From positions 108,647 to 172,646 of the forward strand of contig JAUYKM010000009.1 in assembly GCA_030699125.1 (NCBI GenBank): 64,000 nt of DNA. Direction: 5' to 3'. The notes below the pieces were generated by a model. It saw only the letters and a list, made by a program, of their open reading frames with translations. It had not been told where the DNA came from and did not search any database. Positions 1-64,000 of the stretch are shown here, one piece after another (positions within the stretch are counted from its first letter, which is position 1; every line of letters starts with the position of its first letter). This DNA is from Candidatus Daviesbacteria bacterium (GTDB taxonomy: Bacteria > Patescibacteriota > Microgenomatia > Daviesbacterales > UBA10151). Made by a program: the position numbers and the translations under genes.

Positions 1-2
1 TA

Positions 3-1013
3 GGATTTGCCTCTGCTCTAGCACTTGTTTCTTCCTACTGGTTCTTATTTAGAGCCAGATCCGGAAATCTGGATGTGCCCTTAACAGCCTTTTTCCTATT
101 AACTTTGCTTCTAGCTTTGTATTCTGTTAAAAATAAGAGATTCCTTCCTCTTTTTTCCGTGAGTCTAGCTGTATTACTACTTATGAAAACATTAGTTCCT
201 TTTACCATTTTTCCGACGCTCTTTTTAATTTTTTGGAAAAGGAAAGACAAAGATTATATTAAAGCTTTAGTTTTTCCTGTATTAATTTTTATTGGCTGGT
301 TTATTTTTCAATTCACTCAAGATCCGCTTTTTCTTAATCATTATTTTTTGATTGGGCTGGCAGGAGTAAATATGCAAAGTGATTACGGGAATAATTTGAG
401 ACTGATGAAAGAATATCTTCACGCAGGAGTGGGAAAGTGGTTCTGGCCTACTACATTAGCCATTTTTATTAGCCCACTCTTAAAAGAAAAAAGATTCATT
501 ATTCTTTCTTCTTTTTTTATTATTTTTTTCCTGCCATTTATTTTTTCCCAAAAGGGCCATATCTGGCATTTGATCCCGCTTTATCCGGTAATGATTTTAT
601 CTTTTTTTGGACTCAGCTATGTATTGATGAAAAGATATATTAGAAATCAAGTAATTATTGGGATTATGATTTTAGGAATAGCTTTTTATTTTTCATTTAT
701 TCAAATAAGCAGTATCTGGTATCAATTTATTGAAATCCCCAGATATATCTCGGATGAGGAAATTTTATCTCGTGAGGCAAAAAAATATCCTTTTGATTAT
801 TATGTGGATTCGGAATCAATAGCAGCAGCTGCTTTTTATTCTGAAAAGATAGTCACCAGATTAAGGGCTAAAGATTTGATACCGTTATTTAATACCGGAA
901 AAAAATTCACTCTGTTTACTTACCAATGGAGATTAGATGGAGCAGATATTAGCAAAAGCAGCTACCAAATTATCAAAAAAGATAGGGATAAAATTTTAGT
1001 CATCAGAAGATAG
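3..1013 (+). CDS. C-terminal part of a polytopic membrane protein, probably a GT-C/GT39-like glycosyltransferase; the 5' end is truncated by the window edge.
   Basis: The frame is open from nt 3 with no stop, so the gene starts upstream of the window. It encodes multiple hydrophobic helices followed by a hydrophilic C-terminal domain. Gene 1058 follows in the same direction. Confidence 0.5.
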   Translation, partial: GFASALALVSSYWFLFRARSGNLDVPLTAFFLLTLLLALYSVKNKRFLPLFSVSLAVLLLMKTLVPFTIFPTLFLIFWKRKDKDYIKALVFPVLIFIGWFIFQFTQDPLFLNHYFLIGLAGVNMQSDYGNNLRLMKEYLHAGVGKWFWPTTLAIFISPLLKEKRFIILSSFFIIFFLPFIFSQKGHIWHLIPLYPVMILSFFGLSYVLMKRYIRNQVIIGIMILGIAFYFSFIQISSIWYQFIEIPRYISDEEILSREAKKYPFDYYVDSESIAAAAFYSEKIVTRLRAKDLIPLFNTGKKFTLFTYQWRLDGADISKSSYQIIKKDRDKILVIRR

Positions 1014-1057
1014 TTTGAGCTGGACATATGAGGCTTTAGAGCTGATATAATGATATA

Positions 1058-2590
1058 GTGAACCTTTTATTAAGATACCGAAGAGAAATTTTAATCCTCA
1101 TTGTCTTAATCGGTGCATATTTTATTTTAAGATTACCGAATTTAACTTTGCAGCCTATTTTTGCTGATGAGGCAATCTATATTAGATGGGCACAGGTGAT
1201 GAAATCCGAACCTACTTTGAGGTTCTTACCTCTGTCTGATGGTAAAACCCCCCTTTTTATGTGGTCCATGATTCCCTTTTTTAAATTCTTCGAGGATCCC
1301 TTATTTGCTGGTAGATTTTTATCAGTGTTATCCGGCTTGATAACTCTTTTAGGCGTATTTGCCTTAAGTTGGAAAGTATTTGGGAAAAGAGTGGCTCTTT
1401 GGGCCAGTTTGATCTATGTAGTCGTGCCTTACACTATTTTTTTTGACCGAATGGCTTTAGTGGATTCTCTTTTGTCTGCCTTTAGTATTTGGTCTATATT
1501 TTTTGCCATTTGGCTGGCCCAAAAAGTTAGACTAGATCTGGCCATGATTTTGGGATTTATTTTAGGTGGAGGGATTCTAACTAAAACTCCGGGAATGTTA
1601 AGCCTCTTTTTAGTCCCTCTATCTTTCTTAGCTTTCAGAAGAGTGGGGGGAGATAAATATAAATTAGTGAGGTTAGTTTTATTTTGGGGAGTGGCTATTG
1701 GGATTGCTCTTTTTATGTATAATAGTTTGAGATTAGGCCCAAATTTTCACCTATTATCTTCTAGAAATGCTGATTATGTTTTTTCTCCTTTAGAGCTTAT
1801 CGGCAGACCCTTAGATCCTTTTATTCCACACCTTAAAGATATGGCGGATTGGTTCCCTAAGTTATTAGGATGGCCGGTGATTTTGGCGGGATTTGTAGGA
1901 ATTTTTGGAGTTATTCGCGAGAGGAATAAATTAAGAATCTTAGTTTTACTTTGGGCACTCTTGCCATTGCTTATAGAAATGGCATTTTTAAGGACCTTTA
2001 CTGCCAGGTATTTATTATTTACCATCCCACCGCTTTTGGTAGTTGCAGGATACGGGGTAGAAAAAATTTCCAATTTCAATCTCTCGACTTCGCTCGGGAC
2101 AAGATTTCCAATTTCAAATATAGTAATAACATGGATTATTCTTGTAGCTTTATTATTGCCCAACCTATATTTTAATTATCTGCTTCTGACTAATCCTCAA
2201 AAAGCTCCTTTACCTAGAGAGGAGAGGATTGGTTATTTTGAGGATTGGACTGCCGGATATGGGTTTTCTGAAATTGCCCAGTTTTTGATGGAAAAGAAAA
2301 AGGAGGGTCCTGTAACAGTGGGAACAGAAGGATATTTTGGCACTTTGCCAGATGGTTTATATATTTATCTGGATAAAGCCGGAATTCAAGTGGTACCGGA
2401 TCAAGCCACAGTTTCTGCTAAACTTCTTGATGCAGCTCAAACAAACCAAACCTTTTTTGTGGCTAATAAATCTCGACTCCTGGAATATACCAAGCAGTTA
2501 AAACTTATCAAGGAATATCCAAAAGCACAAAGTCCGGACGGTAAACAAGACGCCATTCAACTATTTGAGGTTATCCCAGATGCAAATTAA
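1058..2590 (+). CDS. GT39/GT83-like (PMT_2/ArnT-like) lipid-linked sugar glycosyltransferase. It is a membrane protein of about 12 TM helices.
   Basis: It has a GTG start. The first extracytoplasmic loop carries 'FADEAIY', the D-E motif typical of ArnT/PMT-family GT-C enzymes. The protein is polytopic with a C-terminal soluble region. Confidence 0.65.
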   Translation: MNLLLRYRREILILIVLIGAYFILRLPNLTLQPIFADEAIYIRWAQVMKSEPTLRFLPLSDGKTPLFMWSMIPFFKFFEDPLFAGRFLSVLSGLITLLGVFALSWKVFGKRVALWASLIYVVVPYTIFFDRMALVDSLLSAFSIWSIFFAIWLAQKVRLDLAMILGFILGGGILTKTPGMLSLFLVPLSFLAFRRVGGDKYKLVRLVLFWGVAIGIALFMYNSLRLGPNFHLLSSRNADYVFSPLELIGRPLDPFIPHLKDMADWFPKLLGWPVILAGFVGIFGVIRERNKLRILVLLWALLPLLIEMAFLRTFTARYLLFTIPPLLVVAGYGVEKISNFNLSTSLGTRFPISNIVITWIILVALLLPNLYFNYLLLTNPQKAPLPREERIGYFEDWTAGYGFSEIAQFLMEKKKEGPVTVGTEGYFGTLPDGLYIYLDKAGIQVVPDQATVSAKLLDAAQTNQTFFVANKSRLLEYTKQLKLIKEYPKAQSPDGKQDAIQLFEVIPDAN

Positions 2591-4283
2591 AAATTTTCTA
2601 TCTAGATTCCGCTTTCTACTGCTAGCTCTAGTATTGACTATACCTTTATATTATTCGTTAATCAGGCCCGGTTTTTTTCCCATGCAGGATGATCTACAGG
2701 CTTTTAGGCTGTATGAGATGCATGAGTGTTTTAAAGATTTGCAAATTCCCTGCAGGTGGATACCGGATGCAGGGTACGGTTATGGTTATCCACTTTTTAA
2801 CTTTTACTCTCCCGGAGTTTATTACCTGGGGGAAATTTTTCATCTGATAGGATTCCAGTTTATTGATGTAGTAAAAATTTTATTTATTTTGGGATTTTTG
2901 GCGGGGACATTTAGTATGTTTTTTTTAATTAAAGAACTTTTTGGCGCCTGGGCTGGCATGGTGGGTGCTTTGCTTTTTAGCTACTCCCCTTTTAAAGCAA
3001 CAGAGGTTTATGTGAGAGGATCTTTATCGGAGTTTTGGGCCCAAGTTTTTTTCCCATTTATATTTTGGTCCTCATATAAATTAATCAAAACTTCTCAGAT
3101 AAAATATCTTATTTTACTTGCTTTGAGTTGGGGATTGTTACTGATTACCCATAATTTAATGTCATTTATTTTTGCCCCTTTATTTTTAGTCTGGGTTATT
3201 TATTGGATGTTAGCAGAGAAAAAATGGATCAGTTTACCCAAAGTAATTGGAGGGATATTATTAGGATTTGGACTAGCTTCTTTTTTTATACTGCCTTTGA
3301 TTTTTGAAAGAGGATTTGTTCATCTGGAAACTTTACTGGGAGGATATTTTGACTACCGTCAGCATTTTGTATCTTTATATCAGCTTTTTATCTCTAATCA
3401 TTTTGGCTATGGTTCTTCATTTCTAGGGCCAATTGATGATTTGTCACTTTCGGTGGGCATTGCCCACTGGATAGTGGGACTTATGGCTGTTATTTTAGCT
3501 ATTTTAAATTTTAAAAAATATCCCAAAGTAGCTGGGATCATACTGACTTTGGCAACAGTAGAAGTTATGGTGATATTCTTAATGCACCAGAGGTCATCAT
3601 TTATCTGGGAGAATTTTTCCGCCATCTGGTGGCTGCAATTTCCCTGGAGATTTTTGGCAGCAAGTTATTTTTTCCTGTCTATTTTAGGGGGAGCAGCTTT
3701 TTTCTTCCTCCAAAAGCTTTTGGATAAAAAATATGTCAGAATTTTGGCAGTTACTATGATTGCGGTTTTAATCCTATTGCATGGCTCAAATTTTCAACCG
3801 AAAGAGTGGCTGAATATTTCTGATCAGGATAAATTTTCCCAAGATTCTTGGCAGAAACAGTTGACTATCTCAATTTTTGACTATCTGCCCATTTATGCCC
3901 AGCTTCCTCCCAACCATGAAGCTCCCCCCGCTCCGGAAATTTTAGAGGGTAAGGTAAATATCTTTAGTTACGAGAAGGGTAGCAATTACCAGATAGGGGA
4001 GGTGGAGGTGTTGGAAGAAGCCACACTCAGACTGCCGCTCTTTGATTTTCCAGGAATGGAGGTCACGCTTAATGGTAAAGTGATTAATCATGTAAATGAT
4101 GACTGTAGAGGAGAGGATTATTGTTTTGGACTGATCAGCTTTACTATCCCGGAAGGACGGCATATGATAAAAGTTCAACTTAAAGATACCTCGGTCAGAA
4201 CGATAGGGAATATAATTACCTTAGTAAGTTTCTTTATAGTGGTGTTTTCTTTCGCAAAAATTAAATATGGCAAAAATATTTAA
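2565..4283 (+). CDS. Family-B polytopic membrane protein, a GT-C-like paralog 1 of 4. It may be YfhO-related or PTPS-related membrane family.
   Basis: Conserved motifs are 'FFPMQDDLQAFRLYEM', 'IPCRWIPDAGYGYGYPLFNFY', 'EVYVRGSLSEF', 'THN', 'FERGFVHLETL', 'GYGSSFLGP' and 'QFPWRFL'. A C-terminal beta-rich soluble domain contains 'FDFPGMEVTLNGK'. Confidence 0.6.
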   Translation: MRLSQMQIKNFLSRFRFLLLALVLTIPLYYSLIRPGFFPMQDDLQAFRLYEMHECFKDLQIPCRWIPDAGYGYGYPLFNFYSPGVYYLGEIFHLIGFQFIDVVKILFILGFLAGTFSMFFLIKELFGAWAGMVGALLFSYSPFKATEVYVRGSLSEFWAQVFFPFIFWSSYKLIKTSQIKYLILLALSWGLLLITHNLMSFIFAPLFLVWVIYWMLAEKKWISLPKVIGGILLGFGLASFFILPLIFERGFVHLETLLGGYFDYRQHFVSLYQLFISNHFGYGSSFLGPIDDLSLSVGIAHWIVGLMAVILAILNFKKYPKVAGIILTLATVEVMVIFLMHQRSSFIWENFSAIWWLQFPWRFLAASYFFLSILGGAAFFFLQKLLDKKYVRILAVTMIAVLILLHGSNFQPKEWLNISDQDKFSQDSWQKQLTISIFDYLPIYAQLPPNHEAPPAPEILEGKVNIFSYEKGSNYQIGEVEVLEEATLRLPLFDFPGMEVTLNGKVINHVNDDCRGEDYCFGLISFTIPEGRHMIKVQLKDTSVRTIGNIITLVSFFIVVFSFAKIKYGKNI

Positions 4284-5925
4284 AAATAATATTTATCTCA
4301 TTTTGGTAATGGTTGCTTCCCTTATGATAAGTTGGCCGCTATTTTTGCCCGGTTACTTTTCTCATCATGATGATCTGCAGGTAATGAGAATTTTTGAGAT
4401 GAGAAAATGTATTGAGGATTTACAAATCCCCTGTCGGTGGGTTCCGGATATGGGGTATGGCAACGGCTATCCCTTATTCAATTATTACAACCCACTTCCT
4501 TATTATGTGGGCGCGATATTAAGTTTTGTATTAGGTTATGTAATTTCTGCCAAGGCCTTATTTTTAATTGCCATTTTCTTGGGGGGTGTTTCTATGTTTT
4601 TTTTGGCCAAAGAAATTTTTGGCAAAGAGCCAGCAATGGTTGCGGCGATTTTATATCAGCTTGCTCCGTATAAAGCTTTGGATTTATATGTGAGGGGTGC
4701 CCTGGCTGAAAGTTTTGCTTTGGGTATTGTTCCTTTCTGTTTTTTATTTGTCATAAAACTTTTAAGGGAAGATAGAAAGGTTTATTTCTGGGGATTAAGT
4801 TTGTCTTTGGCTGCTCTACTGATAAGTCATAATATTATGACTTTGGTTTTTGTGCCGATACTTTTAATCTTTTGTATTTTTTCGATATTTTTTGAAAAAT
4901 CGAAAAATATCCGTCTATTACTTTTTAGTTTGGTAGTGGGATTGGGGTTGGCTGCCTTTTTTATTATTCCCTCATATTTTGAGAAAGATCTGGTCCAAAT
5001 TGACAACTTAACCAGACTGGACTTAGATTTTCGTGCACACTTTGCAACAGTCAATCAACTCTTTTTAGATAGAAGTTGGGGATATGGGGCCTCTTTCCCG
5101 GGGCCTAACGATACTATTTCTTTGCAGATTGGTTGGCCGCATTGGGCCATTGTGACAATCTCTTTCTTCTGGGCCATTTTTTCATTTAAAAAAGCAAACT
5201 CAAAAATGGCATTATTATTTTTTACTATCTTTGTATTAGCAATCTTTATGACACATATTAGGTCTGCCTTTGTTTGGGAGCAAATTGGCATTTTAAGATT
5301 TGCCCAATTCCCCTGGAGATTTTTATCAGCGGCCATTTTTACAGCTAGTTTATTGGGAGCATATTTAATAAGTAATATAAATAATAAATACAAAATTTAT
5401 TTAACAATTCTTATCGGTGTCATAACAATAATCTTGAACTGGAATTATTTTAAGCCTGAAATATTTTACCCAAATATTGGTGACATAGAAAAATTATCAG
5501 GCGAAGAATGGGAGACCCAACAAAAAGCTGCCATTTTGGATTACTTACCCCAAACTGGGGTTCAACCTAGAGAAGGCGCACCGGCAAATCCCCTTATAAT
5601 AAATGGACAGGCCAATATCAGTAATTTTGTGAACAGATCTAGTAGGTGGAAATTTAATGTGGATGTAGATGAAAAGTCTAGAATAGAAGCACCTGTTTTT
5701 GATTTTCCCAAATGGAGAGTTTTTGTAGATGGAAAGAAAATTGCCCATGATAATAAAAATTATTTAGGAAGAATCGCCTTCGAGTTAACTGAAGGTGAAC
5801 ATGCTGTAGAGGGAAAATTAGAAAATACTCCAATTAGGACTTTAAGTAATACCATTACCTTAATATCAATAATAGTTTTGGGACTCATTACTTTATATGG
5901 AAAGAATCGAAAATTTTTTAGATAA
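4267..5925 (+). CDS. Family-B polytopic membrane protein (GT-C-like), paralog 2 of 4.
   Basis: It carries 'FSHHDDLQVMRIFEM', 'IPCRWVPDMGYGNGYPLFNYY', 'DLYVRGALAE', 'SHN', 'WGYGASFPGP' and 'QFPWRFL'. A C-terminal domain contains 'FDFPKWRVFVDGKK'. Confidence 0.6.
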   Translation: MAKIFKNNIYLILVMVASLMISWPLFLPGYFSHHDDLQVMRIFEMRKCIEDLQIPCRWVPDMGYGNGYPLFNYYNPLPYYVGAILSFVLGYVISAKALFLIAIFLGGVSMFFLAKEIFGKEPAMVAAILYQLAPYKALDLYVRGALAESFALGIVPFCFLFVIKLLREDRKVYFWGLSLSLAALLISHNIMTLVFVPILLIFCIFSIFFEKSKNIRLLLFSLVVGLGLAAFFIIPSYFEKDLVQIDNLTRLDLDFRAHFATVNQLFLDRSWGYGASFPGPNDTISLQIGWPHWAIVTISFFWAIFSFKKANSKMALLFFTIFVLAIFMTHIRSAFVWEQIGILRFAQFPWRFLSAAIFTASLLGAYLISNINNKYKIYLTILIGVITIILNWNYFKPEIFYPNIGDIEKLSGEEWETQQKAAILDYLPQTGVQPREGAPANPLIINGQANISNFVNRSSRWKFNVDVDEKSRIEAPVFDFPKWRVFVDGKKIAHDNKNYLGRIAFELTEGEHAVEGKLENTPIRTLSNTITLISIIVLGLITLYGKNRKFFR

Positions 5926-7606
5926 ATACTGGTGGCTTACGATCATTATTTTATCCATCCCTGCTTTTTGGGCGCTTTTGGTGCCAGGATTTTATGGAGC
6001 ATCCGATGATTTGCATATCGGGTGGCTCCATCAGATGGATAAAGTATTAAGGCTGGGACAAATTCCCCCCAGGTTTGTACCGGATTTAAGTTTCGGTTTT
6101 GGTTATCCATTATTTAATTTTGTTTTTCCCTTGCCATTCTATATTGCAGATATTTTTCACCGGATAGGTTTCAGCCTGGTAGACAGTATTAAAACTTTAT
6201 TTCTTTTAAGTCTGCCTATTTCAGGTATTTTCATGTACCTACTTTTGCGAGGATTTATTTCTCCAATATTAAGTATGGCAGGGGCAGTGATATACATTTA
6301 TACGCCCTACAGATCAACAGACATTTATGTCAGAGGAGCGATAGGGGAGATTGTCTCCTTTATATTTTTGCCACTGATAGTACTCTCCTTTATTAAACTA
6401 ACGGAAGATCATGAAAAATTTAATTTCTGGATAGGGATTGGAGCTCTTTCACTTGCTTCCCTAGTGTTGTCGCACAATATTACGGCCTTTATGTTTTTAC
6501 CGTATCTCTTTTTGTTAATAATTTTAAGGGTATTTTTTACCTCCGTAAATCCGACAGTTTCTATAAAGCGAATTTTTATATCAATAATTTTGGCTGTTTC
6601 CATTAGTTTATATTTTTGGCTGCCGGCAATGGTGGAGAGCAATCTTATGAAATATGACACTGTATTTGCAGTGGCAGACCATTTCCCCACTATTTTACAA
6701 CTAGTTACTCCTTATTGGGGATATGGCGCATCTGTGGCCGGTCCCTATGACGGCATGTCGTTTTTTATGGGGGTTATCAATATAGCCCTAATAATTGGGA
6801 CAATTTTAATACTGATTGCGTTTAGGAAAAAGATTGAAAAAGATTTAATGGTAATGACAATCTGGGCAATGATAGTAATATTTTCATCAATATTTATGAT
6901 GAATTATCGCTCTCTTTTTTTGTGGGAAAACTTACCCCTGTTACCATATTTTCAATTCCCCTGGAGATTTTTAGTAATGGTAACTTTAGCAACGCCAATT
7001 TCGGTGATCGTTTTATCAAAGTTTAAATATCAAAACTATTTGGCATTATCTATCATTGTTCTCTCTGTAGGTCTAAATGCAACAAGCTTTAGACCGCAAG
7101 ATTTCTTAGGAAGGGAAGATGATTATTACCTAAACCGTTATATACCTACCCCTCTTGCCAGTCAGGAGTATTTAGAAATTCAAGAGGAATATTTGAGATT
7201 GCCCAAAAATACTTATGCTAGGCCTGATAGGAATTATCCACTGGTATCTTCTGAGAGTGAAGAGATTGAGAATATAACCTTTATTGATGATTTAAAAACA
7301 GAAATTAATACGCAATCGAATGATAAATTTATTTTAACTTACAACAAGTATTATTTTCCGGGTTGGCAGGCAAGGGTAGATGGAATCTTGACAGAGATTA
7401 CACCAGGCACCCCCTTTGGTGAGATAAATATTCTGGTGGATGAAGGAGAGCATCAAATAGAGATTTTTTATCAGGAGAGCGGATTTCGGTTAATTCTGAA
7501 TTGGATTTCCTTTATTAGTTTCATTGTTACACTGTTTTTAATATTTAAAAACAGATTGCCAATACGCTTGTTTCAGATACATAATTTAACTAAAATTAGA
7601 GGATAG
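5897..7606 (+). CDS. Family-B polytopic membrane protein (GT-C-like), paralog 3 of 4. It is the most divergent of the four.
   Basis: It carries 'GASDDLHIGWLHQM', 'IPPRFVPDLSFGFGYPLFNFVFP', 'DIYVRGAIGE', 'SHN', 'WGYGASVAGP' and 'QFPWRFL'. The C-terminal domain contains 'YYFPGWQARVDG'. Confidence 0.55.
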   Translation: MERIENFLDKYWWLTIIILSIPAFWALLVPGFYGASDDLHIGWLHQMDKVLRLGQIPPRFVPDLSFGFGYPLFNFVFPLPFYIADIFHRIGFSLVDSIKTLFLLSLPISGIFMYLLLRGFISPILSMAGAVIYIYTPYRSTDIYVRGAIGEIVSFIFLPLIVLSFIKLTEDHEKFNFWIGIGALSLASLVLSHNITAFMFLPYLFLLIILRVFFTSVNPTVSIKRIFISIILAVSISLYFWLPAMVESNLMKYDTVFAVADHFPTILQLVTPYWGYGASVAGPYDGMSFFMGVINIALIIGTILILIAFRKKIEKDLMVMTIWAMIVIFSSIFMMNYRSLFLWENLPLLPYFQFPWRFLVMVTLATPISVIVLSKFKYQNYLALSIIVLSVGLNATSFRPQDFLGREDDYYLNRYIPTPLASQEYLEIQEEYLRLPKNTYARPDRNYPLVSSESEEIENITFIDDLKTEINTQSNDKFILTYNKYYFPGWQARVDGILTEITPGTPFGEINILVDEGEHQIEIFYQESGFRLILNWISFISFIVTLFLIFKNRLPIRLFQIHNLTKIRG

Positions 7607-7630
7607 CTAACAGTATCCGCGTATCTTTCT

Positions 7631-9364
7631 ATGGAATTTAAACAAAAGGTTTTTAATATATTAAAAAATAATTGGCAATTTTGGGTGGGTTTTGTTTTGA
7701 CCAGCAGTCTTCTCTGGCCACTCTGCGCAGCTCCTCTATTTAGCCATCATGATGATACAACCATCATCAGGCTTTATGAGATGGATAAATGTATTAAGGA
7801 TGGTCAGATACCCTGTCGGTGGGTACCTGATTTGGGAAATTTGTATGGTTACCCTCTTTTTAATTACTATGCCCCCCTCCCCTATTATTTTGGAGAAATA
7901 TTTTACTTTTTAAGTGGCAACTTAATCTTTTCAGTCAAGATAATGTTTGTCGTCTCCTTTTTGGGAGCTTATGTTTTTATGTATCTTTTTGGAGCAAAGT
8001 TCTGGGGAAAGTTGGGCGGCAGTTTATCTGCCATTTTTTATAGTTTTGCCCCATACCACGGCCTAGATTTTTACGTTAGAGGAGCCATGGGAGAGATGTG
8101 GGCATTAATGTTTTTTCCTTTGGTTGTTTATCTACTGATCAGGCTGAAAGACAAATTGAGCATCTTAAATTCATTGCTCTTAGCTACTTCTGTTGCTTTA
8201 TTAATTACTTCTCATAACCTTTCGGCCATGATCTTTCTACCCATTGTATTTTTATTGTATCTCTTACTTTTTATAGAAAAAAAGCAAATTAAGTTTCTGT
8301 TATACGGATTTGCAGCATTTTTAATAGGTATCTTTTTATCTTCATTCTACTTACTACCTGTGCTTGTTGAAAGAGATTTGGTTCATGTTGAGACCACTAC
8401 TTATGGTTATTTTTCCTATACAGAGCATTTCAAAGGATTTAAAAAGCTATTTTTAGAAAGAGATTGGGGATATGGGGCTTCAGTTAGAGAGATACCAGGA
8501 GGGGAGAGAGATAGACTGTCTTATCAGATCGGTTGGGTCCATCTTTTAGGTTGGATTTTGGCTCTGGTTGGCGCTTATATTTTACGGAAAAAAGAAAAAA
8601 GGGTTAGCCTCATAATAATTGTTTCCTCATTTATCATTGCCCTGGCAGTTTTTATGGTCAATCCTAGATCAATATTCATTTGGCAGGCAGTAGAACCTCT
8701 AAAGTATCTGCAATTTCCTTGGAGATTTTTACTTATTATCATCTTTCTCGCCTCATTTATTAGTGGGGCAGTTTTTTTAATATTAAAGGATCAAGTTAAG
8801 CAAAAGTTGATATGGTTAATTTTAGTTATTTTGGTTGTGACATTAAATTTTTCCTATTTTCGTCCGGAAAAATTTATTCAAACTTCAGATGAAGATCTTT
8901 TAACAGGCAGCAATTGGGAGAGACAGATCAAAAGAGCCATTCTTGATTATCTTCCTAAATCAGCAAGTGAGCCACCGGCTGAATTAGCCAGGGAAAGATA
9001 TCAGCTTCTAACAGGGGATTCATTTATCTATGATTTTAAGCAAGGGTCTAATTGGTTTTCATTTAAGACTAATACTAATACACATACTATTATCAGACTC
9101 TCTCAATACTATTTTCCAAAATGGAAGATCTTTATTGACGGTAAAGAAACTCTAATCGACTATAAAAATAACAGCTTGGGCTTAATGACAATAATTTTAG
9201 GAGAAGGAAATCATATTGTGGAAGGAAGATTATATGATACTCCAATTAGAACTATCGCTAACCTTTTAACTTCAGTATCAGCTCTCATAGTAGTAATCTT
9301 CTTGCTTTTACATATTCCGATCACAAGAAGTTGGATTAAATATTATAAGGAGAGGATTGCTTGA
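7631..9364 (+). CDS. Family-B polytopic membrane protein (GT-C-like), paralog 4 of 4.
   Basis: It carries 'FSHHDDTTIIRLYEM', 'IPCRWVPDLGNLYGYPLFNYYAP', 'DFYVRGAMGE', 'SHN', 'WGYGASV' and 'QFPWRFL'. The C-terminal domain contains 'YYFPKWKIFIDGKE'. Confidence 0.6.
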   Translation: MEFKQKVFNILKNNWQFWVGFVLTSSLLWPLCAAPLFSHHDDTTIIRLYEMDKCIKDGQIPCRWVPDLGNLYGYPLFNYYAPLPYYFGEIFYFLSGNLIFSVKIMFVVSFLGAYVFMYLFGAKFWGKLGGSLSAIFYSFAPYHGLDFYVRGAMGEMWALMFFPLVVYLLIRLKDKLSILNSLLLATSVALLITSHNLSAMIFLPIVFLLYLLLFIEKKQIKFLLYGFAAFLIGIFLSSFYLLPVLVERDLVHVETTTYGYFSYTEHFKGFKKLFLERDWGYGASVREIPGGERDRLSYQIGWVHLLGWILALVGAYILRKKEKRVSLIIIVSSFIIALAVFMVNPRSIFIWQAVEPLKYLQFPWRFLLIIIFLASFISGAVFLILKDQVKQKLIWLILVILVVTLNFSYFRPEKFIQTSDEDLLTGSNWERQIKRAILDYLPKSASEPPAELARERYQLLTGDSFIYDFKQGSNWFSFKTNTNTHTIIRLSQYYFPKWKIFIDGKETLIDYKNNSLGLMTIILGEGNHIVEGRLYDTPIRTIANLLTSVSALIVVIFLLLHIPITRSWIKYYKERIA

Positions 9365-10830
9365 TGGCAGATTTTGGAGATGAAGTCACAATCGAAGTTA
9401 TTAAAAAGCGTGCCATCAAAGGGGTGGCCATTTTGGCCGGCAGAACATTTCTATTGCAGATAATTTCTTTTTTTGCTGTATTTCTATTAACCGTATTTTT
9501 AGAACCAACTCAGTTAGGGACCTTCTTTTTGGTATCAGCGGTAATTAATTTTTTTGCCTACTTTTCTGATATTGGTTTGGCAGCAGCCTTAATACAAAAG
9601 AGAGATGCCCTAACAAAAGAGGAACTTCGGACCACCTTTACTATCCAGCAAACATTAGTTTTAGGGCTGATAATTATAATCTTGGCCATCACCCCTCTTT
9701 TGAAAAGTTGGTATAATTTATCGCAAGACTCAGTTTACCTTTTATGGGCATTAGCCTTTTCCCTTTTATTATCATCCCTAAAATCTATTCCCTCGGTACT
9801 TCTTGAGCGCGAGTTACGTTTTGAAAAATTAGTTATTCCTCAGATTGTGGAAACATTAATTTTTTACACAACAGTTGTCTATATGGCCTGGCAGGGATTT
9901 GGCATTATGAGTTTTACTGCGGCAGTGTTACTGCGAGGTTTTTCCGGGCTTGTTATTATCTATCTGATCAGACCATGGCAAATAGGTTTGGCATGGTCAG
10001 TGTCAGCTACCAGAGATCTTCTACGTTTTGGATTGCCTTATCAGCTAAATTCCTTTTTGGCTGTTTTTAAGGATGATGGTTTAATTGCTCTGTTGGGAGG
10101 GATTATTGGAACGCAAGGAATTGGTTTTTTGGGATGGGCGCAAAAGTGGGCTCAATCACCTTTGCGTTTTTTTATGGATCCGGTCACTAGGGTAACTTTT
10201 CCAGCTTTTTCCAGAATGCAGCATGACAGAGAGGAATTATCAAAAGCTCTATCCAGGTCAATTTTCTTTATCTGCCTTCTAACCTTTCCATTTTTGGTTG
10301 GTCTGGTTATTCTGGCACCAAAACTAATAGAGATTATTCCCAAATATGAGAAATGGCAACCAGCCCTTTTTGCACTTGTCTTTATCAGTTTTAATTCGCT
10401 TTGGGCTTCAGTTGCCACCCCCATCACAAATTTTTTTAATGCCACAGGGAGAATCTCCATCACTTTTAAACTAATGATCATGTGGACAACTATCAGTTGG
10501 TTATTGATACCAATTCTTTCTTTTGTTTACGGAGTAAACGGTGCAGGAATAGGTTATGCCATAGTAGGTTTAACCTCGATTGTAGCTTTAGTAATTGCTT
10601 CCAAAGTAATCAAAATAGATTTTTGGGGGAGCGTTATTAAACCCTTAGCGGCAGCACTTTTAATGGGACTATTTGTGAATATTGGCGCAAATTTCCTGCC
10701 GCTGGCATTTTTTTCAGTAATAATATCAGTAATCCTGGGGGTTTCGATCTATATTATTATTCTTTATTTGCTGATAGGACAAAAAATCATCTCTGATATT
10801 AGTTTAATCCTTAAAGTTTTTAAAAGATGA
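9364..10830 (+). CDS. MOP-superfamily oligosaccharide or polysaccharide flippase (Wzx-like, Polysacc_synt type).
   Basis: It has about 12-14 TM helices. The N-terminal 'KGVAILAGRTFLLQIISFFAVFLLTVFLEPTQLGTF' is typical of polysaccharide biosynthesis (Wzx) proteins. Its ATG overlaps the upstream TGA (TGATG). Confidence 0.7.
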   Translation: MADFGDEVTIEVIKKRAIKGVAILAGRTFLLQIISFFAVFLLTVFLEPTQLGTFFLVSAVINFFAYFSDIGLAAALIQKRDALTKEELRTTFTIQQTLVLGLIIIILAITPLLKSWYNLSQDSVYLLWALAFSLLLSSLKSIPSVLLERELRFEKLVIPQIVETLIFYTTVVYMAWQGFGIMSFTAAVLLRGFSGLVIIYLIRPWQIGLAWSVSATRDLLRFGLPYQLNSFLAVFKDDGLIALLGGIIGTQGIGFLGWAQKWAQSPLRFFMDPVTRVTFPAFSRMQHDREELSKALSRSIFFICLLTFPFLVGLVILAPKLIEIIPKYEKWQPALFALVFISFNSLWASVATPITNFFNATGRISITFKLMIMWTTISWLLIPILSFVYGVNGAGIGYAIVGLTSIVALVIASKVIKIDFWGSVIKPLAAALLMGLFVNIGANFLPLAFFSVIISVILGVSIYIIILYLLIGQKIISDISLILKVFKR

Positions 10831-10845
10831 TCAAATTTTTTTATA

Positions 10846-13800
10846 ATGAAAATTATTTTCTTATCATTATTATTTTTTATATCATTTTTACTAAATCCCC
10901 AAAAGATTTTGGCCGAGTCTTCTTCATTTGTCAGTGTGGTAAATCCTGTAAGAGGAAGCGATTTTTGGGATATTGAAAACCAGGATCCTAAAACTGTAGT
11001 CCTTGGTCAAATAAATATTTTGGAAAAATATTTAATAAGACCAACTTGGTTATTAAGATTTGATGCGCTAGAAAATTTAGAACTCGTAAATCTTATTAAG
11101 GATCAACCTTCTCATGAAGTCGGTCTGTTTTTGGAAATTACCCCCTCATGGACTGATAAAGCAAATGTAGTTTACAACCAATCGGAAGATTGGCATTTTG
11201 CCAAAAGCGTACTATTGACCGGTTACGAACCTGACCAGAGAGAAAAATTAATTGATACAGCCTTTGAAAAATTTAAGGAAGTATTTGGTAAATTTCCCAC
11301 ATCAGTTGGTGCCTGGTGGATAGATGCCTATTCCCTTGATTTTATGCAGAAAAAATATGGAATAGTTTCTGCCATGATTGTGGCTGACCAATATACCACG
11401 GATAACTATCAAATTTGGGGACAGTTTTGGTCTACTCCTTATTACCCTTCCAAAAATCACGCCCTTCAACCCTCCCAAAGTATGGAAGATAAGCTACCCA
11501 TTGTAGTGGTGCAGTGGGCAGCTAGAGACCCAGTGAATGGTTATGGGAAAGGGGTAGAGGACAGTACCTTTAGTATGCAACCTAATGATTATATAGATTA
11601 TCATGACCTGAGCGCTTCCTACTTCTCCAAATTGGTTGATATTTATACCAAGCAAAAGTTTAACAAGTTTGGCCACCTGATAGTGGGATTGGAGAATACT
11701 TATAGTTGGGATAAATACTCAGATGAATATGAAAATCAAATGAGAATACTTAAAGAGAAAAGCGACAGCGGTCAATTTTCTCTGGTAACCATGAGTGGTT
11801 TTGCCAATTGGTATCAGAGCAATTTCCAAATTTCCCCGGAACAAATTATTGAAGCTTCTGATCCGTTAGGGACAAATAAAAGAGTGGTCTGGTTTATGAG
11901 CCCCTATTATCGGGCCGGTTGGTTTTTTAATCAGGATGGTTCAGTTTTTAGGGACATCCGCCAATATGTAGGAGGAAATAAGGAACTCTGTTTCGATAAA
12001 AGTTGTGAAACGGTTAATTTTGCCACTTCAGCGGTGAGGGTTTTGGATGAAGTTTCCTTTGGACATAAATGGATTATAGATGATGGTGAAATTAGTAATC
12101 TTAAAATAGAAAAGATGGATGATAAGGTAGTCTTAACTTATCTTAATCAGGCTGGAAACGATAGGGTCATTGAATTTTTACCAAGGGATATTAGTGTGGA
12201 TGGAGAAATATCCTCAATTGATACCGCTATTTTGGAAGCTACTAAGCATAATTTGGATCAAAAAAATCAGGCTCAAATTGTCAGTGGACTATTTAATTGG
12301 ACCCTGCAGTCTGTAATTTTTAAAATTTTCAAATTTACACTCTTTATATTAATTGCTTTTTTTGTACCCGGTTTTCTCATAATTCAAAAACTAAAAAGAG
12401 AAAATTCGTTTTATCAAATAACTTTTTTAGGAATTGTTTTGGGATTAAGCTTTTTTAGCTTGATTTTCTATTTTATTAGCTTAATAAATCTTAAACAATT
12501 AATTTATCTATATCTTTCTATAAATCTTATTCTCTTTATTAAAAATTTTAAGCAATTTCTAAAAATACCTGTAAATATAAATAGATTTAACCTGATAATA
12601 ATTTTTTTAATTATGGTGGGGGTTGTCTTTCAGATTATACCCACTTTCAAAAACGGTTTGACTTACTCATATGGTATGGGATTGTGGGGACCCAATACTC
12701 ATGACGGCATGTGGCATATTAGTTTAATTAACCAGTTGGTAAAACATGTTCCACCAGAAAATCCTATTTTTGGAGGAGAAATATTAAAAAATTATCACTA
12801 TTTTTATGATCTAACGATCGCTGCAACGATATATGTTACAGGTATTTCTGTCATAGATTTAATTTTTAGATTTTATCCAATTCTTTTATCATCACTTCTA
12901 GGTTTAGGCAGTTTCTATTTAATAAAGGGTTTAATTAATATTAAGGAAAATCTGCAATCCAAGTTAAGTATTATAGCCGGGCTTTATCTGGTCTATTTTT
13001 CCGGTAGTTTCGGTTGGATTGTTTCATATATTAGAGAAAAAAATTTTTCAGGTGAGTCGCACTTTTGGGCAAATCAATCAATATCTTTTAACTTAAATCC
13101 TCCTTTTGCAATTTCTTTAATCATAGTGATTGCCATACTTCAGCTTTTAGATTTAAATAAACTATCAAAACTTAAAGTTGCAGTACTTACTATTCTGATT
13201 GGTCCGCTGATTGCTTTTAAAGCTTACGCGGCAATTCTTATATTGGCAAGTTTCTTTTTGGTGGGGTTAATAAAGAAGTCGATAAATTATCTAGTTATCT
13301 TCATAGCCAGTTCAGTTTTGACTACGTTTTTATTTTTGTCTAATTTTTCCCTAAATAATAAAATAATGCTTTTTTCACCATTTTGGTTTATCCACTCCAT
13401 GATTGACTCACCAGACAGAGTTGGTTGGATCAGATTAACTCTGGCCAGGGAAGATGGTCTCACCAAAGGCAATTGGTTAAAGTTCCTCTCAGTAGAGGCT
13501 ATAAGTTTGATAATTTTTATTGTAGGAAATCTAGGAGTTAGAGTCTTTGCCCTACTCTCCCTCATTAAATTCCCATATATTGTCCGACGAGCCGATTACC
13601 TGTTTATTTTTATTTTCTCAAGCTTAGCCTTTTTTATTCCTATCCTTTTTATTCAAGCTGGAAACCCTTGGAATACAATTCAATTTTTATATTATTTTCT
13701 TTATGTTTCAGCAGTAGTAGGAGGAGTAGTTATAGCAAAAGTAGTTGTGAATTTACCTAAGATGATAGGTGTACCGATACTGCTTTTTTTCATCGCCCTA

Positions 13801-14265
13801 ACCCCTATAAATTCCTGGGCCACAGCCAATAGCTACTTAACTAATCAACCGCATGGTTTCATCAGTAATGGAGAATTGGAGGCATTAAAGTTTTTAAAGT
13901 CACAGAAGGATGGAATAGTCCTGACCTATCCATATGACGGGAGACTGAAGAATAAATTTATGGAACCGTGGCCCATCATAATATATGATAGTACCGCTTA
14001 CGTCTCCGCACTAACAGAAAAATCCGTCTACATTGAAGATGAGCAACAGAATAATATTCTTTTAACCGATTATAAAAAGAGATTGGTTGCATCCAAAGAT
14101 TTTTATGCCAATTTTAAAGAATACGGAGATAAATTTATTTCTGAAAATAATATCAAATATATCTATCTTCCCAAAATTCACAATCTAAGACTGGATGAAA
14201 ATGTTCTTAATATTTCTAATATTTTTGAGAATAAAGAGGTGGTTATTTATAAAATAAATAAATGA
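10846..14265 (+). CDS. Family-C polytopic membrane protein, 1139 aa. A signal-peptide-led, roughly 480-aa extracytoplasmic N-terminal domain is fused to a GT-C-like membrane core.
   Basis: The Sec signal peptide is 'MKIIFLSLLFFISFLLNPQKILA/ESS', followed by a long hydrophilic domain. The membrane core carries 'THDGMWHISLINQL...PPENPIFGGEILKNYHYFYDL', which is shared with genes 14262 and 41492. Confidence 0.55.
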   Translation: MKIIFLSLLFFISFLLNPQKILAESSSFVSVVNPVRGSDFWDIENQDPKTVVLGQINILEKYLIRPTWLLRFDALENLELVNLIKDQPSHEVGLFLEITPSWTDKANVVYNQSEDWHFAKSVLLTGYEPDQREKLIDTAFEKFKEVFGKFPTSVGAWWIDAYSLDFMQKKYGIVSAMIVADQYTTDNYQIWGQFWSTPYYPSKNHALQPSQSMEDKLPIVVVQWAARDPVNGYGKGVEDSTFSMQPNDYIDYHDLSASYFSKLVDIYTKQKFNKFGHLIVGLENTYSWDKYSDEYENQMRILKEKSDSGQFSLVTMSGFANWYQSNFQISPEQIIEASDPLGTNKRVVWFMSPYYRAGWFFNQDGSVFRDIRQYVGGNKELCFDKSCETVNFATSAVRVLDEVSFGHKWIIDDGEISNLKIEKMDDKVVLTYLNQAGNDRVIEFLPRDISVDGEISSIDTAILEATKHNLDQKNQAQIVSGLFNWTLQSVIFKIFKFTLFILIAFFVPGFLIIQKLKRENSFYQITFLGIVLGLSFFSLIFYFISLINLKQLIYLYLSINLILFIKNFKQFLKIPVNINRFNLIIIFLIMVGVVFQIIPTFKNGLTYSYGMGLWGPNTHDGMWHISLINQLVKHVPPENPIFGGEILKNYHYFYDLTIAATIYVTGISVIDLIFRFYPILLSSLLGLGSFYLIKGLINIKENLQSKLSIIAGLYLVYFSGSFGWIVSYIREKNFSGESHFWANQSISFNLNPPFAISLIIVIAILQLLDLNKLSKLKVAVLTILIGPLIAFKAYAAILILASFFLVGLIKKSINYLVIFIASSVLTTFLFLSNFSLNNKIMLFSPFWFIHSMIDSPDRVGWIRLTLAREDGLTKGNWLKFLSVEAISLIIFIVGNLGVRVFALLSLIKFPYIVRRADYLFIFIFSSLAFFIPILFIQAGNPWNTIQFLYYFLYVSAVVGGVVIAKVVVNLPKMIGVPILLFFIALTPINSWATANSYLTNQPHGFISNGELEALKFLKSQKDGIVLTYPYDGRLKNKFMEPWPIIIYDSTAYVSALTEKSVYIEDEQQNNILLTDYKKRLVASKDFYANFKEYGDKFISENNIKYIYLPKIHNLRLDENVLNISNIFENKEVVIYKINK

Positions 14266-16262
14266 TATATATTTTATCACAATTATTGTTGGGAATATTA
14301 TTTTTATTTGCGGCTTTCTTTACGCTGACTATGCCAGGATTATTCTTCTTAAAGAAACTTAAAATAGAATTTCAAGATTTTTGGGAAAAATTTACCATCT
14401 CCTCAGTCTTAGGATTGGTGCTATTTACGCTAACTGCTTATGTATTATCGGCAATCCATCTAAGGTTTCTAATATGGTCTTTTCCCATTCTTGGTTTTTG
14501 GTCTGTCCTTAAATTCAAGAATGATCTTAAAATTGATTTTAAACTTAAATATAAGATATTTTTCCTTTTAGTTTTAATAATCGGCATAATTGCCCAAGTT
14601 GCTGTTAATGCTCCATCAGGGGCGCCCTATCAAGATGGAATATTTTTTTGGAGCTCACATGGTCATGATGGGATATGGCATATTGCTTTAATGGAAGAGC
14701 TAAAAAAAGATATCTTTCCCTTCCAAAATCCGGAAGTAGCAGGGGAGAAGCTACAAAATTATCATTTTTTTGTCGATCTTTTAATGTCCGAATTTAGCAG
14801 GCTTTATCAATTTTCCAGTTTAGATATTTATTTTAGATTTATGCCAGTGGTATTTTCTTTACTTTTGGGACTAACTTCTTTTATATTTGTGCGGGCATGG
14901 ACAGGTAAGGAACTCGCGGGAATTTGGGCAATGATTTTCACTTTTTTTGCCGGTAGTTTTGGCTACTTACTTTATGTACCCACTCATGGTAGTTTGGGTG
15001 GTGAGGCCATTTTCTGGTTGTCACAAACACATTCAGTATTGGGAAATCCACCTCATGCAGCAGCTTTTATTATAATAACTGTTTTTCTTTTTATCCTTCT
15101 AAAATATCTGAAAAATTATCAGCTGAATTATTTTATTTTATGTGCTTTGCTGGGAGCTGTAGTAATTGAATTTAAAGTCTATGGTGGGCTTTTAATCCTG
15201 GGTGGATTATTGGTCATTGGCATTTGGGAGATAATATCTAAGAGACGCTTAAAGACAATATTGCTTTTCATGGTAACTTCAGCTGGCGCTTTTGGTATTT
15301 ATTTTCCTAACAGTCAAAATTCTCAAGGTTTTTTGATTTTTGAGCCCTGGTGGTATATTCGGACCATGGTAGTGGTACCCGACCGTCTTAACTGGATAGA
15401 TCTAGAGTTAAGGCGGCAACATTACTTGGCCCAGGGGACCTGGAATGCTTACCTTAGAGTACTTCAGCTTGAACTAACAGCTTTTTTAATTTTTCTTATA
15501 GGCAATTTAGGAATGAGGTTTTTGGGATTCTGGACTATTTTTATAATGATCAAGAATAATTTATTCAGAAATTCATTTAGTATTTTCTTTTTAGCCATTA
15601 TTATAGCCTCTTTTGTAATCCCTCATTTATTTTTGCAAAAAGGGGTGGCGTGGAACTCGATACAGTTTAATCAATATTTTATATTGTTTTTTGGCTTTTT
15701 AGCAGGAGCAGCTGTGGACTCACTTATTACCAAATTTAAATATTTATCTATTAAAATTGCTATCGCATCTTTAATAATAATTCTGGCAATTCCCACTCAA
15801 ATTGGTCTTCTTTGGCAATTCTATTCCAATGCCCCCTTGTCAAAAGTTACATATAATGAACTAGAGGGTCTTCAATTTTTAAAAAATGAAACAAAGGATC
15901 AGACAGTTATTCTGACAATGCCGTTTAATAAATATGAGAGAGACAAATATAAGGATCCTCCAATCCCGATTTATGCTTGGTTTGATACAGGTTATGTCTC
16001 TGCTTTTTCCTCCAGAAGGACTCTTATTTCGGATGAAGAACAGGTCAATATCATGGGGTATCAGCTAAATGAATTGATAGAAGAAAGAAAACTTTCATTT
16101 AGCAGCAATGATTATCATATGATGAGTAATTTTATAGATAAATTTAATATAGATTACATATATCTCTCCTGGAAACAAGAATTGGCTACCGACTCTGGCT
16201 TACTCAATCTTGATTTAATTTTTGAAAATAAAGATGCTAAAATTTTTAAAGTAAGAAGATGA
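14262..16262 (+). CDS. Family-C polytopic membrane protein, a GT-C-like paralog.
   Basis: It carries 'SHGHDGIWHIALMEEL...FPFQNPEVAGEKLQNYHFFVDL' and has multiple TM helices. Its 5' end overlaps the upstream gene by 4 nt. Confidence 0.55.
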   Translation: MIYILSQLLLGILFLFAAFFTLTMPGLFFLKKLKIEFQDFWEKFTISSVLGLVLFTLTAYVLSAIHLRFLIWSFPILGFWSVLKFKNDLKIDFKLKYKIFFLLVLIIGIIAQVAVNAPSGAPYQDGIFFWSSHGHDGIWHIALMEELKKDIFPFQNPEVAGEKLQNYHFFVDLLMSEFSRLYQFSSLDIYFRFMPVVFSLLLGLTSFIFVRAWTGKELAGIWAMIFTFFAGSFGYLLYVPTHGSLGGEAIFWLSQTHSVLGNPPHAAAFIIITVFLFILLKYLKNYQLNYFILCALLGAVVIEFKVYGGLLILGGLLVIGIWEIISKRRLKTILLFMVTSAGAFGIYFPNSQNSQGFLIFEPWWYIRTMVVVPDRLNWIDLELRRQHYLAQGTWNAYLRVLQLELTAFLIFLIGNLGMRFLGFWTIFIMIKNNLFRNSFSIFFLAIIIASFVIPHLFLQKGVAWNSIQFNQYFILFFGFLAGAAVDSLITKFKYLSIKIAIASLIIILAIPTQIGLLWQFYSNAPLSKVTYNELEGLQFLKNETKDQTVILTMPFNKYERDKYKDPPIPIYAWFDTGYVSAFSSRRTLISDEEQVNIMGYQLNELIEERKLSFSSNDYHMMSNFIDKFNIDYIYLSWKQELATDSGLLNLDLIFENKDAKIFKVRR

Positions 16263-17869
16263 ATACTAAATTAGTACTGACAATTATTTTAATTTTGGGG
16301 CTTTTTTTTAGAGTTGTCGGCATTAACAATAATCCCCCTTCACTCTATGGTGATGAACTGACAATTAACCTAGATGCTTATTCAATTTTAAAGACAGGAC
16401 ATGACCAGCTGGGCAACTTCCTTCCATTAACTTTTGAAATGGGAGCAGGCAGACCAGGTGTTTATGTCTACGGCTCAGTTCCTTTTGTGGCGCTTTTCGG
16501 GCCATCTACCCTGGGAGTAAGAATGCTGTCTATACTCTCAGGCCTGGGTATTATATTGCTCCTATATTATATAGGTAGAAAACTCTTTTCAGAAAGAGTG
16601 GGACTTATTTCTTCCGCCATTGGGGCTGTTTCTCTCTGGGATATATCTTTAAGCAGGGGAGGATTTGAAGCTCATTTTGCGCTTTTTTTGGCCCTGTTAG
16701 GAATTTATTTTTTTATTAAAGCAGAAGAAAAACCCCAAACCTATATACTTTCTGCCATATGTTTTGGTTTAACCTTGCATACCTATCCAACATATAAAGT
16801 AACTTTATTTTTATTTTTACCTCTACTTGCTTGGTATAGGTGGAGAAGAAATTCTTTTAAAAGCGATCTAAAATATTTGGTTACAGGAATTCTGATATTT
16901 TTATTTTTGGGATTAATTGCATTAAGCCAGACCTTTGTAGCTGATTCTGAAATAAGATTTTCCGATATAAATATCTTCTCTCAAAGTCAATTACAAGTAT
17001 CAATTAAGGAGAAGATAAATTCAGAAAGGAAACTAACACAATTACCACAATGGTTTGCAAGATATCTTCATAATAAACCAATTGAATATACGAAAATTTT
17101 GATAGAAAACTATCTACAAAATTTCTCAATAGACTTTCTAGTTTTACACGGAGATAAGAATCCCAGACACAACATGGCAACAATGGGTCAATTTTATGCA
17201 ATTGAGTTATTTTTAATCTTGGCTGGTCTTTTAGTTATTTGGCAAGAAGACAAAAGAACTGCTCTATTTTTATTATTCTGGATCGTTTTATCGCCTGTTT
17301 CTACAGCGATAGTTGGTCAACCGCATGCTTTAAGGAGTGCCTTTATGCTGCCGCCTCTTTTATTTCTCTCAGCTACTGGCTTAAACGTGATTATAAATCA
17401 AAGGAAAAAAATTATACTTTCAATAGTAAGTATAGTATTTATTGTCCAATTTACATTTTTCATACAAAAGCTTTACTTTCTTGCTCCTTATGAATATAGC
17501 AATTTCTGGTCTTATTCTGGAAAATTAGCATCAGAGACTGCAATAAATAACAAAAATAAATATGACTTTGTGATTGTTGCTGATAAGATAGATAGTGTTG
17601 AATTTGCCTACCCACTTTATGCAAAAGTAGATCCGAAAATAATAATTTCACAAAATAAAGATAGGGTCTTATTAAATGATTATTTATTCAAAAAATTTGA
17701 CAATGTATATATAGGTTATATCCCGGATACCTTGATAAGCAGTTTCTTAAGCAGTTTAAGTGGAAGCTATTTTTATATAGGTTTACCAAGTGATGCAAAA
17801 TTTTTGCAACCTTATGAAACTTTACAAGGTCCGGATAAGAAAGATACCATCTTGATTCACTATCCATAG
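16259..17869 (+). CDS. GT39/PMT_2-like (ArnT-like) membrane glycosyltransferase.
   Basis: It carries 'PPSLYGDELTINLDAYSILKTGHDQLGNFLPLTF' (a D-E loop) and a later 'NGxxxxxHxxGxxG' pattern shared with the other GT39-like paralogs. It is polytopic. Confidence 0.65.
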   Translation: MNTKLVLTIILILGLFFRVVGINNNPPSLYGDELTINLDAYSILKTGHDQLGNFLPLTFEMGAGRPGVYVYGSVPFVALFGPSTLGVRMLSILSGLGIILLLYYIGRKLFSERVGLISSAIGAVSLWDISLSRGGFEAHFALFLALLGIYFFIKAEEKPQTYILSAICFGLTLHTYPTYKVTLFLFLPLLAWYRWRRNSFKSDLKYLVTGILIFLFLGLIALSQTFVADSEIRFSDINIFSQSQLQVSIKEKINSERKLTQLPQWFARYLHNKPIEYTKILIENYLQNFSIDFLVLHGDKNPRHNMATMGQFYAIELFLILAGLLVIWQEDKRTALFLLFWIVLSPVSTAIVGQPHALRSAFMLPPLLFLSATGLNVIINQRKKIILSIVSIVFIVQFTFFIQKLYFLAPYEYSNFWSYSGKLASETAINNKNKYDFVIVADKIDSVEFAYPLYAKVDPKIIISQNKDRVLLNDYLFKKFDNVYIGYIPDTLISSFLSSLSGSYFYIGLPSDAKFLQPYETLQGPDKKDTILIHYP

Positions 17870-17880
17870 AATAGGAATTA

Positions 17881-19053
17881 ATGAAGCATATTCCAAAGAT
17901 AGATAAATTTTTCTTATCTTTAAATCTATTTTTAATCTCCATTCATATACTTTTTTTAGCTCTTTTGATAAAAACTCTTTACCCTATTCATTTTATGGAA
18001 GAGAATCTATTCTTTTTTGATTTATTAAGCAAACCACTCCATATCCCTTATTGGTTAATTATTATTTGTACTAATATTAATATTTTGAGCTTATCGTTTA
18101 TCGGTAAACTAATCTGGGGCAGTAGAGAATGGGTGATATTACCTGCCTTGTATGTTCTAAACCCCTGGACTCCCTATCTTGCCTCTCTTAATTCCTTTTA
18201 TATATATCTTGCCAGTTTAATTTTGATAATGATTTTGGGATTTATTTTTATTAAATCTACAAATCATTGGATAGGTGCTGTAATTTCAATCTTTGCAGGG
18301 GTTTTACTTCTCTATAGCTCGCTTATAATATTCATTATATTCCCCTTGATGGTAATTGGAATTATAATTTTAAGATTGTTTTCTAAGAATGAAATAAAAA
18401 AATTATCTTTCTGGATTATCTTATTTTGTGTACCTCTTTTTATGGCCATTTTTAAAAATTCTGTGGGATGGGAAAATATTTATAGAAACGAAGTCACTAT
18501 TTTAAGCGAAGAGGGTTTTCTAAATGATGTAAATAAATTTCAGGGGCAGGCGCAAAAAAGAGGTTTTAGGCTATTATCAAAAGTAGCCGAGAACAGGTAC
18601 GTATATTTTGCAAAATATGCTTCTTTAAAAATTATTAAAAATTTAACTCCTGCGACCTACTTTACACCTCAAGAAAAGTTGGCATCCTTTTCCTTCAGCC
18701 CGCCAATCTTTTTGGGATTTATATTGCCATTTCTTTTTGGCCTTTATTCACTGCTAAAATCCACTCAATCAGCCAAGTTTCTGGGGTTATCCTTAATTCT
18801 GATAATTCCTTCTCTATTGTCAAAACAAATAGTGGATTTAAATAGACTGGTAATTTTTTCCCCTATTATTTTTTATGCAATAAGCTATGGTCTTATCAAT
18901 CTTTATAGAAGTAAGAAATTTTCTTTTAGAATAATCCTTTTCTTGACAATTATCTTAGTATTTATTCAAATGTTTGTAACAATTTCCGATATCTATCTTA
19001 GAGAAACCATACGTTTTGATAAAACATCTGGTATAAACTTTGAAATCAAATGA
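17881..19053 (+). CDS. Truncated GT39-like paralog of 390 aa that lacks the N-terminal D-E catalytic loop.
   Basis: It aligns by eye with the middle and C-terminal TM region of the neighbouring GT39-like proteins ('SPPIFLGFILPFLFGLYSLLK...LILIIPSLL'). No D-E motif region is present. It starts 11 nt after the upstream stop. Confidence 0.4.
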   Translation: MKHIPKIDKFFLSLNLFLISIHILFLALLIKTLYPIHFMEENLFFFDLLSKPLHIPYWLIIICTNINILSLSFIGKLIWGSREWVILPALYVLNPWTPYLASLNSFYIYLASLILIMILGFIFIKSTNHWIGAVISIFAGVLLLYSSLIIFIIFPLMVIGIIILRLFSKNEIKKLSFWIILFCVPLFMAIFKNSVGWENIYRNEVTILSEEGFLNDVNKFQGQAQKRGFRLLSKVAENRYVYFAKYASLKIIKNLTPATYFTPQEKLASFSFSPPIFLGFILPFLFGLYSLLKSTQSAKFLGLSLILIIPSLLSKQIVDLNRLVIFSPIIFYAISYGLINLYRSKKFSFRIILFLTIILVFIQMFVTISDIYLRETIRFDKTSGINFEIK

Positions 19054-20669
19054 TCAAGCTACAAGTTATTCTTTTATTGCTAGCAATAACTATTATAGGT
19101 GCAGTACTGAGATTTACCAATCTTACCAACAACCCTCCCAGTTTAAATATTGATGAAGTAGCTTACGGGTATAGCGCTTATTCTATTTTGAAAACCGGTA
19201 AAGATGAGAATGGTAAATTTATGCCGATAGCCTTTAGATCAATTGGTGATTACAAAAGTCCGGTACTGATATACTCATTAGTTCCTTCAATTGCCCTTTT
19301 TGGATTAAATGAATTTGGCGTCCGATTCACCACTGTCTTAGCCGGAGTATTGTCTATACCATTGATCTTTTTATTAATAAATATCCTGACTCACAATTTT
19401 AAGATATCATTGGTTGGAGCGGCATTTTTATCAACTTCTCCTTGGCATATTTATTACTCGCGATTTGCCTCTGATCACATGATGGGGACATTTTTTCTGA
19501 TGCTGGGTTTCATTTTCTTCCATAAGTTACTCGCGGGATTTAAAGTCTGGTTGCCGGCAGCCATTTTTTTAGCTGCCTCTATGTACTCATATCATTCGCA
19601 TAGACTTTTTATACCGCTTTTTATTGGATCAGTTCTTATCTTTAATCATAGGATAATCAGACCTCCCAATATAAAAGCATTTTTAGCAATTTTCATCGTT
19701 TTAATTTTGCCATTGATCTTTTTAACATTATTTGGCCCCCTTAATACCAGAGCGCAAATGGTATTTTTATCACAAGATATTGATTACACCAGATATGTCA
19801 TACTTGATCATATTGAAAAATCTGGAGAGAATTCTCTTTTATTTTTCTTTTGGGCAAAAAGATATTTGAATTATTTTCAGCCGGATTTTCTTTTTTTCAA
19901 TGGTCTAAATATGACTTCCCCCGGCACCCTGGGATTGGGAGTCTTGCATCTCTTTGAGTTTCCATTGCTTGTACTGGGGATTATTCACTTGATACAAAAA
20001 AAGTCAAACTTTAAAAAATTAATTATCCTTTGGATTTTGATAGGACTGGTGCCTGCCTCAGTTACCAACAATGAGCAGAGTGCTGGTAGGAGCCTGCTTA
20101 TTTTACCAGCCTTGGTCGTTGTGATAAGTTTGGGCACCATATATTTTTTTAAAATAGTTAAGAATTTATCAAATATTTTTCTAAAAACTGCTGTATTGGG
20201 ATTGCTTACTCTTTTAACGTTTATCTCTTTGGTCCATGCTTTTTTGGTATTTAGTGTTTATTTTCCAAATGAGCGGGGCGAGGCTTTCATGGAGGGAACA
20301 AAAGAAACTGTTTTGTATGCACTGGAAAACAAGGACAAATACCGGGAAATTGTTTTTGATCCATATCGGGGAATAGAGGCTCAAAATATTGTTAATATTC
20401 CATATATGTACGTTTTATTCTATTCTCAGTATGATCCGGTTAAATTTCAAACTGAACAAAAGGAAAATCAGGGTGAGATTTTCAAATTCGATAAATTTGT
20501 ATTTAGAAGGATTGATTGGAGACAAGATAGATTAAAAAGGGGAATTTTATTTGTAGGTAGCCCCTGGAGTCTGCCTCTTCAAGATATTAGAGAGGAAGAG
20601 ATATTGAAAAAAATATACTTAACCAATGGAAATTTGGCGCTTCTGGTAGTTTCTCCCCATCCGGATTAA
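19050..20669 (+). CDS. GT39/PMT_2-like (ArnT-like) membrane glycosyltransferase.
   Basis: It carries 'PPSLNIDEVAYGYSAYSILKTGKDENGKFMPIAFRS' and a C-terminal soluble domain, 'FDPYRGIEAQNIVNIPYMYVLFYSQYDPVKFQ', shared with paralogs 31825 and 33480. Confidence 0.7.
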   Translation: MIKLQVILLLLAITIIGAVLRFTNLTNNPPSLNIDEVAYGYSAYSILKTGKDENGKFMPIAFRSIGDYKSPVLIYSLVPSIALFGLNEFGVRFTTVLAGVLSIPLIFLLINILTHNFKISLVGAAFLSTSPWHIYYSRFASDHMMGTFFLMLGFIFFHKLLAGFKVWLPAAIFLAASMYSYHSHRLFIPLFIGSVLIFNHRIIRPPNIKAFLAIFIVLILPLIFLTLFGPLNTRAQMVFLSQDIDYTRYVILDHIEKSGENSLLFFFWAKRYLNYFQPDFLFFNGLNMTSPGTLGLGVLHLFEFPLLVLGIIHLIQKKSNFKKLIILWILIGLVPASVTNNEQSAGRSLLILPALVVVISLGTIYFFKIVKNLSNIFLKTAVLGLLTLLTFISLVHAFLVFSVYFPNERGEAFMEGTKETVLYALENKDKYREIVFDPYRGIEAQNIVNIPYMYVLFYSQYDPVKFQTEQKENQGEIFKFDKFVFRRIDWRQDRLKRGILFVGSPWSLPLQDIREEEILKKIYLTNGNLALLVVSPHPD

Positions 20670-20670
20670 A

Positions 20671-23100
20671 TTAAAAGGACTTTCTTTTTACTGAAATAAT
20701 AGTTATGGCCAAAAGAGTGATGATAGTTAAGATTGAGATCATTAAACCGGTTTCAAATGATTTAGGTAAATAAGAAAAAATAATTTCATGATGACCGGCT
20801 GGAACTTTAATAGCCCTGAAGATCAAATTCGCTTTTGATATTTTTGTCTCTTCCCCGTCTAGGGTGGCTCTCCATCCATCTTCGTATTGATCGGCTAATA
20901 TCAAGATTTCTTCATTTGTGGTTTTAGTTTCTAATCTTACAGAATTGGGTGAATAATCGGTAATTTTAATCTCTCCATCGCCTGTAATATCAGTAACGTC
21001 TAAATTCTCGGATAAGACAGTAATTTCTTTGGGATTAAAATTCGCCTTTGATAATAATCCTTCTGCATTAACAGGTTCAATAATAATTGATTTAGCAAAG
21101 TAGGCTCTCTCCAAAGCGTTAGGATTTTTCAATATGACAAACGATTTTCCTTTATAGATAATTTGATAATCTGTATCTTTAAATTTATAGTACAGTTCAT
21201 CGCCGGGTATGCGCCCTTCCTTATCCCTCAATATCCCTACAAAATATTTGGCATTTAAGATATCAAGGAAAGGAGATTGATATGATGAAGAAAGTTCGGC
21301 ATATCGGCTTACTGCCGCATTTTGGAAATTGCCAGTATTTAAAAAATTCATAAATTTGGCGTAACTTTCTAAATATATGGGATCATATCCTTCAAAAGAT
21401 TGGACTCCGTATGCCATCCAGGTATTCGGAGGGAAAACTTCCGCATGCTCTCTCCCTACCCTAAATATGCCGGGCTGTTTTTTTAAAACAGTTAGGTCAT
21501 GAATCTCGGGAAAAATTAAATTTTGGTTAACAAACGGATTAAATTTTATAAAATACCTACCCAGATCAAAAGAGACCAAAAAAAGTAAAATTAGTCCTAT
21601 TAGTTTGAATTGGTATTTATGAAAAAAATTTATTTTCTGTTTTAGCAACAAGAATAAAACGAATAAAGAAACTAAGCTAAAAGGTAAGATAGAATTTTTT
21701 AAAGATACTTTAAAATTGGTAATATCATATTGGAGGTGATTAACCAAAGAGTCGGAAGGGGAGAGCATGATAGTGACCTTAAGGAATAAGTAAGATAAAA
21801 TAATGCCTAAAATCGCCCCAATTATGGCCGAGAATACCCAAATCGAAGTTTTAGTTAACCTACTTAGTGACCTACTATTTAAGGTTGAATCCAATGCAAA
21901 TGCGGATAAAATTGCGCCGGAAAAAGATATTATAAAAAGCATTCTGGAGGCAAAAGAAGAAGTTAAAATAGGTATTTCCAACTGATAAATAAGTTTGGAG
22001 ATAGGATTTTCAAAGACAAAAACTAGGGAAAAGATAAATAAATAAATAAAGAAAGCAACTCTTCTATCCTTTTTGAGATAAATTAAGGCAAGTAGAATCA
22101 AAGGAATAGATAAACTTCCCAAAAAACCGCTGGTTTCAGAATAATTCAAATATCCCCAGTAGTTTCTGGTAACGGGATGTCCGAAAAAATCCGCCATATA
22201 AAATTTTAAAAAATCCTGTAAAGGTAAAAGACCAAAATTGCTTTGTTCTATATAAGTTTCACTTACCCTGATGGATTTATTTAGAAGATCTAGACTAGGG
22301 AGGATTTGTATCGCAAGTAGTGGGATGGTAGTTAAAATGGCAATAATTGGTGTTATTAGATGATAATTTTTGAACTGATTATCTTTAAATTTAGTAACAA
22401 CAATATATGAAAACAGAATAATAAAAGAATAGGTGGAAATTTGGGCATGTCCAGCTAAAATTATTAAAGATAGAGCAAATATCAGTAGGAATAAGTATCT
22501 TGATTTAAAATCTGAAAAATATTTCTCAATTGCAAACAAACTTAGGGGAAGAAAAGATAAAGCATGCCCGGCTGTGCCAAGTTCCAGCCAGGTAGTCATA
22601 AGCCCCCCTAAAGCAAATATGATTGAGCCTGTTATTCTAGCAATAGGTGATTTAGTCCAAAGTGACAATAATAAATACATAGTTATTAAGGAAATTAATG
22701 TCTGGGAAAAAATAAAGAGTCCCCACCCGGTATACTTAGGAAGAATTAGTAAGAAATTTAGGGGAAAAAGCGTTGCAGAATGATAAGTTGCCAAAAAAGG
22801 GGTGCCGGCAAATGAATAAGGATTCCAGAGTGGCCATTGAGCAGTTTTGATTATATCAACTGAGAGATATTTCCATAAAAAAAATTGGGAAAAAACATCC
22901 GAAATTAGGGGATTTTGAACAGGAATTTTATAATAATCAAACCAGGGGGAGTAGCTAGCAACTAACAAATCACCGGGAAATGGAATCTGATTAAATAAAA
23001 ATAATTTGTAATAAATAATTACAGCAAATAGTAGTAAAACTAAAAAAGGAAAGTACCTAGATTGAGTGACGAGATAAATTTTTCGGATAATCTTTTTCAT
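20671..23100 (-). CDS. YfhO-family-like GT-C membrane glycosyltransferase, 809 aa.
   Basis: The N-terminal region is 'FPGDLLVASYSPWFDYY...WPLWNPYSFAGTPFLA'. It has many TM helices and a large C-terminal extracytoplasmic domain. It is the only minus-strand gene in the first 47 kb and is convergent with gene 19050. Confidence 0.55.
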   Translation of the reverse strand: MKKIIRKIYLVTQSRYFPFLVLLLFAVIIYYKLFLFNQIPFPGDLLVASYSPWFDYYKIPVQNPLISDVFSQFFLWKYLSVDIIKTAQWPLWNPYSFAGTPFLATYHSATLFPLNFLLILPKYTGWGLFIFSQTLISLITMYLLLSLWTKSPIARITGSIIFALGGLMTTWLELGTAGHALSFLPLSLFAIEKYFSDFKSRYLFLLIFALSLIILAGHAQISTYSFIILFSYIVVTKFKDNQFKNYHLITPIIAILTTIPLLAIQILPSLDLLNKSIRVSETYIEQSNFGLLPLQDFLKFYMADFFGHPVTRNYWGYLNYSETSGFLGSLSIPLILLALIYLKKDRRVAFFIYLFIFSLVFVFENPISKLIYQLEIPILTSSFASRMLFIISFSGAILSAFALDSTLNSRSLSRLTKTSIWVFSAIIGAILGIILSYLFLKVTIMLSPSDSLVNHLQYDITNFKVSLKNSILPFSLVSLFVLFLLLKQKINFFHKYQFKLIGLILLFLVSFDLGRYFIKFNPFVNQNLIFPEIHDLTVLKKQPGIFRVGREHAEVFPPNTWMAYGVQSFEGYDPIYLESYAKFMNFLNTGNFQNAAVSRYAELSSSYQSPFLDILNAKYFVGILRDKEGRIPGDELYYKFKDTDYQIIYKGKSFVILKNPNALERAYFAKSIIIEPVNAEGLLSKANFNPKEITVLSENLDVTDITGDGEIKITDYSPNSVRLETKTTNEEILILADQYEDGWRATLDGEETKISKANLIFRAIKVPAGHHEIIFSYLPKSFETGLMISILTIITLLAITIISVKRKSF

Positions 23101-23156
23101 AAAATGTACCTGTCTAGCATTTTACATCATTTGGTTTAACTGTTAAGATTTAAATT

Positions 23157-24056
23157 ATGCATCAGAAGATCTCAGTAGTAATCAATACCTATAATGAAGA
23201 AAAAAATATTGAACGGGCCATAAAAAGTGTAGCCTGGGCAGATGAAATTCTAGTTTGTGATATGCGCTCGGAAGATAATACAGTTGAAATTGCCGAAAAA
23301 ATGGGGGCTAAGGTGATATTTTGCAAAAGAGAGGATTATGTGGAACCGGTCAGAAATTTTGCAATTACCAAGGCACAGGGACCATGGATATTAATTTTAG
23401 ATGCAGATGAGGAGACCCCCCCAAGCTTAGATAATAGGTTAAAGGAAATTACAAAAAAAATGAAGGAAATGGATTATATTAGAATCCCCCGTAAGAATTT
23501 AATATTTGGTAAATGGATGAAAGCCTCAATGTGGTGGCCGGATTTGAATATTAGATTTTTCAAAAAAGGAAAAGTAGAATGGAGTGATAAAATTCATAGA
23601 CCACCAAAAGTAATAGGAGAAGGCATAGACCTGCCATTAGATGAAAAGTTTGCCATTATCCACCATCACTATGATTCAGTTTCTCAATTTTTAGAAAGAA
23701 TGATCAAATACACAAAGATTCAGGCAAAAGAATTAAAAGAAGAGGAATATAATTTTGACTGGAAAGATCTTATCAAAAAGCCTTTGGGTGAATTCTTATC
23801 AAGATTTTTTGCCAATCGGGGTTTTGAAGATGGCCTACATGGTTTAGGTCTAAGTTTACTCCAGGCTTTTTCACATCTGGTTGTTTATCTCCGAGTCTGG
23901 GAAATGGAAAAATTTGACCAAAAGGAGATCGATATCAGTGAAGCTAAATCCCTAAGAGATGAATCAGGCCGAGAAATTAATTGGTGGTTTGAACATGTTT
24001 CAAGAAGTGGTGTTAAAGGACTTTTCAAAAAAATAAAAGAAAATTTTGCTAAATAA
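23157..24056 (+). CDS. GT2-family glycosyltransferase (GT-A fold, soluble).
   Basis: It carries 'ISVVINTYNEEKNIERAIKSV...ILVCDMRSEDNTVEIAEKMGAKVI' and the DXD motif 'WILILDADEE'. Confidence 0.75.
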   Translation: MHQKISVVINTYNEEKNIERAIKSVAWADEILVCDMRSEDNTVEIAEKMGAKVIFCKREDYVEPVRNFAITKAQGPWILILDADEETPPSLDNRLKEITKKMKEMDYIRIPRKNLIFGKWMKASMWWPDLNIRFFKKGKVEWSDKIHRPPKVIGEGIDLPLDEKFAIIHHHYDSVSQFLERMIKYTKIQAKELKEEEYNFDWKDLIKKPLGEFLSRFFANRGFEDGLHGLGLSLLQAFSHLVVYLRVWEMEKFDQKEIDISEAKSLRDESGREINWWFEHVSRSGVKGLFKKIKENFAK

Positions 24057-24059
24057 CCT

Positions 24060-24866
24060 ATGTTAAGCGTAATCGTTATCACCAAAAACGAAGCAGAAAG
24101 GATAAAAGTCTGTCTAGAATCCATTAAATGGGTTGATGAAATTATCATTGCTGATAATGGTTCCTCAGATAAAACTTTAGAAATTGCCAAAGAATACACC
24201 GATAAAATATTGAAATTTAATGATCTTGATTTTGCCGTATTAAGAAATAAAGCTTTTGAGCAGTCTAGAGGAGATTGGGTTCTATATGTTGATGCTGACG
24301 AGAGAGTATTAACTGATTTAAAAAATGAAATTGAGACGCTTGTATCTTTTTCAAAAGAATCAGCTTTTGCCATCTCCAGGAAAAATATTATTTTTGGGGT
24401 TGAAGTAAAATACACTCCATTCTGGCCTGATTGGGTAGTAAGACTTATAAAAAGATCTGATTTCATAGAATGGGTAGGTATGGTTCATGAGTACCCAAAA
24501 TTTAACGGGAATTTGGGTTATACCAAAAATTCCTTATTACACTTAACACATAGAGATATAGATCAGATTGTTTTAAAAAGTCTGGATTGGTCTAAGATTG
24601 ACGCCAAATTAAGATTTGATGCCAAACACCCGAAAATGAATGGTTGGAGGTTTTTAAGAATTTTTATTACTGAAATTTTCAATCAGGGTATTGCAAGAAG
24701 AGGATTTTTTAATGGGACCGCCAGTGTAATGGACTCCCTTTTGCAAGCTTTTAGCATGTACATAACTTATGTTAGATTATGGCAGCTGCAACAGCCAAAA
24801 TCCCTGGATAAAGTTTATGATGAGATAGACAAAAAACTAATCGAAGATGCTTTTCAATATAAATAG
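24060..24866 (+). CDS. GT2-family glycosyltransferase, a paralog of 23157 and 36477.
   Basis: It carries 'LSVIVITKNEAERIKVCLESIKWVDEIIIADNGSSDKTLEIAKEY' and 'WVLYVDADERV'. Confidence 0.75.
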   Translation: MLSVIVITKNEAERIKVCLESIKWVDEIIIADNGSSDKTLEIAKEYTDKILKFNDLDFAVLRNKAFEQSRGDWVLYVDADERVLTDLKNEIETLVSFSKESAFAISRKNIIFGVEVKYTPFWPDWVVRLIKRSDFIEWVGMVHEYPKFNGNLGYTKNSLLHLTHRDIDQIVLKSLDWSKIDAKLRFDAKHPKMNGWRFLRIFITEIFNQGIARRGFFNGTASVMDSLLQAFSMYITYVRLWQLQQPKSLDKVYDEIDKKLIEDAFQYK

Positions 24867-25940
24867 ATGAAAACTGCAATTTATTCCCCATATCTTGATA
24901 CTTTAGGTGGGGGAGAGAAATATATGATGACAATTGCGGAAATTCTTCTTAAAAATGGCTTCTTGGTAGATATACTGCTTGATAAACATTTGCTTGATTT
25001 TAAAGAGCTTAAGAGTAGTCTAGAAAAGAGATTTAATCTCAATTTGAGCAGTGCGAATTTTACTGGCGCCCCAATAGGTAAAGGCTCAGACTTTTTTTCA
25101 AGATTTATTTTTTTAAAAAAATATGATGTATTATTCTACTTAACTGATGGAAGTATTTTTTATCCAACTGCAAAAAAAAATATTTTGCATATTCAATCAC
25201 CCTTGATTGGCCAGCCTGCAAAAAGCACTTTAGGAAAAATTAAATTAAAGGGGTGGGATTTGATAATCTATAATTCTAAATTTACTCAAAAGTATGCAAA
25301 AGATAATTGGCCGATTAAATCGAAAGTCGTCTACCCTCCTATTGATATTAAAAAAATAGAACCTTTAAAAAAGGAGAAGTATATTTTATCAGTGGGCAGA
25401 TTCTTTGGTTTTCTAAAAGATAAAAAACACTCAATCTTAATCAAAACTTTTAGAAATCTCTATACTAAAAAGAAAATCAAGGATTGGAGTTTTTATTTGG
25501 TTGGTTCAGCAAGCAAAGGAGATACATCATATGTGAATGAACTGAAAAAATTATCGAGGGGGTTACCTATTATATTTTACCCCAATTTAAATTATGATAG
25601 ACTGATTCAAGTTTATGGTAAATCCAGTATTTACTGGCATGCTTCAGGTTATGGAGAGAATAATCCAACTAAAATGGAACATTTTGGTATATCGACAGTT
25701 GAAGCAATGGCGGCAGGGTCAGTGCCGGTGGTGATTGGAAAGGGCGGCCAAGTTGAGATTGTTGATGATGGTAAAAATGGTTTTCTTTGGAATAACCTTT
25801 CAGAATTGGAAAATAAGAGTTTGCAATTGATGGATGATGACAAACTGAGAATTAGAATGTCTCAAGAGGCTGTTAAAAAAGCTGCCGATTTCGATAAGAG
25901 TATCTTTGAAGCGAAAATTAAAGAAATTGTAAATATATGA
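24867..25940 (+). CDS. GT4-family (GT-B fold) glycosyltransferase.
   Basis: The C-terminal 'MEHFGISTVEAMAAGSVPVVIGKGGQVEIV' is the E-x7-E / GT1-4 sugar-donor binding signature. Confidence 0.7.
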   Translation: MKTAIYSPYLDTLGGGEKYMMTIAEILLKNGFLVDILLDKHLLDFKELKSSLEKRFNLNLSSANFTGAPIGKGSDFFSRFIFLKKYDVLFYLTDGSIFYPTAKKNILHIQSPLIGQPAKSTLGKIKLKGWDLIIYNSKFTQKYAKDNWPIKSKVVYPPIDIKKIEPLKKEKYILSVGRFFGFLKDKKHSILIKTFRNLYTKKKIKDWSFYLVGSASKGDTSYVNELKKLSRGLPIIFYPNLNYDRLIQVYGKSSIYWHASGYGENNPTKMEHFGISTVEAMAAGSVPVVIGKGGQVEIVDDGKNGFLWNNLSELENKSLQLMDDDKLRIRMSQEAVKKAADFDKSIFEAKIKEIVNI

Positions 25941-27061
25941 GTAAGATTTGGATTATTATAATTTTAGCAATAGCTCTAAGAATATTTTTATCATTGGCGA
26001 CATATCATCCTGATATTGCTGCGTTAGCAAATGGTGGACAATTTATCGCCAGCGGGCATATTTTGAATTTATATGATTTCAGTTCTGATACTTTAGTATT
26101 AAATTATCCCCCTTTAATCTATTGGTACTTTGGATTTTTTGATCTCTTCTTTAATGGGATTTTCGGACTTCTTAAACTCCCTTATCTTATTTTTGATCTC
26201 CTTTTAGGTTTTTTACTTTATAAAATGGTTGAGCCAAAGAAGGCATTATTGGCTTTTACAGTATGGATGTTTAATCCTATCAGTCTTTACGCCACCTATA
26301 TGATGGGGCAATTTGATATAATTCCTACTTTTTTCTCCGTGCTTTCCATTTATTTAGCAATTAAGAATAAATTAGCTTTGGCTGCATTGGCTTTAGGGGG
26401 TGGAATAGCGTTTAAACTATATCCGGTATTTTTGATCATTCCTTTAATTCTTTTAAGTAAAAGATGGTGGATGAGGGCTAAAATAATAATTCTGACGATT
26501 TTGCCTTATTTAGTTTCCGTATTGCCTTATCTTTCGTCAGTTAATTTTAGAACAAATGCTTTATTTGCCAACCAGAGTTCAAAAAGTCTATATGCCTCAA
26601 TTCCAGTTTCAGGGGGGGAATCTATACTACTTTTTCCGACAATGCTTATAGTTTTTTACCTTTTAATTTGGAATGAGGCAACTAATAAAATGAATTTATG
26701 GAAAGTTTATTTGATACCATTACTGGTATTTTTTATATTGACCCACTTCCATCCTCAGTGGTTAATTTGGGTATTCCCATATCTGATTTTGGAATTAATC
26801 AATAATGACTTCAAAAACTGGATAGCTCAATTTTTACTCTTGATAAGTTGGATTATCTCCTTATTCTTCTTTGACCCTTCTTTAACAATCGGATTATTTG
26901 CACCTTTATTCCCGTTTCTAAATAACTTACCAAGCATTTGGATAATGATGGGAATATCAATGGATTACAATTTTTCAAGGGCTATTCTTCAGACAGTTTT
27001 TGCGGCATCTGCACTTCTTTTGATTGTTAGAAATTTTCCCAAAAATGCTTTTCAAAAATAA
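25937..27061 (+). CDS. Polytopic membrane protein, possibly a GT87/DUF2029-like GT-C mannosyltransferase.
   Basis: It has about 10 TM helices and the N-terminal 'LATYHPDIAALANGG...LNYPPLIYWYFGFF'. Its 5' end overlaps the upstream gene by 4 nt. Confidence 0.4.
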   Translation: MSKIWIIIILAIALRIFLSLATYHPDIAALANGGQFIASGHILNLYDFSSDTLVLNYPPLIYWYFGFFDLFFNGIFGLLKLPYLIFDLLLGFLLYKMVEPKKALLAFTVWMFNPISLYATYMMGQFDIIPTFFSVLSIYLAIKNKLALAALALGGGIAFKLYPVFLIIPLILLSKRWWMRAKIIILTILPYLVSVLPYLSSVNFRTNALFANQSSKSLYASIPVSGGESILLFPTMLIVFYLLIWNEATNKMNLWKVYLIPLLVFFILTHFHPQWLIWVFPYLILELINNDFKNWIAQFLLLISWIISLFFFDPSLTIGLFAPLFPFLNNLPSIWIMMGISMDYNFSRAILQTVFAASALLLIVRNFPKNAFQK

Positions 27062-28538
27062 TTTCCTAATAAGTAAAACTTTTTTAGTAGTATTATTTTA
27101 TATAGTAAGTTGGTTTCTCTTAAGTTTTAAAATTTTGGATGTTCCTCCGGGAATAAATGGTGATGAGGCCATCATTGGTTACAATGCCGCTTTAATTACG
27201 AAGAACGGTTATGATTCAACTGGAAAATTCTTACCTCTTTTTACCAGAGTACCTAACTCAAATGATTGGAAGCAGCCCGTTACTCTCTATGTAACTGTAC
27301 TGGCATTTAAACTATTTGGACCATCATTTCTTGTCCTAAGAAGTGTCAGTGTGGCGGTGGCGCTTTTAGGAGGAATAATTATATTTCTTTTGATTAAAAA
27401 AATCCTGGGATTTAGAATTGCAATCGGGGGGCTGATATTGTTTATATCAACTCCAATCATCTTTATTCAATCGCACTTGGCTTTGGAAAATATAGCTCCA
27501 GTTCCCTTCGTAGCTTTCTGGTTAATAATGCTGGCAAGTTATACAGTAAAGAGAAATAAAATCTTTTTGTCAGTTGCAGGAATATCTTTAGGAGTCAGTA
27601 TCTTCTCTTACTTGGGGATGAGAATGATAACTCCGATACTGATATTGATAAGCTTGGGCTACATATTTTACTTAAATCGTCAAAAACGTGCCCTAATTTT
27701 TAATCATTTAACTTGGTTTCTTTCCGGTATTATCCCATTTTCTATTTTGCTAATATTTTCAAGATCTTTTTATCCGGGAGCAATATTGGGGTTATACAGA
27801 GCAGTTGAAATCCAGGACTATCAATCATTTTTCTTACCATTCTTATCATCATTTGATTTATCGTTTCTCTATATCTTAGGCGATTCAACACCTTATCACT
27901 CTACCGGAAGAGGAGGAATGTTTCTTCTAGCAAGTTTGCCGCTATTTTTTCTTGGTATTATAAGTACCATAAAAAAAAGGAATTCCTTTTCAGTTCTTTG
28001 CCTGATCACCTTTTTATTAATCCCTATTCTTTTTGGCTTGGGATCTACCATACATAGAGCCAGTAGACTTTTGGCGCTAGTCCCACCCTATATTATTATT
28101 TCCTGTTTTGGCTTTCAATTAATTGATGAAATTAAGCAAAAGGCAATAAAACTCTTAGTTCTAACTGCAATTTTATTTTTGATTTTGTTAAATTTCATTG
28201 ATTTCACTAAGGATTACTGGTATCAATATCCCCAAAGGGTGAGGGCGCAATTTGCAAAGCCCATTCATATTGTTTTTGATAGAGCTCAACATCTGCTAAA
28301 GGAAAATCAATCTGAAATATATATCCAGAAAGATTTTTTTTCGGAAAGTGATTTTACTGTCAATTTTTTTGAACAAGCCTATTTTCCAGATGGATCATCT
28401 AAATGGTCGACAAATCAAACCTTACCCTCCAAGGCGTTACTTATTGCTGATCCTAATGTTATTCCCCAAAGCTTGAAACAAAATTTAGTGAACTATAGTT
28501 CAGGACTAGAAGGTTTTAGCATTTTTGTTGCAAAATAA
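27045..28538 (+). CDS. GT39/PMT_2-like membrane glycosyltransferase, 1 of 6 consecutive.
   Basis: It carries 'PPGINGDEAIIGYNAALITKNGYDSTGKFLPLF'. The 27045 ATG is preferred over the 27024 ATG because it shortens the overlap with the upstream gene. Confidence 0.65.
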   Translation: MLFKNNFLISKTFLVVLFYIVSWFLLSFKILDVPPGINGDEAIIGYNAALITKNGYDSTGKFLPLFTRVPNSNDWKQPVTLYVTVLAFKLFGPSFLVLRSVSVAVALLGGIIIFLLIKKILGFRIAIGGLILFISTPIIFIQSHLALENIAPVPFVAFWLIMLASYTVKRNKIFLSVAGISLGVSIFSYLGMRMITPILILISLGYIFYLNRQKRALIFNHLTWFLSGIIPFSILLIFSRSFYPGAILGLYRAVEIQDYQSFFLPFLSSFDLSFLYILGDSTPYHSTGRGGMFLLASLPLFFLGIISTIKKRNSFSVLCLITFLLIPILFGLGSTIHRASRLLALVPPYIIISCFGFQLIDEIKQKAIKLLVLTAILFLILLNFIDFTKDYWYQYPQRVRAQFAKPIHIVFDRAQHLLKENQSEIYIQKDFFSESDFTVNFFEQAYFPDGSSKWSTNQTLPSKALLIADPNVIPQSLKQNLVNYSSGLEGFSIFVAK

Positions 28539-28546
28539 TCATCATA

Positions 28547-30172
28547 ATGAAACAAATAAAATCCATTGTCGGAAATAATTTGTTACTGATTACTATACTG
28601 CTGGCTTTAATTATCAGACTCATAAATATTGATTTTCCCAAATTTAGCGCAGAGGAAGCACAAGTAGCATCCCGTGCCAATTTTCTAATTAGTCACGGAA
28701 CAGATGAATTGGGTAGAAAACTTCCCTTTATTTTCAATTCCTCCTATGATTATCAATTGCCACTCACCTCATATATAACAGCATTTGGAGTACTGATATT
28801 TTCTAATAATGACTTAGGGGTAAGGCTACCGTTTATTTTAATTGGTATATTAATAGTTATATTAATTTATTTTATTTCGAAAATCTTATTTAAAGATAAG
28901 AAATTGGCCTATTTTTCAGCAATAATTGCAGTCGCTTCCCCTGGATTAGTATTCTTTTCTAAAATTCCCAATGAGTATATTGTATTAATAGTTCTTATGC
29001 TGATATTAATTTTGCTACTTCTGCAAGAGAAGATAAATAAATTTTTTATCATTACAGCCGTAATCTTACTGCTTATGACATCTAAGTTGGCATGGTTTAT
29101 CACCGTGCCCATTATTTTATTAAGCTTTTTCTTAAGAAATGATCTTAGTAGAGGAGAAAAGATTAACCTAATTGTTTTAGGCAGTATCCCAAATATATTG
29201 ATGGTTTATATTTTTCTTAATATCCCACAGGGAGGGAGGAGTTTAATAGAAAATAATTTTTCTATCCTTAATGATCTTAGCATCAAAAACGGGATAGATA
29301 GATTAAGGGGTCAGCAAATTGATGGTTGGCCTAATCTTTTAGATAGAATTTTACTAAATAAATCTTTTTTAATTATCGCCTCCTTTTTTCACTGGTTGTC
29401 TTATCTTCAGCCATCGTCTTTATTCGGACAGATAGATGCAAGTGGTAAATTTGGCTTTCTCAACCAGGGAGGATTGTCTAAAATCATTATCATCCCCCTT
29501 CTTATTGGATTAGTTCATTTAATAAAAGAGAAAAACAAAAAGGTTCTTACATTTTTTTTATTTGCCATACTTTTATCAATTCCTGGTGCACTTATTTATC
29601 CGAAAATTGAAATTGGTGTGTTAATTATCATTTTGCCCTTTTTGATATTGATTTCTGCATTCGGGATGTCAAAACTTAAGTCTGCATTTGTGAACATAGT
29701 AATAGTATTCATAGTTTTTGAGGCAATTCTTAATTCTTTTTTTATCTCTTCTAATGTAAAAATTTCCAATACTGATCGTCCTTTCTGGATAAAGCAAATA
29801 GTTAATGAAGCATATGATTACTCAAAAGTAGCTCAAGTTTTTTTCTCGGATAAAATAGCCCCGGATCCGGCTCCCTTCATTTTTTGGTATACATCCGCAG
29901 CTCCGCCTATTTCTTCTAAAGATAACTTCCCATATAAAATAATTCAAAGAGACATTGGAGCAATAAAAATTATCAATTCCGATAGAATTTCTTATCAATG
30001 CAAAGGCGACAAAATAAATTATTTTTTTCTTAACGAAGACGAATCAAAAACTTTCGAGAAAAATGCCACAACTTTTCAAAATTTTGATACTAAATTTGAG
30101 AGGATTTATGCTGATAATTTTAATCAGGATAGAGTTTATCTATATAAATCGTCAATATGCTTGAAACAATGA
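28547..30172 (+). CDS. GT39/PMT_2-like membrane glycosyltransferase variant, 2 of 6. Its loop motif is E-E instead of D-E.
   Basis: It carries 'FPKFSAEEAQVASRANFLISHGTDELGRKLPFIF' and has the same topology as its neighbours. Confidence 0.55.
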   Translation: MKQIKSIVGNNLLLITILLALIIRLINIDFPKFSAEEAQVASRANFLISHGTDELGRKLPFIFNSSYDYQLPLTSYITAFGVLIFSNNDLGVRLPFILIGILIVILIYFISKILFKDKKLAYFSAIIAVASPGLVFFSKIPNEYIVLIVLMLILILLLLQEKINKFFIITAVILLLMTSKLAWFITVPIILLSFFLRNDLSRGEKINLIVLGSIPNILMVYIFLNIPQGGRSLIENNFSILNDLSIKNGIDRLRGQQIDGWPNLLDRILLNKSFLIIASFFHWLSYLQPSSLFGQIDASGKFGFLNQGGLSKIIIIPLLIGLVHLIKEKNKKVLTFFLFAILLSIPGALIYPKIEIGVLIIILPFLILISAFGMSKLKSAFVNIVIVFIVFEAILNSFFISSNVKISNTDRPFWIKQIVNEAYDYSKVAQVFFSDKIAPDPAPFIFWYTSAAPPISSKDNFPYKIIQRDIGAIKIINSDRISYQCKGDKINYFFLNEDESKTFEKNATTFQNFDTKFERIYADNFNQDRVYLYKSSICLKQ

Positions 30173-31788
30173 ATAAACAAATTTTAATTCTTTTATTAAT
30201 AATAATTTTTGGTTCGTTTCTAAGGTTTTATAGACTAGATAATATACCAGTACAACTTAATCATGATGAGATTAGCCAATTGTATGATCTTAAATCAATT
30301 GTTGGAACGGGAAAAGATATCTATGGCAACTCTTATCCTTTGGCATTTCCATCAACAGGTGATTATAAACCTGGCCACTATATTTATATAAGTATGATTC
30401 CGTATCTTTTATTTGGGGATCAGGAAGTAACAATTAGAATTGCTGCAGCTTTTTTCGGAATCCTGACTATTTTGGGAACATTTTTATTTGTAAAAATTCT
30501 TACCAAAAATTGGCATGTAGCACTACTGGCGTCATTTTTAATAGCTATTACTCCTTCTGAGATTTTCTATTCCAGGAAAAGTTTCGAAAGTATTATTGGA
30601 GTATGTTTAAATCTTTTTGGTCTGTTCTATTTAATAAAAGGCCTAACTCTTAGAGGACTGAATGCGTTTATATATATAGGTATTTTGATAATGACTTTAG
30701 CGATGTATGTATACACCTCTTATGTAATAACCGTTCCGCTAACATTACTTCTGATATTTTTTATTTATTGGAAGAAGGCAAATCTTAATAGAAATAGTTT
30801 TTTTAGGATAGTTACCCTTTGGCTTATTTGTATTTTTCCGCTTATTTTTATTACTTTTACCAACAATGATTTGCGATTCCGCGCATCTTCTGTTTTTCTA
30901 ACGCAAGATCCTAATTTAGGTAAATTAATCGGTTTAACGCATAACCCATTAAAAGCATACTTTGACCTAGTGTTTGTTAAATATCTAAATCAATTTAATC
31001 CCGTTTTCCTTTTTGTAAATGGCTTGTCGCTTACTAATCAAACTATGTTGGATTCTGGCCCATTAATGATTGTTCAATTTCCGCTTATTATCATGAGTTT
31101 TATTTTTCTATTTTTGTATAAAGAATTCCTATTTCAAGGAAAATTTTTATTTTTTCTAATCTTAATTGCTATGATACCTTCATCTATAACTTTTGATGAT
31201 TTCAGTCCCCATAGGTCTGTCTTTGCATTTACCCTCTTTAGTATCATTTCAGCTTTTGGGTTATATTGGCTGATTCATGTAATTATTACATCCGAATTGA
31301 ATAAACTGTTTCAGTCAGTATTATTAGGAATTATTATGCTTATTTTAACCCTAAATTTAACCTACTTCATAAGAATATACGCATTTAGTTATCCTTATGA
31401 AAAATCTCAATATATAGAGTACCCTTTTAAGGAGGTATCTCAATATATCTGGTCACAATATGGTAATTTTGACAATATTATTTTCGACCCCAAATTTGGG
31501 ACGATTCAACCTTTTGTAGGAGTAGGAGCACAATATTATATAGCTTACTATGGAAATTTAGAGCCTATCTTTGTTCAATCTGAGTATTTAGATCTAAAAG
31601 ATAGACAGATGAGTATAGGAAAGATTAAAATCCGTCAAATTTATTGGCCAAATGATAAAAATTTGAAAAATATTTTAATAATAGGGAGTAAATGGACTAT
31701 CCCAATTAATGAACTTGATAAGGCTAAAATAATACATGAGTTCGCCTTATATGATGGTCAGCCCGCCCTTTATGCTATAAAGTTGTAG
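30157..31788 (+). CDS. GT39/PMT_2-like membrane glycosyltransferase, 3 of 6.
   Basis: It carries 'IPVQLNHDEISQLYDLKSIVGTGKDIYGNSYPLAF'. The C-terminal soluble domain contains 'NIIFDPKFGTIQPF'. Confidence 0.65.
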   Translation: MLETMNKQILILLLIIIFGSFLRFYRLDNIPVQLNHDEISQLYDLKSIVGTGKDIYGNSYPLAFPSTGDYKPGHYIYISMIPYLLFGDQEVTIRIAAAFFGILTILGTFLFVKILTKNWHVALLASFLIAITPSEIFYSRKSFESIIGVCLNLFGLFYLIKGLTLRGLNAFIYIGILIMTLAMYVYTSYVITVPLTLLLIFFIYWKKANLNRNSFFRIVTLWLICIFPLIFITFTNNDLRFRASSVFLTQDPNLGKLIGLTHNPLKAYFDLVFVKYLNQFNPVFLFVNGLSLTNQTMLDSGPLMIVQFPLIIMSFIFLFLYKEFLFQGKFLFFLILIAMIPSSITFDDFSPHRSVFAFTLFSIISAFGLYWLIHVIITSELNKLFQSVLLGIIMLILTLNLTYFIRIYAFSYPYEKSQYIEYPFKEVSQYIWSQYGNFDNIIFDPKFGTIQPFVGVGAQYYIAYYGNLEPIFVQSEYLDLKDRQMSIGKIKIRQIYWPNDKNLKNILIIGSKWTIPINELDKAKIIHEFALYDGQPALYAIKL

Positions 31789-31824
31789 AAATTAGCTTTT
31801 ATCTTTCCAAATTGTTAACATTAA

Positions 31825-33483
31825 TTGGTGAATAGAAAATTTCTCATTTTCTTTCTTGGGCTAATTTTACTATTTTCTTTTATCTTACGGTTTTATAAAG
31901 TAAACGAAATCCCACCATCTTTAAACTGGGATGAGGTATCCATTGCCTATAATGCTTACTCTATTTTAAAAACCGGCAAAGATGAGTGGGGACAATTTTT
32001 CCCCGTACATTTTAAGGCTTACGGAGAATATAAACTTCCAGTCCAAGTTTACGGTTCAATTCCAGGAATTACCATTTTTGGATTAAATGAGTTAGGGGTA
32101 AGGATTACGCCGGTTGTTTATGGAACTTTGACAGTATTGATAATGTTTTTTTTGGGACAAGTCTTATTTAGAAATAATCTAGTTGGTCTTTTGTCATCAT
32201 TTCTTCTGGCCATCTCTCCTTGGCATATCCAGTTAACTCGTGCCTCTTACGAATCGTCATTTGCTCTTTTTTGGGTAATTCTCGGGACGTGGTTACTTAT
32301 TAAAGGATTTGAGGATAGAAAGTGGTTTATATGGTCCATGATTCCTTTTGCAGCTTCAGTTTTTACATATAACAGTGCCAGGATTTTTACTCCTTTATTT
32401 TTGATGGCTGTTGCCATTATTTATAGACATCATTTGATAAAAGTAAAAAGAACTGTCTTAATCTCTATGATAGTCTTTACCATACTGATATTACCGTTAA
32501 CCCCATTTCTATTTGGTGGGGAAAGGAGCGCCAGATATAAATTGGTTAGCATAACAGATGATCCGGGACTTATTCCCAGAATTGAAGAAAGAAGAAATAA
32601 TTCAATTCTTCCCTCTCCTCTGACTAGATTAATCCATAACAGAATAACCTATGTGTCATTTTATTTCACCAGAAATTATTTAGCTCATTTTACCCCGGAC
32701 TTTTTATTCATTAATGGCGCACCTCATAAACAGCATCATGTACAGGGAATGGGGCAGCTATATTGGTTCCAGGCGCCATTTTTATTTCTAGGATTCTTTC
32801 TTTTATTCAAAAAGAAAAATGAATTTAGATGGTTGATAATGAGTTGGATTCTTCTTATTTATATACCTGTGTCCGTGACTAATGATAGTATTCCTCACGC
32901 CTTGCGGTCTGCCATAGCTACACCAGTCTATCAACTTCTTACGGCTTTTGGCATATATCAAGCCTATCTATTGATAAAAAATAAAAAGATGCTGTGGCAA
33001 TTTTTATTATGGGGGATAGTGGTAACAATAGGATTATGGCAGTTTATAAGTTACTTAATAAATTACTACACCATTTATCCCAAAAATTATTCCAGAGATT
33101 GGCAGTATGGTTATAAGCAAGTGCTGGAATATATAAGGGTACACAAAGATGAATATGACGAGATTGTTTTTACCAGACATTTCGGAGAACCGCATATGTT
33201 TACTTTATTCTACCTAAATTATGATCCAGCGAAATACCAAACTGATCCGAATTTAGTCAGATTCGAAACCTATGATTGGGTGAGAGTATTAAGATTTGAT
33301 AAATACTACTTCCCTGATTTAGGAGATAGAGAAACTCAATTTGCAGATATTGTTAGGGATAATCCGGGAGAGAAATTGTTATTTATTGGTAGAGAAGGAG
33401 ATTTTCCAAAAGAAATGCCACGACTTTTGTCCATAGACTTTTTAAATGGTGATAATGCCTTTGATGTTGTAGAGGTCAGATGA
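31825..33483 (+). CDS. GT39/PMT_2-like membrane glycosyltransferase, 4 of 6.
   Basis: It carries 'PPSLNWDEVSIAYNAYSILKTGKDEWGQFFPVHFKAYGEYKLPV', 'SPWHIQLTR' and 'DSIPHALRSA'. The C-terminal domain contains 'FTLFYLNYDPAKYQ'. Confidence 0.7.
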   Translation: MVNRKFLIFFLGLILLFSFILRFYKVNEIPPSLNWDEVSIAYNAYSILKTGKDEWGQFFPVHFKAYGEYKLPVQVYGSIPGITIFGLNELGVRITPVVYGTLTVLIMFFLGQVLFRNNLVGLLSSFLLAISPWHIQLTRASYESSFALFWVILGTWLLIKGFEDRKWFIWSMIPFAASVFTYNSARIFTPLFLMAVAIIYRHHLIKVKRTVLISMIVFTILILPLTPFLFGGERSARYKLVSITDDPGLIPRIEERRNNSILPSPLTRLIHNRITYVSFYFTRNYLAHFTPDFLFINGAPHKQHHVQGMGQLYWFQAPFLFLGFFLLFKKKNEFRWLIMSWILLIYIPVSVTNDSIPHALRSAIATPVYQLLTAFGIYQAYLLIKNKKMLWQFLLWGIVVTIGLWQFISYLINYYTIYPKNYSRDWQYGYKQVLEYIRVHKDEYDEIVFTRHFGEPHMFTLFYLNYDPAKYQTDPNLVRFETYDWVRVLRFDKYYFPDLGDRETQFADIVRDNPGEKLLFIGREGDFPKEMPRLLSIDFLNGDNAFDVVEVR

Positions 33484-34877
33484 AGAATTCAACAATTCTA
33501 TTAACCATAATTTGTGTTCTTTTTCTCATTACACATCTATATAAAATTGGTGAAATTCCACCTTCAGTTTATTGGGATGAGGCATCAATTGGCTATAATG
33601 CATATTCCATTGCCCAGACTGGAAAAGATGAATGGGGGGATTTTTTGCCGATACACTTTAGGGCATTTGGAGAATTTAAATTACCTGTATATATTTATTC
33701 TGTAGTGGCTTTCGTACAACTTTTCGGACTAAATGAGTTTTCAGTTAGAATTCCTGCAGTTTTATTTTCATTGGGAAGTATAATTTTTACTTTTTTATTG
33801 GCAAAGAAATTGTCAGGAAATGAAACTGTTGGATTATTTGGTGCTTTCCTCCTTGCCATTTCACCCTGGTTTTTTATTTTTTCAAGAATAGGGTTTGAGG
33901 TAACTGCAGGACTGATGTTTTATCTTTTGGGAATCGTACTCTTTTTAAAAGCCGAAAATAAAGGTAAGTTTATCCTTTTTTCCATAATTAGTTTTATTCT
34001 AAGTGCTTATAGTTACAATAGTTTTAGAATTATCTCACCATTAACGCTCTTGGCACTGATTATTTTTGAGTACGGTAACTTGAAGGAAGTTTCAAGCAAG
34101 AACAAAGTTTATTTTCTTACATCAATTATCCTTTTATTTTTAGCTGCTATACCAATTCTCAGATTATATGTTTTTGATGCCGGTATTGCTAGATTCCAAA
34201 CGGTTGGAGAGATGTCTACCTTAACTATAGTAAATAATTATCTCTCGCATTTTGATCCGATTTTTTTATTTATCCAGGGAGATAATAATTTAAGGCATCA
34301 GCAAGCTGGTTTCGGACAACTTTATTTTCCGGAACTTGCACCTATTATAATAGGATTAATTTATATGTTTAGGAGTAAATTTAAATATAGGTGGATTCTC
34401 CTAATAATAATTTTTATTTCACCCATTCCTGCTGCAATTACCAAGGAGTCACCACATGCTTTGAGGTCTTTATCCATGGTGCCATTCATTCATATTACTT
34501 CAGCGATGGGAGTTTTTTATTTGACACAATTCTTCAGGCAAAAAATGCTGATAAGTCTAACCTTAGTTACTGTATTTTTAATCTTTTTTGTTAATTACTT
34601 TATTAATTTCATAACTATTTATCCGAAAGAGTCTGCAGGCTGGTGGCAATTTAATTATAAAAAAATATTTACAGATTCAAAACTTCAATCTGAAAATGAA
34701 AACAAAATTTATATATCTGACAAGGAAGGACAACCATATATTTTTGCTCTATTTTATTTAAAGTATAATCCGGAAAAATTCAGAGAAGAAGTTGAAAGAA
34801 ACAGTGTCGATATGTGGGGTTTCTCAACTGTTAAAAGTTTTTCTAATTTTGAGTTTGGGGATTATAATGAAAAATAA
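33480..34877 (+). CDS. GT39/PMT_2-like membrane glycosyltransferase, 5 of 6.
   Basis: It carries 'PPSVYWDEASIGYNAYSIAQTGKDEWGDFLPIHFRAFGEFKLPV', 'SPWFFIFSR' and 'ESPHALRSL'. It is about 50% identical to gene 31825 in the N-terminal half. Confidence 0.7.
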   Translation: MKNSTILLTIICVLFLITHLYKIGEIPPSVYWDEASIGYNAYSIAQTGKDEWGDFLPIHFRAFGEFKLPVYIYSVVAFVQLFGLNEFSVRIPAVLFSLGSIIFTFLLAKKLSGNETVGLFGAFLLAISPWFFIFSRIGFEVTAGLMFYLLGIVLFLKAENKGKFILFSIISFILSAYSYNSFRIISPLTLLALIIFEYGNLKEVSSKNKVYFLTSIILLFLAAIPILRLYVFDAGIARFQTVGEMSTLTIVNNYLSHFDPIFLFIQGDNNLRHQQAGFGQLYFPELAPIIIGLIYMFRSKFKYRWILLIIIFISPIPAAITKESPHALRSLSMVPFIHITSAMGVFYLTQFFRQKMLISLTLVTVFLIFFVNYFINFITIYPKESAGWWQFNYKKIFTDSKLQSENENKIYISDKEGQPYIFALFYLKYNPEKFREEVERNSVDMWGFSTVKSFSNFEFGDYNEK

Positions 34878-36462
34878 CTTAATTAAGATATTATTAATCC
34901 TGATATTGATTCTTTCCGCCGTTGTTCGGATTTATCGTTTAGATAGTGTTCCTCCCTCAATCTCTTGGGATGAGGCAGCAGTAGGTTACAATGCCTGGAC
35001 GATCAGTGAGTATGGCAAAGATGAGTATGGGAAAAGCTTTCCCCTAACATTTAAATCTTTTGGAGATGATAAACATTCTGTCCACATTTACTTAACTGCC
35101 ATTTCTGTAAAACTTTTCGGTTTATCTGAATTTACTACTAGATTGCCAGCTGCCCTTTTTGGAATTTTCAATATCTTCTTAATATTTTATTTAGGCAAAT
35201 TGCTTTTTAGAAATGAGTGGATAGGAATTATGGCAGCAGTATTTCTTGCCATTTCACCATACCATATCCAATTTTCCAGATTTAATCATGAATTAAACTT
35301 TGCATTATTTTTCTTTTTATTGGGATTAATAACATTTATTAGAGGATTAGAAGGAAGAAAATGGTTACTTACAGCCTCATTTATTAGTTTTGGATTAGAT
35401 TTGTTAAGTTATCATAGTGCTAAGGTAGTTGTTATTCCCTTCATATTAATCTTAATATTGATGTATTTTCAAAACCTTTGGAAAATGAGGATTTATTTTT
35501 TCTTGGGTATAGTTTTTCTACTATTTTTTTTGGGGCTAATTTTTTTAAATCCTACTTTGTTGGGTATAGCAAGGGCAAAACAAACTGCTCTTCCTCAGTC
35601 AGATATTAATGATACCAAGCTTTATAAATTTTTTCAAAATCAATACTTAGGTTATTCAGAAAGATTAGTTCAAAATTACCTGTCTCATTTTAATCCGGAA
35701 TATTTATTTATTAAGGGTGGAGAAAATACTAAATTTTCTACTCACCAAGTTGGGGAATTTTATAAGATTGACGCCCTTTTCTTATTAGTAGGTTTTTTAG
35801 CTTTAGTATTAAAAAAAACAAGGACATCAATAATTTTGCTTTCTTGGGCTTTACTAGCACCGATTCCTTCTAGTTTAACTAACGAAGCTCCTCATGCAGG
35901 GAGAGCACTATATATGATGGGAAGTTGGCATCTAGTCTCAGTATATGGTTTTTATATAATTTTTACCAAATTAAAAGGTAGAAAATTTATGCATAGCTTA
36001 ATAGCAGTAACCTTTTTTATTTTGTTTATTTCATTTATAACTCATCTAAAATATTATTTTGAAAAATATCCTAGGGAAAATGCAATCGACTGGCAATATG
36101 GAATGAAACAAGTAGTAGAGTTTATTAAGACTAGTCCTCAATATAATTATATATACATGACAGATAGTAGATTTCAACCTTACATCTTCTTTTTGTATTA
36201 CCTGAAAACTCCGCTACCTGAATATTTATTGAGAGTCGTTTATAATAATTCGGAAAGCAAAAGTTATAGTATGGTATCTTATTTTGATAAATATTTTTTT
36301 GGAGGATGGGATACAGCAGAAAGTGTGCCACAAAAGGACGTATTATATATCTTAACTCCTTATGAGTACGATGGTTTAAAATATAAAAGTAAATTTGATA
36401 TAAGAAAGAAAGTTCAATATCCTAACGGAATTGACGCTTTCTTTATAGTGAGTGGAAACTAG
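34867..36462 (+). CDS. GT39/PMT_2-like membrane glycosyltransferase, 6 of 6.
   Basis: It carries 'PPSISWDEAAVGYNAWTISEYGKDEYGKSFPLTF', 'SPYHIQFSR' and 'EAPHAGRAL'. The start is placed at the ATG at 34867 (MKNNLIK), not at 34792, because the 34792 ATG would overlap the upstream gene by 86 nt. Confidence 0.65.
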   Translation: MKNNLIKILLILILILSAVVRIYRLDSVPPSISWDEAAVGYNAWTISEYGKDEYGKSFPLTFKSFGDDKHSVHIYLTAISVKLFGLSEFTTRLPAALFGIFNIFLIFYLGKLLFRNEWIGIMAAVFLAISPYHIQFSRFNHELNFALFFFLLGLITFIRGLEGRKWLLTASFISFGLDLLSYHSAKVVVIPFILILILMYFQNLWKMRIYFFLGIVFLLFFLGLIFLNPTLLGIARAKQTALPQSDINDTKLYKFFQNQYLGYSERLVQNYLSHFNPEYLFIKGGENTKFSTHQVGEFYKIDALFLLVGFLALVLKKTRTSIILLSWALLAPIPSSLTNEAPHAGRALYMMGSWHLVSVYGFYIIFTKLKGRKFMHSLIAVTFFILFISFITHLKYYFEKYPRENAIDWQYGMKQVVEFIKTSPQYNYIYMTDSRFQPYIFFLYYLKTPLPEYLLRVVYNNSESKSYSMVSYFDKYFFGGWDTAESVPQKDVLYILTPYEYDGLKYKSKFDIRKKVQYPNGIDAFFIVSGN

Positions 36463-36476
36463 AAAAAAGTTAAATT

Positions 36477-37232
36477 ATGAATAGACTTTCAGTAGTTTTG
36501 GCAACCTATAACGAGGAAAAAAACTTAGAAGATTGTTTAAGGAGTATTTGTGATATTGCTTGGGAAATTGTTGTAGTAGATGGAGCATCTCAAGATAAAA
36601 CTGTTGCTATTGCCAAAAAGTATGGAGCAAAGGTATCCATAACTGATAATCCGCAAAACTTTCATATTAATAAAAATAAAGCCATAGATAAAGCAGTCGG
36701 AGATTGGATATTTCAGCTAGATGCTGATGAAAGAGTGACAGAAGAGTTAAAAAGAGAGATAAGGCAAGCAATTGGTAAAAATGAGCAAGTAAACGGTTAT
36801 TGGATACCACGAAAAAACTTTTTTTTGGGAAGATTTTTAAAAAAAGGTGGTCAATATCCTGACTATACTTTAAGGTTATATAAAAAGGGTAAAGGGAAAC
36901 TTCCTGCGAAAGATGTGCATGAGCAAGCCGAGGTAGAAGGTAAGGTAGGTTATTTAAAAAATGATTTATTACATATTCGAGATAAAAACTTCTCGACTTA
37001 TATGGACGGATTTAATAGATATACTGACTTAATGGCAAATGATTTGAAAAAGAGAAAAGATGGAAAGTTGTTGTCCTTTTTTAATTTTGTTTTTTTAAAG
37101 CCTGCGATCTGGTTTATGAAAGCATACATTAGACACAAAGGTTTTGAAGATGGATTTCCTGGTTTTATTTTTGCTCTTTTTTCTTCGTTAAGATTTCCTG
37201 TATCATATTTTAAATATCTAACCAATGATTAA
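36477..37232 (+). CDS. GT2-family glycosyltransferase (GT-A, DXD).
   Basis: It carries 'LSVVLATYNEEKNLEDCLRSI...IVVVDGASQDKTVAIAKKYGAKV' and 'WIFQLDADERV'. It is a paralog of genes 23157 and 24060. Confidence 0.75.
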   Translation: MNRLSVVLATYNEEKNLEDCLRSICDIAWEIVVVDGASQDKTVAIAKKYGAKVSITDNPQNFHINKNKAIDKAVGDWIFQLDADERVTEELKREIRQAIGKNEQVNGYWIPRKNFFLGRFLKKGGQYPDYTLRLYKKGKGKLPAKDVHEQAEVEGKVGYLKNDLLHIRDKNFSTYMDGFNRYTDLMANDLKKRKDGKLLSFFNFVFLKPAIWFMKAYIRHKGFEDGFPGFIFALFSSLRFPVSYFKYLTND

Positions 37233-38295
37233 AGTAGCCATAAGTAAGTACCCGCTAATAAGTGCCCATAAAAAAAGAGGTATTGGTTACTATACGCAAA
37301 ATCTTATAGATCAGCTAAAAAAAGATAAATCTATTTCAATTCAGGAATTTGTCAATCAATCTGAGGTAAAAGATACAGATGTAATTCATTATCCCTGGTT
37401 TGATCTGTATTCCCATACCTTACCAATAAAAAATAAATTTCCGACTGTCGTGACAATTCATGATGTGATCCCACTTATTTTTCGGAAGAATTACCCAGTC
37501 GGTATTAAGGGTAAGTTTAATTTCTTTTTGCAAAAAATTTCGCTAAATAATTGTCGGGCCATCATCACTGATTCTGAAGCTTCTAAAAAAGATATCAAGA
37601 AATACCTAAAGATTGAAGACGAAAAAATATTTATTGTATATTTGGCAGTAGATGAATCATTTAAAAAAATAAATGAATCGCAATTAATTCGTTTAAGAAG
37701 AAAATATCATTTACCACAGAGATTTATCCTGTACTCGGGCGATGCCAATTGGACTAAGAACCTCCCTTTTTTGGTAAAAGGCTTTAAAAATTTAGTAAAT
37801 ATAAAAGGGTATGATGATATTAAATTAGTGCTAATTTCAGATGTTTTTTTAAAAAAATTAGATAACATAGATCACCCGGAACTTAATAGTTTAAAAGACA
37901 CTTTAAAATTTATTGAAACAAATTTGGAAGGAAAAGTAATTACACCAGGATTTGTGGAAAAGGATGAATTGGTGGCTTTTTACAATCTGGCAACAGTTTA
38001 TGTTCAGCCTTCTCTTTACGAGGGTTTTGGTTTACCCATACTACAGGCTTTAGCTTGCGGAACTCCGACAGTCTCTTCCAGTGCCGGATCTTTGCCGGAA
38101 GTAGGGGGAAAAACTGCTCTGTATTTTGATCCGAATAATTTAGAACAGTTTAGTTCACTACTAAAAGAAACAATTAATGATGAGTCGTTAAGAAGTAGAT
38201 TAACCATCTTGGGTTTGGAGCAGGCTAAAAAATTTTCCTGGGAAAAAGTAGCGGCGGAAACAAAAAATGTTTATCTAAAAGCTTTAAGGAAGTAG
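37225..38295 (+). CDS. GT4-family (GT-B) glycosyltransferase.
   Basis: It carries 'YEGFGLPILQALACGTPTVSSSAGSLPEV', the canonical GT4 E-x7-E motif. Confidence 0.75.
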   Translation: MIKVAISKYPLISAHKKRGIGYYTQNLIDQLKKDKSISIQEFVNQSEVKDTDVIHYPWFDLYSHTLPIKNKFPTVVTIHDVIPLIFRKNYPVGIKGKFNFFLQKISLNNCRAIITDSEASKKDIKKYLKIEDEKIFIVYLAVDESFKKINESQLIRLRRKYHLPQRFILYSGDANWTKNLPFLVKGFKNLVNIKGYDDIKLVLISDVFLKKLDNIDHPELNSLKDTLKFIETNLEGKVITPGFVEKDELVAFYNLATVYVQPSLYEGFGLPILQALACGTPTVSSSAGSLPEVGGKTALYFDPNNLEQFSSLLKETINDESLRSRLTILGLEQAKKFSWEKVAAETKNVYLKALRK

Positions 38296-38303
38296 ATAGT
38301 TGG

Positions 38304-39449
38304 ATGAAGAAAGATCTCTTAAAAATCATTTATATTTTTTTGACATGGAGAGTGTTATTGATACTTTTTTTATTTTTTGCTATTACATCTGTACCCCTAG
38401 GTTATAAGGATCGTTTTTTAGGGGGAGGAGCTAATCTTTACTCCCTCTCTCCGCAGCTCTTTTCATGGGCTAATTTTGACGGAGAACATTATCTCTCCAT
38501 TGCCTATATAGGTTATAGAGGTTTGGAACAAGCCTTTTTCCCGGTTTATCCTATGTTAATTTCATTTTTGAGTAAACCGTTTGTAAATGATATTTATTCA
38601 TCATTAGTATTTGGAACAGTTGTGGGAATAATTATATCCAGTGTGGCTTTCTTTTTGGCATTAATAATTTTGTGGAAGACAATCAGAATAGACTATTCTA
38701 AAAATATTGCTTTCTTAACACTGACTGCTCTTATATTGTTCCCTACCTCTTTCTATTTCGGAGCGGTTTATAGTGAGTCGATATTCCTACTTTTATCGGT
38801 ACTATCATTCTATTTTGCTAAAAGAAATAAATGGGTAATGGCATCTATTTTTGGCTTTATAGCTTCGGCCACCAGAATCTTTGGATTGCTACTTTTACCC
38901 GCACTGTTAATAGAAGCATATCAGAGGAGAATTCCTTTTAAGAAAATTGTCTGGCTTTTCATTATTCCGTTGGGCCTGGGAGTATATATGTTATATCAAA
39001 ATTTAACAGTGGGGGATCCTTTGGCTTTTTACCATCTACAAAAAATAGTAGGAGAACAACATCAGTCTGGGCTAACTATTCTGCCGCAGGTATATTTTAG
39101 ATACCTTAAAATGCTTTTAACTGTTGATATGGCGAATCCCATCTATCAGACAATTCTATTAGAATTTGTTGTGGGGATAGTATTTTTTCTGCTACCAATT
39201 TACGGATATTTCAAAAAGGTGAAACTGTCTTATCTTTTCTATGCTATGGTAGGTTTTTTACTGCCATCAATTCAGGGTAGTTTTTCATCTGTACCGCGGT
39301 ATGTAATTGTTTTCTTTCCGTCATTTTTGATTATTGCTTTATGGCTTGAAAAATTGCCTCAAGTTTTAAGATTAATTATTTTTTTAGGAATGTCAATTGC
39401 GTTATTTGTAGAAACAACTCTTTTTCTGAGAGGATATTGGGTCGCATGA
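38304..39449 (+). CDS. Polytopic membrane protein, a PIG-V (GPI mannosyltransferase 2, GT76)-like GT-C candidate.
   Basis: 'SWANFDGEHYLSIAYIGYRGLEQAFFPVYPML' resembles the WDaeHfl...GY..E...AFFP signature of the Mannosyl_trans2 family. It has about 9-10 TM helices. Confidence 0.45.
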   Translation: MKKDLLKIIYIFLTWRVLLILFLFFAITSVPLGYKDRFLGGGANLYSLSPQLFSWANFDGEHYLSIAYIGYRGLEQAFFPVYPMLISFLSKPFVNDIYSSLVFGTVVGIIISSVAFFLALIILWKTIRIDYSKNIAFLTLTALILFPTSFYFGAVYSESIFLLLSVLSFYFAKRNKWVMASIFGFIASATRIFGLLLLPALLIEAYQRRIPFKKIVWLFIIPLGLGVYMLYQNLTVGDPLAFYHLQKIVGEQHQSGLTILPQVYFRYLKMLLTVDMANPIYQTILLEFVVGIVFFLLPIYGYFKKVKLSYLFYAMVGFLLPSIQGSFSSVPRYVIVFFPSFLIIALWLEKLPQVLRLIIFLGMSIALFVETTLFLRGYWVA

Positions 39450-40699
39450 AAAGATATATCAAAGAATTAATCACACATCCGTTATTTTCTGGAAGTGCCA
39501 TTATGGTGATTGGAAGCAATGCCATAAACGTTCTCAACTATTTATACCATTTACTCATGGGAAGAATGTTGGGACCTTCCTTTTATGGAGAATTGGCTGC
39601 CCTTATCTCTTTCATGGGTCTTTTGGCGGTCATCCCCTCCTCTCTTAGCTTAGTAATTATCAAGTATGTTTCTGCCGCAAAAAATAAAAAAGAAACGGCC
39701 AGTTTAATAAAATGGCTACAAGCAAGAGGTATCAAAGTGTCAATGATTATGTTTGGTTTTACCTTAATCATATCTCCCATAATTGCCAACTTTTTACATA
39801 TAGGTAAGATTAGTTACTTAATATTAATTGCTGTATCATTTTTATTTTCCATTCAAACTTTAATTAATAGATCAATTCTTCAGGGATTATTAAAGTTTAA
39901 AGAGACAGTGTTGACTATTCTTTCAGAATCAATTGTTAAATTAGCCAGCAGTATGGTGTTAATATTTATCGGGTTTCGAGTAGGCGGAGCTATGTTGGCT
40001 TTAGCAATCTCTGTATTCCTAGGATGGTATATGACAACGGTTTATCTGAAAGGTAGTTTGCAGGGTCAAGGAGAATACTCTCCCAATATTAAAAAGATGC
40101 TGATGTTTAGTATTCCCGTTATATTACAATCATTGGCTACATCCTCCATTTATTCGTCAGATGTACTTTTAGTTAAACACTTTTTTACATCACACGACGC
40201 TGGGATTTATGCTTCCCTTTCAACTTTAGGAAAAATTATTTTTTTTGGGGCTGCGCCAATTGGGTCAGTAATGTTCCCACTTGTTTCCAAAAGACAATCT
40301 CAGGGACAGGATTATAGAAAAATATTTATCTATAGTTTATTGGGTACATCGCTTTTAGCAAGTGGAGTATTGTTAATATATTGGTTATTTCCAGAGCTTG
40401 CTGTCAGCTTACTTTATGGTTCTGCGTATTTAGAGGCTACTAGTCTATTAATTTGGTTTGGAATTTTTATCACTCTTTTTACACTATCATTTCTAATTAT
40501 TAATTATGGGCTTTCGTTGGGTAGAACTTCAGTTGTTATTTTTCCCCTGATTGCTGCCTTTTTACAAATTATAATGATTTGGTTTTATCATCAAACTCTA
40601 CTTGAGGTAATAATTATTTCTCTAGTAATCTCTGCTTTACTACTAGTAAGTTTGATTATATACTCTCTTTATGATTCGGGAGGCTCAAAAAAGAACTAG
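39437..40699 (+). CDS. MOP-superfamily oligosaccharide flippase (Wzx-like).
   Basis: It has 12-14 TM helices. 'GSNAINVLNYLYHLLMGRMLGPSFYGELAALISFMGL' is typical of the polysaccharide biosynthesis / flippase family. Confidence 0.65.
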   Translation: MGRMKRYIKELITHPLFSGSAIMVIGSNAINVLNYLYHLLMGRMLGPSFYGELAALISFMGLLAVIPSSLSLVIIKYVSAAKNKKETASLIKWLQARGIKVSMIMFGFTLIISPIIANFLHIGKISYLILIAVSFLFSIQTLINRSILQGLLKFKETVLTILSESIVKLASSMVLIFIGFRVGGAMLALAISVFLGWYMTTVYLKGSLQGQGEYSPNIKKMLMFSIPVILQSLATSSIYSSDVLLVKHFFTSHDAGIYASLSTLGKIIFFGAAPIGSVMFPLVSKRQSQGQDYRKIFIYSLLGTSLLASGVLLIYWLFPELAVSLLYGSAYLEATSLLIWFGIFITLFTLSFLIINYGLSLGRTSVVIFPLIAAFLQIIMIWFYHQTLLEVIIISLVISALLLVSLIIYSLYDSGGSKKN

Positions 40700-41495
40700 C
40701 CTGATTTCCATAATAGTTCCGGCTTTTAATCAGGAAAAAACCATAGTTCATGATTTAAAAAAAATACATCAAGTTCTTGAGAAACTAAGATATAGCTCTG
40801 AACTTATTTGTGTGGTTGACGGCATGTTGGATAGAACCTTTGAGAAAGCCACCAAGTTTGCCAAAGAATCCCCCCGTATTAAGGTAGTGGGATACGAGAA
40901 AAATAAGGGTAAGGGTTATGCCATACGTTATGGCATAGCGGAAAGTAAGGGGGATATTGTGGGCTTTATAGATGCGGGGATGGATTTAAATCCAAATGGA
41001 TTATCGATGCTTCTTGAGCATTTTGAATGGTACAATGCCGATATTATTGTTGGTTCTAAAAGACACCCTGTTTCTAAGGTGATTTATCCTTGGCAAAGAA
41101 GAGTCCTTTCGCTTGGCTATCAAATTTTAGTAAGATTATTGTTTGGTCTTCGGGTAAGAGACACACAGGTGGGAATGAAATTTTTTAGAAGAGGAGTATT
41201 AAAAAAAGTTTTGCCAAGATTGTTGGTAAAAGAATATGCTTTTGATGTAGAGATGTTGGCCGTTTCCAAATACTTGGGGTTTAATCGAATTTTCGAGGCA
41301 CCTGTAGATATCAAGTTGAGATTTGGGGGAGCATCTACCATTACCAGTCAAAAATTCTTAAGAACAGTCTTGGCTATGTTTTGGGATACTTTGGCAGTAT
41401 TTTATAGGTTGAAAATTCTGAGATACTATTCCGACAAAAATAAGAGAAGATGGAAATTTGACCCGGAGTTAAATTTCAGAATAAATATCGGATGA
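40671..41495 (+). CDS. GT2 polyprenyl-phosphate sugar synthase (Dpm1/GtrB-like; dolichyl or undecaprenyl-phosphate hexosyltransferase).
   Basis: It carries 'ISIIVPAFNQEKTI', 'VVDGMLDRTFEKA', 'EKNKGKGYAIRYG' and 'FIDAGMDLNP' (DXD), plus a C-terminal 'RFGGAS' region. Its 3' end overlaps the downstream GT-C-like gene by 4 nt. Confidence 0.7.
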   Translation: MIREAQKRTSLISIIVPAFNQEKTIVHDLKKIHQVLEKLRYSSELICVVDGMLDRTFEKATKFAKESPRIKVVGYEKNKGKGYAIRYGIAESKGDIVGFIDAGMDLNPNGLSMLLEHFEWYNADIIVGSKRHPVSKVIYPWQRRVLSLGYQILVRLLFGLRVRDTQVGMKFFRRGVLKKVLPRLLVKEYAFDVEMLAVSKYLGFNRIFEAPVDIKLRFGGASTITSQKFLRTVLAMFWDTLAVFYRLKILRYYSDKNKRRWKFDPELNFRINIG

Positions 41496-43387
41496 TTTTA
41501 TTTGACTACATACGTTTCCTTGTATTTTGCTTTCTGATAATTATTCCAGTGGGCGAATTAGTCTTAAGAGTAATAGGTTTTAGGGGCAAGTTTTGGGAGA
41601 CTCTTTTAATAACAACAAATATTGGTTTTATTTTTACTACTCTGGTCGTCTATATTGCGGGTTTAATAGGAATAAATAATATTCTTCCGGCATTAATCCT
41701 ATTACCCTTTTTTCACCTATTAATATTTAGATCTAATTTTTTTGTTAAATTGGTAAGTAAAAAGATAAGTTTAGACATTGTTCTTTTAATTATTATTGCT
41801 GCTGTTGTCATACTACAGGGAGCCCTTAATTTTTATTCAGGCGAAATTCTTCCAGAGGGTATTAGGCTAACAGCAGGACATGCTCATGACAGTTTATGGC
41901 ACATAAGTCTAATAAATAATCTCAAAATACAAATACCTCCGGAAAACCCAATTTATTCAGGGACTTTATTAACTAATTATCATTATTTCACTGATATTTT
42001 TATGGCTTTTGTTTCAAATTTTACGAGTATATCAACTCTTGGCATTTATTTTAAGATAATGGGACCATTTCTGCTTATACTATTTAGCGGTTCGGTTTTT
42101 CTTCTTTCTCTAAGATTGACTGCCAATAAGATTCTCTCCTACATGGCAATTCTTTTAACTGTTCTGAGCAGTAATCTATATTATTTAATAGGAATATTTT
42201 ATGAAAATGCCAAAATTACCCCTTCTGTATTTTGGGTGGATGAATTTGCTACTAGGATGACCAATTTACAGCTTTTGGCATCCTATATAGTCATACTCAC
42301 TGTTCTATACCTAATGCTTATTTTCAGAGAAAAATTTTATATGAAAATCACATTAATCTTATCAATTATCATCTCCTCCCTTTTAGGATTCAAAGCATAC
42401 GGTTTCATACTTATTATGCTATCGTTACTAATTCTTTTTATCTATAGAAGAAGCTTTAATTATTTAAAGCTTAGTTTAGCAAGTATTTTTTTCTCACTTA
42501 TTATTTATAAAAATAGTATCTCTTCAAGCAACTTCCCTTTCATTTTTATGCCCTTTTGGTTTATCAAAAATATGTTTGAGACTGGAGATCATCTAAATTA
42601 CTCAATATGGGAATTAAAAAGACAAACCTATCTTCAGGATAATAACTTTCTTCGTATAGGTACCCTTTACATTGAAGGAATTATAGTTTTTCTTTTAGGA
42701 AATTTAGGAGGAAAAATAGCGGGTTTTTTAACTATATTTCAAAAATATCAAAAAGATAAAATTGATATAATCATAATTCTGACATTGGTATCCGTTTTTG
42801 GAACTTTAATTCCCTGTATCTTTCTCCAAAAGGGAATAGTTTGGAATACCATTCAATTTTTTTATTATTCCTACCTTTCGCTTTCTCTGCTTTTCACACT
42901 TTTTATCTCAAGATTATTGTTAAGAGCAAAACTTATCACATTAATAATTCTCGCCTTTATTTGGGGAACCTTGCTTCCTGGTGTTTTCTATACTTTAGAT
43001 TTATATTCCCCAAATAAATCTTCTATCCAAAACCGCTCAGCTTTAATTGATGCATCTTTTTTTCTTAAGAATCAAGATAAAGGTAATGTTGTGGTAGACC
43101 CTTTATATTATCAGGATTCATTGATTCCGGCTTTATCAGGACAATCAGTATTTATGGCAGATTCAACCCAATTGAATCTCTTGCTTATAAATGATGATGA
43201 TCGGGATAGAGATCTAAGGAATTTTTTTGATGACAAGCTAGAAGAAAATAAATTTAATTTTCTTGAAAATAACAATATTAGATATATAATTTCCAATGAG
43301 GGCAGAATTTTTTTGGATAAAATAATGCAATTAAAAAAAGTTTATTCTAATTCAGAAATTAGTATTTACAAAAATATTTCTAAATAA
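41492..43387 (+). CDS. Family-C polytopic membrane protein (GT-C-like paralog), immediately downstream of a GtrB-like GT2.
   Basis: It carries 'TAGHAHDSLWHISLINNLKIQIPPENPIYSGTLLTNYHYFTDIF' and has multiple TM helices. Confidence 0.55.
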   Translation: MILFDYIRFLVFCFLIIIPVGELVLRVIGFRGKFWETLLITTNIGFIFTTLVVYIAGLIGINNILPALILLPFFHLLIFRSNFFVKLVSKKISLDIVLLIIIAAVVILQGALNFYSGEILPEGIRLTAGHAHDSLWHISLINNLKIQIPPENPIYSGTLLTNYHYFTDIFMAFVSNFTSISTLGIYFKIMGPFLLILFSGSVFLLSLRLTANKILSYMAILLTVLSSNLYYLIGIFYENAKITPSVFWVDEFATRMTNLQLLASYIVILTVLYLMLIFREKFYMKITLILSIIISSLLGFKAYGFILIMLSLLILFIYRRSFNYLKLSLASIFFSLIIYKNSISSSNFPFIFMPFWFIKNMFETGDHLNYSIWELKRQTYLQDNNFLRIGTLYIEGIIVFLLGNLGGKIAGFLTIFQKYQKDKIDIIIILTLVSVFGTLIPCIFLQKGIVWNTIQFFYYSYLSLSLLFTLFISRLLLRAKLITLIILAFIWGTLLPGVFYTLDLYSPNKSSIQNRSALIDASFFLKNQDKGNVVVDPLYYQDSLIPALSGQSVFMADSTQLNLLLINDDDRDRDLRNFFDDKLEENKFNFLENNNIRYIISNEGRIFLDKIMQLKKVYSNSEISIYKNISK

Positions 43388-43388
43388 T

Positions 43389-44498
43389 ATGAATATTCTA
43401 ATCTTATCTTGGAGAGGACCGGGGCATCCACATGCTGGGGGGGCGGAAATTTCAACTCATGAACACGCCAAGGGTTGGATAAAAGCTGGGCATCAGGTAA
43501 CACTCTTCACCTCCTATTATATAGGTGCGAAGAAGGAGGAGAAAGTAGATGGAATTAAAATAATTAGACAAGGTGAGCAAGTTCTAGGAGTACATCTAAG
43601 AGCAATATCCTGGTATCTTTTTGGTAATCACCCCAAATTTGATATTGTAATTGATCAGTTCCATGGGATACCTTTTTTTACACCACTTTATGTCCGAGTA
43701 AAAAAATTAGCTTTTATTCATGAGGTGGCAAAAGATGTTTGGAAAACAAATTTCAGCTTAATTCCTGCAACTTTAGGTGAAGTTTTTGAGTCCTACGTAT
43801 TTAAACTTTATAAAAATATTCCCTTTATGACGGTATCGCATTCAACAAGAGAAGATCTTATTAGTTGGGGGATTCCGGATAAAAATATCACAATCATACA
43901 TAACGGCGTTACAGTTCCTAAAACGCTTAAACCAATGGCTAAAGAAAAGAAAAAGACAATAATTTTTTTGGGGGCCATCAGTAAGGATAAAGGGATTGAG
44001 AAGGCAATTAATGTTTTTTCAATTATTAATAATAAAGAGAGAGATTGGCAATTTTGGGTAGTAGGAAAGTCAGATCAACCATATATGTTAAAGCTCAAGA
44101 GTTTATCAAGAAAATTAGGTCTTTCAAGTAAAATAAAATTTTTTGGTTTTATTTCGGAAGATAAAAAATTTGAATTTTTATCAAAGGCTCATATTTTAAT
44201 AAATCCTTCTATTAGGGAGGGATGGGGGTTGGTGGTAATTGAAGCTGCAAGAATGGGTACACCTACTGTAGCATTTAATGTTCCGGGTCTTAGGGATTCA
44301 ATTATTAATAATAAAACTGGGATTCTCTGTTCTGATAATAGTGTAGAAAATTTAGCCAAAAATATTTTTAATCTGCTGGAAAATAAGAAAGAATATGATC
44401 GGATCAGAAAAAATGCCCTTCTTTGGAGTGAAAACTTTTCTTGGGATAAAGCTGTAAAAAAAAGTTTAGAGCTGATTGAGATGATTGACAAGGGATAG
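43389..44498 (+). CDS. GT4-family (GT-B) glycosyltransferase.
   Basis: The N-terminal 'ILILSWRGPGHPHAGGAEI' and C-terminal 'REGWGLVVIEAARMGTPTVAFNVPGLRDSI' give it away. Confidence 0.75.
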   Translation: MNILILSWRGPGHPHAGGAEISTHEHAKGWIKAGHQVTLFTSYYIGAKKEEKVDGIKIIRQGEQVLGVHLRAISWYLFGNHPKFDIVIDQFHGIPFFTPLYVRVKKLAFIHEVAKDVWKTNFSLIPATLGEVFESYVFKLYKNIPFMTVSHSTREDLISWGIPDKNITIIHNGVTVPKTLKPMAKEKKKTIIFLGAISKDKGIEKAINVFSIINNKERDWQFWVVGKSDQPYMLKLKSLSRKLGLSSKIKFFGFISEDKKFEFLSKAHILINPSIREGWGLVVIEAARMGTPTVAFNVPGLRDSIINNKTGILCSDNSVENLAKNIFNLLENKKEYDRIRKNALLWSENFSWDKAVKKSLELIEMIDKG

Positions 44499-44528
44499 AG
44501 TTTATTTAATAATGGAGGGGCAAAAAAG

Positions 44529-45584
44529 GTGATGAAAAATAAGATACTCGTAACAGGAGCAGGTGGATTTATTGGTCACCATATGGTCAAATTCCTCAAA
44601 GAAAAAGGGTTTTGGGTGAGAGGAGTGGATATTAAGGAGCCGGAATTTGAATCTACTGTCGCTGATGAATTTTTACTTTTGGATTTAAGAGACAAAGAAA
44701 ATACTCTAAAGGTAACAAGAGGTATCGATCATGTATATAATTTTGCTGCCAATATGGGCGGAATTGGCTTTATTGAGACTGTTCATGCTGAAGTAATGAG
44801 GGATAATGTTTTAATTAATACGCATCTTTTAGAAGCATCCCTTATGAATGGAGTAAAGAAATTCTTCTTTGCTTCATCTGCCTGTATTTATCCAAAATAC
44901 CTTCAAGAGGGAGAAGAAAATACTGGTTTAAGAGAATTTAATGCTTACCCTGCTGATCCAGATAATGAATACGGTTGGGAAAAATTATTTACTGAACGCC
45001 TCTGCTATAACTATTGGACAGACTTTGGTTTGGAAACTAGAGTTGCCAGATTTCATAATGTTTATGGACCATTAGGTACTTGGCAAGGTGGTAGGGAGAA
45101 ATCTCCAGCAGCCCTTTGTAGAAAAATTGCAGAGGCAGAAAACAATGGGGAAATTGAGGTTTGGGGAGATGGTAACCAGACAAGATCATATTGTTTTGTA
45201 TCAGATTGTGTAGAAGGGGTATATAGATTGATGAATTCCGATGTAAGAAAACCTATTAATGTCGGATCTGATAGACTGATTTCCATTAATGAAATGATTG
45301 AAATTATTTCACAGATCGCTGGGAAAAATATCAGAAAAAGATATGATTTAACCAAACCTCAAGGAGTACGCGGTAGGAATTCCAACAATGATCTTATTCG
45401 TTATCTATTTGATTGGGAACCTAAGATTCCTTTGGAAGCAGGATTAAAACAGACTTATTTTTGGATTAAATCGCAAATCGATAAAGGAAAATTAATAAAA
45501 AAAAGTAAGGCAAATGGTGAAGATATCCCTAAAAAGAAAGAAAATGCAAGAAAAATTAGGAACAGAAAAGTAATAGTTATATAA
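44529..45584 (+). CDS. GDP-mannose 3,5-epimerase homolog (GME family, NAD-dependent SDR).
   Basis: It carries 'ILVTGAGGFIGHH'. A long near-collinear match to plant and bacterial GME is visible from memory: 'DHVYNFAANMGGIGFI', 'FFFASSACIYP', 'RFHNVYGPLGTWQGGREKSPAALCRK', 'VWGDGNQTRSYCFVSDCVEG', 'PINVGSDRLISINEM', 'QGVRGRNSNNDL' and 'YFWIKSQI'. There is an AGGTG Shine-Dalgarno sequence 4 nt upstream. Confidence 0.8.
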   Translation: MMKNKILVTGAGGFIGHHMVKFLKEKGFWVRGVDIKEPEFESTVADEFLLLDLRDKENTLKVTRGIDHVYNFAANMGGIGFIETVHAEVMRDNVLINTHLLEASLMNGVKKFFFASSACIYPKYLQEGEENTGLREFNAYPADPDNEYGWEKLFTERLCYNYWTDFGLETRVARFHNVYGPLGTWQGGREKSPAALCRKIAEAENNGEIEVWGDGNQTRSYCFVSDCVEGVYRLMNSDVRKPINVGSDRLISINEMIEIISQIAGKNIRKRYDLTKPQGVRGRNSNNDLIRYLFDWEPKIPLEAGLKQTYFWIKSQIDKGKLIKKSKANGEDIPKKKENARKIRNRKVIVI

Positions 45585-45617
45585 TTACCTCTAGAAAAAA
45601 GTTATTTTCCTAAAAAA

Positions 45618-47990
45618 ATGTTGGATTATTCAACAATCGCTTGGATTAAAATTATAGTTTTTTTGATTCCCATTTGGTTTACAGGAATAATAGTGGTTCG
45701 ATCTATCGTTAAGAGACAGAGAGTCGAGCTGGTCCTTCCTGTAGGCTTAATAGTGGGGCTTTCCCTATATGTTTTTTTCTTAAACAGTTTGTCATATATT
45801 TTAACTCCTCCTTGGAGCATCTTAATCTCTTACATAATTTTTCCCATGATAGGATTTATCTTTTGGAGAGTTTGTAAATTTGATAAGTGGGATTTGCTCA
45901 ATGGTAAGATATTATTCGTCTACCTTTTATCACTTTTATTGTGGACAAGCTTATTCATTTGGAAAGGTAATTTTGCTTTAATTGGAAGCGATACAAATCT
46001 TTATTATTCTGTTGCGCATACATTCTTAAATGGTAATTTCCCTCCCAAAACGCCATGGCAGCCGGATCTATCATTAGTTTATCATCTTGGAACCTTTGAA
46101 CTATTAGGTGCTTTTTATTATTTTACAAATCTCCCGTTTCAATTTCTACATATTTTCTTTTCTGCTATTATGATTCTTGCATGTTCGCAGATTATTATTT
46201 GGCTTTGGAAAAGACATGAGTCCTTCATTTCAGTAACTATAATAAATTTAGCAGTTGCTGTAATTTTTATCAGTTTTGGTTTCTTTAAAATAGTGATTCC
46301 CGTCTTTCCTTTAAAATTTCCAAATATACCCTCGATTCATGAGTTTTTTTTATATATCAGAAACCTGCCTACTGTTAATCAGTCAATTGAAGTATATGGA
46401 GCCGCGATTAATTTGGATGGTCTAATTTATTTCATTTTTCATATTTTTGGAATTTCCATATTTATAGCCCTTTTAGCTTTAGTAGTTAATCTCAAAAAGG
46501 AAACCATATATTTGGGATTTACAGTTTTCCTAATTTGTTTGGCTTCCTTAGCTATTATAAATGAATCATTATTTATTGGAGCCTCCTCGTTAATAGTAAT
46601 AAGTTTAATTTATTTGCTTAAGGAGAAAGTTCTTTTAAAAAAGATTAAATTTGTTTCAGTATCTATCCTGATCTTTGGGGTTATTGTTTTGTTTCAAGGG
46701 GGGGTAATAACGAATATTTTGGTAAAAAATGATGCAATTGAATCATCAATAATTTTTTTTCCAAAGAAAGGCCAAATTGAGGGAGATATAGACGCTTATC
46801 ATCTTCATCAACAAATATCAAAAGCATTAGAAGGAAGAAAAAATTGGTATCCTTTCACTTGGATTCATGTGGGAGTTGATTTGTTAATTCTATTTATAAC
46901 TTTATCCATTACTTTCATAAAATATACATCAAATCAGAGGCTGATAATTTTCGCATTATTTCTTGGCGGAGCCCTTTCTTTAATTGCCTATAATAATATA
47001 GTGCCAAAGCTCTTGGCGGCAAATGGTAACAGATTTTTAGGATTTGCATTTATATTTTTTTCATTAGCATTGCTTTACTCCCTTTCTAACTGGATAGGCA
47101 ATTTTCTGAAAGGAAAATCACCCCTTAACTATTTATTAATAATTATTGTGGTGAGTTGGATTTTCTTACCAACGGTTTTGCCGCCATTGACACTTCTTTC
47201 CAAAACTAGATTTGGAGAAAACAAGCTAATTCCCAACGAGTCAATAAGCAGTCCTGGGATTCTGTGGTTGAGAAATAATGCAAATTTTTCCAACAGAGTA
47301 ATGGTCTTAGATAAAAATGCACCTCATCCCAGTGGTCAGGCGCGTGCTTTAGTTGAAGCAGGAATTTTTGCACCGGTTTTTACTGGTAACTTTAGAGCTT
47401 ATACTATTGAAGCCTCTCCGGAATATATTGATACAGCATATTCATTAAGCCCATTAGCTTTGCAAAAATTACAAATCTCTCTACTGCTAATCGATGCAGA
47501 TTTTTACCAGATGTTGCACCAAAAAAGAAAGATTCAATTAGATGATGATAAATACTTCGAAAAAGTTTTTGACAATTCCAATATGCAAAATAATTGGGAA
47601 AAAATTTATAAGATAAAAAAGGAATACTTAAAAAATGGAGAAGAATTAAGCGGTACCCTGGAAGAATTATCGGAAAAATTACTAAAAAGGGAAAAAATTT
47701 ATATAGACAATGAGGAAAATTTTAAGTATGATTTTTTAAGAAGACCAATCATATTTATGTTAAGAAATAAGGATTTATACTTTAATCCTCAGTCAGGTGT
47801 ATATTTAAATGTTGAGGCAAAAATTAATCAAAGGACCCCCGAAGAAGATATTAAATATGATTTTTTAATTTTGGGAAATAAAACTGACTCACATGAGGTT
47901 TGTGATTGCAGTGCAGAATTGATATGGAGGGGATTAAATGGTCAGGTTTATTTATGGAGGTCGGAGTATTTTGGCAAAGTGGAAAAATAA
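45618..47990 (+). CDS. Large polytopic membrane protein (790 aa) with a C-terminal soluble domain of about 280 aa; family unknown.
   Basis: It has at least 14 predicted TM helices over about 500 aa, then a hydrophilic C-terminus. Its 3' end overlaps the convergent GT2 gene by 43 nt. Confidence 0.45.
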   Translation: MLDYSTIAWIKIIVFLIPIWFTGIIVVRSIVKRQRVELVLPVGLIVGLSLYVFFLNSLSYILTPPWSILISYIIFPMIGFIFWRVCKFDKWDLLNGKILFVYLLSLLLWTSLFIWKGNFALIGSDTNLYYSVAHTFLNGNFPPKTPWQPDLSLVYHLGTFELLGAFYYFTNLPFQFLHIFFSAIMILACSQIIIWLWKRHESFISVTIINLAVAVIFISFGFFKIVIPVFPLKFPNIPSIHEFFLYIRNLPTVNQSIEVYGAAINLDGLIYFIFHIFGISIFIALLALVVNLKKETIYLGFTVFLICLASLAIINESLFIGASSLIVISLIYLLKEKVLLKKIKFVSVSILIFGVIVLFQGGVITNILVKNDAIESSIIFFPKKGQIEGDIDAYHLHQQISKALEGRKNWYPFTWIHVGVDLLILFITLSITFIKYTSNQRLIIFALFLGGALSLIAYNNIVPKLLAANGNRFLGFAFIFFSLALLYSLSNWIGNFLKGKSPLNYLLIIIVVSWIFLPTVLPPLTLLSKTRFGENKLIPNESISSPGILWLRNNANFSNRVMVLDKNAPHPSGQARALVEAGIFAPVFTGNFRAYTIEASPEYIDTAYSLSPLALQKLQISLLLIDADFYQMLHQKRKIQLDDDKYFEKVFDNSNMQNNWEKIYKIKKEYLKNGEELSGTLEELSEKLLKREKIYIDNEENFKYDFLRRPIIFMLRNKDLYFNPQSGVYLNVEAKINQRTPEEDIKYDFLILGNKTDSHEVCDCSAELIWRGLNGQVYLWRSEYFGKVEK

Positions 47991-48673
47991 ACTTTCCAAA
48001 TGGCTTTTAAAACATTAAAACCATCTCTTAAAGCTCTGATTCCTGATGCCCCACCCTTTCTTCTAGTGTAAGTAATAGGAATTTGTACCAGTTTCATCCC
48101 CATTCTACAAGCCTTAGTGACAGTTTCCGCCTCATATTCAAAATGCCTTTCTTTTAAATCCAGGGCTAGAAAAGCATCTTTTTTAAACCCTTTAAATCCT
48201 GCCATCACATCGGTAATTTTTCTGTCACAAGCGATGGATGTAGCCAAAGACATGATCCAATTGCCGAAATAGTTTCTAAAACTAATAGAACCTTTCTCAA
48301 TTTTTCCCTGACCACTAAATCTGGTACCAATTACTACATCAGCACCTTTATCTAATGCCTCAACAAAAAGAGGAATTTCCTGAGGCTGAAATTGATGGTC
48401 AGTATCTATTTGAACAATATAATTGCCTGCTGCAAGAAGTCCACCTGCCCAAAAATCCGCCCCCTTACCTCTTTTAAAAGGAAATCTTAAGATTCTATCC
48501 ACTTTCATCCTTTTAGCAATTTGGATAGTTTCATCCTTGGAGGCAGCATCAACTACGATAATTTCTATTGGAAAAAACTTTTTCAGAACTTTGCAATCCT
48601 TAATAGTCCTACCAATATTTTTTTCCTCATTGTAAGAAGTCAAAATTATACTGACCATTTTTTTTCTTTTCAT
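47948..48673 (-). CDS. GT2 polyprenyl-phosphate sugar synthase (Dpm1/GtrB-like).
   Basis: It carries 'VSIILTSYNEEKNIGRTI', 'IIVVDAASKDETIQIAK', 'KRGKGADFWAGG' and 'IVQIDTDHQ' (DXD). Confidence 0.7.
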   Translation of the reverse strand: MKRKKMVSIILTSYNEEKNIGRTIKDCKVLKKFFPIEIIVVDAASKDETIQIAKRMKVDRILRFPFKRGKGADFWAGGLLAAGNYIVQIDTDHQFQPQEIPLFVEALDKGADVVIGTRFSGQGKIEKGSISFRNYFGNWIMSLATSIACDRKITDVMAGFKGFKKDAFLALDLKERHFEYEAETVTKACRMGMKLVQIPITYTRRKGGASGIRALRDGFNVLKAIWKVYFSTLPKYSDLHK

Positions 48674-48708
48674 GATTCTAGAGGCTAGCTTATCCTATAT
48701 AAAAATAC

Positions 48709-48737
48709 TTGTCAATATCGGGTGAATATGCTATAAA
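48709..48737 (+). promoter_or_regulatory. Candidate sigma70-type promoter for gene 48744: a TTGTCA -35 box, a 17-nt spacer, then an extended -10 TGcTATAAA.
   Basis: TTGTCA lies at 48709-48714 and TATAAA at 48732-48737, preceded by TGc. The ATG at 48744 is only 6 nt downstream, suggesting a leaderless or very short-leader mRNA. Confidence 0.35.
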
Positions 48738-48743
48738 ACTCCC

Positions 48744-49775
48744 ATGCCAGAAAAACCAGCAGAATCAAGATGGCTTTATAATCAACCTACTCCCGGTATT
48801 GTAGAGAATTGGTATAGAAGAAATGAGGCTAAGATAAGAAGCCAATGGATTGACCCTAAAATATTAGATGGTGCTTTCATTATGGCAAGTACTGCAGAAG
48901 AGATGAATGGAACGCTTAATTTTAGATATTCGCAAGATAGAGTGGTCATGACTAGAACTGGTTTAGAGGTACCCAGAAGAGATTCACAACTTTATGATGT
49001 TTGGCAAGCTCACAAAAGAGATATGGAAACTAGAGGAGAACGAGATGGGGCAAAATACAGTGTCAGAAGATCCTCTCCATTTCTGACAGATAGTGAACTT
49101 CAGATTGAAGTTTCTGACTTTAGCTGGTCTGGGATGGAACTAAATAATGATGTCAATATAGGCGTACTACCTGAATCATTAAGAGATGGAATATTGCCTA
49201 CCTTAAGATCGGAAGGATACGTTTTTGAGGGTGAACCTCCTAATAATGCAGTTGTCCAAGGTATTATTACCACCAAAGATAAAAAATTAGTTTTAACAAC
49301 AAGAGCTGTTAATGCACAGTATTATCAGGGAACAGTCTCACCCTCTTTTGAGGAGCAAATAGATAGAGATAAAGATGATGATCCTATCGAAACATATTTA
49401 AGGGCTGTCTCATATTCACCGAAATTAAAAAGAGGTGAAGAATTACGACTGAATGTTAGACCCGAAAATATCAGATTAGTCTCTATGGTTTTAGAACCGC
49501 AGTTTAATGCAGTGGGGTTTGTAGTGTTAGGAGTTTGTGAAGAAGAATCCGAGGAAATAGACGAGACTAAGTTTGGGGTGGATAGATCTGAGTTTAATCC
49601 TGAAAAACCAATTTGGACCTTACCATTGGATGAGCCATCTCAACTTCTCAGAGATTTTTATAATCCACAAGGCTTTAGGTGGCATGGAATTGGTAGGGAG
49701 AGAGTGGTAGATGCTCTTGCATCAGTACTTGGTTATGAGGAAGCACTTGATAGATTCTATAAGGCCAGACCTTAA
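48744..49775 (+). CDS. Hypothetical soluble acidic protein of 343 aa; function unknown.
   Basis: It has no TM segment or signal peptide and no motif I recognise. It contains several Cys/Trp and acidic stretches such as 'GVCEEESEEIDE'. It has its own upstream sigma70-like promoter. Confidence 0.5.
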   Translation: MPEKPAESRWLYNQPTPGIVENWYRRNEAKIRSQWIDPKILDGAFIMASTAEEMNGTLNFRYSQDRVVMTRTGLEVPRRDSQLYDVWQAHKRDMETRGERDGAKYSVRRSSPFLTDSELQIEVSDFSWSGMELNNDVNIGVLPESLRDGILPTLRSEGYVFEGEPPNNAVVQGIITTKDKKLVLTTRAVNAQYYQGTVSPSFEEQIDRDKDDDPIETYLRAVSYSPKLKRGEELRLNVRPENIRLVSMVLEPQFNAVGFVVLGVCEEESEEIDETKFGVDRSEFNPEKPIWTLPLDEPSQLLRDFYNPQGFRWHGIGRERVVDALASVLGYEEALDRFYKARP

Positions 49776-49827
49776 AACTTTTCTTCTTGATTTTTGAAGT
49801 TTAATTTAGTAGGATCCTTTTATCTTC

Positions 49828-51156
49828 ATGGACGAGAAAAAAATTGCTATATTTGGGGTAGGCAGAGTAGGACTTCCGCTTGCTTTAGTTTTGGCTGATA
49901 AAGGATTTCAAGTTACGGGAATTGATGTTGATCCCTATAGAATTTCTCTTTTGAAACACAAAATCATGCCTTTTTTGGAAGAAGGGGCACAACCTCTTTT
50001 AGAAAAACATTCTGGTAAAAACTTTCAGATTTTTTCCCAACAACATTTAGATAGGGTAGTATCTGAGAACGATATAATAATTTTAACTTTAGGTACTCCC
50101 ATTGATGATACCTACAGTCCTGACTTTGGTGGAATAGAGGATTTATTAAGAAGTATGGCACCTTCAATAAAGAATGACCATCTAATTATTTTTAGAAGCA
50201 CTTTATCCCCTGGAGCTACTGAACAATTAGCAAGGCAGTTAGAAGAACAGACAAAACTAGAAGTTGGGAAAAATTTATTTATTGTTTATTGCCCGGAAAG
50301 AATTGCTGAGGGAAAATCAGTTGAGGAGTTGGGACAAATCCCTCAAATAATTGGTAGCTTGGATGATGTAAGTGCCAAAAAAGCAGCGGAAGTTTTTGAA
50401 AAAATTGCTCCCAAAATTTTATTTACTAACCCCCGTTCTGCCGAACTTGCCAAATTATTTTGCAATATGTATCGCTATATTGATTTTGCCATCGGGAATG
50501 AATTCATGATGATTGCAGAAGATTATGGATGTGATATTTATGAAGTTTTAAATTTAGTTAATAATGACTATAAAAGGGCTGGGTTAAAAGCTCCCGGCTT
50601 GACTGCGGGTCCGTGTCTTGTTAAGGACGGCTTTTTCCTGATAGATAAGAGCCCTTTTATGGAACTGGTCACGGCAGCATGGAGACTTAATGAGAATATT
50701 CCAGGATATTTACTTTCCAAAATTAAGTCGGAAATTAAGGATTTACACAAGAAGAAAGTGGCTATTTTAGGTTTGGCATTTAAGAAAAATATTGATGATA
50801 TCCGCTATTCTCTTTCTCCAAAAATGCAAAGATATTTTTTAGCAGAAGGGGCAGATGTTTCTGTTTCGGATCCTTTTATAGATTCTAAACCAATCGAGGG
50901 TGCTCTAAAAGGGACAAATATCTTGGTGATTGGTATAAATCATGATATTTATAAAAATTTGGATTTTGGTTATTTAAAAAAATTGGTCTCTGATGATTGT
51001 TTGGTCTGTGATATCTGGAATATCTTTAACACCGGAAAAATCATCTTTTATTTAAAAGATGTGGTTGCTAAATCAGAGGATGGGATTCGATCAAATGGGG
51101 AGGTTAGACCATATAGTAAAAAAAGGAAGGCGGAACGCCCTGGATTAGGTGTATGA
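49828..51156 (+). CDS. Nucleotide-sugar 6-dehydrogenase (UDP-glucose / UDP-ManNAc dehydrogenase family).
   Basis: It carries the N-terminal Rossmann motif 'KIAIFGVGRVGLPLAL', then 'CPERIAEGKSVEEL', 'GPCLVKDG' with the catalytic Cys, and 'GLAFKKNIDDIRYS'. Confidence 0.7.
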   Translation: MDEKKIAIFGVGRVGLPLALVLADKGFQVTGIDVDPYRISLLKHKIMPFLEEGAQPLLEKHSGKNFQIFSQQHLDRVVSENDIIILTLGTPIDDTYSPDFGGIEDLLRSMAPSIKNDHLIIFRSTLSPGATEQLARQLEEQTKLEVGKNLFIVYCPERIAEGKSVEELGQIPQIIGSLDDVSAKKAAEVFEKIAPKILFTNPRSAELAKLFCNMYRYIDFAIGNEFMMIAEDYGCDIYEVLNLVNNDYKRAGLKAPGLTAGPCLVKDGFFLIDKSPFMELVTAAWRLNENIPGYLLSKIKSEIKDLHKKKVAILGLAFKKNIDDIRYSLSPKMQRYFLAEGADVSVSDPFIDSKPIEGALKGTNILVIGINHDIYKNLDFGYLKKLVSDDCLVCDIWNIFNTGKIIFYLKDVVAKSEDGIRSNGEVRPYSKKRKAERPGLGV

Positions 51157-52109
51157 AGACAAAGATACTGGTGACAGGTGGGGCGGGATTTATTGGTAGT
51201 GAGGTTGTAAAACAACTTATTGAAAGAGGGTACCAAGTCAGAGTAGCTGATGATTTATCAAAAAAAGAGGCTAAAGTCCCTAAAGAATGTGAGTTCTTGA
51301 AGCTTGATTTGACTAAAAAAGAAGCAGCGTTACGGGCAATGGAAGGGATAGATTATTGCATACATTTGGCAGCCAAAATTGGCGGGATTGGCTATTTTCA
51401 TAAATATCCAGCAACAATACTTTCCGAAAATAATAAAATGTACTCTGCTGTGTTTGAAGCAGCGGTTGCCAAAAAAATAAAAAGAATTATTTATTTATCC
51501 TCATCCATGGTTTTTGAATCAACTAATAGATTTCCCAGTAAAGAGAGTGATTTGGATAAAATTCCCCCTCCGGTCTCAAGTTATGGTTTCTCCAAATTAG
51601 TGGGGGAGTGGTACTGCAGAGCTTTTAGAGACGAATATGGACTCCCTTACACCATCATAAGACCCTTTAATGCTTATGGCATAAATGAAGCTCCAGGAGA
51701 AGAGATAGGTTATGCTCATGTTATCCCGGATTTAATAAAAAAAATATTGTCTGGCCAATATCCGCTGGAACTTTTAGGAAATGGAAGGCAAACCAGATGT
51801 TTTACTCATGTTTCAGATATTACTAGGGGAATAATACTGGCCATGGAATCTGATAAAGCAATTAATGATGATTTCAATATTGGCTCGGAGAAAGAAATGA
51901 GGATGCTAGATTTAGCAGAGCTACTCTGGCGAAAATGTAATGCAGACAAACCATTTAAAGTTAAATATGTAAAAGGCTTTAAATACGATATTAAAAGAAG
52001 AGTACCATCCTCAAAAAAAACAAAAAAAATATTGAAATGGGAACCCAAAAAGAAATTTGAGCAAGAGTTACCGGAAATTATTAATTGGATTAGTCATAGT
52101 ATTTCTTAA
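51153..52109 (+). CDS. NAD-dependent nucleotide-sugar epimerase/dehydratase (extended SDR).
   Basis: It carries 'KILVTGGAGFIGSEVVKQL', the 'YGFSK' active-site YxxxK motif, and 'RPFNAYG'. Its 5' end overlaps gene 49828 by 4 nt. Confidence 0.75.
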   Translation: MKTKILVTGGAGFIGSEVVKQLIERGYQVRVADDLSKKEAKVPKECEFLKLDLTKKEAALRAMEGIDYCIHLAAKIGGIGYFHKYPATILSENNKMYSAVFEAAVAKKIKRIIYLSSSMVFESTNRFPSKESDLDKIPPPVSSYGFSKLVGEWYCRAFRDEYGLPYTIIRPFNAYGINEAPGEEIGYAHVIPDLIKKILSGQYPLELLGNGRQTRCFTHVSDITRGIILAMESDKAINDDFNIGSEKEMRMLDLAELLWRKCNADKPFKVKYVKGFKYDIKRRVPSSKKTKKILKWEPKKKFEQELPEIINWISHSIS

Positions 52110-52839
52110 AATTGTTTAATCTAATCCTTAAAAGATCATATAAAGATGTAATAATATCGTGAGGCAGTTTCACCTTAGTATTTGAGTCATCTCTCCAGGT
52201 TACCGGCATCTCTTTTATATTAAAACCCCTTTTCTTGCCTATAAAAAGTATTTCCGAATCAAAACCCCAACGATCAATCCTTTGCCTTCTAAAAATTTCC
52301 TCGGCTGCTTTTTTTGAAAAGCATTTGAATCCACAAGTAAAATCCAATAGATTAAGGCCCAAGAAAATTTGAGATAACTTTGTAAATCCTTTACCTAATT
52401 TCTCGCGAATTTTCGGCTGATGCATCAATAATTTTGCCCCTCTTTTTTTCCTTGAGCCAATCAAAATATCAAACTTTTTAAGATGCGGAAGGTAATTATC
52501 AAATTCTTCAATCGGTGTAGAAAAATCAATATCTGTGAAAAGCCGGTAATCGCCTTTTGCTTTAAGCATACCGGTTTTGATTGCAAATCCCTTGCCCTTA
52601 TTCATTTGATAAGAAATTAGTTCGAAAAAATGATGAGGAGGTAGTTGCTTCAATATTTTTCTGATTAATTTTAAACTTTCATCTGTACTGCCATCATTTA
52701 CGAGAATAACTTCAGTTGAGAACTTTTTTTGTCTCAAATAATGAAAAAGTAAGGAGAGATTAGCAATTCTTCCCCCTTCGTTATAAAAGGGAATAATAAT
52801 AGATAAAAAAGGAATATCAATTTTTTTTCTTCTCTTCAT
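52090..52839 (-). CDS. GT2 polyprenyl-phosphate sugar synthase (Dpm1/GtrB-like).
   Basis: It carries 'LSIIIPFYNEGGRI', 'VILVNDGSTDES', 'NKGKGFAIKTG' and 'LFTDIDFSTP' (DXD). Confidence 0.7.
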   Translation of the reverse strand: MKRRKKIDIPFLSIIIPFYNEGGRIANLSLLFHYLRQKKFSTEVILVNDGSTDESLKLIRKILKQLPPHHFFELISYQMNKGKGFAIKTGMLKAKGDYRLFTDIDFSTPIEEFDNYLPHLKKFDILIGSRKKRGAKLLMHQPKIREKLGKGFTKLSQIFLGLNLLDFTCGFKCFSKKAAEEIFRRQRIDRWGFDSEILFIGKKRGFNIKEMPVTWRDDSNTKVKLPHDIITSLYDLLRIRLNNFKKYYD

Positions 52840-53561
52840 TCTTTCTTTGCAATAGCGATAATTGAGGTGCCGAAAGGGATAGTAAAGTGTTTTGCAAGAT
52901 AAAATTCACCGCTTGCCATAAGATTTAATAATGCATTAAAGAATGGATTTGACAATCTAAAATCTGATGGGTAGTTGTTTTTAAAGAACATCCCTTTGAT
53001 CTTACGGATAATTAGTGATGGTATGACTAAAAAGGAATAAAGGTAGGTTACCTTTAGGGGGTGTAAATTAGTATTCTCTAGGGTTCTGATTAAGTTTTCT
53101 TTGGTATACCTTCTCTTATGAAATAGAACTTCATCCCATCTACTCCAGAGCCATGAGAAAGCTGGAACCGTAATAATAATTATGCCATCCTTTTTTAAAA
53201 TTCTTTGCATCTCTTTTAAAGTTTTATTATCATCAGTATGCTCCAATACATCAAGTAGAGTAATAACATCAAAATTATCAGGACTTAGATTTGTTTTTTT
53301 AGCATCCCCGACGAGAACATTTTTCAATCCCCTCATCTTACAATATTTAATAGCGTCAATTGATTGGTCAAGCCCCCAAACTTTGCCAATTTTTTGAAGA
53401 CCTTCCATATTTTTACCCGTCCCACAACCAACATCTAAAATTTTTGGATTTTTAATCTTAATATATGTTTTAATCATATTTTGTACTATTTTCCTTTTTG
53501 AAATATGCCACCAATGTATATCTTCTAACTCGTATAGATCTTGATATAAGTAGGACTTCAT
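52836..53561 (-). CDS. Class I SAM-dependent methyltransferase.
   Basis: It carries 'ILDVGCGTGKNMEGL' (motif I) and 'ITLLDVLEH'. The start is placed at the ATG at 53561 (MKSYLYQ), not 53669, to avoid overlapping the divergent gene 53605 and to give normal spacing to motif I. Confidence 0.65.
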   Translation of the reverse strand: MKSYLYQDLYELEDIHWWHISKRKIVQNMIKTYIKIKNPKILDVGCGTGKNMEGLQKIGKVWGLDQSIDAIKYCKMRGLKNVLVGDAKKTNLSPDNFDVITLLDVLEHTDDNKTLKEMQRILKKDGIIIITVPAFSWLWSRWDEVLFHKRRYTKENLIRTLENTNLHPLKVTYLYSFLVIPSLIIRKIKGMFFKNNYPSDFRLSNPFFNALLNLMASGEFYLAKHFTIPFGTSIIAIAKKE

Positions 53562-53604
53562 AGTATGATGAATTTTGAGAATAATAACATACCAAACATA
53601 AATA

Positions 53605-54111
53605 ATGAAAAGATTAGTATATTTTCTCGCCATCAATTTTTTAATTATACCCTCAATTTTAGTTGCCATTACGCCTAATGTGGTTTATGCGGATGAGATT
53701 GAGGATTTAAAACTGGAGAAGCAACTGGTCAATCCTGACTCTTTCTATTACCCTGCTAAGAGATATATTGAGAATCTACAAAATATGTTTATGTTTTCTA
53801 AAGATAGTAAAGTAAATTTACATAAAAATCTTCTTAAAAAAAGAGCCTCTGAATTAAAGTATATTGTAGAAGATAGGGTTTTATCGGAACTAGAAAGAGG
53901 TTCACAAAGATTTGCTTATCAAGCAGGGATCTTAGTTGAGGAAGCAGAAAAAGATTACACCGAACAAGGTAAGAAGGAAATTAAGGATCAGTTCAGCAAA
54001 TATAAAAAATTACTCGATCAATTGAGAGAAAATTTTAAAGCTAACTCAAGTTTTTGGATGCTAATTCAACAGGATATAGATACACTTGATATACTTTCCG
54101 AAAAGATTTAA
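53605..54111 (+). CDS. Secreted, predominantly alpha-helical protein of 168 aa; function unknown.
   Basis: It has the signal peptide 'MKRLVYFLAINFLIIPSILVAITPNVVYA/DE'. The remainder is charged and coiled-coil-like. Confidence 0.5.
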   Translation: MKRLVYFLAINFLIIPSILVAITPNVVYADEIEDLKLEKQLVNPDSFYYPAKRYIENLQNMFMFSKDSKVNLHKNLLKKRASELKYIVEDRVLSELERGSQRFAYQAGILVEEAEKDYTEQGKKEIKDQFSKYKKLLDQLRENFKANSSFWMLIQQDIDTLDILSEKI

Positions 54112-54114
54112 TTG

Positions 54115-54681
54115 CTATTCCAGATATACCTGGTAAACTCTAAATTTAAGCTCGAATGAAGGATCATAGTTGCTTAAACCAAAAGCTGCTGTTTCATAGT
54201 CTCCCGAAATCCAATTTAGCTTTCTTTCCACAACATCTAGATCTTGGGTTAATAGAACAGTCTTATTAGTATCTTCAGAGCCTATATGGATAGGCTGCCC
54301 ACCAGGACCCCATCCTTTTCTGTAGATTGACAAGAATATATCAAGGGGTTGATTTACACTAATAAGTGCCTTCAGGTTATGTGCCCTATACAATATATAT
54401 TGGGAAATCTCTCCCCTACATTCAATTAAAGGAGTATAAGGAGTTTTGTCCAGATTGATAAAAGTAAATTCTATATAGTTATCCGAGGTAACTAGACCGT
54501 ATTCAGGTACGACTCTACTGGGAAATAGTCTAGTATACTGCCATATAGTGGGATTAGGAATGGCGCATATATGGTAATTGATATTTAAGGGTGCAGGTTT
54601 TATTGGGTCTCCTGTTCTATAGATTATATACAAAAAAAAGAAAACTAAAAGAAAGATAGCAGTATACTTTATGGTTTTCAT
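54115..54681 (-). CDS. Small N-terminally anchored or secreted protein, paralog B (188 aa); function unknown.
   Basis: The N-terminal TM is 'AIFLLVFFFLYIIY', followed by 'GDPIKP'. It has two conserved Cys, 'VNQPLDIFLSIYRKGWGPGGQP' and 'KLNWISGDYE', all shared with gene 54689. Confidence 0.55.
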   Translation of the reverse strand: MKTIKYTAIFLLVFFFLYIIYRTGDPIKPAPLNINYHICAIPNPTIWQYTRLFPSRVVPEYGLVTSDNYIEFTFINLDKTPYTPLIECRGEISQYILYRAHNLKALISVNQPLDIFLSIYRKGWGPGGQPIHIGSEDTNKTVLLTQDLDVVERKLNWISGDYETAAFGLSNYDPSFELKFRVYQVYLE

Positions 54682-54688
54682 TAAAATA

Positions 54689-55294
54689 CTAGTCTAAAAA
54701 GACCGAATATATAGTTATGATTAAATCTTTATTTTCATCAAATTCCTTTGCTCCGATTGATACTGCTTCATAATCTCCAGAGAGCCAATTAAGCCGTTTC
54801 TCCTGTTCGACCTGTCCGCTATCAATTTGCCAATCTAATGTTATGATATTATTAATTTCATCAGTACCAATATCCTGGGGTTGCCAACCGGGTCCCTGGC
54901 CTACTCTATGTATACCGATATCAAACTTTATAGGTTGATTAACCTCCATTTTGATGTTAATTGTTTTAGCGCGGAATAATATTTCTTTTGGGATTCTCTT
55001 TTTGCACTGTATCATGAAATGAGTAGTATCCTTGTAGGTAAACTGGATATGTGATTCCACTTCATCATTAAAAGATTTGGTACTAGAGATCAGGAAAGGT
55101 TTTTTTATTACGTCAACCCAAGAGTTAATATCATTAAGGTCACAAGCGTAAAACCGCTCAGTTAACCGTTGTGGTTTAATTGGGTTGGCAGTAACAAATA
55201 TCGTCCATGTAAACACTATAGTAATTATAATTACTAATAGTTTATTAATTAAGTGAAACCTATTTATTTTCAGTATGCGACTCAAGTACATCAT
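54689..55294 (-). CDS. Small N-terminally anchored or secreted protein, paralog A (201 aa); function unknown.
   Basis: The N-terminal TM is 'LLVIIITIVFTWTIFV', followed by 'ANPIKP'. It has two conserved Cys, 'VNQPIKFDIGIHRVGQGPGWQP' and 'RLNWLSGDYE'. Confidence 0.55.
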   Translation of the reverse strand: MMYLSRILKINRFHLINKLLVIIITIVFTWTIFVTANPIKPQRLTERFYACDLNDINSWVDVIKKPFLISSTKSFNDEVESHIQFTYKDTTHFMIQCKKRIPKEILFRAKTINIKMEVNQPIKFDIGIHRVGQGPGWQPQDIGTDEINNIITLDWQIDSGQVEQEKRLNWLSGDYEAVSIGAKEFDENKDLIITIYSVFLD

Positions 55295-57068
55295 CTTTTA
55301 TATCAATAAGCTTTGTGCCCTCAATACGAAATGCAAAAAATGAATTAGTGGCAATAAGATCTTCTTTCTCTTCATTAAGGATATTATTGATGTCTTCTCT
55401 ATTAAATATAAAGTTTACCTGAGGCGGATTATTTATTTCTCCTAAATGTATAGGTACTCTCCTTTTAAATACTGCATTTGCTATTTTTTCATCAAAATCC
55501 TTATCAAGCTCTAAATAAATATAAGTTACTTCTTCCTTTGCCAGGAGCTGAGAAATAGTAGGCTCAAGCATAATCCATACAGAGTCATACTTAGAAGCAT
55601 TAATATTATGACCTTCTTGTATCAGAAATTCTCTTGTCGAAATTGCCTGAATAAATATGAGCCACAAACCGATTACAATAAGAAAGAAACTAAAAACAAT
55701 TGAAGTGAAATAACTAAAAAGGGACGATAATTGGAATAAATTTCTTTTTACTTGCAGTAGACGATCTTTAATTGAATAAAAACAAATGGCAAGTACCGAA
55801 CCTATTAGCATACCCATACCTATACTTGGAACAGTGTAATAACGATGTATATAGGTAAATGCTGATTGATCATTTCCTGAAACTTCTGGAGATATTAACC
55901 ATGGTATCAAAAGATTAGCAAGCACAATGCCACTACCCAAAAGGCCTATTTGAGAAATTTCTTTAAACCGATTCCAATATTTAATAAGTACTAGATTTGA
56001 TAGGAGGAAAAAAGTACCGCCAAACTGAGTAATTGGTATCCAAACGGCTTGCCAACCTTCAAGATTTTTTAAGGAATAACCTACCAGAGGCGAGAAGATC
56101 ACTACTGGGATTGATAAAAACACCAGTAAAAACTTCCTTTTTAAAAAGAGATTAAATGAGAAGAGTATCGCAAATAAGGGGATAATCTGTGGTAAGTTTT
56201 GTATCAGGGTAGTGCTTATATAGCCATAATTTACAGAGAATGGTGAGATAATTAGGTTGCTGATAAAAAACCATAAGGAAAGTATAACTGGAGGATACCC
56301 TGTAAAAAGGGCCAGCAATAAAATGGACGGAGAGACTCTTTTATATGATAATTCAGGGGTAGAACTTAATGTACCGGTTATAAAGATAAGCAAAAAAATG
56401 ACAGCGATAAGGGTAAGAAAGTGATAAACTCTGATTCTCCTACCCCTCTCTTTATAATTTTTGAAAAACCAATAAAATTCTCCTGCAAAAGTCAAAAGAA
56501 CAGTACCTACCAATCTTACAGGATGAGTAAGAACGGTTAATAAAAAAAAGGAAATTGAGCCTATAAGTGTTTTTCTGGTGGGGTGTTGGTGAAATTGAAA
56601 CCACTTTCCCAAAAAAAATGAAAAAACTATTATTGCTGTATATATTTGAAAAAGAGATACTCGAGTAGTTGACTGAATTCCTGCAGTATTAATTCCAAAA
56701 AAGAGTGCAGCAATAGAGGCTGTTATTCTATTTTTTGACCATTTAACAACAAAATAATATATCGATATAACAGCTAAAATTCTCAAGACCACATTTAAAA
56801 TAAAATAATATTTAGAGTTAAAATCAAAAAAGCGGTAGGCAATAGCTAAAGAGGTAAATTGAGTACCATATTGATGAAAATAATAAAGAGGTGAAGGATG
56901 CAGAAAGCTCACATTTCTGCCAAAATGCCCCTCACCTTTAACAATGCTTAAATCCTCATGACTTGGATCAGGAAGGATATGAAAGAGTGCAGGATATAAA
57001 ACAATAAAAGTCACTATGACTACAAATAGGATAGGTAAAAATGATAAAAAATTATGTTTAAAGGTCAT
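55260..57068 (-). CDS. Polytopic membrane protein of 602 aa (GT-C-like candidate), downstream of a GtrB-like GT2.
   Basis: It has about 13 TM helices and a C-terminal hydrophilic domain of about 150 aa. Its 5' end overlaps GT2 gene 57065 by 4 nt. Confidence 0.45.
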   Translation of the reverse strand: MTFKHNFLSFLPILFVVIVTFIVLYPALFHILPDPSHEDLSIVKGEGHFGRNVSFLHPSPLYYFHQYGTQFTSLAIAYRFFDFNSKYYFILNVVLRILAVISIYYFVVKWSKNRITASIAALFFGINTAGIQSTTRVSLFQIYTAIIVFSFFLGKWFQFHQHPTRKTLIGSISFFLLTVLTHPVRLVGTVLLTFAGEFYWFFKNYKERGRRIRVYHFLTLIAVIFLLIFITGTLSSTPELSYKRVSPSILLLALFTGYPPVILSLWFFISNLIISPFSVNYGYISTTLIQNLPQIIPLFAILFSFNLFLKRKFLLVFLSIPVVIFSPLVGYSLKNLEGWQAVWIPITQFGGTFFLLSNLVLIKYWNRFKEISQIGLLGSGIVLANLLIPWLISPEVSGNDQSAFTYIHRYYTVPSIGMGMLIGSVLAICFYSIKDRLLQVKRNLFQLSSLFSYFTSIVFSFFLIVIGLWLIFIQAISTREFLIQEGHNINASKYDSVWIMLEPTISQLLAKEEVTYIYLELDKDFDEKIANAVFKRRVPIHLGEINNPPQVNFIFNREDINNILNEEKEDLIATNSFFAFRIEGTKLIDIKDDVLESHTENK

Positions 57069-57757
57069 TTTAGATAGTAACGTAATTTTAGCATATCAAT
57101 CATTGCTCCGATGATGGATTTTAAATGTGCTCCAGTTGCTTTGCCGCCTTTACGGGGAAAATAACTTATAGGCACAGATACTATCTTAAAGCCTAACAGC
57201 TGAGCTCTGATTATTCTTTCGGCTTCAGAAAAAACACTCTTAGAGATTGGTGTAGTTTTTTTTAAAACCTCCATTTTATAAACTTTATTACTTCCGGCAT
57301 CATATAATTTAACACCAAACAATATCTCCGGAAGTATATTATAAATATAGCTCAGAGCTTTTCTGAAAATTCCATAGTAGACTTTCGTTCTTCTTTTTCC
57401 AATAATCAAATCATATCTCTCATCTACTTTATCAAGCATTTTCGACAGATCTTTAATAGTGTATTGACCATCAGCTGCATTTATAAACACTAATTGTTTA
57501 GATGCTTTTTTGTAAAGAAACTCCAGTCCTCCTGAAATACCTAAAGGTTTCTTTTGATGAAATATTTTTATTTTGGGGTATTTTTTAGAGTAAAAATCTA
57601 ATATTTGACCTGTTTTATCACTGCTAGCATCATCGTTTACCAAAATTTCCCAATTTCTGGTCAATTTGGATAGTACATCCAGTGATTCCTCTATAACTTT
57701 TTTTACAGAATTTTCTTCATTCTTAGCAATTATTACAGCGGAAATAGAATATGTCAT
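57065..57757 (-). CDS. GT2 polyprenyl-phosphate sugar synthase (Dpm1/GtrB-like).
   Basis: It carries 'ISAVIIAKNEENSV', 'ILVNDDASSDKT', 'KKPLGISGG' and 'FINAADGQY' (DXD). Confidence 0.65.
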   Translation of the reverse strand: MTYSISAVIIAKNEENSVKKVIEESLDVLSKLTRNWEILVNDDASSDKTGQILDFYSKKYPKIKIFHQKKPLGISGGLEFLYKKASKQLVFINAADGQYTIKDLSKMLDKVDERYDLIIGKRRTKVYYGIFRKALSYIYNILPEILFGVKLYDAGSNKVYKMEVLKKTTPISKSVFSEAERIIRAQLLGFKIVSVPISYFPRKGGKATGAHLKSIIGAMIDMLKLRYYLK

Positions 57758-58791
57758 CTGTCTAGAATAATTGGTTTGTTTTTTTGAATAGATTCATCAC
57801 AAGCCTCAAGTAAAGAAATAATCTCAATATTCATTTTGGCATTTTCATAACTAATTTTTTTGTTCAAGATCTGCTTGATTACCTCATCTATTTCCACATA
57901 TAATGCTTCTTCGTTTTCCAATTTTGGGATAACTATTTTTCCACTTCGATAAATTGGTTTAAAAGGAGTTACAGTATTTGTAGGCAAGCTGATACCTCTA
58001 TCATAGATTTTAACTTTTTCATCCGGTTCTACATCATCATAAAAAATCATTTTCTTTGTCCCCCCTATTAAAATAGTTCTAAGCTTAACCGGAGAGATCC
58101 AAGAAACATGAATATGAGCTATAAAATTATTTGAATAGTTTATGGTGATATGAGCCATTTCTTCTCTGGTATTATCCCCATGATGTTTAGAACCCGTACA
58201 GAAAATTTTAGTGGGTTTAAGGTTGAAGCAATAAATCAATATAGCCAGATCATGAGGAACCAAATCCCAAATAACGTTAATATCCTGCTGGATAAGTCCC
58301 AAGTTTGATCTGGTTGAATCATAATATAGAGGTTCCCCTAGTAGTGATCGATTTTGAGTAAGATCTTTAATGGCTTTGATTGCTCCCGTATACAAATAAG
58401 TTAGGTCACAATGCAGCAGAAGTCCTTTCTTTTGTGCTAAATTTATTAGTTTTTTTGCATCTTGAGACTTGGTGGCTAATGGTTTTGCCACTATTATGTG
58501 TTTATTAGCTTTTAGGGCATTATAAGCAATCTGAAAATGAGTTTGGGGAGGTGTTGCTATTGCCAATAGATCTATTGTTTTATCTGATAAAATATCCTGA
58601 TAATTCTTAGTTAACTTGATATTAGGATAATATTTGTTAATCTTTTTAAGAGATTCGTCAGATAAGTCACAGGCCCAAATAACTTCTGCCTGATCATGGC
58701 CCATTAGATTCCTTATAAAATTTGGACCCCAATAGCCTACCCCTATTACAGCTGTTTTTATTTTCGGAGGAAAAAACTTGCTCATTTTCAT
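57754..58791 (-). CDS. Gfo/Idh/MocA-family NAD(P)-dependent oxidoreductase, likely a nucleotide-sugar dehydrogenase/oxidoreductase.
   Basis: It carries the N-terminal Rossmann 'KTAVIGVGYWGPNFIRNL' and 'HIIVAKPLA' (an EKP-like motif). Confidence 0.7.
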   Translation of the reverse strand: MKMSKFFPPKIKTAVIGVGYWGPNFIRNLMGHDQAEVIWACDLSDESLKKINKYYPNIKLTKNYQDILSDKTIDLLAIATPPQTHFQIAYNALKANKHIIVAKPLATKSQDAKKLINLAQKKGLLLHCDLTYLYTGAIKAIKDLTQNRSLLGEPLYYDSTRSNLGLIQQDINVIWDLVPHDLAILIYCFNLKPTKIFCTGSKHHGDNTREEMAHITINYSNNFIAHIHVSWISPVKLRTILIGGTKKMIFYDDVEPDEKVKIYDRGISLPTNTVTPFKPIYRSGKIVIPKLENEEALYVEIDEVIKQILNKKISYENAKMNIEIISLLEACDESIQKNKPIILDR

Positions 58792-58837
58792 ATTTATTCA
58801 AAAATTTTTACAATAATACCATAATTAGCAGAGATTA

Positions 58838-58867
58838 TTTACACAAGCTACTTGATCTTGTTAGAAT
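58838..58867 (+). promoter_or_regulatory. Candidate sigma70-type promoter for the plus-strand operon starting at 58877: a TTTACA -35 box, an 18-nt spacer, then a TAGAAT -10 box.
   Basis: TTTACA lies at 58838-58843 and TAGAAT at 58862-58867. The ATG at 58877 is about 9 nt downstream. This is a divergent intergenic region between the minus-strand operon ending at 58791 and the plus-strand operon. Confidence 0.3.
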
Positions 58868-58876
58868 AGGTTTTCA

Positions 58877-59950
58877 ATGAATAGAATATTAATTACAGGG
58901 ATAGGAGGATCAGCTGGTTTGGGGTTTGTAAACTCTTTAAAAGATTCAGGAGAAGAATGTTATATTATTGGATGCGACAGTGATAAATATTCCTTAGAAA
59001 GAGCAAAAGCAGATGAAAAATATCTGGTTCCTTTATGTAGAGATAAGAACTATTTAAAAGTCTTAAAAAAAATTATCAGAAAAACTGAGCCCGATTTGAT
59101 CTATTCTCAAGTGGATGTGGAAATTGAAGTCTTATCTGAAAATAGAGAAATTTTTGAAAAAATGGGAGTCAAAACCTTTTGGCCGTCCAAAAAAGTAGTT
59201 AAGATTTGTCAAAACAAGCACCTTTCTTATTTAGCTTGGAAAAAAGCAGGGATGACTGTTCCAAATACAATCCTTATAGATAATGGGGATGATTTAAAAA
59301 AAGCAATCAGGAAATTTGGGTTACCAATATGGATAAGAGAGATTAAGGGAGCTTTTGGGAAAGGATCCCTTCCAGCTAATTCTTTTGAGGAAGCAGCAAT
59401 TTGGATTGATGCTCACAAAGGTTGGGGGAAATTTAGTGCGGCAGAACTTTTAGACGCAGAAAGAATGGTTACTTGGCAGTCAATTTGGTATAAGGGCAAC
59501 TTGATAATTGCTCAAAGTAGAAAAAGACTTTACTGGGAATTTGCTAACAGAGTTCCTTCTGGCGTGACGGGCTTGACGGGTGCGGGAATAACGGTTAAGG
59601 ATAAGTTAGTGGATAAACTAGCCATAAAAGCCATAAAAGCAATAGATAAGAAACCACACGGGATATTTAGTGTTGATTTCACTTATAATAAAAAAGGGAT
59701 TCCTAATCCAACAGAAATAAACATTGGTAGATTTTTCACAACCCACTATTTTTTTACCAAGGCTGGATTAAATATGCCATATATATATGTCAAACTTGCT
59801 CTTAAAGGTGAGATACCTAAAATTAAAAATAAAATAAATCCGCTCAAAGCTGGTCTGGTTTGGATACGCGGACTAGATTTCGAGCCAATTTTAACAACTA
59901 TAGATCATTTAAAATTATATGAAAAAAAGCTAAAAGCGCTTACCGATTAA
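58877..59950 (+). CDS. ATP-grasp-fold ligase (candidate carboxylate-amine ligase).
   Basis: It has the N-terminal pre-ATP-grasp 'ILITGIGGSAGLGFV'. The central region 'WIREIKGAFGKGS...' and its length are consistent with ATP-grasp enzymes. The assignment is tentative. Confidence 0.45.
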   Translation: MNRILITGIGGSAGLGFVNSLKDSGEECYIIGCDSDKYSLERAKADEKYLVPLCRDKNYLKVLKKIIRKTEPDLIYSQVDVEIEVLSENREIFEKMGVKTFWPSKKVVKICQNKHLSYLAWKKAGMTVPNTILIDNGDDLKKAIRKFGLPIWIREIKGAFGKGSLPANSFEEAAIWIDAHKGWGKFSAAELLDAERMVTWQSIWYKGNLIIAQSRKRLYWEFANRVPSGVTGLTGAGITVKDKLVDKLAIKAIKAIDKKPHGIFSVDFTYNKKGIPNPTEINIGRFFTTHYFFTKAGLNMPYIYVKLALKGEIPKIKNKINPLKAGLVWIRGLDFEPILTTIDHLKLYEKKLKALTD

Positions 59951-59952
59951 TT

Positions 59953-60843
59953 ATGAGAATTATTCTAACAGGAGCAACAGGATTTATTGGAAGTCATCTA
60001 ATACCGCAACTTCTTAATGATAGCGAAATTAAAAAAGTCTTATTATTAATCCGGAATGTTGACAAACTAAATAGGGAATATTTTAAGAATAAAAAGGTAG
60101 AGATATTAGAGATTGATTTACTTAGGGTGAACATACCAAGATTGCCAAAATATGATGTATTGATTCATTTAGCAGATATTATACCTTCCAAAAAGGATGT
60201 AACGAATTTTTCCGATAATATAAGAATTGTAGAAAATATTATTAACAGTATAATTTTAAAAAAGGTTGTCAAAAAAGTAATTTATACCTCCACCTTAGAT
60301 GTTTATGGGAAAATTATTTATTTGCCAGTAGATGAGGTTCATCCTACTAATCCATTAACTTTCTATGGTATTTCCAAATTGGCCAATGAATTATTAATTA
60401 TTAGGGCATCAAGGAATGCCAAGATAAGTTGTATAATATTAAGATTGTCTCAGGTTTATGGACCAAATGAACCTTTAGTAAAAGTGATACCTTTATTTAT
60501 TAAAAAGATAAAAAATAGTGAGGAAATCTCATTAAAAAATAAGGGCAAAATTATTCGTGATTGGGTATACGTCAAAGATGTAGTATCAGCAATTGATAAT
60601 GCTTTATACGCTAACTCCCAAGGCATTTTTAATATAGCCACAGGCAAGGGTTATCCACTTGAGGAATTAATAAAAATTCTAGGTAAACTTGCTAATAACA
60701 AACCTAAAATAATAAAGGAAGCTAACAATAACGAATTAAGACCAAAAATTATTCTAGGTATTGAAAAGGCAAAAAAGTTATTAAATTATCATCCCACTTA
60801 TTTTTTAGAAAAGGGCCTTAAGGATTATTTAGAAAACTTATGA
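59953..60843 (+). CDS. NAD-dependent epimerase/dehydratase (SDR family).
   Basis: It carries 'MRIILTGATGFIGSHLIPQL' and 'YGISK' (YxxxK). Confidence 0.7.
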   Translation: MRIILTGATGFIGSHLIPQLLNDSEIKKVLLLIRNVDKLNREYFKNKKVEILEIDLLRVNIPRLPKYDVLIHLADIIPSKKDVTNFSDNIRIVENIINSIILKKVVKKVIYTSTLDVYGKIIYLPVDEVHPTNPLTFYGISKLANELLIIRASRNAKISCIILRLSQVYGPNEPLVKVIPLFIKKIKNSEEISLKNKGKIIRDWVYVKDVVSAIDNALYANSQGIFNIATGKGYPLEELIKILGKLANNKPKIIKEANNNELRPKIILGIEKAKKLLNYHPTYFLEKGLKDYLENL

Positions 60844-61466
60844 AAATTTTCTTTGATCTAGATGGGACACTGATAGATGTATCGAAAAGATATTATTTTG
60901 TCCATAAAAAAGCGGCACTAGTTATTGGCAAAAAATCGTTATCTTTTAAAGAATATTGGCAAAAAAAAAGAAAAAAAATTCCAGAGAATAAAATCTTAAA
61001 TATAGATAGCGAGAGTTCTCAATTTAAAGAATATCAGAAAATAAGAATAAATTTGTTAGAAAATTTAGACTATCTGAGTCTAGATACCCCATTTGAAAAT
61101 GTATTTGATACCTTGGTTGCATTGACCAAAAAACATAAGTTGTATCTGATTACCTTGAGAAGGAATGAAAAGAATTTAAATACCCAACTTAAACAACTTA
61201 AACTAAATAAATTTTTCATAAAAATTTTTTCATCTCCTCCGGATAAAGATCTTACAATAACAAAAATAAAAATTATAAAGAACTTGGGATACTCAAAGAA
61301 TGATTTGATTATAGGGGATACGGAAGCTGACACTGAAGCGGCAAAAAAATTAGGTATAAGATCTGTGGCAGTATTTAGCGGAATTAGGACTGAATCTTTT
61401 TTAAAAAAATATCATCCGGATATATTAATTAAAGATGTTTCGCATTTGCTCAAGATCCACTTATGA
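60840..61466 (+). CDS. HAD-superfamily hydrolase/phosphatase.
   Basis: It carries motif I 'FFDLDGTL' and motif IV 'GDTEADTEAAKKLG'. Confidence 0.7.
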   Translation: MKIFFDLDGTLIDVSKRYYFVHKKAALVIGKKSLSFKEYWQKKRKKIPENKILNIDSESSQFKEYQKIRINLLENLDYLSLDTPFENVFDTLVALTKKHKLYLITLRRNEKNLNTQLKQLKLNKFFIKIFSSPPDKDLTITKIKIIKNLGYSKNDLIIGDTEADTEAAKKLGIRSVAVFSGIRTESFLKKYHPDILIKDVSHLLKIHL

Positions 61467-61482
61467 TAATATAAAATTCAGC

Positions 61483-63384
61483 ATGCCTTTTTTAAAAAAT
61501 TCTACCTTTTGGATTTTTACACTATTACTAGTTATTGTATCGGTTATTCAATTTACGATATTTCAGCCATTAATTGAGAATAGCCGTCTAATTAATTTTA
61601 GAGATGATTTATTGTTTCTTTTAATGTACAAAACATTGGATCCTGAGCCTATAAGTCAATTTTGGAATGTTTGGACAAAATACTCCGGTCTACACAACAC
61701 GGCCCATGTGTATCACATTGGAATATTGTCTGAATTTTTAGGTAACAACTATCAATATTATCCAACAGCAAATATTTTATTAAAAATTGTGGCAACTTTA
61801 TCTATTTTTCCTGCGGTAATTGTTATTTTTAAAAACAGATTACTGGCTTTTTTATCCTCCATTCTTTTTAGTATTAGCTCTGCCACTGCCGGTTCGCTTT
61901 TTCGGGTAAGTAATGGAAATGATTACGTAGCATTGACAATAATGAATATTTTCTTTATCAGTTATTATTGGATTTTCGTAAAGCATTCAAAAGGGCTGCT
62001 TGTATTATCAGCTCTTCTTTTTTTTATAGCTTATTTAACATCTCCTGGTAGAATATTTCCACTATTGTTGCTTATTTTTCTAGTTGAAATATTCTGGTTA
62101 TTGAAATTGCGCAATATTAATAATATAGGATTTTCCTTAGTTAGAATAATCTTCTATCTCATTCCAGTTTTTCTAATCTCTATTCCGGCGCCTGTTTCTA
62201 CATGCTGTCCCCTTATCAGTCAATCGCATACGTTACTTAAGGATATTATCAGCGGTAGTTTGTTTAATTTACTTGATCCCTTTGCATCAATTGGATGGAC
62301 AATATTTACCAATGATTACTGGAGATTTTTCGGCATCTTTGATTACAAAAGTTTAACTAATTTTGGTGATTACTTATCCTTCTTACTTAAAGGCCCAACT
62401 TTTATTTTCGGAACCTTGACACTTATATTATCTTTAATTTTAGTTAAAAAGCCACTCAGATTTTTCTTAAAGGTTTTTATTTTTAATTTTACACTTGAGG
62501 TTTTAATATTTTTTATAGCCAACAAGCATCCTACTCTAACAGAAGCGGACACATTCCAGTTACTCTTATTAAGATATCCAACATTGGTAAGCATATATAT
62601 TCTAACTTTAGCTTTGATTATTTTTTTGAGTTGGAGGAAAAATGATCTCAAAAGTGGTGTATCAAACGCTTTATGGGTTGGACCATTTATATCAATAATA
62701 TTTTTATGGCCAATGTGGGTTATAATGGGCCGTTTAATTAATGATTGGCATAGTGTGATTAGATATTTTCTCTGGCCAGCCTTAGGAACCTCTTTATTTG
62801 TGGGAGTAATATTATCTGCATTTTATGAAAGATTAAAAGGTAAAGATTTCCTTAGATACCTTTCAGTAATTATTATTTCTATTATCATCTTTAATTTATA
62901 CTTAAATAACAAAGAGGCCATTCAAAAAGAATTTCTGCCCGAAGGTGCACAGAAAATCAAAGTTACAGATCAGCGAATATTACAGGAGAAATTAGTAAGA
63001 AAATTGGATAGATCTGCTCAGAAAGGTGATCTATTAATTTATTTTGATTTTGAACAATCTGATTTGGGTTCTCAATATTATATTGAAGCCCTTCCTGTAG
63101 AGGCATTAGGAGTTATGCTCCATGTTAATAGAGGAAAGGGAACAAGTGGCTGTATAGCTGGTTTTACTGATCAAAAGGTATTTAAAAGTAGTATTAAAGA
63201 AAAAAATAATGAAATTGGCTTTGAGTACCCAGGGGTTTGTGTTAATGAAGATATAGTAAAAGCGGGTCTCAAAGAGAGTACAGAACCTCATTTCTTCACA
63301 CTTGATAAATTCTATGCGTTTAGTATAGAAAACGGAGATTTTGTGGATGTAAAAACTGATGTTTTAAGGGAATTAGGTATTTAA
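61483..63384 (+). CDS. Large polytopic membrane protein with a C-terminal soluble domain; family unknown.
   Basis: It has more than 12 TM helices and a hydrophilic C-terminus of about 170 aa. The start is placed at the ATG at 61483 (MPFLKNSTFW) to avoid a 32-nt overlap with the HAD gene. Confidence 0.45.
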   Translation: MPFLKNSTFWIFTLLLVIVSVIQFTIFQPLIENSRLINFRDDLLFLLMYKTLDPEPISQFWNVWTKYSGLHNTAHVYHIGILSEFLGNNYQYYPTANILLKIVATLSIFPAVIVIFKNRLLAFLSSILFSISSATAGSLFRVSNGNDYVALTIMNIFFISYYWIFVKHSKGLLVLSALLFFIAYLTSPGRIFPLLLLIFLVEIFWLLKLRNINNIGFSLVRIIFYLIPVFLISIPAPVSTCCPLISQSHTLLKDIISGSLFNLLDPFASIGWTIFTNDYWRFFGIFDYKSLTNFGDYLSFLLKGPTFIFGTLTLILSLILVKKPLRFFLKVFIFNFTLEVLIFFIANKHPTLTEADTFQLLLLRYPTLVSIYILTLALIIFLSWRKNDLKSGVSNALWVGPFISIIFLWPMWVIMGRLINDWHSVIRYFLWPALGTSLFVGVILSAFYERLKGKDFLRYLSVIIISIIIFNLYLNNKEAIQKEFLPEGAQKIKVTDQRILQEKLVRKLDRSAQKGDLLIYFDFEQSDLGSQYYIEALPVEALGVMLHVNRGKGTSGCIAGFTDQKVFKSSIKEKNNEIGFEYPGVCVNEDIVKAGLKESTEPHFFTLDKFYAFSIENGDFVDVKTDVLRELGI

Positions 63385-63385
63385 T

Positions 63386-64000
63386 TTATTTCCTCCTGAA
63401 TTTTGAATTTGATTTAACAACTTGTTGTAATAGTGTAGGAGTATATCCAAATTTCTGGGCTGTTTTTATAAGAGCAGAAAGGTCTTTTGGTAAGCATCTT
63501 CCCCCAAAACCTCTATTTTGGGGAAATACCCCACTATGAGATTTGTCTACCCTTGGATCAAGGGCCCAACCTTCCCAAACTTTATACCAATTTGCCCCGA
63601 GTTTCCTACATATTTCGAACATCTCATTTACGAAGGTAACTTTAGTTGCTAGATAGGCATTCTCCATATATTTAATAAGTTCTGCCTCTTTTGCATTGCA
63701 AATATAATATTTTTTATATGGTCCTAAAATAGGAATGAAATAATCCATAATTTCTGTTGCATCTTTCTCTTCTCCTCCAATAATAAGGTATGGCCAATCC
63801 TTTGCAGACGACCATTCTTTAGGAATCCAATAAGAAAACTCTCCAAAATATTCAGGAGACATACAAATTCTTTTTTTATACCTTTTTCTCAATCGATCTG
63901 TTGTCCCAGGTTCTACCGTAGACTTGATTAAAATAAGAGGAGTTTTCAACCATTTAACAGATGATTCAACAGCGGAGACATCACAGCTGCCATCCTTATT
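63386..64000 (-). CDS. UDP-glucose 6-dehydrogenase family protein, 5'-truncated by the window end (the gene continues beyond 64000).
   Basis: The minus-strand frame stays open from the annotated TTG to the window edge. It carries 'LIKSTVEPGTT' (the KSTVPvGT motif), 'GFGGRCLPKD' (the catalytic Cys motif) and 'KEAELIKYMENAYLATKVTFVNE'. Confidence 0.8.
   Translation of the reverse strand, partial: NKDGSCDVSAVESSVKWLKTPLILIKSTVEPGTTDRLRKRYKKRICMSPEYFGEFSYWIPKEWSSAKDWPYLIIGGEEKDATEIMDYFIPILGPYKKYYICNAKEAELIKYMENAYLATKVTFVNEMFEICRKLGANWYKVWEGWALDPRVDKSHSGVFPQNRGFGGRCLPKDLSALIKTAQKFGYTPTLLQQVVKSNSKFRRK

Follow-up and report, generated by a model that had tools for sequence, protein, structure and literature searches.

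The 64-kb stretch of DNA analysed here (the window) comes from a metagenome-assembled genome (MAG) of Candidatus Daviesbacteria (CPR, Microgenomates) and covers the greater part of a gene cluster that spans 64 kb or more, is almost gap-free and is largely co-directional. Twenty-four polytopic GT-C-type proteins occupy 41 kb of the window. On balance, we lean toward the view that the cluster specifies an assembly line, dependent on a lipid carrier, that builds a single complex glycan on the outside of the membrane. In this CPR bacterium, whose genome is tiny, approximately 64 kb is given over to this single packed glycosyltransferase cluster. A literature search found no published account of it, and the conserved surface glycan that it would make, if the proposal is true, would be an undescribed one.

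Forty-nine ORFs were called across the window (Table 1). Intergenic gaps were at most 85 bp everywhere, so that missed genes have no space, and start/stop codon overlaps of 4 bp were frequent between neighbouring genes. Within positions 1-47990, 31 of the 32 genes lay on the plus strand, the sole exception being g13. The initial annotation, which had correctly suspected a CPR organism, confined the island to these positions. However, g42, g48 and three of the four soluble DPM1-like GT2s are found beyond 47990; hence the island takes up the entire window, and it also extends past the left edge. The other genes encode two MOP/Wzx flippases, four soluble DPM1/GtrB/ArnC-like GT2s, further GT2 and GT4 enzymes and sugar-nucleotide enzymes, and their interleaving with the GT-C genes, as annotated, was borne out by Pfam, NCBIfam and PDB sequence matches. 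An artefactual origin of the island, by chimeric joining of several genomes, can practically be dismissed: GC content was even across the window (0.29-0.37), a 12.6 kb overlap with an independent Logan assembly contained no mismatch, the cluster genes bear consecutive locus tags on a 360-kb NCBI contig, and the gene order recurred in 15 related loci, mostly MAG contigs from several projects.

Table 1. Features of the window.
Gene	Feature	Position	Strand	Remarks
g01	PMT_2-family GT-C	1-1013	+	5' end cut by window start; 449 aa full length
g02	PMT_2-family GT-C	1058-2590	+	PF13231 51.5 bits, PF02366 30.8 bits
g03-g06	Four tandem PF10131 (PTPS_related) GT-C paralogs	2565-9364	+	g03 2565-4283; g04 4267-5925; g05 5897-7606; g06 7631-9364
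g07	MOP/Wzx-type flippase	9361-10830	+	PF13440 179.9 bits
g08	Signal peptide, ~480-aa extracytoplasmic domain and OST-like GT-C domain	10846-14265	+	
g09	GT-C without Pfam model	14262-16262	+	Structurally nearest oligosaccharyltransferases STT3/AglB/PglB
g10	PMT_2-family GT-C	16259-17869	+	PF13231 53.6 bits; GDEL motif
g11	PMT_2-like membrane protein, 390 aa	17881-19053	+	Variable insert
g12	PMT_2-family GT-C	19050-20669	+	Variable insert; PF13231 38.5 bits, PF02366 35.1 bits
g13	YfhO-family GT-C	20671-23100	-	Variable insert; PF09586 84.7 bits
g14-g16	Soluble cytoplasmic GT2 (g14, g15) and GT4 (g16)	23157-25940	+	PF00535 76, 67 bits; PF00534 85 bits
g17	PIG-M/GT87-like GT-C (weak assignment)	25937-27061	+	8 predicted TM segments
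g18-g23	Six tandem PMT_2-family GT-C paralogs	27024-36462	+	PF13231 26.7-51.8 bits; g18 27024-28538; g19 28547-30172; g20 30157-31788; g21 31825-33483; g22 33480-34877; g23 34792-36462
g24, g25	Cytoplasmic GT2 (g24) and GT4 (g25)	36477-38295	+	PF00535 85.9 bits; PF00534 87.9 bits
g26	PIG-V-like (Mannosyl_trans2) GT-C	38304-39449	+	PF04188 41.3 bits
g27	Second MOP/Wzx-type flippase	39437-40699	+	PF13440 73.2 bits, PF01943 66.1 bits
g28	Soluble DPM1/GtrB-like GT2, candidate polyprenyl-phosphate sugar synthase	40671-41495	+	
g29	Third OST-like GT-C family member, accessory	41492-43387	+	
g30, g31	GT4 (g30); SDR sugar epimerase/dehydratase/reductase (g31)	43389-45584	+	PF00534 136 bits; PF01370 166 bits
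g32	GT-C, second family without Pfam model	45618-47990	+	GT-C by predicted structure
g33	AglJ/dolichyl-phosphate-hexose-transferase-like GT2, candidate donor synthase	47948-48673	-	PF00535 87 bits
g34-g36	Soluble protein (g34); NDP-sugar dehydrogenase (g35); SDR epimerase/decarboxylase-like (g36)	48744-52109	+	
g37, g38	PgfS/PpgS-like GT2, candidate donor synthase (g37); SAM methyltransferase (g38)	52090-53669	-	
g39-g41	DUF5667 (g39); paralogous membrane-anchored proteins (g40, g41)	53605-55294	+ (g39), - (g40, g41)	PF18915 37 bits
g42, g43	Probable GT-C, rare family (g42); ArnC-like GT2, candidate donor synthase (g43)	55260-57757	-	
g44-g47	Gfo/Idh/MocA (g44); ATP-grasp (g45); SDR (g46); HAD (g47)	57754-61466	- (g44), + (g45-g47)	Sugar-modification cassette
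g48	Probable GT-C, rare Daviesbacteria family	61435-63384	+	12 predicted TM segments
g49	NDP-sugar dehydrogenase	63386-64000	-	N-terminal part apparently beyond window end

Nine proteins (g02, g10, g12 and g18-g23) scored above the gathering cutoff of PMT_2 (PF13231, 26.1 bits). The window fragment of g01 has six predicted transmembrane (TM) segments; because the full-length protein, found on an identical Logan contig (L017, 769-2118), also carries PF13231, together with an FDEA motif after TM1, the PMT_2 proteins number ten, as initially annotated for the GT39/PMT_2-like group. PMT (PF02366) was also matched by six of the ten. In all ten PMT_2 proteins the loop after TM1 bears a DE motif (ADEA in g02, IDEV in g12) or, in g19, the variant EE; the other five of the six tandem paralogs have DE. 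In keeping this motif the ten proteins resemble bacterial GT39 Pmt and ArnT-type GT83 enzymes. Unlike actinobacterial Pmt, which is single-copy, they are ten anciently diverged paralogs, with identities of 23-35% among g18-g23, and none of the ten has MIR domains. Lipid A, the acceptor of ArnT, would not be expected in a CPR bacterium whose envelope is of the Gram-positive type.

The tandem proteins g03-g06, initially described as a four-member 'HHDD..PCRWxPD' family, are clear paralogs with mutual identities of 28-39%. The PF10131 gathering score was exceeded by g04 (50.8 bits) and g06 (43.1 bits); g03 matched weakly and g05 did not match PF10131. Their conserved motifs are DD after TM1 (in all four), QIPxRWxPD and QFPWRFL, and hhalign related them to YfhO at 92-94% and to PMT_2 at 76-78%. 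The single YfhO-like and PIG-V-like proteins were likewise recovered as g13, whose C-terminus showed a weak PgfM2 match, and g26, which has an FDGEHY motif. As for g17, which carries a YHPD motif after TM1, PIG-M (PF05007) exceeded its cutoff (25.9 versus 23.4 bits), whereas GT87 (PF09594), the family originally proposed, fell below (21.9 versus 25 bits); its assignment is weak for this reason.

Three GT-C families are without a Pfam or NCBIfam model. The first, originally recognized by an 'HDxxWHI..NYHYF' signature, comprises g08, g09 and g29, none of which had a Pfam, NCBIfam or PDB sequence match. g08 is 32% identical to g09 over 670 aa; g29 is 27% identical to both, aligns with g09 at 100% in hhalign and shares the HAHDSLWH and NYHYFTD motifs. 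The second is the g32 family of 94 proteins, almost all from Daviesbacteria. The predicted model of g09 has a GT-C fold, and the g09 and g32 models matched GT-C enzymes only, including AftA, AftB, AftD, Emb and PimE, with transporters at Foldseek probabilities of at most 0.1; ALG12, ALG9, ALG3, ALG6 and STT3 were also among the structural matches of the modelled proteins. First-loop acidic residues were invariant in the g09 and g32 families. Such retention of loop-1 acidic motifs would fit catalytic competence of the PMT_2, PF10131, g09 and g32 families. The third family contains g42 (11 predicted TM segments; no Pfam or NCBIfam family match) and g48, for which 13 homologs were found; the two aligned at 95% in hhalign. 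A profile of g48, its homologs and g42 aligned with that of the PMT_2 paralogs (probability 86.6%, E 4.5e-6). Furthermore, g11, which had no Pfam or NCBIfam match, aligned with the g21 family at 87% in hhalign; it is short, and in the alignment lacks the N-terminal segment bearing the DE motif. Among the proteins first left without a family, g32 is thus a GT-C by structure, whereas g11 and g42/g48 are weakly tied to GT-C, through profile-profile links to PMT_2 at approximately 87%.

These assignments bear on the possibility that most of the membrane proteins are transporters or other non-glycosyltransferases, which we judge very improbable. About seven polytopic proteins (g05, g08, g09, g11, g29, g32, g42 and g48) do lack a Pfam or NCBIfam match of their own. 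However, apart from the two flippases, the Pfam matches of the polytopic proteins were all to GT-C families, the two modelled families without a Pfam model resembled GT-C enzymes as described above, and the g48/g42 profile aligned with the PMT_2 core. The transporter reading is contradicted for 21 of the 24 proteins, the remaining three being g11, g42 and g48. Where the initial annotation counted about 25 GT-C-like membrane proteins, Pfam, predicted structures and profile comparison gave 24.

The structural neighbours of g09 raise another possibility, namely ALG/OST-style protein glycosylation, in which synthesis of a lipid-linked oligosaccharide would begin in the cytoplasm, the MOP flippases would turn it over, GT-Cs would lengthen it outside with polyprenyl-phosphate sugars, and a divergent STT3/AglB/PglB-like g09, with g08 and g29, would transfer it en bloc to surface proteins. 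GT4/GT2 enzymes, MOP flippases, DPM1-like synthases and PIG-V/PIG-M/ALG-like GT-Cs are all present in the locus, and a W[FY]D[TS]xY motif conserved in g09 orthologs resembles WWDYG. However, this motif is degenerate and is not present in g08 or g29; a sequence link to STT3/AglB/PglB was found neither with Pfam STT3 nor against PDB, even using a 38-sequence profile; and no initiating enzyme was found in the locus. Moreover, the C-terminal domain match is not diagnostic of an OST, because the non-OST-like g32 gave the same match. We consider this pathway quite unlikely. The N-terminal domain of g08 had no Pfam or PDB match, apart from a weak precomputed DUF3863 match, and the g08-type long form (~1000-1160 aa) recurs among the family representatives.

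Pfam placed g07 and g27 in the Polysacc_synt_3/MOP family; the NCBIfam matches of g07 to MOP flippase, TuaB and O-glycosylation Wzx were all below cutoff. The top PDB sequence matches of g28, which has no predicted TM segment, were Pyrococcus DPMS 5mlz (1.7e-15), GtrB sll0501 and ArnC. Both g28 and g37 matched PgfS, the best NCBIfam match of g43 was ArnC, and g33 matched AglJ (116 bits) and DPhHxTase (67 bits), in each case under the cutoff. None of the donor-synthase and sugar-nucleotide assignments reached an NCBIfam equivalog cutoff: the best match of g31, GDP-fucose synthase, was below its cutoff. g35 exceeded the cutoff of TIGR03026 (298 bits), g36 matched PF01370 (198 bits), g34 had no significant match in Pfam or NCBIfam, and g14-g16 have no predicted TM segments.

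The relatedness of the paralogs was compared with that of their counterparts in the related loci. For most paralogs whose region lies within the fetched loci, syntenic reciprocal-best 1:1 orthologs were found at 39-78% identity in Daviesbacteria, Woesebacteria, 'Microgenomatus' and other Patescibacteria MAGs. Identity to orthologs in other Daviesbacteria, and for many also in Woesebacteria or other Microgenomates, was well above that between paralogs of a family in the window, which was 23-39% rather than the 35-50% first estimated. The core paralogs kept in this manner are g03-g05, g09, g10, g17, g18 and g20-g25. Orthologs of g03-g06 were 47-63% identical, those of g10 59-66% in Daviesbacteria and 39-47% in other Microgenomates, and those of g18 and g20-g23 37-61% in Woesebacteria and other Microgenomates; g17-related copies showed 26-67% identity. 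The g14-g16 trio recurred in six Daviesbacteria loci (50-71%), g24/g25 were syntenic in L009, L011 and L013-L016, and g26 and the g35-g36 pair were kept in L015 and L016. No DNA repeat in the window exceeded 86% identity over 30-137 nt, which argues against recent amplification. These sequence comparisons support the old diversification initially proposed.

Because syntenic ortholog identity exceeds paralog identity, the data favour an ancient, fixed multi-step assembly line of non-redundant steps over the combinatorial or diversifying system, as that had been worded. Since the cluster recurs in distantly related Microgenomates, one elaborate conserved surface glycan is its most likely product. 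Variation in gene content is confined to a few places, namely the g10-g14 interval, the surroundings of g19/g20 and of g29, and the part beyond g36 on the right; accordingly, with g11-g13, g19/g20, g29 and everything right of g36 differing among genomes, the product is not strictly invariant. Among the loci compared, orthologs of g11, g12 (78% identical) and g13 were found in L002 only, and g29 is absent from L015 and L016.

This variation would suit a toolbox of independent decorating systems, the view of the initial annotation, in which each GT-C with a polyprenyl-phosphate sugar synthase serves a different acceptor or sugar, as in Gtr, YfhO/CsbB and PMT/TMTC/TMEM260; the cell surface would then be variable, which could help in evading phages or attaching to hosts. 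Such a toolbox has a small but appreciable chance of being the correct explanation. Four candidate donor synthases with many GT-Cs follow a 'three-component' logic, the g32 and g48 families are rare and lineage-restricted, and eukaryotic PMT_2-like paralogs divide protein acceptors among themselves. However, the core paralogs have kept syntenic 1:1 orthologs from one candidate phylum to another, in contrast to loci for serotype conversion or phase variation, and neither DNA repeats, mobile-element genes nor composition shifts were found inside the window. The three-component concept of extracytoplasmic glycosylation is the subject of a review (PMC11127046). Like GtrA/GtrB/GtrX, CsbB/GtcA/YfhO, PgfS/PgfM1/PgfM2 and ArnC/ArnE-F/ArnT, the cluster pairs GT2 polyprenyl-phosphate glycosyltransferases with GT-C transferases, with g13 in the YfhO family and the PgfS and ArnC matches noted above. 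Unlike those systems, it has two MOP flippases, with no GtrA-type flippase detected in the window by Pfam, and approximately six GT-Cs per donor synthase instead of a 1:1 ratio; the locus is conserved and syntenic, not a mobile or serotype-converting module.

In the preferred assembly line, the sugar-nucleotide enzymes g31, g35, g36, g44-g47 and g49 would supply activated sugars, and the soluble GT2/GT4 enzymes (g14-g16, g24-g25 and g30) would make a polyprenyl-linked primer on the cytoplasmic side. The DPM1/GtrB/ArnC-like GT2s g28, g33, g37 and g43 would charge polyprenyl phosphate with single sugars, and g07 and g27 would move the lipid-linked intermediates across the membrane. Outside the cell, the approximately 24 GT-Cs, of at least seven sequence families, would each add a particular sugar or linkage from polyprenyl-phosphate sugars. 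For the last step, attachment of the glycan to its acceptor, the OST-like g08, g09 and g29 are the strongest candidates. We infer this step order, the donor chemistry and a single conserved envelope glycoconjugate as the product; the data are equally compatible with a wall polysaccharide, a lipoglycan or a glycan carried by an abundant surface protein. Counting against the assembly line, Pfam detected no WecA/WbaP-type initiating phosphoglycosyltransferase, Wzy polymerase, chain-length regulator, LCP ligase or GtrA-type flippase in the window. The below-cutoff donor-synthase and sugar-nucleotide assignments, the weak ties of g11, g42 and g48 to GT-C and the modules that vary between genomes count against it too.

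To our knowledge, many non-redundant GT-Cs acting in sequence are known only from eukaryotic ALG/GPI assembly and mycobacterial AG/LM/LAM synthesis, and the structural matches include members of both pathways. Arabinogalactan and LM/LAM assembly in mycobacteria and corynebacteria employs PimE, MptA-C, EmbA-C and AftA-D with Ppm1 and DPA synthesis. Similarly, many non-redundant GT-Cs are proposed here to act outside the membrane in sequence, with polyprenyl-phosphate sugars from DPM1-like GT2s, once GT4/GT2 enzymes have primed the glycan in the cytoplasm. In contrast, mycobacteria have these genes dispersed or in small groups, whereas about 24 GT-Cs form one operon-like block here; PMT_2, PF10131, YfhO and three families without a model take the place of Emb/Aft/Mpt; and the cluster sits in a very small CPR genome. 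With the ALG and archaeal lipid-linked oligosaccharide pathways (ALG3/9/12/6/8/10, DPM1/ALG5, RFT1, STT3/AglB), the cluster would share cytoplasmic GT4/GT2 steps, a flippase, DPM1-like donor synthases, serial outer-face GT-C steps and a predicted OST-fold enzyme; unlike in those pathways, the canonical WWDYG motif is not present, and a sequence-level relationship to STT3 or ALG families was not found. We know of no GT-C extension steps outside the cell in Campylobacter Pgl, the known bacterial N-glycosylation system.

At the right end of the window, the 187-aa ORF of g49 contains the PF00984 central domain at residues 87-182, and the usual N-terminal NAD-binding domain was not detected by Pfam. 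The membrane-anchored proteins g40 and g41 are 30% identical to each other, and L015 and L016 likewise have a DUF5667 gene beside their dehydrogenase-epimerase pair.

The 49 ORFs (g01-g49) of the 64-kb window were tightly packed. The largest intergenic gap over the whole window was 85 bp, 4-bp overlaps between neighbours were common, and 31 of the 32 genes of the GT-C island as first delimited were on the + strand. GC content was uniformly low (0.29-0.37), and no Rfam families were found in the window. A simple hydropathy scan of the ORFs gave 26 proteins with 5-14 TM segments, and the 24 candidates for GT-C enzymes, i.e. polytopic membrane glycosyltransferases, together spanned 41.3 kb. The first gene, g01, is truncated by the window start; its full-length product, encoded on a Logan contig that matched the window over 12.6 kb with 0 mismatches, was a PMT_2 protein of 449 aa with an FDEA motif. 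Entries 100% identical to the window proteins were found in NCBI on a 360-kb contig (locus tags Q8P92_01850 to Q8P92_01930). NCBI places Candidatus Daviesbacteria in the Microgenomates group of Patescibacteria, in agreement with the CPR origin proposed in the initial annotation. A chimeric assembly, which that annotation had named as a possible source of the locus, was excluded by the uniform GC content, the identical independent Logan contig, and the related loci described below.

The membrane proteins were assigned to families using Pfam. The ten PMT_2-like proteins listed initially were confirmed: nine exceeded the PMT_2 (PF13231; CAZy GT39-GT83-like) gathering cutoff of 26.1 bits (g02, 51.5; g10, 53.6; g12, 38.5; g18, 29.3; g19, 43.0; g20, 26.7; g21, 34.7; g22, 40.6; g23, 51.8), and full-length g01 had a precomputed PMT_2 match. 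Six of them also matched PMT (PF02366), g02, g12, and g21-g23 over the cutoff and g01 weakly. Protein O-mannosyltransferases (GT39; eukaryotic PMT and actinobacterial Pmt) transfer mannose from polyprenyl-P-Man to protein Ser/Thr, and the eukaryotic members possess a luminal MIR domain. Since the MIR domain was absent from every PMT_2 paralog in the Pfam search, we filed these proteins under PMT_2-type GT-C enzymes and did not call them PMTs. PF10131 (PTPS_related membrane domain; cutoff 26.4 bits) was matched by g04 (50.8 bits) and g06 (43.1 bits). The match of g03 was weak (18 bits; its PMT_2 score of 22.1 bits was also under the cutoff) and g05 had none; these two proteins were tied to the PF10131 family through 28-39% paralogy and hhalign (100%). 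Furthermore, g13 was identified as YfhO (PF09586; 84.7 bits, cutoff 28.5) and g26 as PIG-V-like, and g17 showed a weak PIG-M/GT87 match. The other genes encode Wzx-type flippases of the Polysacc_synt_3/MOP type (g07 and g27), GT2 (g14, g15, g24, g28, g33, g37, and g43) and GT4 (g16, g25, and g30) proteins, and sugar-nucleotide and sugar-modifying enzymes (g31, g35, g36, g44-g47, and g49).

Identities between paralogs, determined by all-against-all BLASTP, were 28-39% for g03-g06, 27-32% for g08/g09/g29, 23-35% for the PMT_2 set, and 23-31% for g42/g48; this overall range of 23-39% is lower than the 35-50% estimated at first. The initial statement that DNA-level repeats are absent held, as a repeat search of the window returned only 60-86% matches of 30-137 nt at conserved paralog motifs, and recent amplification was rejected. 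Acidic residues just after TM1, a GT-C hallmark of the first extracytoplasmic loop, were retained. Among the PMT_2 proteins, TM1 was followed by DE in nine (g01, g02, g10, g12, g18, and g20-g23) and by EE in the tenth, g19, and DD followed TM1 in g03-g06; in the first external loop, D136 was invariant in the g09 family and D125 and D150 in the g32 family. The N-terminal DE segment was missing from g11. As judged from the sequences, these patterns argue for active enzymes, not decayed copies.

The membrane proteins g08, g09, and g29 had no Pfam (E <= 0.01), NCBIfam, or PDB sequence match. Neither phmmer nor a 38-sequence profile found an oligosaccharyltransferase (OST) among all PDB sequences, and shallow local hhalign linked neither g09 nor the model-less protein g32 to another family (g09 versus g10, 0.7% probability). 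It was structure prediction alone that resolved the folds of g09 and g32. The AlphaFold model of g09, built from an alignment of its homologs, had a pLDDT of 89.5 and a pTM of 0.91. In Foldseek, 19 OST or DPY19 chains came first (E 2e-9 to 4e-7), followed by ArnT (7.5e-5), AftA, and Pmt4 (3.5e-2). The nearest structural neighbours of the predicted model were OSTs, including the C-terminal alpha/beta domain. About 2000 clusters at 50% identity, among 1.84 billion representatives, belong to the g09 family, with length forms of ~560, ~650, and ~1000-1160 aa; the names of clusters holding distant relatives were uninformative. Its invariant first-loop motifs are HxHDGxWH and NYH[FY]FxD, and further motifs are GES.FW..Q, FK.Y, PWW[FY]I, and DR. 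The long g08-like form was frequent among family members (one reached 1639 aa); the N-terminal domain of g08 gave nothing in Pfam or PDB searches and one weak precomputed DUF3863 match.

The OST-like fold predicted for g08/g09/g29 raises the possibility of en-bloc glycan transfer to protein. At its fullest, this would make the cluster an ancient, bacteria-specific Microgenomates counterpart of the ALG/OST pathway, in which at least a dozen GT-C enzymes extend a lipid-linked oligosaccharide outside the cell and g08/g09/g29, as a highly divergent OST family not recognised before, transfer it to surface proteins. If so, en-bloc protein glycosylation would have a third bacterial route, and the OST-fold enzymes would include a lineage invisible to sequence searches. 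We consider this unlikely, however, despite the predicted fold. None of the three proteins belongs by sequence to STT3/AglB/PglB (Pfam STT3 PF02516, CAZy GT66), and the WWDYG-like motif is degenerate, being W[FY]D[TS]xYV at C-terminal residues 573-580 in the g09 orthologs and IYDSTAY in g08, with no equivalent in g29. OSTs are also marked by DxD and TIXE-SVSE catalytic motifs; the conserved D136, E248, D374/R375, and E382/R385 of g09 (sequence positions) are only putative counterparts of the PglB residues.

The predicted structure of g32 (pLDDT 89.3) matched ALG12 (15.9), Pmt2 (15.2), AftA, Pmt4, AftB, GPI-MT-I, and ArnT, and on this model g32 is also a GT-C fold. Its C-terminal domain matched the same AglB domain as that of g09; therefore, the AglB-like domain is not OST-specific, and we rejected it as an OST marker. 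The g32 family consists of 94 proteins, nearly all from Daviesbacteria. Sequence searches with g32 and with two profiles (A1 and A4) gave nothing meaningful against all PDB sequences, and NCBIfam returned no match for any model-less membrane protein. Only 13 proteins were found in the g48 family; its profile, including g42, aligned to the PMT_2 paralog profile with 86.6% probability, and g11 aligned to the PMT_2 paralogs at 87% (hhalign). A polytopic domain of about 8-13 TM helices is typical of GT-C enzymes, and the models of g09 and g32 agree in structure with known members. Taken together, Pfam and structure bear out the initial view of these proteins as glycosyltransferases: HMM matches, clear paralogy, or structure place 21 of the 24 candidates among the GT-C proteins, and the other three are probable members. 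A transporter identity was considered and rejected.

To compare the cluster among genomes, we fetched 13 loci around g09 relatives (species-representative genomes) and two around g32 relatives, from Daviesbacteria, Woesebacteria, 'Microgenomatus', and unclassified Patescibacteria MAGs. Gene order and content were common to all fetched loci apart from a few variable places. Reciprocal-best orthologs were 45-83% identical among Daviesbacteria-like genomes, and those of g03, g04, g05, g09, g10, g18, and g20-g25 were 35-61% identical in Woesebacteria and other Microgenomates, ranges that we regard as well above the 23-39% between paralogs. The duplications are thus older than the divergence of these candidate phyla, and each copy was kept. 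Orthology was less clear for g17, which has two related copies (26-42% identical) in the Woesebacteria and other Microgenomates loci. As for the variable places, g11-g13 were found in only one other locus, g19/g20 and g29 were not universal, and the region to the right of g36 differed between genomes. Overall, we regard the cluster as a GT-C operon of unusual size and great age, syntenic between genomes, that includes three GT-C families without models.

Positions of the features in the window and in related loci
Feature	Sequence	Positions	Description
GT-C island	window	1-47990 (as first delimited)	32 genes
g08 N-terminal region	window	10846-12285	~480 aa; signal peptide and large extracytoplasmic domain before the predicted OST-like GT-C domain
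Slot g10-g14	window	17881-23100	variable hotspot in Daviesbacteria
g22/g23 overlap	window	34792-34877	86 bp
g34	window	48744-49775	acidic, soluble, 343 aa; between donor-synthase-like GT2 and sugar dehydrogenase
g39	window	within 53605-55294	DUF5667 protein; N-terminal signal or anchor
g44-g47 cassette	window	57754-61466	Gfo/Idh/MocA (best match UDP-GlcNAc 3-dehydrogenase), ATP-grasp (PylC-like N domain), SDR epimerase, HAD phosphatase
Flanking genes	L009 (related locus)	632-2723	short-chain dehydrogenase, PNPOx-like flavoprotein, aldo-keto reductase, in Woesebacteria and Microgenomatus loci
Flanking genes	L014 (related locus)	623-1351	as for L009
ORF of ~190-200 aa	L009-L014 (related loci)	about 11700-12440	directly downstream of the g09 ortholog

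GT-C enzymes use polyprenyl-(pyro)phosphate-linked sugar donors at the outer membrane face. In the window, four DPM1/GtrB/ArnC-like GT2 proteins and two MOP flippases form a context in which such donors may be supplied. The best PDB sequence matches of g28 were the Pyrococcus Dol-P-Man synthase, GtrB (sll0501), and ArnC, and g33, g37, and g43 matched AglJ, a Dol-P-hexose transferase, PgfS, PpgS, and ArnC. Every match of these four proteins was under the NCBIfam equivalog cutoff, as was the case for the sugar-nucleotide enzymes, none of which NCBIfam named over such cutoffs, and, unlike GtrB and ArnC, the four had no TM helices. On sequence grounds, these four are the best candidates for polyprenyl-phosphate sugar synthases. 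A three-component Gtr-type system, an established form of GT-C glycosylation (PMC11127046), combines a GtrB-like GT2 with a small GtrA-family flippase. The four proteins are candidates for the GtrB-like part; Pfam found no GtrA-family flippase among the 49 ORFs, and the gaps of 85 bp or less leave no room for an unlisted gene such as GtrA. The locus shares Wzx-type g07 and g27 with the Wzx/Wzy-dependent pathway but differs in having no polymerase, initiating phosphoglycosyltransferase, or chain-length regulator: Wzy, O-antigen ligase, Bac_transf, MraY/WecA, WbaP, and Wzz had no match within the window and could lie elsewhere in the genome.

The operon-like packing, the non-redundant conserved paralogs, and the combination of cytoplasmic GT2/GT4 enzymes, flippases, DPM1-like synthases, and many GT-C enzymes point to a lipid-carrier-dependent assembly line for one complex, conserved extracytoplasmic glycan, whose sugars, acceptor, and order of steps are inferred rather than demonstrated. 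This assembly line finds its closest working parallels in the AG/LM/LAM synthesis of mycobacteria and in the ALG/OST pathway; by sequence, the cluster is a member of neither. Conservation across candidate phyla suggests that the product is a complex envelope glycoconjugate that is probably essential. The initial annotation, sound in its observations apart from small corrections, had read the island as a combinatorial glycosylation system; the accessory modules agree with that reading, whereas the syntenic core kept as 1:1 orthologs does not.

CPR/Patescibacteria account for a large share of bacterial diversity, and to our knowledge their cell-surface chemistry and its interface with hosts and phages are essentially unknown. 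The cluster is also the densest in GT-C genes that we know of; M. tuberculosis has roughly 15 GT-C genes dispersed over 4.4 Mb. The GT-C genes alone occupy 41 kb of the window, and the only long contigs seen for this lineage measure 360-770 kb, so that the window probably represents several percent of the genome. A full-text literature search turned up neither this cluster nor any account of GT-C expansions or OST-like proteins in CPR. One genome paper remarked in passing, without analysis, that a Microgenomates genome has '29 genes of glycosyl transferases' (PMC7143001), and a recent review of Patescibacteria made no mention of glycosylation (PMC11665869). The cluster is not categorically new biochemistry, but that a minimal genome has one so large and so conserved is surprising. 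It makes CPR envelope chemistry directly testable, as an ordered gene set for glycomics, cryo-ET, and heterologous reconstitution. It also adds three GT-C families beyond Pfam and NCBIfam, and the one with an OST-like predicted structure could serve glyco-engineering.

Several further features were observed around the cluster. The g44-g47 cassette, which is absent from loci L015 and L016, hints at a sugar with an unusual modification, perhaps amination or amidation. In the window and in L015 and L016, g39 adjoins an NDP-sugar dehydrogenase-epimerase pair; the neighbouring g40 and g41, membrane-anchored paralogs (30% identical) without a family match, could be substrates or have an accessory role. 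For g34, Pfam and NCBIfam gave no significant match, and the fetched loci contained no ortholog. The slot g10-g14 is empty in L003-L005 and carries g11-g13 in L002; in L006 and L007 it holds other genes instead, one for a g17-like protein, one for a protein of ~220 aa, and, on the opposite strand, one for a further g09-like paralog, with a PMT in L007 as well. In the L009-L014 genomes, g09 runs opposite to the other genes of the cluster. Its ~190-200-aa neighbour, conserved in all non-Daviesbacteria loci, had no Pfam match and no homolog in the window. An AbiEii toxin gene adjoins the cluster in L014. That the genes flanking the Woesebacteria and Microgenomatus loci recall DprE1/DprE2-type polyprenyl-phosphate sugar epimerisation is pure speculation by analogy. 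Six TPA MAG contigs (L004-L008 and L010) titled 'uncultured Gammaproteobacteria bacterium' hold the cluster in the same order, with proteins 63-65% (L004-L007) or about 41% (L008 and L010) identical to g09; the titles appear to be placeholders or misassignments of Microgenomates genomes. Finally, the g22/g23 overlap arises because g23 was started at its first TTG. Alignment of the paralogs suggests an internal Met (MKNNLI...) ~25 codons downstream as the true start, and similar start-codon issues may affect g18 (TTG, 38-bp overlap) and g03.

Follow-up and report, generated by a model that had tools for sequence, protein, structure and literature searches.

The window analysed here, the whole 64,000-nucleotide stretch of Candidatus Daviesbacteria DNA, holds about 50 kb with roughly 20 GT-C enzymes and represents a sugar-polymer locus of Daviesbacteria, which belong to the candidate phyla radiation (CPR). 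The question raised by this locus is what kind of protein is encoded by three of its genes, which share a motif block with one another, and what a large additional domain is doing at the N-terminus of one of them. In the following sections we discuss these gene products.

Three paralogous genes and their motif block

The members of the family and their layouts are:
10846..14265, plus strand, family member 1 (gene 10846; 1139 aa; from the ORF listing and domain HMM matches): signal peptide, DUF3863-like domain, four TM helices before extracytoplasmic loop EL1, GT-C core, C-terminal globular domain
14262..16262, plus strand, family member 2 (gene 14262; 666 aa; protein modelled with AF2): accessory TM helices aa 2-89, core aa 98-522, C-domain aa 524-664
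41492..43387, plus strand, family member 3 (gene 41492; 631 aa): core aa 96-505, C-domain aa 513-627

Genes 10846 and 14262 overlap by four nucleotides (ATGA), and the same overlap joins gene 41492 to the gene preceding it (40671-41495). The three products are 27-33% identical over approximately 630 residues, and an HMM of the TM core of the family recognizes them with E values of 1e-124 to 1e-159; exactly three proteins of the window match it. The similarity of the paralogs is far above chance.

The block HD(G/S)xWHI...PxxNP...NYH(Y/F)FxD, which a preliminary description had noticed in these genes, is present in all three ORFs, at the following sites in EL1:
12700..12810, plus strand, motif block of gene 10846 (aa 619-655): HDGMWHISL...PPENP...NYHYFYD
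14664..14777, plus strand, motif block of gene 14262 (aa 135-172), containing D136 and Y167/H168
41885..41995, plus strand, motif block of gene 41492 (aa 132-168), located in the sequence

Two details of that description needed correction. WHI(S/A)L and P(P/F)xNP are separated by 8-9 residues and not by about 15; and the first His of the motif (H135 of gene 14262) is conserved in less than 85% of members, the key residue being instead the invariant Asp next to it (D136; its counterpart in gene 10846 is D620). Locally, QNP..G..L.NYH resembles the YfhO stretch "WNPYSFAGTPFLATYH", which we record as a lead.

The family was rightly called uncharacterized. Neither Pfam nor NCBIfam gave an above-threshold match for any of the three proteins or for the isolated N-domain of gene 10846; Pfam STT3 and all GT-C models failed to match even at E ≤ 1, and a search of PDB sequences with a profile of the three cores returned no match at E ≤ 10. 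A literature search on DUF3863, 3LM3, GT-C enzymes in CPR/Microgenomates and OST in Patescibacteria found nothing relevant. The family comprises approximately 2,100 clusters at 50% identity and, where the taxonomy is readable, is confined to Microgenomates-type CPR bacteria.

Fold, topology and conserved residues of the membrane core

hhalign aligned the family with the PMT_2 paralogs of the window at a probability of 95.2% (E 2.7e-8), residues 101-551 falling on PMT_2 positions 13-442 and the TM1/EL1 region on TM1/EL1 of PMT_2. Since the controls PTPS_related and YfhO reached only 1-2% (not significant), this match is no artefact of hydrophobic composition, and it bears out the original designation of the family as GT-C-like. 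Foldseek ranked AglB highest (E 1.1e-9), followed by DPY19, STT3, PglB, ArnT and AftA. The core superposes on solved GT-C structures and possesses the features of the GT-C(A) fold: a long extracytoplasmic loop comes after TM1, and this loop has two short helices and an acidic residue that is conserved. Behind it lies an extracytoplasmic C-domain with an AglB-type fold, as in the oligosaccharyltransferases (OST), which the predicted shape of the family appears to resemble most. We consider it probable (about 0.72) that the three genes are paralogs and belong to a large family, so far unannotated, of integral-membrane glycosyltransferases that have the GT-C(A) fold and would be extracytoplasmic and dependent on lipid-linked sugars. 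The corresponding parts of gene 10846 are:
12304..12576, plus strand, three accessory N-terminal TM helices (from the paralog alignment, the AF2 helices of the paralog, and hydropathy)
12592..13839, plus strand, GT-C TM core (aa 583-998; family TM-core HMM, E 7e-139)
13843..14253, plus strand, C-terminal extracytoplasmic globular domain (aa 1000-1136)

The product of gene 14262 has 14 TM helices (11 core and 3 accessory), with both termini outside. The accessory helices of gene 10846 align to residues 2-32, 40-64 and 68-89 of this protein and precede the canonical GT-C TM1 (helix 98-116); three such helices before the core place the N-terminus outside. The positive-inside rule agrees with this topology, the short predicted cytoplasmic loops carrying approximately 21 K/R by hand count. 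EL1 spans residues 117-185; its first helix (134-147) has D136 at the N-terminal end, and Y167/H168 sit just ahead of the second (170-182). All 153 diverse members compared share D136, Y167, H168, K305 and Q468 (gene 14262 numbering; 100% conservation), D136 being the single invariant Asp in EL1. H140, D172, N262, W364, N415, R419, Q459 and N465 also count among the conserved residues of the core. The conserved polar residues all lie on the outer side except for the cluster G414-N415-x-G417-x-R419, which is found within the long TM8 helix.

GT-C enzymes carry a catalytic or metal-binding Asp at the place matching the N-terminus of EL1 helix 1, and D136 may for this reason be assigned the same role. 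In hhalign, the "DE" motif of PMT_2 aligns some 11 residues upstream of D136, so the assignment is made by analogy. Judged by topology and secondary structure only, Y167, H168, N262, K305, R/K419, Q459, N465 and Q468 might line a pocket for the lipid phosphate and the sugar.

The family differs from each of the known groups that it resembles. To STT3, AglB and PglB (CAZy GT66) there is no detectable sequence similarity, the identity in structural alignments being 10-16%. The GT66 motif WWDYG is absent; the sole W-x-D-x-G-like stretch of the C-domain (aa 573-578 of gene 14262), which is assumed to be equivalent in position, has the pattern (Y/W)-x-(S/T/D)-T-(A/S/G)-Y in the 153 members. The core contains 11 TM helices, against the 13 that in GT66 go together with DXD motifs and a TIXE/SVSE motif in EL5, and the three extra N-terminal helices put the N-terminus outside. 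Against PMT_2/ArnT-type enzymes (PF13231), which we take to be CAZy GT39/GT83, the family scores below every Pfam threshold; the "DE" position invariant in PMT_2 is not conserved, the C-domain differs, and there are additional N-terminal helices. The mycobacterial arabinofuranosyltransferases AftA, AftB, AftD and Emb show no sequence relationship to the family.

The N-domain of gene 10846

Two features precede the membrane portion of gene 10846:
10846..10914, plus strand, predicted Sec signal peptide (aa 1-23, MKIIFLSLLFFISFLLNPQKILA|E; by-eye reading)
10915..12285, plus strand, extracytoplasmic N-domain (aa 24-480): (beta/alpha)7 barrel and beta-sandwich, a remote homologue of DUF3863; the peptide "VGAWWIDAYSLDFMQKKYG" begins at aa 154

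Judged by eye, the N-terminus (MKIIFLSLLFFISFLLNPQKILA|ESSS) resembles a Sec signal peptide, and homologues exhibit the same n-h-c pattern with AxA-type sites. An even number of TM helices (2 or 4) separates the N-domain from EL1 in 29 of 37 fused forms, as counted with a crude hydropathy predictor. Together with the positive-inside rule, these features uphold the proposal that this is an extracytoplasmic domain of hydrolase-like or carbohydrate-binding character; a cytoplasmic N-domain, the result named beforehand as speaking against it, is not what the predictions give.

In fold, the domain matches the reference structure 3lm3 (BDI_3119 from Parabacteroides distasonis; DUF3863, PF12979), with 18% sequence identity. 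This relationship is remote: the Pfam scan for DUF3863 gave no match with the N-domain of the window, homologues scored 14.5-16.8 bits against a cut-off of 27, and a search of PDB sequences with the single N-domain sequence returned only noise (azurin, E 0.19). Carboxylates and aromatic residues are conserved in the barrel and beta-sandwich. We know of no function for DUF3863 itself. The N-domain may bind or trim the same acceptor glycan as the core; it could also be a non-catalytic pseudoenzyme. Membership in CE4/NodB, including ArnD, was rejected: the family is marked by an Asp-His-His metal triad and a catalytic His, and the N-domain has no conserved His. That it is a CE4/ArnD-like deacetylase or deformylase, coupled to the core much as ArnD is to ArnT and acting on either the lipid-linked donor or the glycan, ahead of transfer or afterwards, is improbable.

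Fusion of this domain to the core, described beforehand as an unusual topology, is no isolated case. Of the 150 top representatives of the family, 35 have it, and one natural protein joins Wzx, N-domain and GT-C in a single ORF. Stand-alone proteins consisting of the N-domain, one TM helix and a C-domain also exist. What sets the domain apart from DUF3863 is its fusion here, either with a GT-C or with a TM helix and C-domain. Emb, AftD and the GT136 enzyme ORF12 are earlier examples of GT-C enzymes that carry additional domains outside the cytoplasm (PMC11127046). The extra domains of Aft/Emb are C-terminal CBMs, unlike the N-terminal domain of gene 10846.

Gene neighbourhood, proposed role and significance

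The genes next to the family members are:
9361..10830, plus strand, Wzx/MOP-type flippase (Pfam Polysacc_synt_3, E 8.6e-53), directly upstream of gene 10846
39437..40699, plus strand, second Wzx/MOP-type flippase (Pfam Polysacc_synt_3, E 2.8e-20), partner of gene 41492
40671..41495, plus strand, GT2 like polyprenyl-monophosphate-sugar synthases (best PDB sequence match DPMS 5mlz, E 1.7e-15 over aa 11-228, then GtrB 5ekp and ArnC)

Each sub-locus of the window thus has a Wzx-type flippase upstream. Among 78 related GTDB loci, 36 contain a Wzx homologue, typically directly upstream of the family gene and often overlapping it. The deeply conserved module order is Wzx, family gene, GT2, GT2(-GT2), GT4; the pair of conserved GT2s downstream resembles soluble GT-A enzymes (best matches GmaR and SunS), and the gap ORF of the minimal modules is another GT2. 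Genes 10846 and 14262 are accompanied by the flippase only, with no adjoining dedicated synthase. For gene 41492, in contrast, the flippase 39437, the DPMS/GtrB/ArnC-like GT2 40671 and the GT-C form a three-component set in one operon.

CsbB/GtcA/YfhO is one of the three-component systems for extracytoplasmic glycosylation. The same three parts as in 39437, 40671 and 41492 are found in GtrA/GtrB/Gtr*, in AglD/AglR/AglS and in C. youngae ORF12-15, with its GT136 enzyme. In Haloferax volcanii, AglR acts in the delivery of Dol-P-Man across the membrane (PMC3871713), and three-component systems have been described with a flippase of the MATE family and with a GT-C to which an extracytoplasmic domain is appended (PMC11127046). 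The GT-C of the present locus belongs to a different sequence family, genes 10846 and 14262 are without an adjoining synthase, and the appended domain of 10846 is N-terminal, secreted by a signal peptide, and of an enzyme-like rather than a CBM fold.

From fold, topology, conservation and synteny, we infer the following activity, donor and acceptor. A polyprenyl-phosphate-linked sugar would be made in the cytoplasm and carried to the outer face by the Wzx/MOP flippase encoded nearby; the family enzyme would then transfer the sugar onto an acceptor at the cell surface, which could be a glycan of the envelope or a glycoprotein. For gene 41492, the module with flippase and DPMS-like synthase argues for a monophosphate-linked single-sugar donor; the donor of 10846 and 14262 may be a P-sugar or a PP-oligosaccharide.

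The most serious competitor, possible though doubtful, is an OST-like transferase or ligase that moves a Wzx-flipped Und-PP-oligosaccharide en bloc to a protein or cell-wall acceptor, much like PglB or AglB, though it would recognize the acceptor by another motif. PP-linked units are what Wzx/Polysacc_synt_3 proteins classically flip, the best structural matches of the core are STT3B, AglB and PglB, and the conserved module, with its GT2s that do not look like synthases, resembles a cluster for the assembly of lipid-linked oligosaccharides. However, (Y/W)x(S/T/D)T(A/S)YVSA stands in the stead of WWDYG, Pfam STT3 and the helix count (11 against 13) do not fit, and the lead in Z over ALG12 and PMT is a modest one that derives in part from the extra C-domain. 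A priming phosphoglycosyl transferase is absent from the window, and from the unlabelled ORFs of the minimal modules, and 41492 is located behind a DPMS-like synthase. An extended version of this idea, in which CPR-specific OST-like enzymes with a new motif replacing WWDYG carry a DUF3863-type hydrolase-like domain that cuts or prepares the acceptor glycan, giving a "cut-and-paste" enzyme of envelope remodelling, is unlikely; if true, it would provide the first function for DUF3863.

Adjacency to Wzx, together with the lack of any Pfam match to Wzy_C or O-antigen ligase in the window, might point to a polymerase of the Wzy type or a ligase of the WaaL type (GT-C(B)/SEDS-like) partnering the flippase, but the core does not show the GT-C(B) fold and we regard this as very improbable. 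That the proteins are not enzymes at all, being transporters or structural membrane proteins with the motif as a binding site, is hardly credible. The strong Foldseek matches are all GT-C transferases, and the invariant acidic and basic residues on the outer face follow a GT-C-like pattern. The preliminary description had stated that a motif block belonging to a known transporter family would undo the GT-C reading; transporters appear in Foldseek only at E > 0.07, with a probability of at most 0.14.

The family enlarges a known enzyme class in a real but incremental way, the diversity and accessory domains of GT-C enzymes being already well known. CPR bacteria are uncultured and their envelopes essentially uncharacterized, and a family of this size makes up a large share of the GT-C machinery to which the window gives so much of its length, and is annotated in none of Pfam, NCBIfam and PDB. 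With the GT-C fold, the likely catalytic loop and the link with Wzx, three "hypothetical proteins" become glycosyltransferases that can be tested; a demonstration of activity would probably make the family a new GT family of CAZy. The recurrent DUF3863-like fusion and the stand-alone proteins with N-domain, TM helix and C-domain offer a functional lead for a DUF with a crystal structure.

Three paralogs of an unannotated family

The family profiles match exactly three proteins in the window, with E-values of 1e-124 to 1e-159 for the membrane core. Their genes, named by start coordinate, are:

10846-14265, + strand, family member 1, ORF of 1139 aa
14262-16262, + strand, family member 2, ORF of 666 aa
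41492-43387, + strand, family member 3, ORF of 631 aa

The paralogs are 27-33% identical pairwise in an alignment over their common region of ~630 aa. Its invariant columns include the block HD(G/S)xWHI(S/A)L, 8-9 residues, P(P/F)xNPxxxGxxLxNYH(Y/F)FxD; as the preliminary description had it, the block is common to all three, and only the spacer, put there at about 15 residues, is corrected.

Pfam-A and NCBIfam scans of the three proteins gave nothing above threshold, a profile search of PDB sequences gave no match at E <= 10, and all of the close homologues among the matches listed (120/120) are unnamed or "hypothetical," with no precomputed Pfam domain. When 1.84 billion cluster representatives were searched exhaustively with a HMMER profile, 2,106 family proteins passed E <= 1e-3, and 982 of them also passed E <= 1e-30. 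Scanning of GTDB species representatives confirmed 271 stretches, and 78 loci were kept; these are mutually syntenic and titled Daviesbacteria, Woesebacteria, Blackburnbacteria, Microgenomates, Patescibacteria, or generic MAG. The window has a G+C content of 33% and is most closely related to Candidatus Daviesbacteria MAGs. Many GTDB loci (L001, L002, L006-L008, L038, L068, and others) are titled "uncultured Gammaproteobacteria," "Bathyarchaeia archaeon," or "Clostridia bacterium"; these titles are probably placeholders or mislabels, because the loci are syntenic with those of Daviesbacteria and Woesebacteria and 36-66% identical to the query.

Fold and topology of the membrane core

The AlphaFold2 model of gene 14262 (21-sequence alignment) has a pLDDT of 88.7 and a pTM of 0.91. 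Its best structural match in Foldseek is AglB (E 1.1e-9), followed by DPY19, STT3, PglB, ArnT, and AftA; hits to transporters are confined to E > 0.07 and probability <= 0.14, which speaks against a transporter family. Profile-profile alignment links the family to the nine PMT_2-type paralogs of the window (95.2% probability, E 2.7e-8, 380 columns), PMT_2 positions 13-442 corresponding to family residues 101-551. This is not an artefact of composition, because the PTPS_related paralogs and YfhO, other GT-C types of the window, give 1-2% probability in the same test. With no annotation, and with fold search and profile alignment both leading to GT-C, the earlier reading of an uncharacterised GT-C-like family holds.

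The model contains 14 TM helices, and its N-terminal part is arranged as follows (residues of 14262):

aa 2-32, 40-64, and 68-89, accessory TM helices ahead of TM1
aa 98-116, canonical GT-C TM1
aa 117-185, extracytoplasmic loop 1 (EL1), with short helices at 134-147 and 170-182

Some 21 Lys/Arg fall in short loops with a predicted cytoplasmic location, which gives an N-out, C-out topology. The motif block is thus EL1. The three accessory helices are missing from many family representatives of 550-575 aa, whose sequence starts at TM1.

Among 153 diverse members, D136, Y167, H168, K305, and Q468 are invariant; G120, N262, P362, G414, and N415 are 99% conserved; W364, Q459, N465, and H140 reach 96-97%; position 419 is always R or K; and H135 falls below 85%. 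The conserved residues lie on the outer side, save for the cluster G414-N415-x-G417-x-R419 within TM8. D136 stands at the N-terminus of the first EL1 helix, the position of the catalytic or metal-binding Asp in GT-C enzymes, and by analogy may have that role.

The family sequence FPFQNPEVAGEKLQNYH (window 14700-14777) aligns locally with WPLWNPYSFAGTPFLATYH of YfhO (20671-23100, - strand) and with GYPLFNYYAPLPYY of a PTPS_related protein (7631-9364), each at an hhalign probability of 1-2%; the resemblance could reflect an ancient EL1 motif common to them, or chance.

The predicted secreted domain of 10846 and its fusions

The N-terminus of 10846, MKIIFLSLLFFISFLLNPQKILA/ESSS, resembles a signal peptide, and homologues have equivalent signal-like N-termini. 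The domain that follows was modelled over aa 24-485 (AlphaFold2, 41 sequences, pLDDT 92.5); its family profile matches the 3lm3 sequence at E 2.9e-6, and its Pfam DUF3863 scores are sub-threshold. A CE4 deacetylase was considered and rejected, because no His is conserved above 63% and the CE4 metal triad is thus absent. R36, D73, E91, E97, W116, D160, Q182, D186, Y188, D248, and E283 are invariant or nearly so. Most of these conserved residues lie at or just past the C-terminal ends of the barrel strands, and they are read as a sugar-binding, possibly hydrolase-type, site.

Fusion to the GT-C core recurs and follows a modular pattern. Of the top 150 representatives, 35 exceed 800 aa, and every one of these has the domain. 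Fused forms fall into two classes, with four or two TM helices between this domain and EL1. An extracytoplasmic domain requires an even TM count before EL1, which a crude hydropathy predictor gave for 29/37 fused forms; odd counts in the remainder are attributed to merged or missed helices. Together with the signal-like N-terminus, this supports the extracytoplasmic location first proposed. Of 120 homologues of the domain (window 10915-12285; they include P0141-P0230), 65 consist of a signal peptide, the domain, one TM helix, and a family-type C-terminal globular domain, without the polytopic core. The N- and C-terminal domains thus make up a module that also occurs without the transferase.

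A single ORF (L079 1868-6787, P0265, 1639 aa), known from one Logan contig only, joins a Wzx flippase 56% identical to that of window gene 9361, a DUF3863-like domain, and a GT-C core. In the window the Wzx gene and 10846 are in a common frame, 15 nt apart; the triple fusion is weak evidence, because one lost stop codon would create it.

Gene context and proposed function

The whole window amounts to a single large glycan locus, with ~50 kb of nearly uninterrupted + strand glycan-assembly genes (1-52109). The GT-C set comprises ~12 PMT_2, 3-4 PTPS_related, YfhO (- strand), GT87/PIG-M-like, and PIG-V-like proteins, accompanied by two Wzx/MOP flippases, ~8 GT2, 4 GT4, and nucleotide-sugar enzymes (epimerases and a UDP-glucose dehydrogenase). 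Pfam searching of the window revealed no priming phosphoglycosyl transferase. A Wzx gene heads each sub-locus, 9361 directly preceding 10846 and 14262, and 39437 preceding the GT2 gene 40671 and 41492. The domain-fused gene occurs in 31 GTDB loci, mostly in the order PTPS_related, Wzx, fused family gene, family gene, PMT_2, and onward. More distant genomes show the series Wzx, family gene (10846-type core, with or without the N-terminal domain), three GT2, GT4, and YfhO, frequently with overlap of the Wzx and family ORFs.

The window GT2s 23157-24056 and 24060-24866, both syntenic, best match GmaR and SunS, not lipid-P-sugar synthases. GmaR is a flagellin glycosyltransferase and SunS a peptide S-glycosyltransferase. 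Distant genomes place a third GT2 between these two types, whose N-terminus, "LNWNG," looks WbbL-like by eye. No Pfam match was found for window ORFs 5897-7606, 17881-19053, 45618-47990, 55260-57068 (- strand), 61435-63384, 75-1013, and 48744-49775; they could encode additional components of membrane glycosylation that lack annotation. The first is 34% identical to PTPS_related paralogs in alignment and recurs in 23/78 related loci, and 17881 recurs in 11/78.

We propose, at a probability of roughly 0.7, that the three proteins belong to a new GT-C(A) sequence family and act as extracytoplasmic glycosyltransferases that depend on lipid-linked sugars. Gene 40671 shares 4 nt with 41492, and its product most closely resembles dolichol-phosphate-mannose synthase (E 1.7e-15), with GtrB and ArnC next; 39437-40671-41492 thus brings together what makes up a three-component extracytoplasmic glycosylation system, for which there are published precedents (PMC11127046, PMC3871713). 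A monophosphate single-sugar donor is favoured for 41492. For the Wzx-coupled 10846-type proteins, en bloc transfer as in oligosaccharyltransferases is a serious though less likely rival. The C-terminal domain of the family has the AglB-type fold, whereas the WWDYG motif is not conserved, the consensus there being (Y/W)-x-(S/T/D)-T-(A/S)-Y-V-S-A-(F/L)-S. No STT3 Pfam signal was found in the family proteins, and on these two grounds membership among the oligosaccharyltransferases fails. As lipid-linked-sugar-dependent glycosyltransferases, the three proteins would represent a variant within an enzyme class already known.

Follow-up and report, generated by a model that had tools for sequence, protein, structure and literature searches.

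ArnT, the lipid A 4-amino-4-deoxy-L-arabinose transferase of family GT83 (PDB 5ezm/5f15), combines a multi-TM GT-C core of 13 helices with a C-terminal extracytoplasmic alpha/beta domain, and the PMT/POMT and bacterial Pmt enzymes of GT39 carry an Asp-Glu pair in loop 1. In Pmt1, a structural salt bridge between the second Glu and an Arg positions the Asp, and in GT-C enzymes a lysine like ArnT Lys85 and an arginine preceding TM10 act as lipid-phosphate ligands (PMC7801869). Changing D55 of C. metallidurans ArnT to Glu or Asn abolishes function, and S. coelicolor Pmt is inactive as D113E and active as D113N, which its authors say argues against Asp as the base; Asp-Glu mutants of M. tuberculosis Pmt are cited in the same paper as having residual activity (PMC8698208). 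The best precedent for Asp/Glu interchange comes from the DPY19 C-mannosyltransferases, a GT-C family whose loop-1 catalytic carboxylate varies between Glu and Asp from member to member: CeDPY19 with the E71D mutation retains ~80% activity, and in human DPY19L4 Asp is the native residue at the site (PMC10154233). The ER-lumenal ALG3/ALG9/ALG12/ALG6/ALG8/ALG10 series consists of several distinct GT-C enzymes, each of which adds a single polyprenyl-phosphate-borne sugar at the far face of the membrane. PIGU of the GPI transamidase and archaeal Agl23 are non-catalytic or non-transferase proteins with a GT-C/PMT_2-like fold; PIGU has lost the loop-1 acidic motif (SSW for DxD) and Agl23 has flippase-type activity.

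Family Assignment of the Array

The window, the whole 64,000-nt stretch analyzed here, comes from a Candidatus Daviesbacteria MAG (Table 1; genes are named by their first nucleotide). An initial annotation described six head-to-tail ArnT/PMT-like genes of 465–556 aa, and all six are indeed plus-strand ORFs above the PMT_2 (PF13231) gathering score of 26.1 bits (range 26.7–51.8), 27045 and 30157 narrowly so. This pattern of matches is not chance. The PF02366 PMT threshold of 22.7 bits is barely passed, and only by the last three genes (25.6–29.2 bits). The accompanying GT39/PMT_2-like label stands for PMT_2 but not at finer resolution: the curated Pmt model NCBIfam NF058602 is unmatched (best 16.7 bits, in one protein only, against a cutoff of 800), the curated ArnT equivalog NF009784 matches none of nine paralogs (E. 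coli ArnT control, 805.6 bits), and no array protein has a Pfam match to the MIR or PMT_4TMC domains. Because the curated ArnT and Pmt models are unmatched, GT39 is a superfamily-level NCBI name only. Against the Agl23 model TIGR03663 all paralogs score 19.5–53.2 bits, below the cutoff of 126.25, and 28547 is not singled out. The fold is GT-C, about equally distant in structure from ALG12, Pmt4, and ArnT, and the AF2 model of the 28547 product (pLDDT 90.6) has this fold.

The array proteins share ArnT's overall layout, a multi-TM GT-C core with an extracytoplasmic alpha/beta domain at its C-terminal end, but identity is only 10–14%, ~11 helices are predicted, and the arn operon context is absent. 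CPR bacteria, the group to which this organism belongs, are not known to have lipid A. The loop-1 Asp-Glu is shared with PMT and Pmt, in contrast to the MIR and PMT_4TMC domains, in place of which the array proteins have the C-terminal soluble domain. Identity to the ALG series is ~11%, and the present system is bacterial and operon-encoded.

The further copies reported at 1058, 16259, and 19050 were recovered by PMT_2. ORF 17881-19053 has no Pfam match and aligns to the GT-C core only (hhalign probability 83.6% against profile A4 and 96% against A3); since TM1/EL1 and the C-terminal domain are both missing from it, its description as truncated is fair. The initial annotation did not mention several other GT-C-type genes in the window: PTPS_related at 4267 and 7631, a sub-threshold PMT_2 at 2565, YfhO at 20671 (minus strand), a PIG-M/GT87-like gene at 25937, and a PIG-V-like gene at 38304. 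A C-terminal motif said to be shared by several members is matched strictly by 31825 (FTLFYLNYDPAKY, 33199-33237) and 33480 (FALFYLKYNPEKF, 34743-34781) only, and loosely by 19050 and 30157; with two strict matches, "several" is generous.

Table 1. Genes and site residues of the GT-C locus, in window coordinates
Feature	Position	Strand	Details
Further PMT_2 paralog, ADE	1058..2590	+	PMT_2 51.5 bits
Further paralog, GDE	16259..17869	+	PMT_2 53.6 bits
Truncated GT-C core without loop 1	17881..19053	+	hhalign only
Further paralog, IDE	19050..20669	+	PMT_2 38.5 bits
Upstream operon genes	23157..27061	+	GT2 23157-24056; GT2 24060-24866; GT4 24867-25940; PIG-M/GT87-like GT-C 25937-27061
Paralog 1	27045..28538	+	GT-C; 497 aa from ATG, 504 aa from TTG at 27024; PMT_2 29.3 bits
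Paralog 2, E-E copy	28547..30172	+	GT-C, 541 aa; 'DYQLP' lineage, remodelled loop-1/EL5 site; PMT_2 43.0 bits
Glu36-Glu37 of 28547 product	28652..28657	+	GAG 28652-28654, GAA 28655-28657; position of ArnT D55/E56
Gln70 in 'DYQLP'	28754..28756	+	Position of ArnT Lys85 (lipid-phosphate ligand)
Glu143 in 'SKxPNE'	28973..28975	+	Aligned with ArnT Asp158; retained, 80/104 orthologues
Lys180 in 'TSK'	29084..29086	+	Aligned with ArnT Lys203; Tyr in sibling paralogs
TM9-TM10 loop, aa 344-362	29576..29632	+	Without 'PHALR' His/Arg motif of sibling lineages
Paralog 3	30157..31788	+	GT-C, 543 aa, HDE; PMT_2 26.7 bits
Paralog 4	31825..33483	+	GT-C, 552 aa, WDE; PMT_2 34.7, PMT 29.2 bits
Paralog 5	33480..34877	+	GT-C, 465 aa, WDE; PMT_2 40.6, PMT 27.8 bits
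Paralog 6	34867..36462	+	GT-C, WDE; 531 aa from ATG, 556 aa from TTG at 34792; PMT_2 51.8, PMT 25.6 bits
Downstream operon genes, first two	36477..38295	+	GT2 36477-37232; GT4 37225-38295
Downstream operon genes, last two	38304..40699	+	PIG-V-like GT-C 38304-39449; MOP/Wzx-type flippase 39437-40699

Gene Order and Operon Context

The array sits inside a GT2/GT4/flippase operon. Up to 15 related genomes carry 1:1 orthologues of its genes in identical order, the orthologue of paralog 1 being missing at 4 of the 15 loci; the flanking operon genes are also conserved at these loci, the upstream ones in unchanged order. The six genes are anciently diverged, individually conserved paralogs rather than recent duplicates, and in Daviesbacteria they make up the fixed core of an operon for a cell-surface glycan. 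Paralog gain and loss had been proposed as a signature of glycan variability; this holds only for accessory genes, which are inserted around the core, whereas the core paralogs themselves are fixed, ancient, and 1:1. By analogy with the ALG series, six different paralogs conserved in this way would fit an assembly line rather than redundancy. The window also encodes polyprenyl-phosphate-sugar-synthase-like GT2s and MOP flippases.

The 28547 and 30157 ORFs overlap by 16 nt. At every complete related locus the 30157 orthologue directly follows that of 28547, and in all loci with an uninterrupted 28547-lineage ORF the two overlap by 4–19 nt. Since PMTs function as dimers, a paralog pair would be plausible here.

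The Loop-1 Acidic Pair

In array order the loop-1 pairs read GDE, AEE, HDE, WDE, WDE, and WDE, and DE or EE lies 8–12 residues past TM1 in all nine full-length paralogs. The codons bear out the five DE pairs and single E-E of the initial annotation, Asp-Glu being encoded by GATGAG in all five copies that have it and the E-E of 28547 by GAG GAA. The pair aligns with ArnT D55/E56, 'PDE(G/T)RYAE', both in hhalign (profile A3 against E. coli ArnT) and in a MAFFT --add alignment including both ArnTs, as the initial annotation had supposed; residue equivalences to ArnT rest on alignments at 10–14% identity. Five canonical paralogs share Asp-Glu after TM1, a loop-1 Lys, a Glu preceding TM4, and His/Arg ahead of TM10, exemplified in paralog 1 by GDE (27162-27167), the Lys of 'DWKQP', the Glu of 'LALEN', and 'HRxSR'. 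At the ArnT positions D55/K85/D158/K203/Y345 (C. metallidurans numbering), alignments at this same 10–14% identity give D, K, E, Y, and R in the canonical five and D/E, Q, E, K, and no conserved residue in the E-E lineage. On these alignments neither set is identical to that of ArnT: the canonical five differ in their Tyr at the K203 position and their Arg in place of Tyr345, and the E-E lineage in its Gln at the K85 position; the E-E lineage shares with ArnT the Lys at K203 and an Arg at +3 ('DEARIA' versus 'DEGRYAE').

Asp-Glu is without exception in 71 orthologues of the other five array genes (11/11, 15/15, 15/15, 15/15, and 15/15) and in 8/8 orthologues of 16259, and paralog 1, which served as a deeper control of comparable divergence, has the D, E, K, and both R residues in 120/120 orthologues. 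In contrast, position 36 of the 28547 lineage is D9/E4/G1/A1 in the same related genomes (Fisher p = 6e-6; the Ala is at locus L015), D34/E16/N2/S1/G1 in a wider orthologue set, and D60/E34/N3/S1/G1/Q1 in the largest (n = 100), where an acid is found in 94 and Glu37 is kept in 97. A sister clade has Q/N/K at the Asp position in 12 of 17 members, with the second Glu invariant. Rather than being a one-off oddity, E-E recurs and is inherited in a lineage that has ceased to require the usual catalytic Asp. The initial annotation saw a singular substitution that might mark altered specificity, a view abandoned here: position 36 changes at least 12 times, Asp and Glu alternating, on an NJ tree of 28547 orthologues, and the closest relative is likewise E-E. 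We infer that E-E itself is an inherited, near-neutral variant of its lineage and does not signal a changed specificity in this genome.

A Remodelled Site in the 28547 Lineage

Judged from the alignments, the unusual features belong to the whole 28547 lineage, namely Gln at the Lys85 position and no His/Arg before TM10. The Gln is found in 83 of 102 orthologues, against Lys in 120/120 of the control lineage, and other paralog lineages carry Lys or Arg there; HMMER aligns paralog K70 with ArnT K85, and hhalign of A4 against A3 pairs the sibling Lys with the Gln. The absence of 'PHALR' is seen in the per-lineage consensus and conservation map, and the same hhalign comparison pairs PHALR with unconserved columns. 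Lys180 is present in 58/58 and 100/103 members of a smaller and a larger orthologue set, and like the second Glu and the ArnT-D158-like Glu it is a fixed residue of this lineage.

This lineage is the fastest evolving of the six (mean pairwise identity 42.9%, versus 69.2% for the most conserved, paralog 4). Its 58 orthologues at ~44% identity retain 16 invariant and ~60 near-invariant columns, mostly in extracytoplasmic loops, and the C-terminal domain has two near-invariant Cys. The lineage is under purifying selection, separate, and as old as its siblings, with its active-site face remodelled. An NCBI Daviesbacteria MAG protein matches the 28547 product at 100% identity, and an identical protein occurs in an independent read-set assembly. 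Of 15 related genomes, 14 carry the gene intact, and dozens of metagenomic orthologues are intact as well, so the gene is not a pseudogene, in agreement with the initial annotation; the L002 orthologue has an in-frame stop within the conserved 'PYKFRQ' motif.

Proposed Function and Alternatives

By analogy with ArnT, PMT, and ALG enzymes, the five canonical proteins probably each transfer a single sugar, carried on polyprenyl phosphate, to an acceptor located outside the membrane, with donors that would be supplied by the neighboring GT2/GT4 enzymes and flippases. The 28547 product is most likely an active transferase, predicted to have a remodelled site tolerating either carboxylate. We give even credence to the fuller proposal that it is still a glycosyltransferase using Glu36 for the usual Asp in a looser site, with E-E inherited and its siblings canonical transferases. 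Glu36 would take over from the Asp in a less tightly constrained geometry, with the DPY19 family as the parallel, and the enzyme would use a donor or acceptor other than those of the five siblings. Against this, the D-to-E change kills the two closest studied enzymes, S. coelicolor Pmt and C. metallidurans ArnT, whereas D and E alternate freely in the 28547 lineage, and it has lost two residues that elsewhere among GT-C enzymes bind the lipid phosphate. The ~6% N/S/G/Q, the L015 Ala, and the Q/N/K of the sister clade suggest that the carboxylate may be non-catalytic in this clade.

A minor but real possibility is that the 28547 lineage comprises non-catalytic GT-C-fold proteins, acting as a scaffold or substrate-presenting partner of the translationally coupled 30157 or as a lipid-linked-sugar flippase, with position 36 free to drift for want of a nucleophile to activate. 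Relaxation confined to this lineage, with the second Glu invariant even in the sister clade, would fit, as would conservation of Glu37 and Arg93, the equivalents of the Pmt1 salt-bridge pair, and loss of the Lys85 equivalent and pre-TM10 Arg. The invariable adjacency and overlap with 30157 point the same way, but gene overlap indicates co-expression and is no proof of a complex. Also counting against this reading, position 36 is still acidic in 94% of orthologues, the strongly conserved extracytoplasmic loops and ArnT-D158/K203-like pair resemble a working ligand site, the clade-specific EL4 basic residues R231, R254, K272, and K312 could substitute for the lost phosphate ligands, and all paralogs match the Agl23 model weakly, well under cutoff (19-53 vs 126 bits). 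It is also conceivable, but quite unlikely, that 28547 is an active transferase in which position 36 need only be small and polar for positioning, another residue, for example Glu37 or Glu143 with Lys180, having taken over catalysis. Glu37 (97/100), Glu143 (80/104), and Lys180 (100/103) set against D60/E34/other 6 at position 36 are in keeping with this, as are the active D113N Pmt of S. coelicolor and the residual activity cited for M. tuberculosis Pmt; the same data, however, also fit the other two readings. Decay of the E-E copy into a pseudogene, or an assembly or sequencing error behind E-E, has a negligible probability despite the L002 stop and the rapid evolution of the lineage: the ORF is full-length, dense in invariant motifs, and intact in nearly all related genomes, the independent assembly yields the identical protein, and E-E is common to the closest relative and 34 other orthologues, which together effectively refute it.

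It is possible, though somewhat unlikely, that the entire 'DYQLP' clade, comprising the E-E protein, its orthologues, and the Q/N/K-Glu sister group, gave up glycosyl transfer and serves as a dedicated partner of 30157, either a substrate-presenting scaffold or a lipid-linked-sugar translocator. If so, this clade would be a prokaryotic counterpart of PIGU or Agl23 within a multi-enzyme extracytoplasmic glycan assembly line.

The GT-C Array and Its Genomic Context

The forward strand of the window, which is about 32% G+C, carries nearly all genes between positions 75 and 52109. ORF calls, Pfam gathering scores, and an alignment of the window's paralogs confirm the six head-to-tail PMT_2 genes of the initial annotation, one of them with Glu-Glu (E-E) for the loop-1 Asp-Glu pair. 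The six ORFs stand as annotated except at their starts, the likely ones being the ATGs at 27045 and 34867; genes and their orthologous lineages are named here by start position. Neighboring ORFs overlap by 16, 4 (ATGA), or 11 nt or are otherwise separated by gaps of 8–36 nt, and the six form a single operon. The E-E codons are GAG GAA (28652–28657), and the Asp-Glu pairs are all encoded by GATGAG.

Features of the window and of related loci (L-numbers) discussed in the text
Feature	Coordinates	Strand	Support or size	Loop-1 residues
GT-C ORF 1	27024/27045–28538	+	PMT_2 above gathering score	GDE
GT-C ORF 2 (E-E)	28547–30172	+	PMT_2 above gathering score	AEE
GT-C ORF 3	30157–31788	+	PMT_2 above gathering score	HDE
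GT-C ORF 4	31825–33483	+	PMT_2 above gathering score, PF02366	WDE
GT-C ORF 5	33480–34877	+	PMT_2 above gathering score, PF02366	WDE
GT-C ORF 6	34792/34867–36462	+	PMT_2 above gathering score, PF02366	WDE
Further paralog	1058 (start)		Alignment of the window's paralogs	ADE
Further paralog	16259 (start)		Alignment of the window's paralogs	GDE
Further paralog	19050 (start)		Alignment of the window's paralogs	IDE
Truncated GT-C-like ORF	17881–19053		390 aa	
Large ORF	10846–14265		1139 aa	
Large ORF	14262–16262		666 aa	
Antisense ORF	23885–24466	-	193 aa	
Orthologue of 28547 with in-frame stop	L002:11100–11620			DD
Short orthologue of 34867	L007:18691–19887		398 aa	
19050-like paralog	L018:11707–13356			NE
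PTPS_related–methyltransferase fusion	L018:5303–7618		771 aa	

The extra copies previously noted at 1058, 16259, and 19050 are present, and nine PMT_2 genes in the window score above threshold. Other GT-C-type genes comprise two PTPS_related, one YfhO, one PIG-M/GT87-like, and one PIG-V-like gene, bringing the membrane genes of GT-C type with Pfam support to at least 14 in the 64 kb (1058–39449; whole island 75–52839). Alongside them are six GT2 genes (three resembling polyprenyl-phosphate-sugar synthases), three GT4 genes, two MOP flippases, one UDP-glucose dehydrogenase, and two epimerases/dehydratases. By gene content, the window is a glycosylation island, and the GT-C, GT2, GT4, flippase, and sugar-nucleotide genes together are a very large portion of a small CPR genome.

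The ORF at 17881 is indeed truncated: it aligns with just the central part of the GT-C core and lacks TM1, loop 1, the acidic pair, and the C-terminal domain. It is nearer to the profile of the E-E lineage (hhalign probability 96%) than to canonical paralogs (84%), has relatives in loci L006 and L007, and may represent a truncated form of GT-C-like protein that has been conserved. Two large ORFs with several hydrophobic segments had no Pfam or NCBIfam matches; the shorter is kept in related loci at 38–63% identity. An ORF antisense to two GT2 genes is probably spurious, and its apparent conservation in locus L010 is expected from the conserved GT2 genes on the opposite strand.

Fold and Family

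For the E-E protein, AF2 yields a confident model (pLDDT 90.6) with about 11 predicted membrane helices, loop-1 juxtamembrane helices, and a long loop following TM7; the alpha/beta domain at its C terminus carries two Cys that are near-invariant. Foldseek ranked ArnT first for this model, and identity to every solved structure is 10–14%. The C-terminal motif attributed earlier to several members matches only two proteins in its strict form. The GT39 label likewise was not upheld: the curated NCBIfam Pmt model scored 16.7 bits against a cutoff of 800, the ArnT model gave no match (E. coli ArnT control, 805 bits), and Agl23 (TIGR03663) scored 19–53 bits against a cutoff of 126. As no curated NCBIfam model was reached, GT39 or GT83 membership is not demonstrable, and profile matches place the array proteins in GT-C and Pfam PMT_2.

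Conservation of the Array across Related Loci

Scanning one genome per species identified 15 related loci in Daviesbacteria and Patescibacteria MAGs, with the recurring order GT2, GT2, GT4, PIG-M-like, 27045, 28547, 30157, 31825, 33480, 34867, GT2, GT4, PIG-V-like, flippase. Five of the six array orthologues occur in every complete related locus, that of 27045 being absent from four loci. Mean pairwise identities, computed over the same 13 genomes for all six lineages, are 69% (31825), 56% (33480), 55% (34867), 51% (30157), 47% (27045), and 43% (28547), making the E-E lineage the fastest evolving by this measure. The six genes are old paralogs with 1:1 orthologues rather than recent duplicates, and the array consists of a fixed core plus accessory genes.

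Additional GT-C genes cluster at two insertion hot spots. Before the 28547 orthologue (L005–L008, L010, and L011), a small ORF of about 225 aa lies beside an extra GT-C of about 545 aa, which in L007 follows the 31825 orthologue instead. Between the 30157 and 31825 orthologues (L005, L006, L008, L010, and L011) lies a Dol-P-hexose-transferase-like GT2, joined in three of these loci by an opposite-strand PTPS_related GT-C. Presence or absence of individual paralogs in orthologous loci had been put forward as a signature of glycan variability; within the core only 27045 varies in this way, and the accessory insertions are a candidate source of strain-specific glycan decoration.

The 30157 orthologue is directly 3' of the E-E-lineage gene in every complete related locus, even where the upstream neighbor differs, and the two ORFs overlap by 4–19 nt wherever the E-E-lineage ORF is intact (30157–30172 in the window). 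This constant adjacency and overlap suggests that the two genes are translationally coupled and may work as a functional pair.

The short 34867 orthologue in L007 lacks the C-terminal domain and may reflect truncation or frameshift. Records for L002, L003, L008–L010, and L012–L014 are titled "uncultured Gammaproteobacteria bacterium", yet these MAGs have a Daviesbacteria-type operon with full synteny and 35–70% protein identity, and the labels look wrong.

Relaxation of the Loop-1 Aspartate in One Lineage

Because orthologues are 35–70% identical at the protein level, synonymous sites are saturated, and position 36, the first residue of the pair, was analyzed by counting states per site, by tree parsimony, and with matched-genome controls in place of dN/dS. 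Asp-Glu is invariant in the related genomes for 27045 (11/11), for 30157, 31825, 33480, and 34867 (15/15 each), and for 16259 (8/8), whereas the 28547 orthologues of the same genomes have DE in eight cases, EE in four, and DD, GE, and AE in one each (Fisher's exact test, p = 6e-6). Position 36 is D34, E16, N2, S1, and G1 in 54 database orthologues of 28547, and D60, E34, N3, S1, G1, and Q1 in a larger set gathered by exhaustive profile search, in which 94% keep an acid. At least 12 changes at this position are required by parsimony on an NJ tree. Several other residues are widely retained in this larger set (Glu37 97/100, Arg39 92/100, Asp53 102/102, Lys180 100/103, Arg231 104/106). In a control set of similar divergence, 120 orthologues of 27045 (mean identity 50% versus 44% in the E-E lineage), no exception occurs at the D, the E, the loop-1 K, or either Arg (120/120 at each). 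Among array orthologues, relaxation of the first acidic residue is confined to the 28547 lineage.

The closest relative of the source genome, with flanking genes 81–95% identical, also has E-E ("SAEEARIASRAN"), so the state is inherited in the source genome, and we infer that it is near-neutral. An extreme acceleration of the E-E gene had been suspected, its best database relative being 45% identical versus 86% for a neighboring gene. This was rejected because the contig of the 86% relative ends 81 codons into the E-E orthologue; the fragment, also E-E, is about 80% identical over 44 aligned residues.

A sister group ranks one step below the orthologues: proteins of about 550–570 aa from Patescibacteria metagenomes, in which the pair reads xQE, xNE, xKE, or xEE (position 36: Q7, N3, D3, K2, E2). 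The second Glu is kept in 17/17, and "DE(T/L)GR" and "DYQLP" are fully conserved. One member belongs to a further array, which counts at least seven PMT_2 genes, and here too the following GT-C gene overlaps it. The 19050-like paralog of that Patescibacteria array (L018) has Asn-Glu rather than Asp-Glu ("SMNEAAIAYNSYS"), indicating that the hallmark Asp is not absolute elsewhere in these bacteria and has been lost sporadically in other lineages. A fusion of a PTPS_related (GT-C-like) membrane domain with a class I methyltransferase domain adjoins the same array.

Other Active-Site Positions

Residues were numbered by aligning E. coli ArnT to the 5ezm chain (SEQRES index minus 3). The loop-1 pair corresponds to that of ArnT, as had been assumed: hhalign of the 28547-lineage profile sets [D/E]-E-A-R opposite D-E-T-R of E. 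coli ArnT, and MAFFT --add keeps the DE-to-DE register for all paralogs, with the Arg of "PHALR" opposite Y345. In HMMER profile alignments, K85 faces the loop-1 Lys of the paralogs, D158 the Glu of "SRxxxE", and K203 the Tyr of "SYNS". Profile searches of the PDB with two paralog profiles, including that of the canonical siblings, match ArnT only from the Lys85 region on, leaving the acidic pair outside the alignment, and single-sequence phmmer of the E-E protein against the PDB gave no relevant match. An hhalign register of the canonical sibling profile against E. coli ArnT (2.6% probability) was rejected, with the motif two residues out of register.

The 28547 lineage was compared with three sibling lineages by hhalign (99.95% probability, 492 columns) and per-lineage consensus strings. 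Opposite K85 it carries Gln ("DYQLP"; 83/102), and its TM9–TM10 loop shows no conserved residue where the siblings have PH(A)LR. Two features resemble ArnT, a Lys at the K203 position and an Arg three residues past the Glu. Residue roles follow secondary accounts (PMC8698208 and PMC7801869). ArnT K85 contacts the lipid-carrier phosphate, as does an Arg just before TM10 in STT3, PglB, AglB, and TMTC, whose counterpart in ArnT is Y345; D158 and K203 are salt-bridged and contact substrates, both acceptor and sugar being named (PMC7801869). In Pmt1, the catalytic Asp is positioned by an Arg to which the second Glu is salt-bridged (PMC7801869). Glu37 and the invariant Arg93 of the E-E lineage are spaced like Pmt1 E78 and R138, which by analogy would fit retention of a structural Glu37 with catalytic position 36 free to vary.

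Possible Functions

Six distinct GT-C proteins make up the conserved operon, five with an invariant canonical residue set and one with a variable first carboxylate and other substitutions, its extracytoplasmic loops still strongly conserved; what goes beyond sequence conservation is inference. The five canonical enzymes would each draw on a polyprenyl-phosphate sugar to glycosylate an extracytoplasmic acceptor, with neighboring GT2 and flippase genes supplying donors, in a putative stepwise assembly line like the ALG3/9/12/6/8/10 or mycobacterial Aft/Emb enzymes.

The preferred reading, at about even odds, is that the 28547 lineage is an active transferase with a remodeled site that takes either Asp or Glu. 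It is favored by the acid kept in 94% of orthologues, the dense conservation around the site, and the precedent of DPY19, in which E71D keeps about 80% activity and one human paralog uses Asp (PMC10154233). It is weakened by the existence of non-acidic variants and by the inactivating effect of D-to-E in S. coelicolor Pmt and in C. metallidurans ArnT (PMC8698208). A non-catalytic partner or flippase-like protein, for which PIGU with SSW in place of DxD (PMC12653191) and Agl23 (PMC11182771) are respective precedents, seems somewhat unlikely, and an active enzyme using a different catalytic residue is improbable. That the E-E gene is a pseudogene or sequencing error is scarcely credible. The protein is 100% identical to one encoded on a 360-kb contig of a Candidatus Daviesbacteria MAG (named "glycosyltransferase family 39 protein" by NCBI) and recurs in an independent read-set assembly. 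Breakage in other assemblies, raised initially as a concern, was seen only in L002, where an in-frame stop falls inside the conserved "PYKFRQ" and the frame then runs to the normal end (a possible pseudogene or sequencing error); all other 28547 orthologues are intact.

Significance

GT-C enzymes make N-glycans, O-mannose, lipid A modifications, and mycobacterial walls, and to our knowledge the loop-1 Asp is regarded as their universal hallmark. As annotation, tandem PMT_2 genes labeled "GT39" in a CPR MAG are nothing unusual. We found no published account of such GT-C arrays in Daviesbacteria or CPR bacteria in the searchable literature, which does not prove their absence. Within that literature, and in the initial annotation, three points are not described: that six sibling GT-C genes are conserved strictly 1:1, that one lineage has relaxed the hallmark Asp and lost two lipid-phosphate ligands, and that a sister clade seemingly lacks the Asp.

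The array is a natural internal control, with six sibling GT-C genes in one operon across many genomes, five strictly Asp-Glu and one drifting under selection, and the 28547 lineage would allow a direct test of what the hallmark residue and the two lipid-phosphate ligands do. The finding is of moderate interest to GT-C enzymologists and CPR cell-surface researchers. With its fixed core and variable accessory genes, the array indicates that tiny-genome CPR bacteria put much into extracytoplasmic glycan assembly, and it bears on how CPR episymbionts build and vary their surface.
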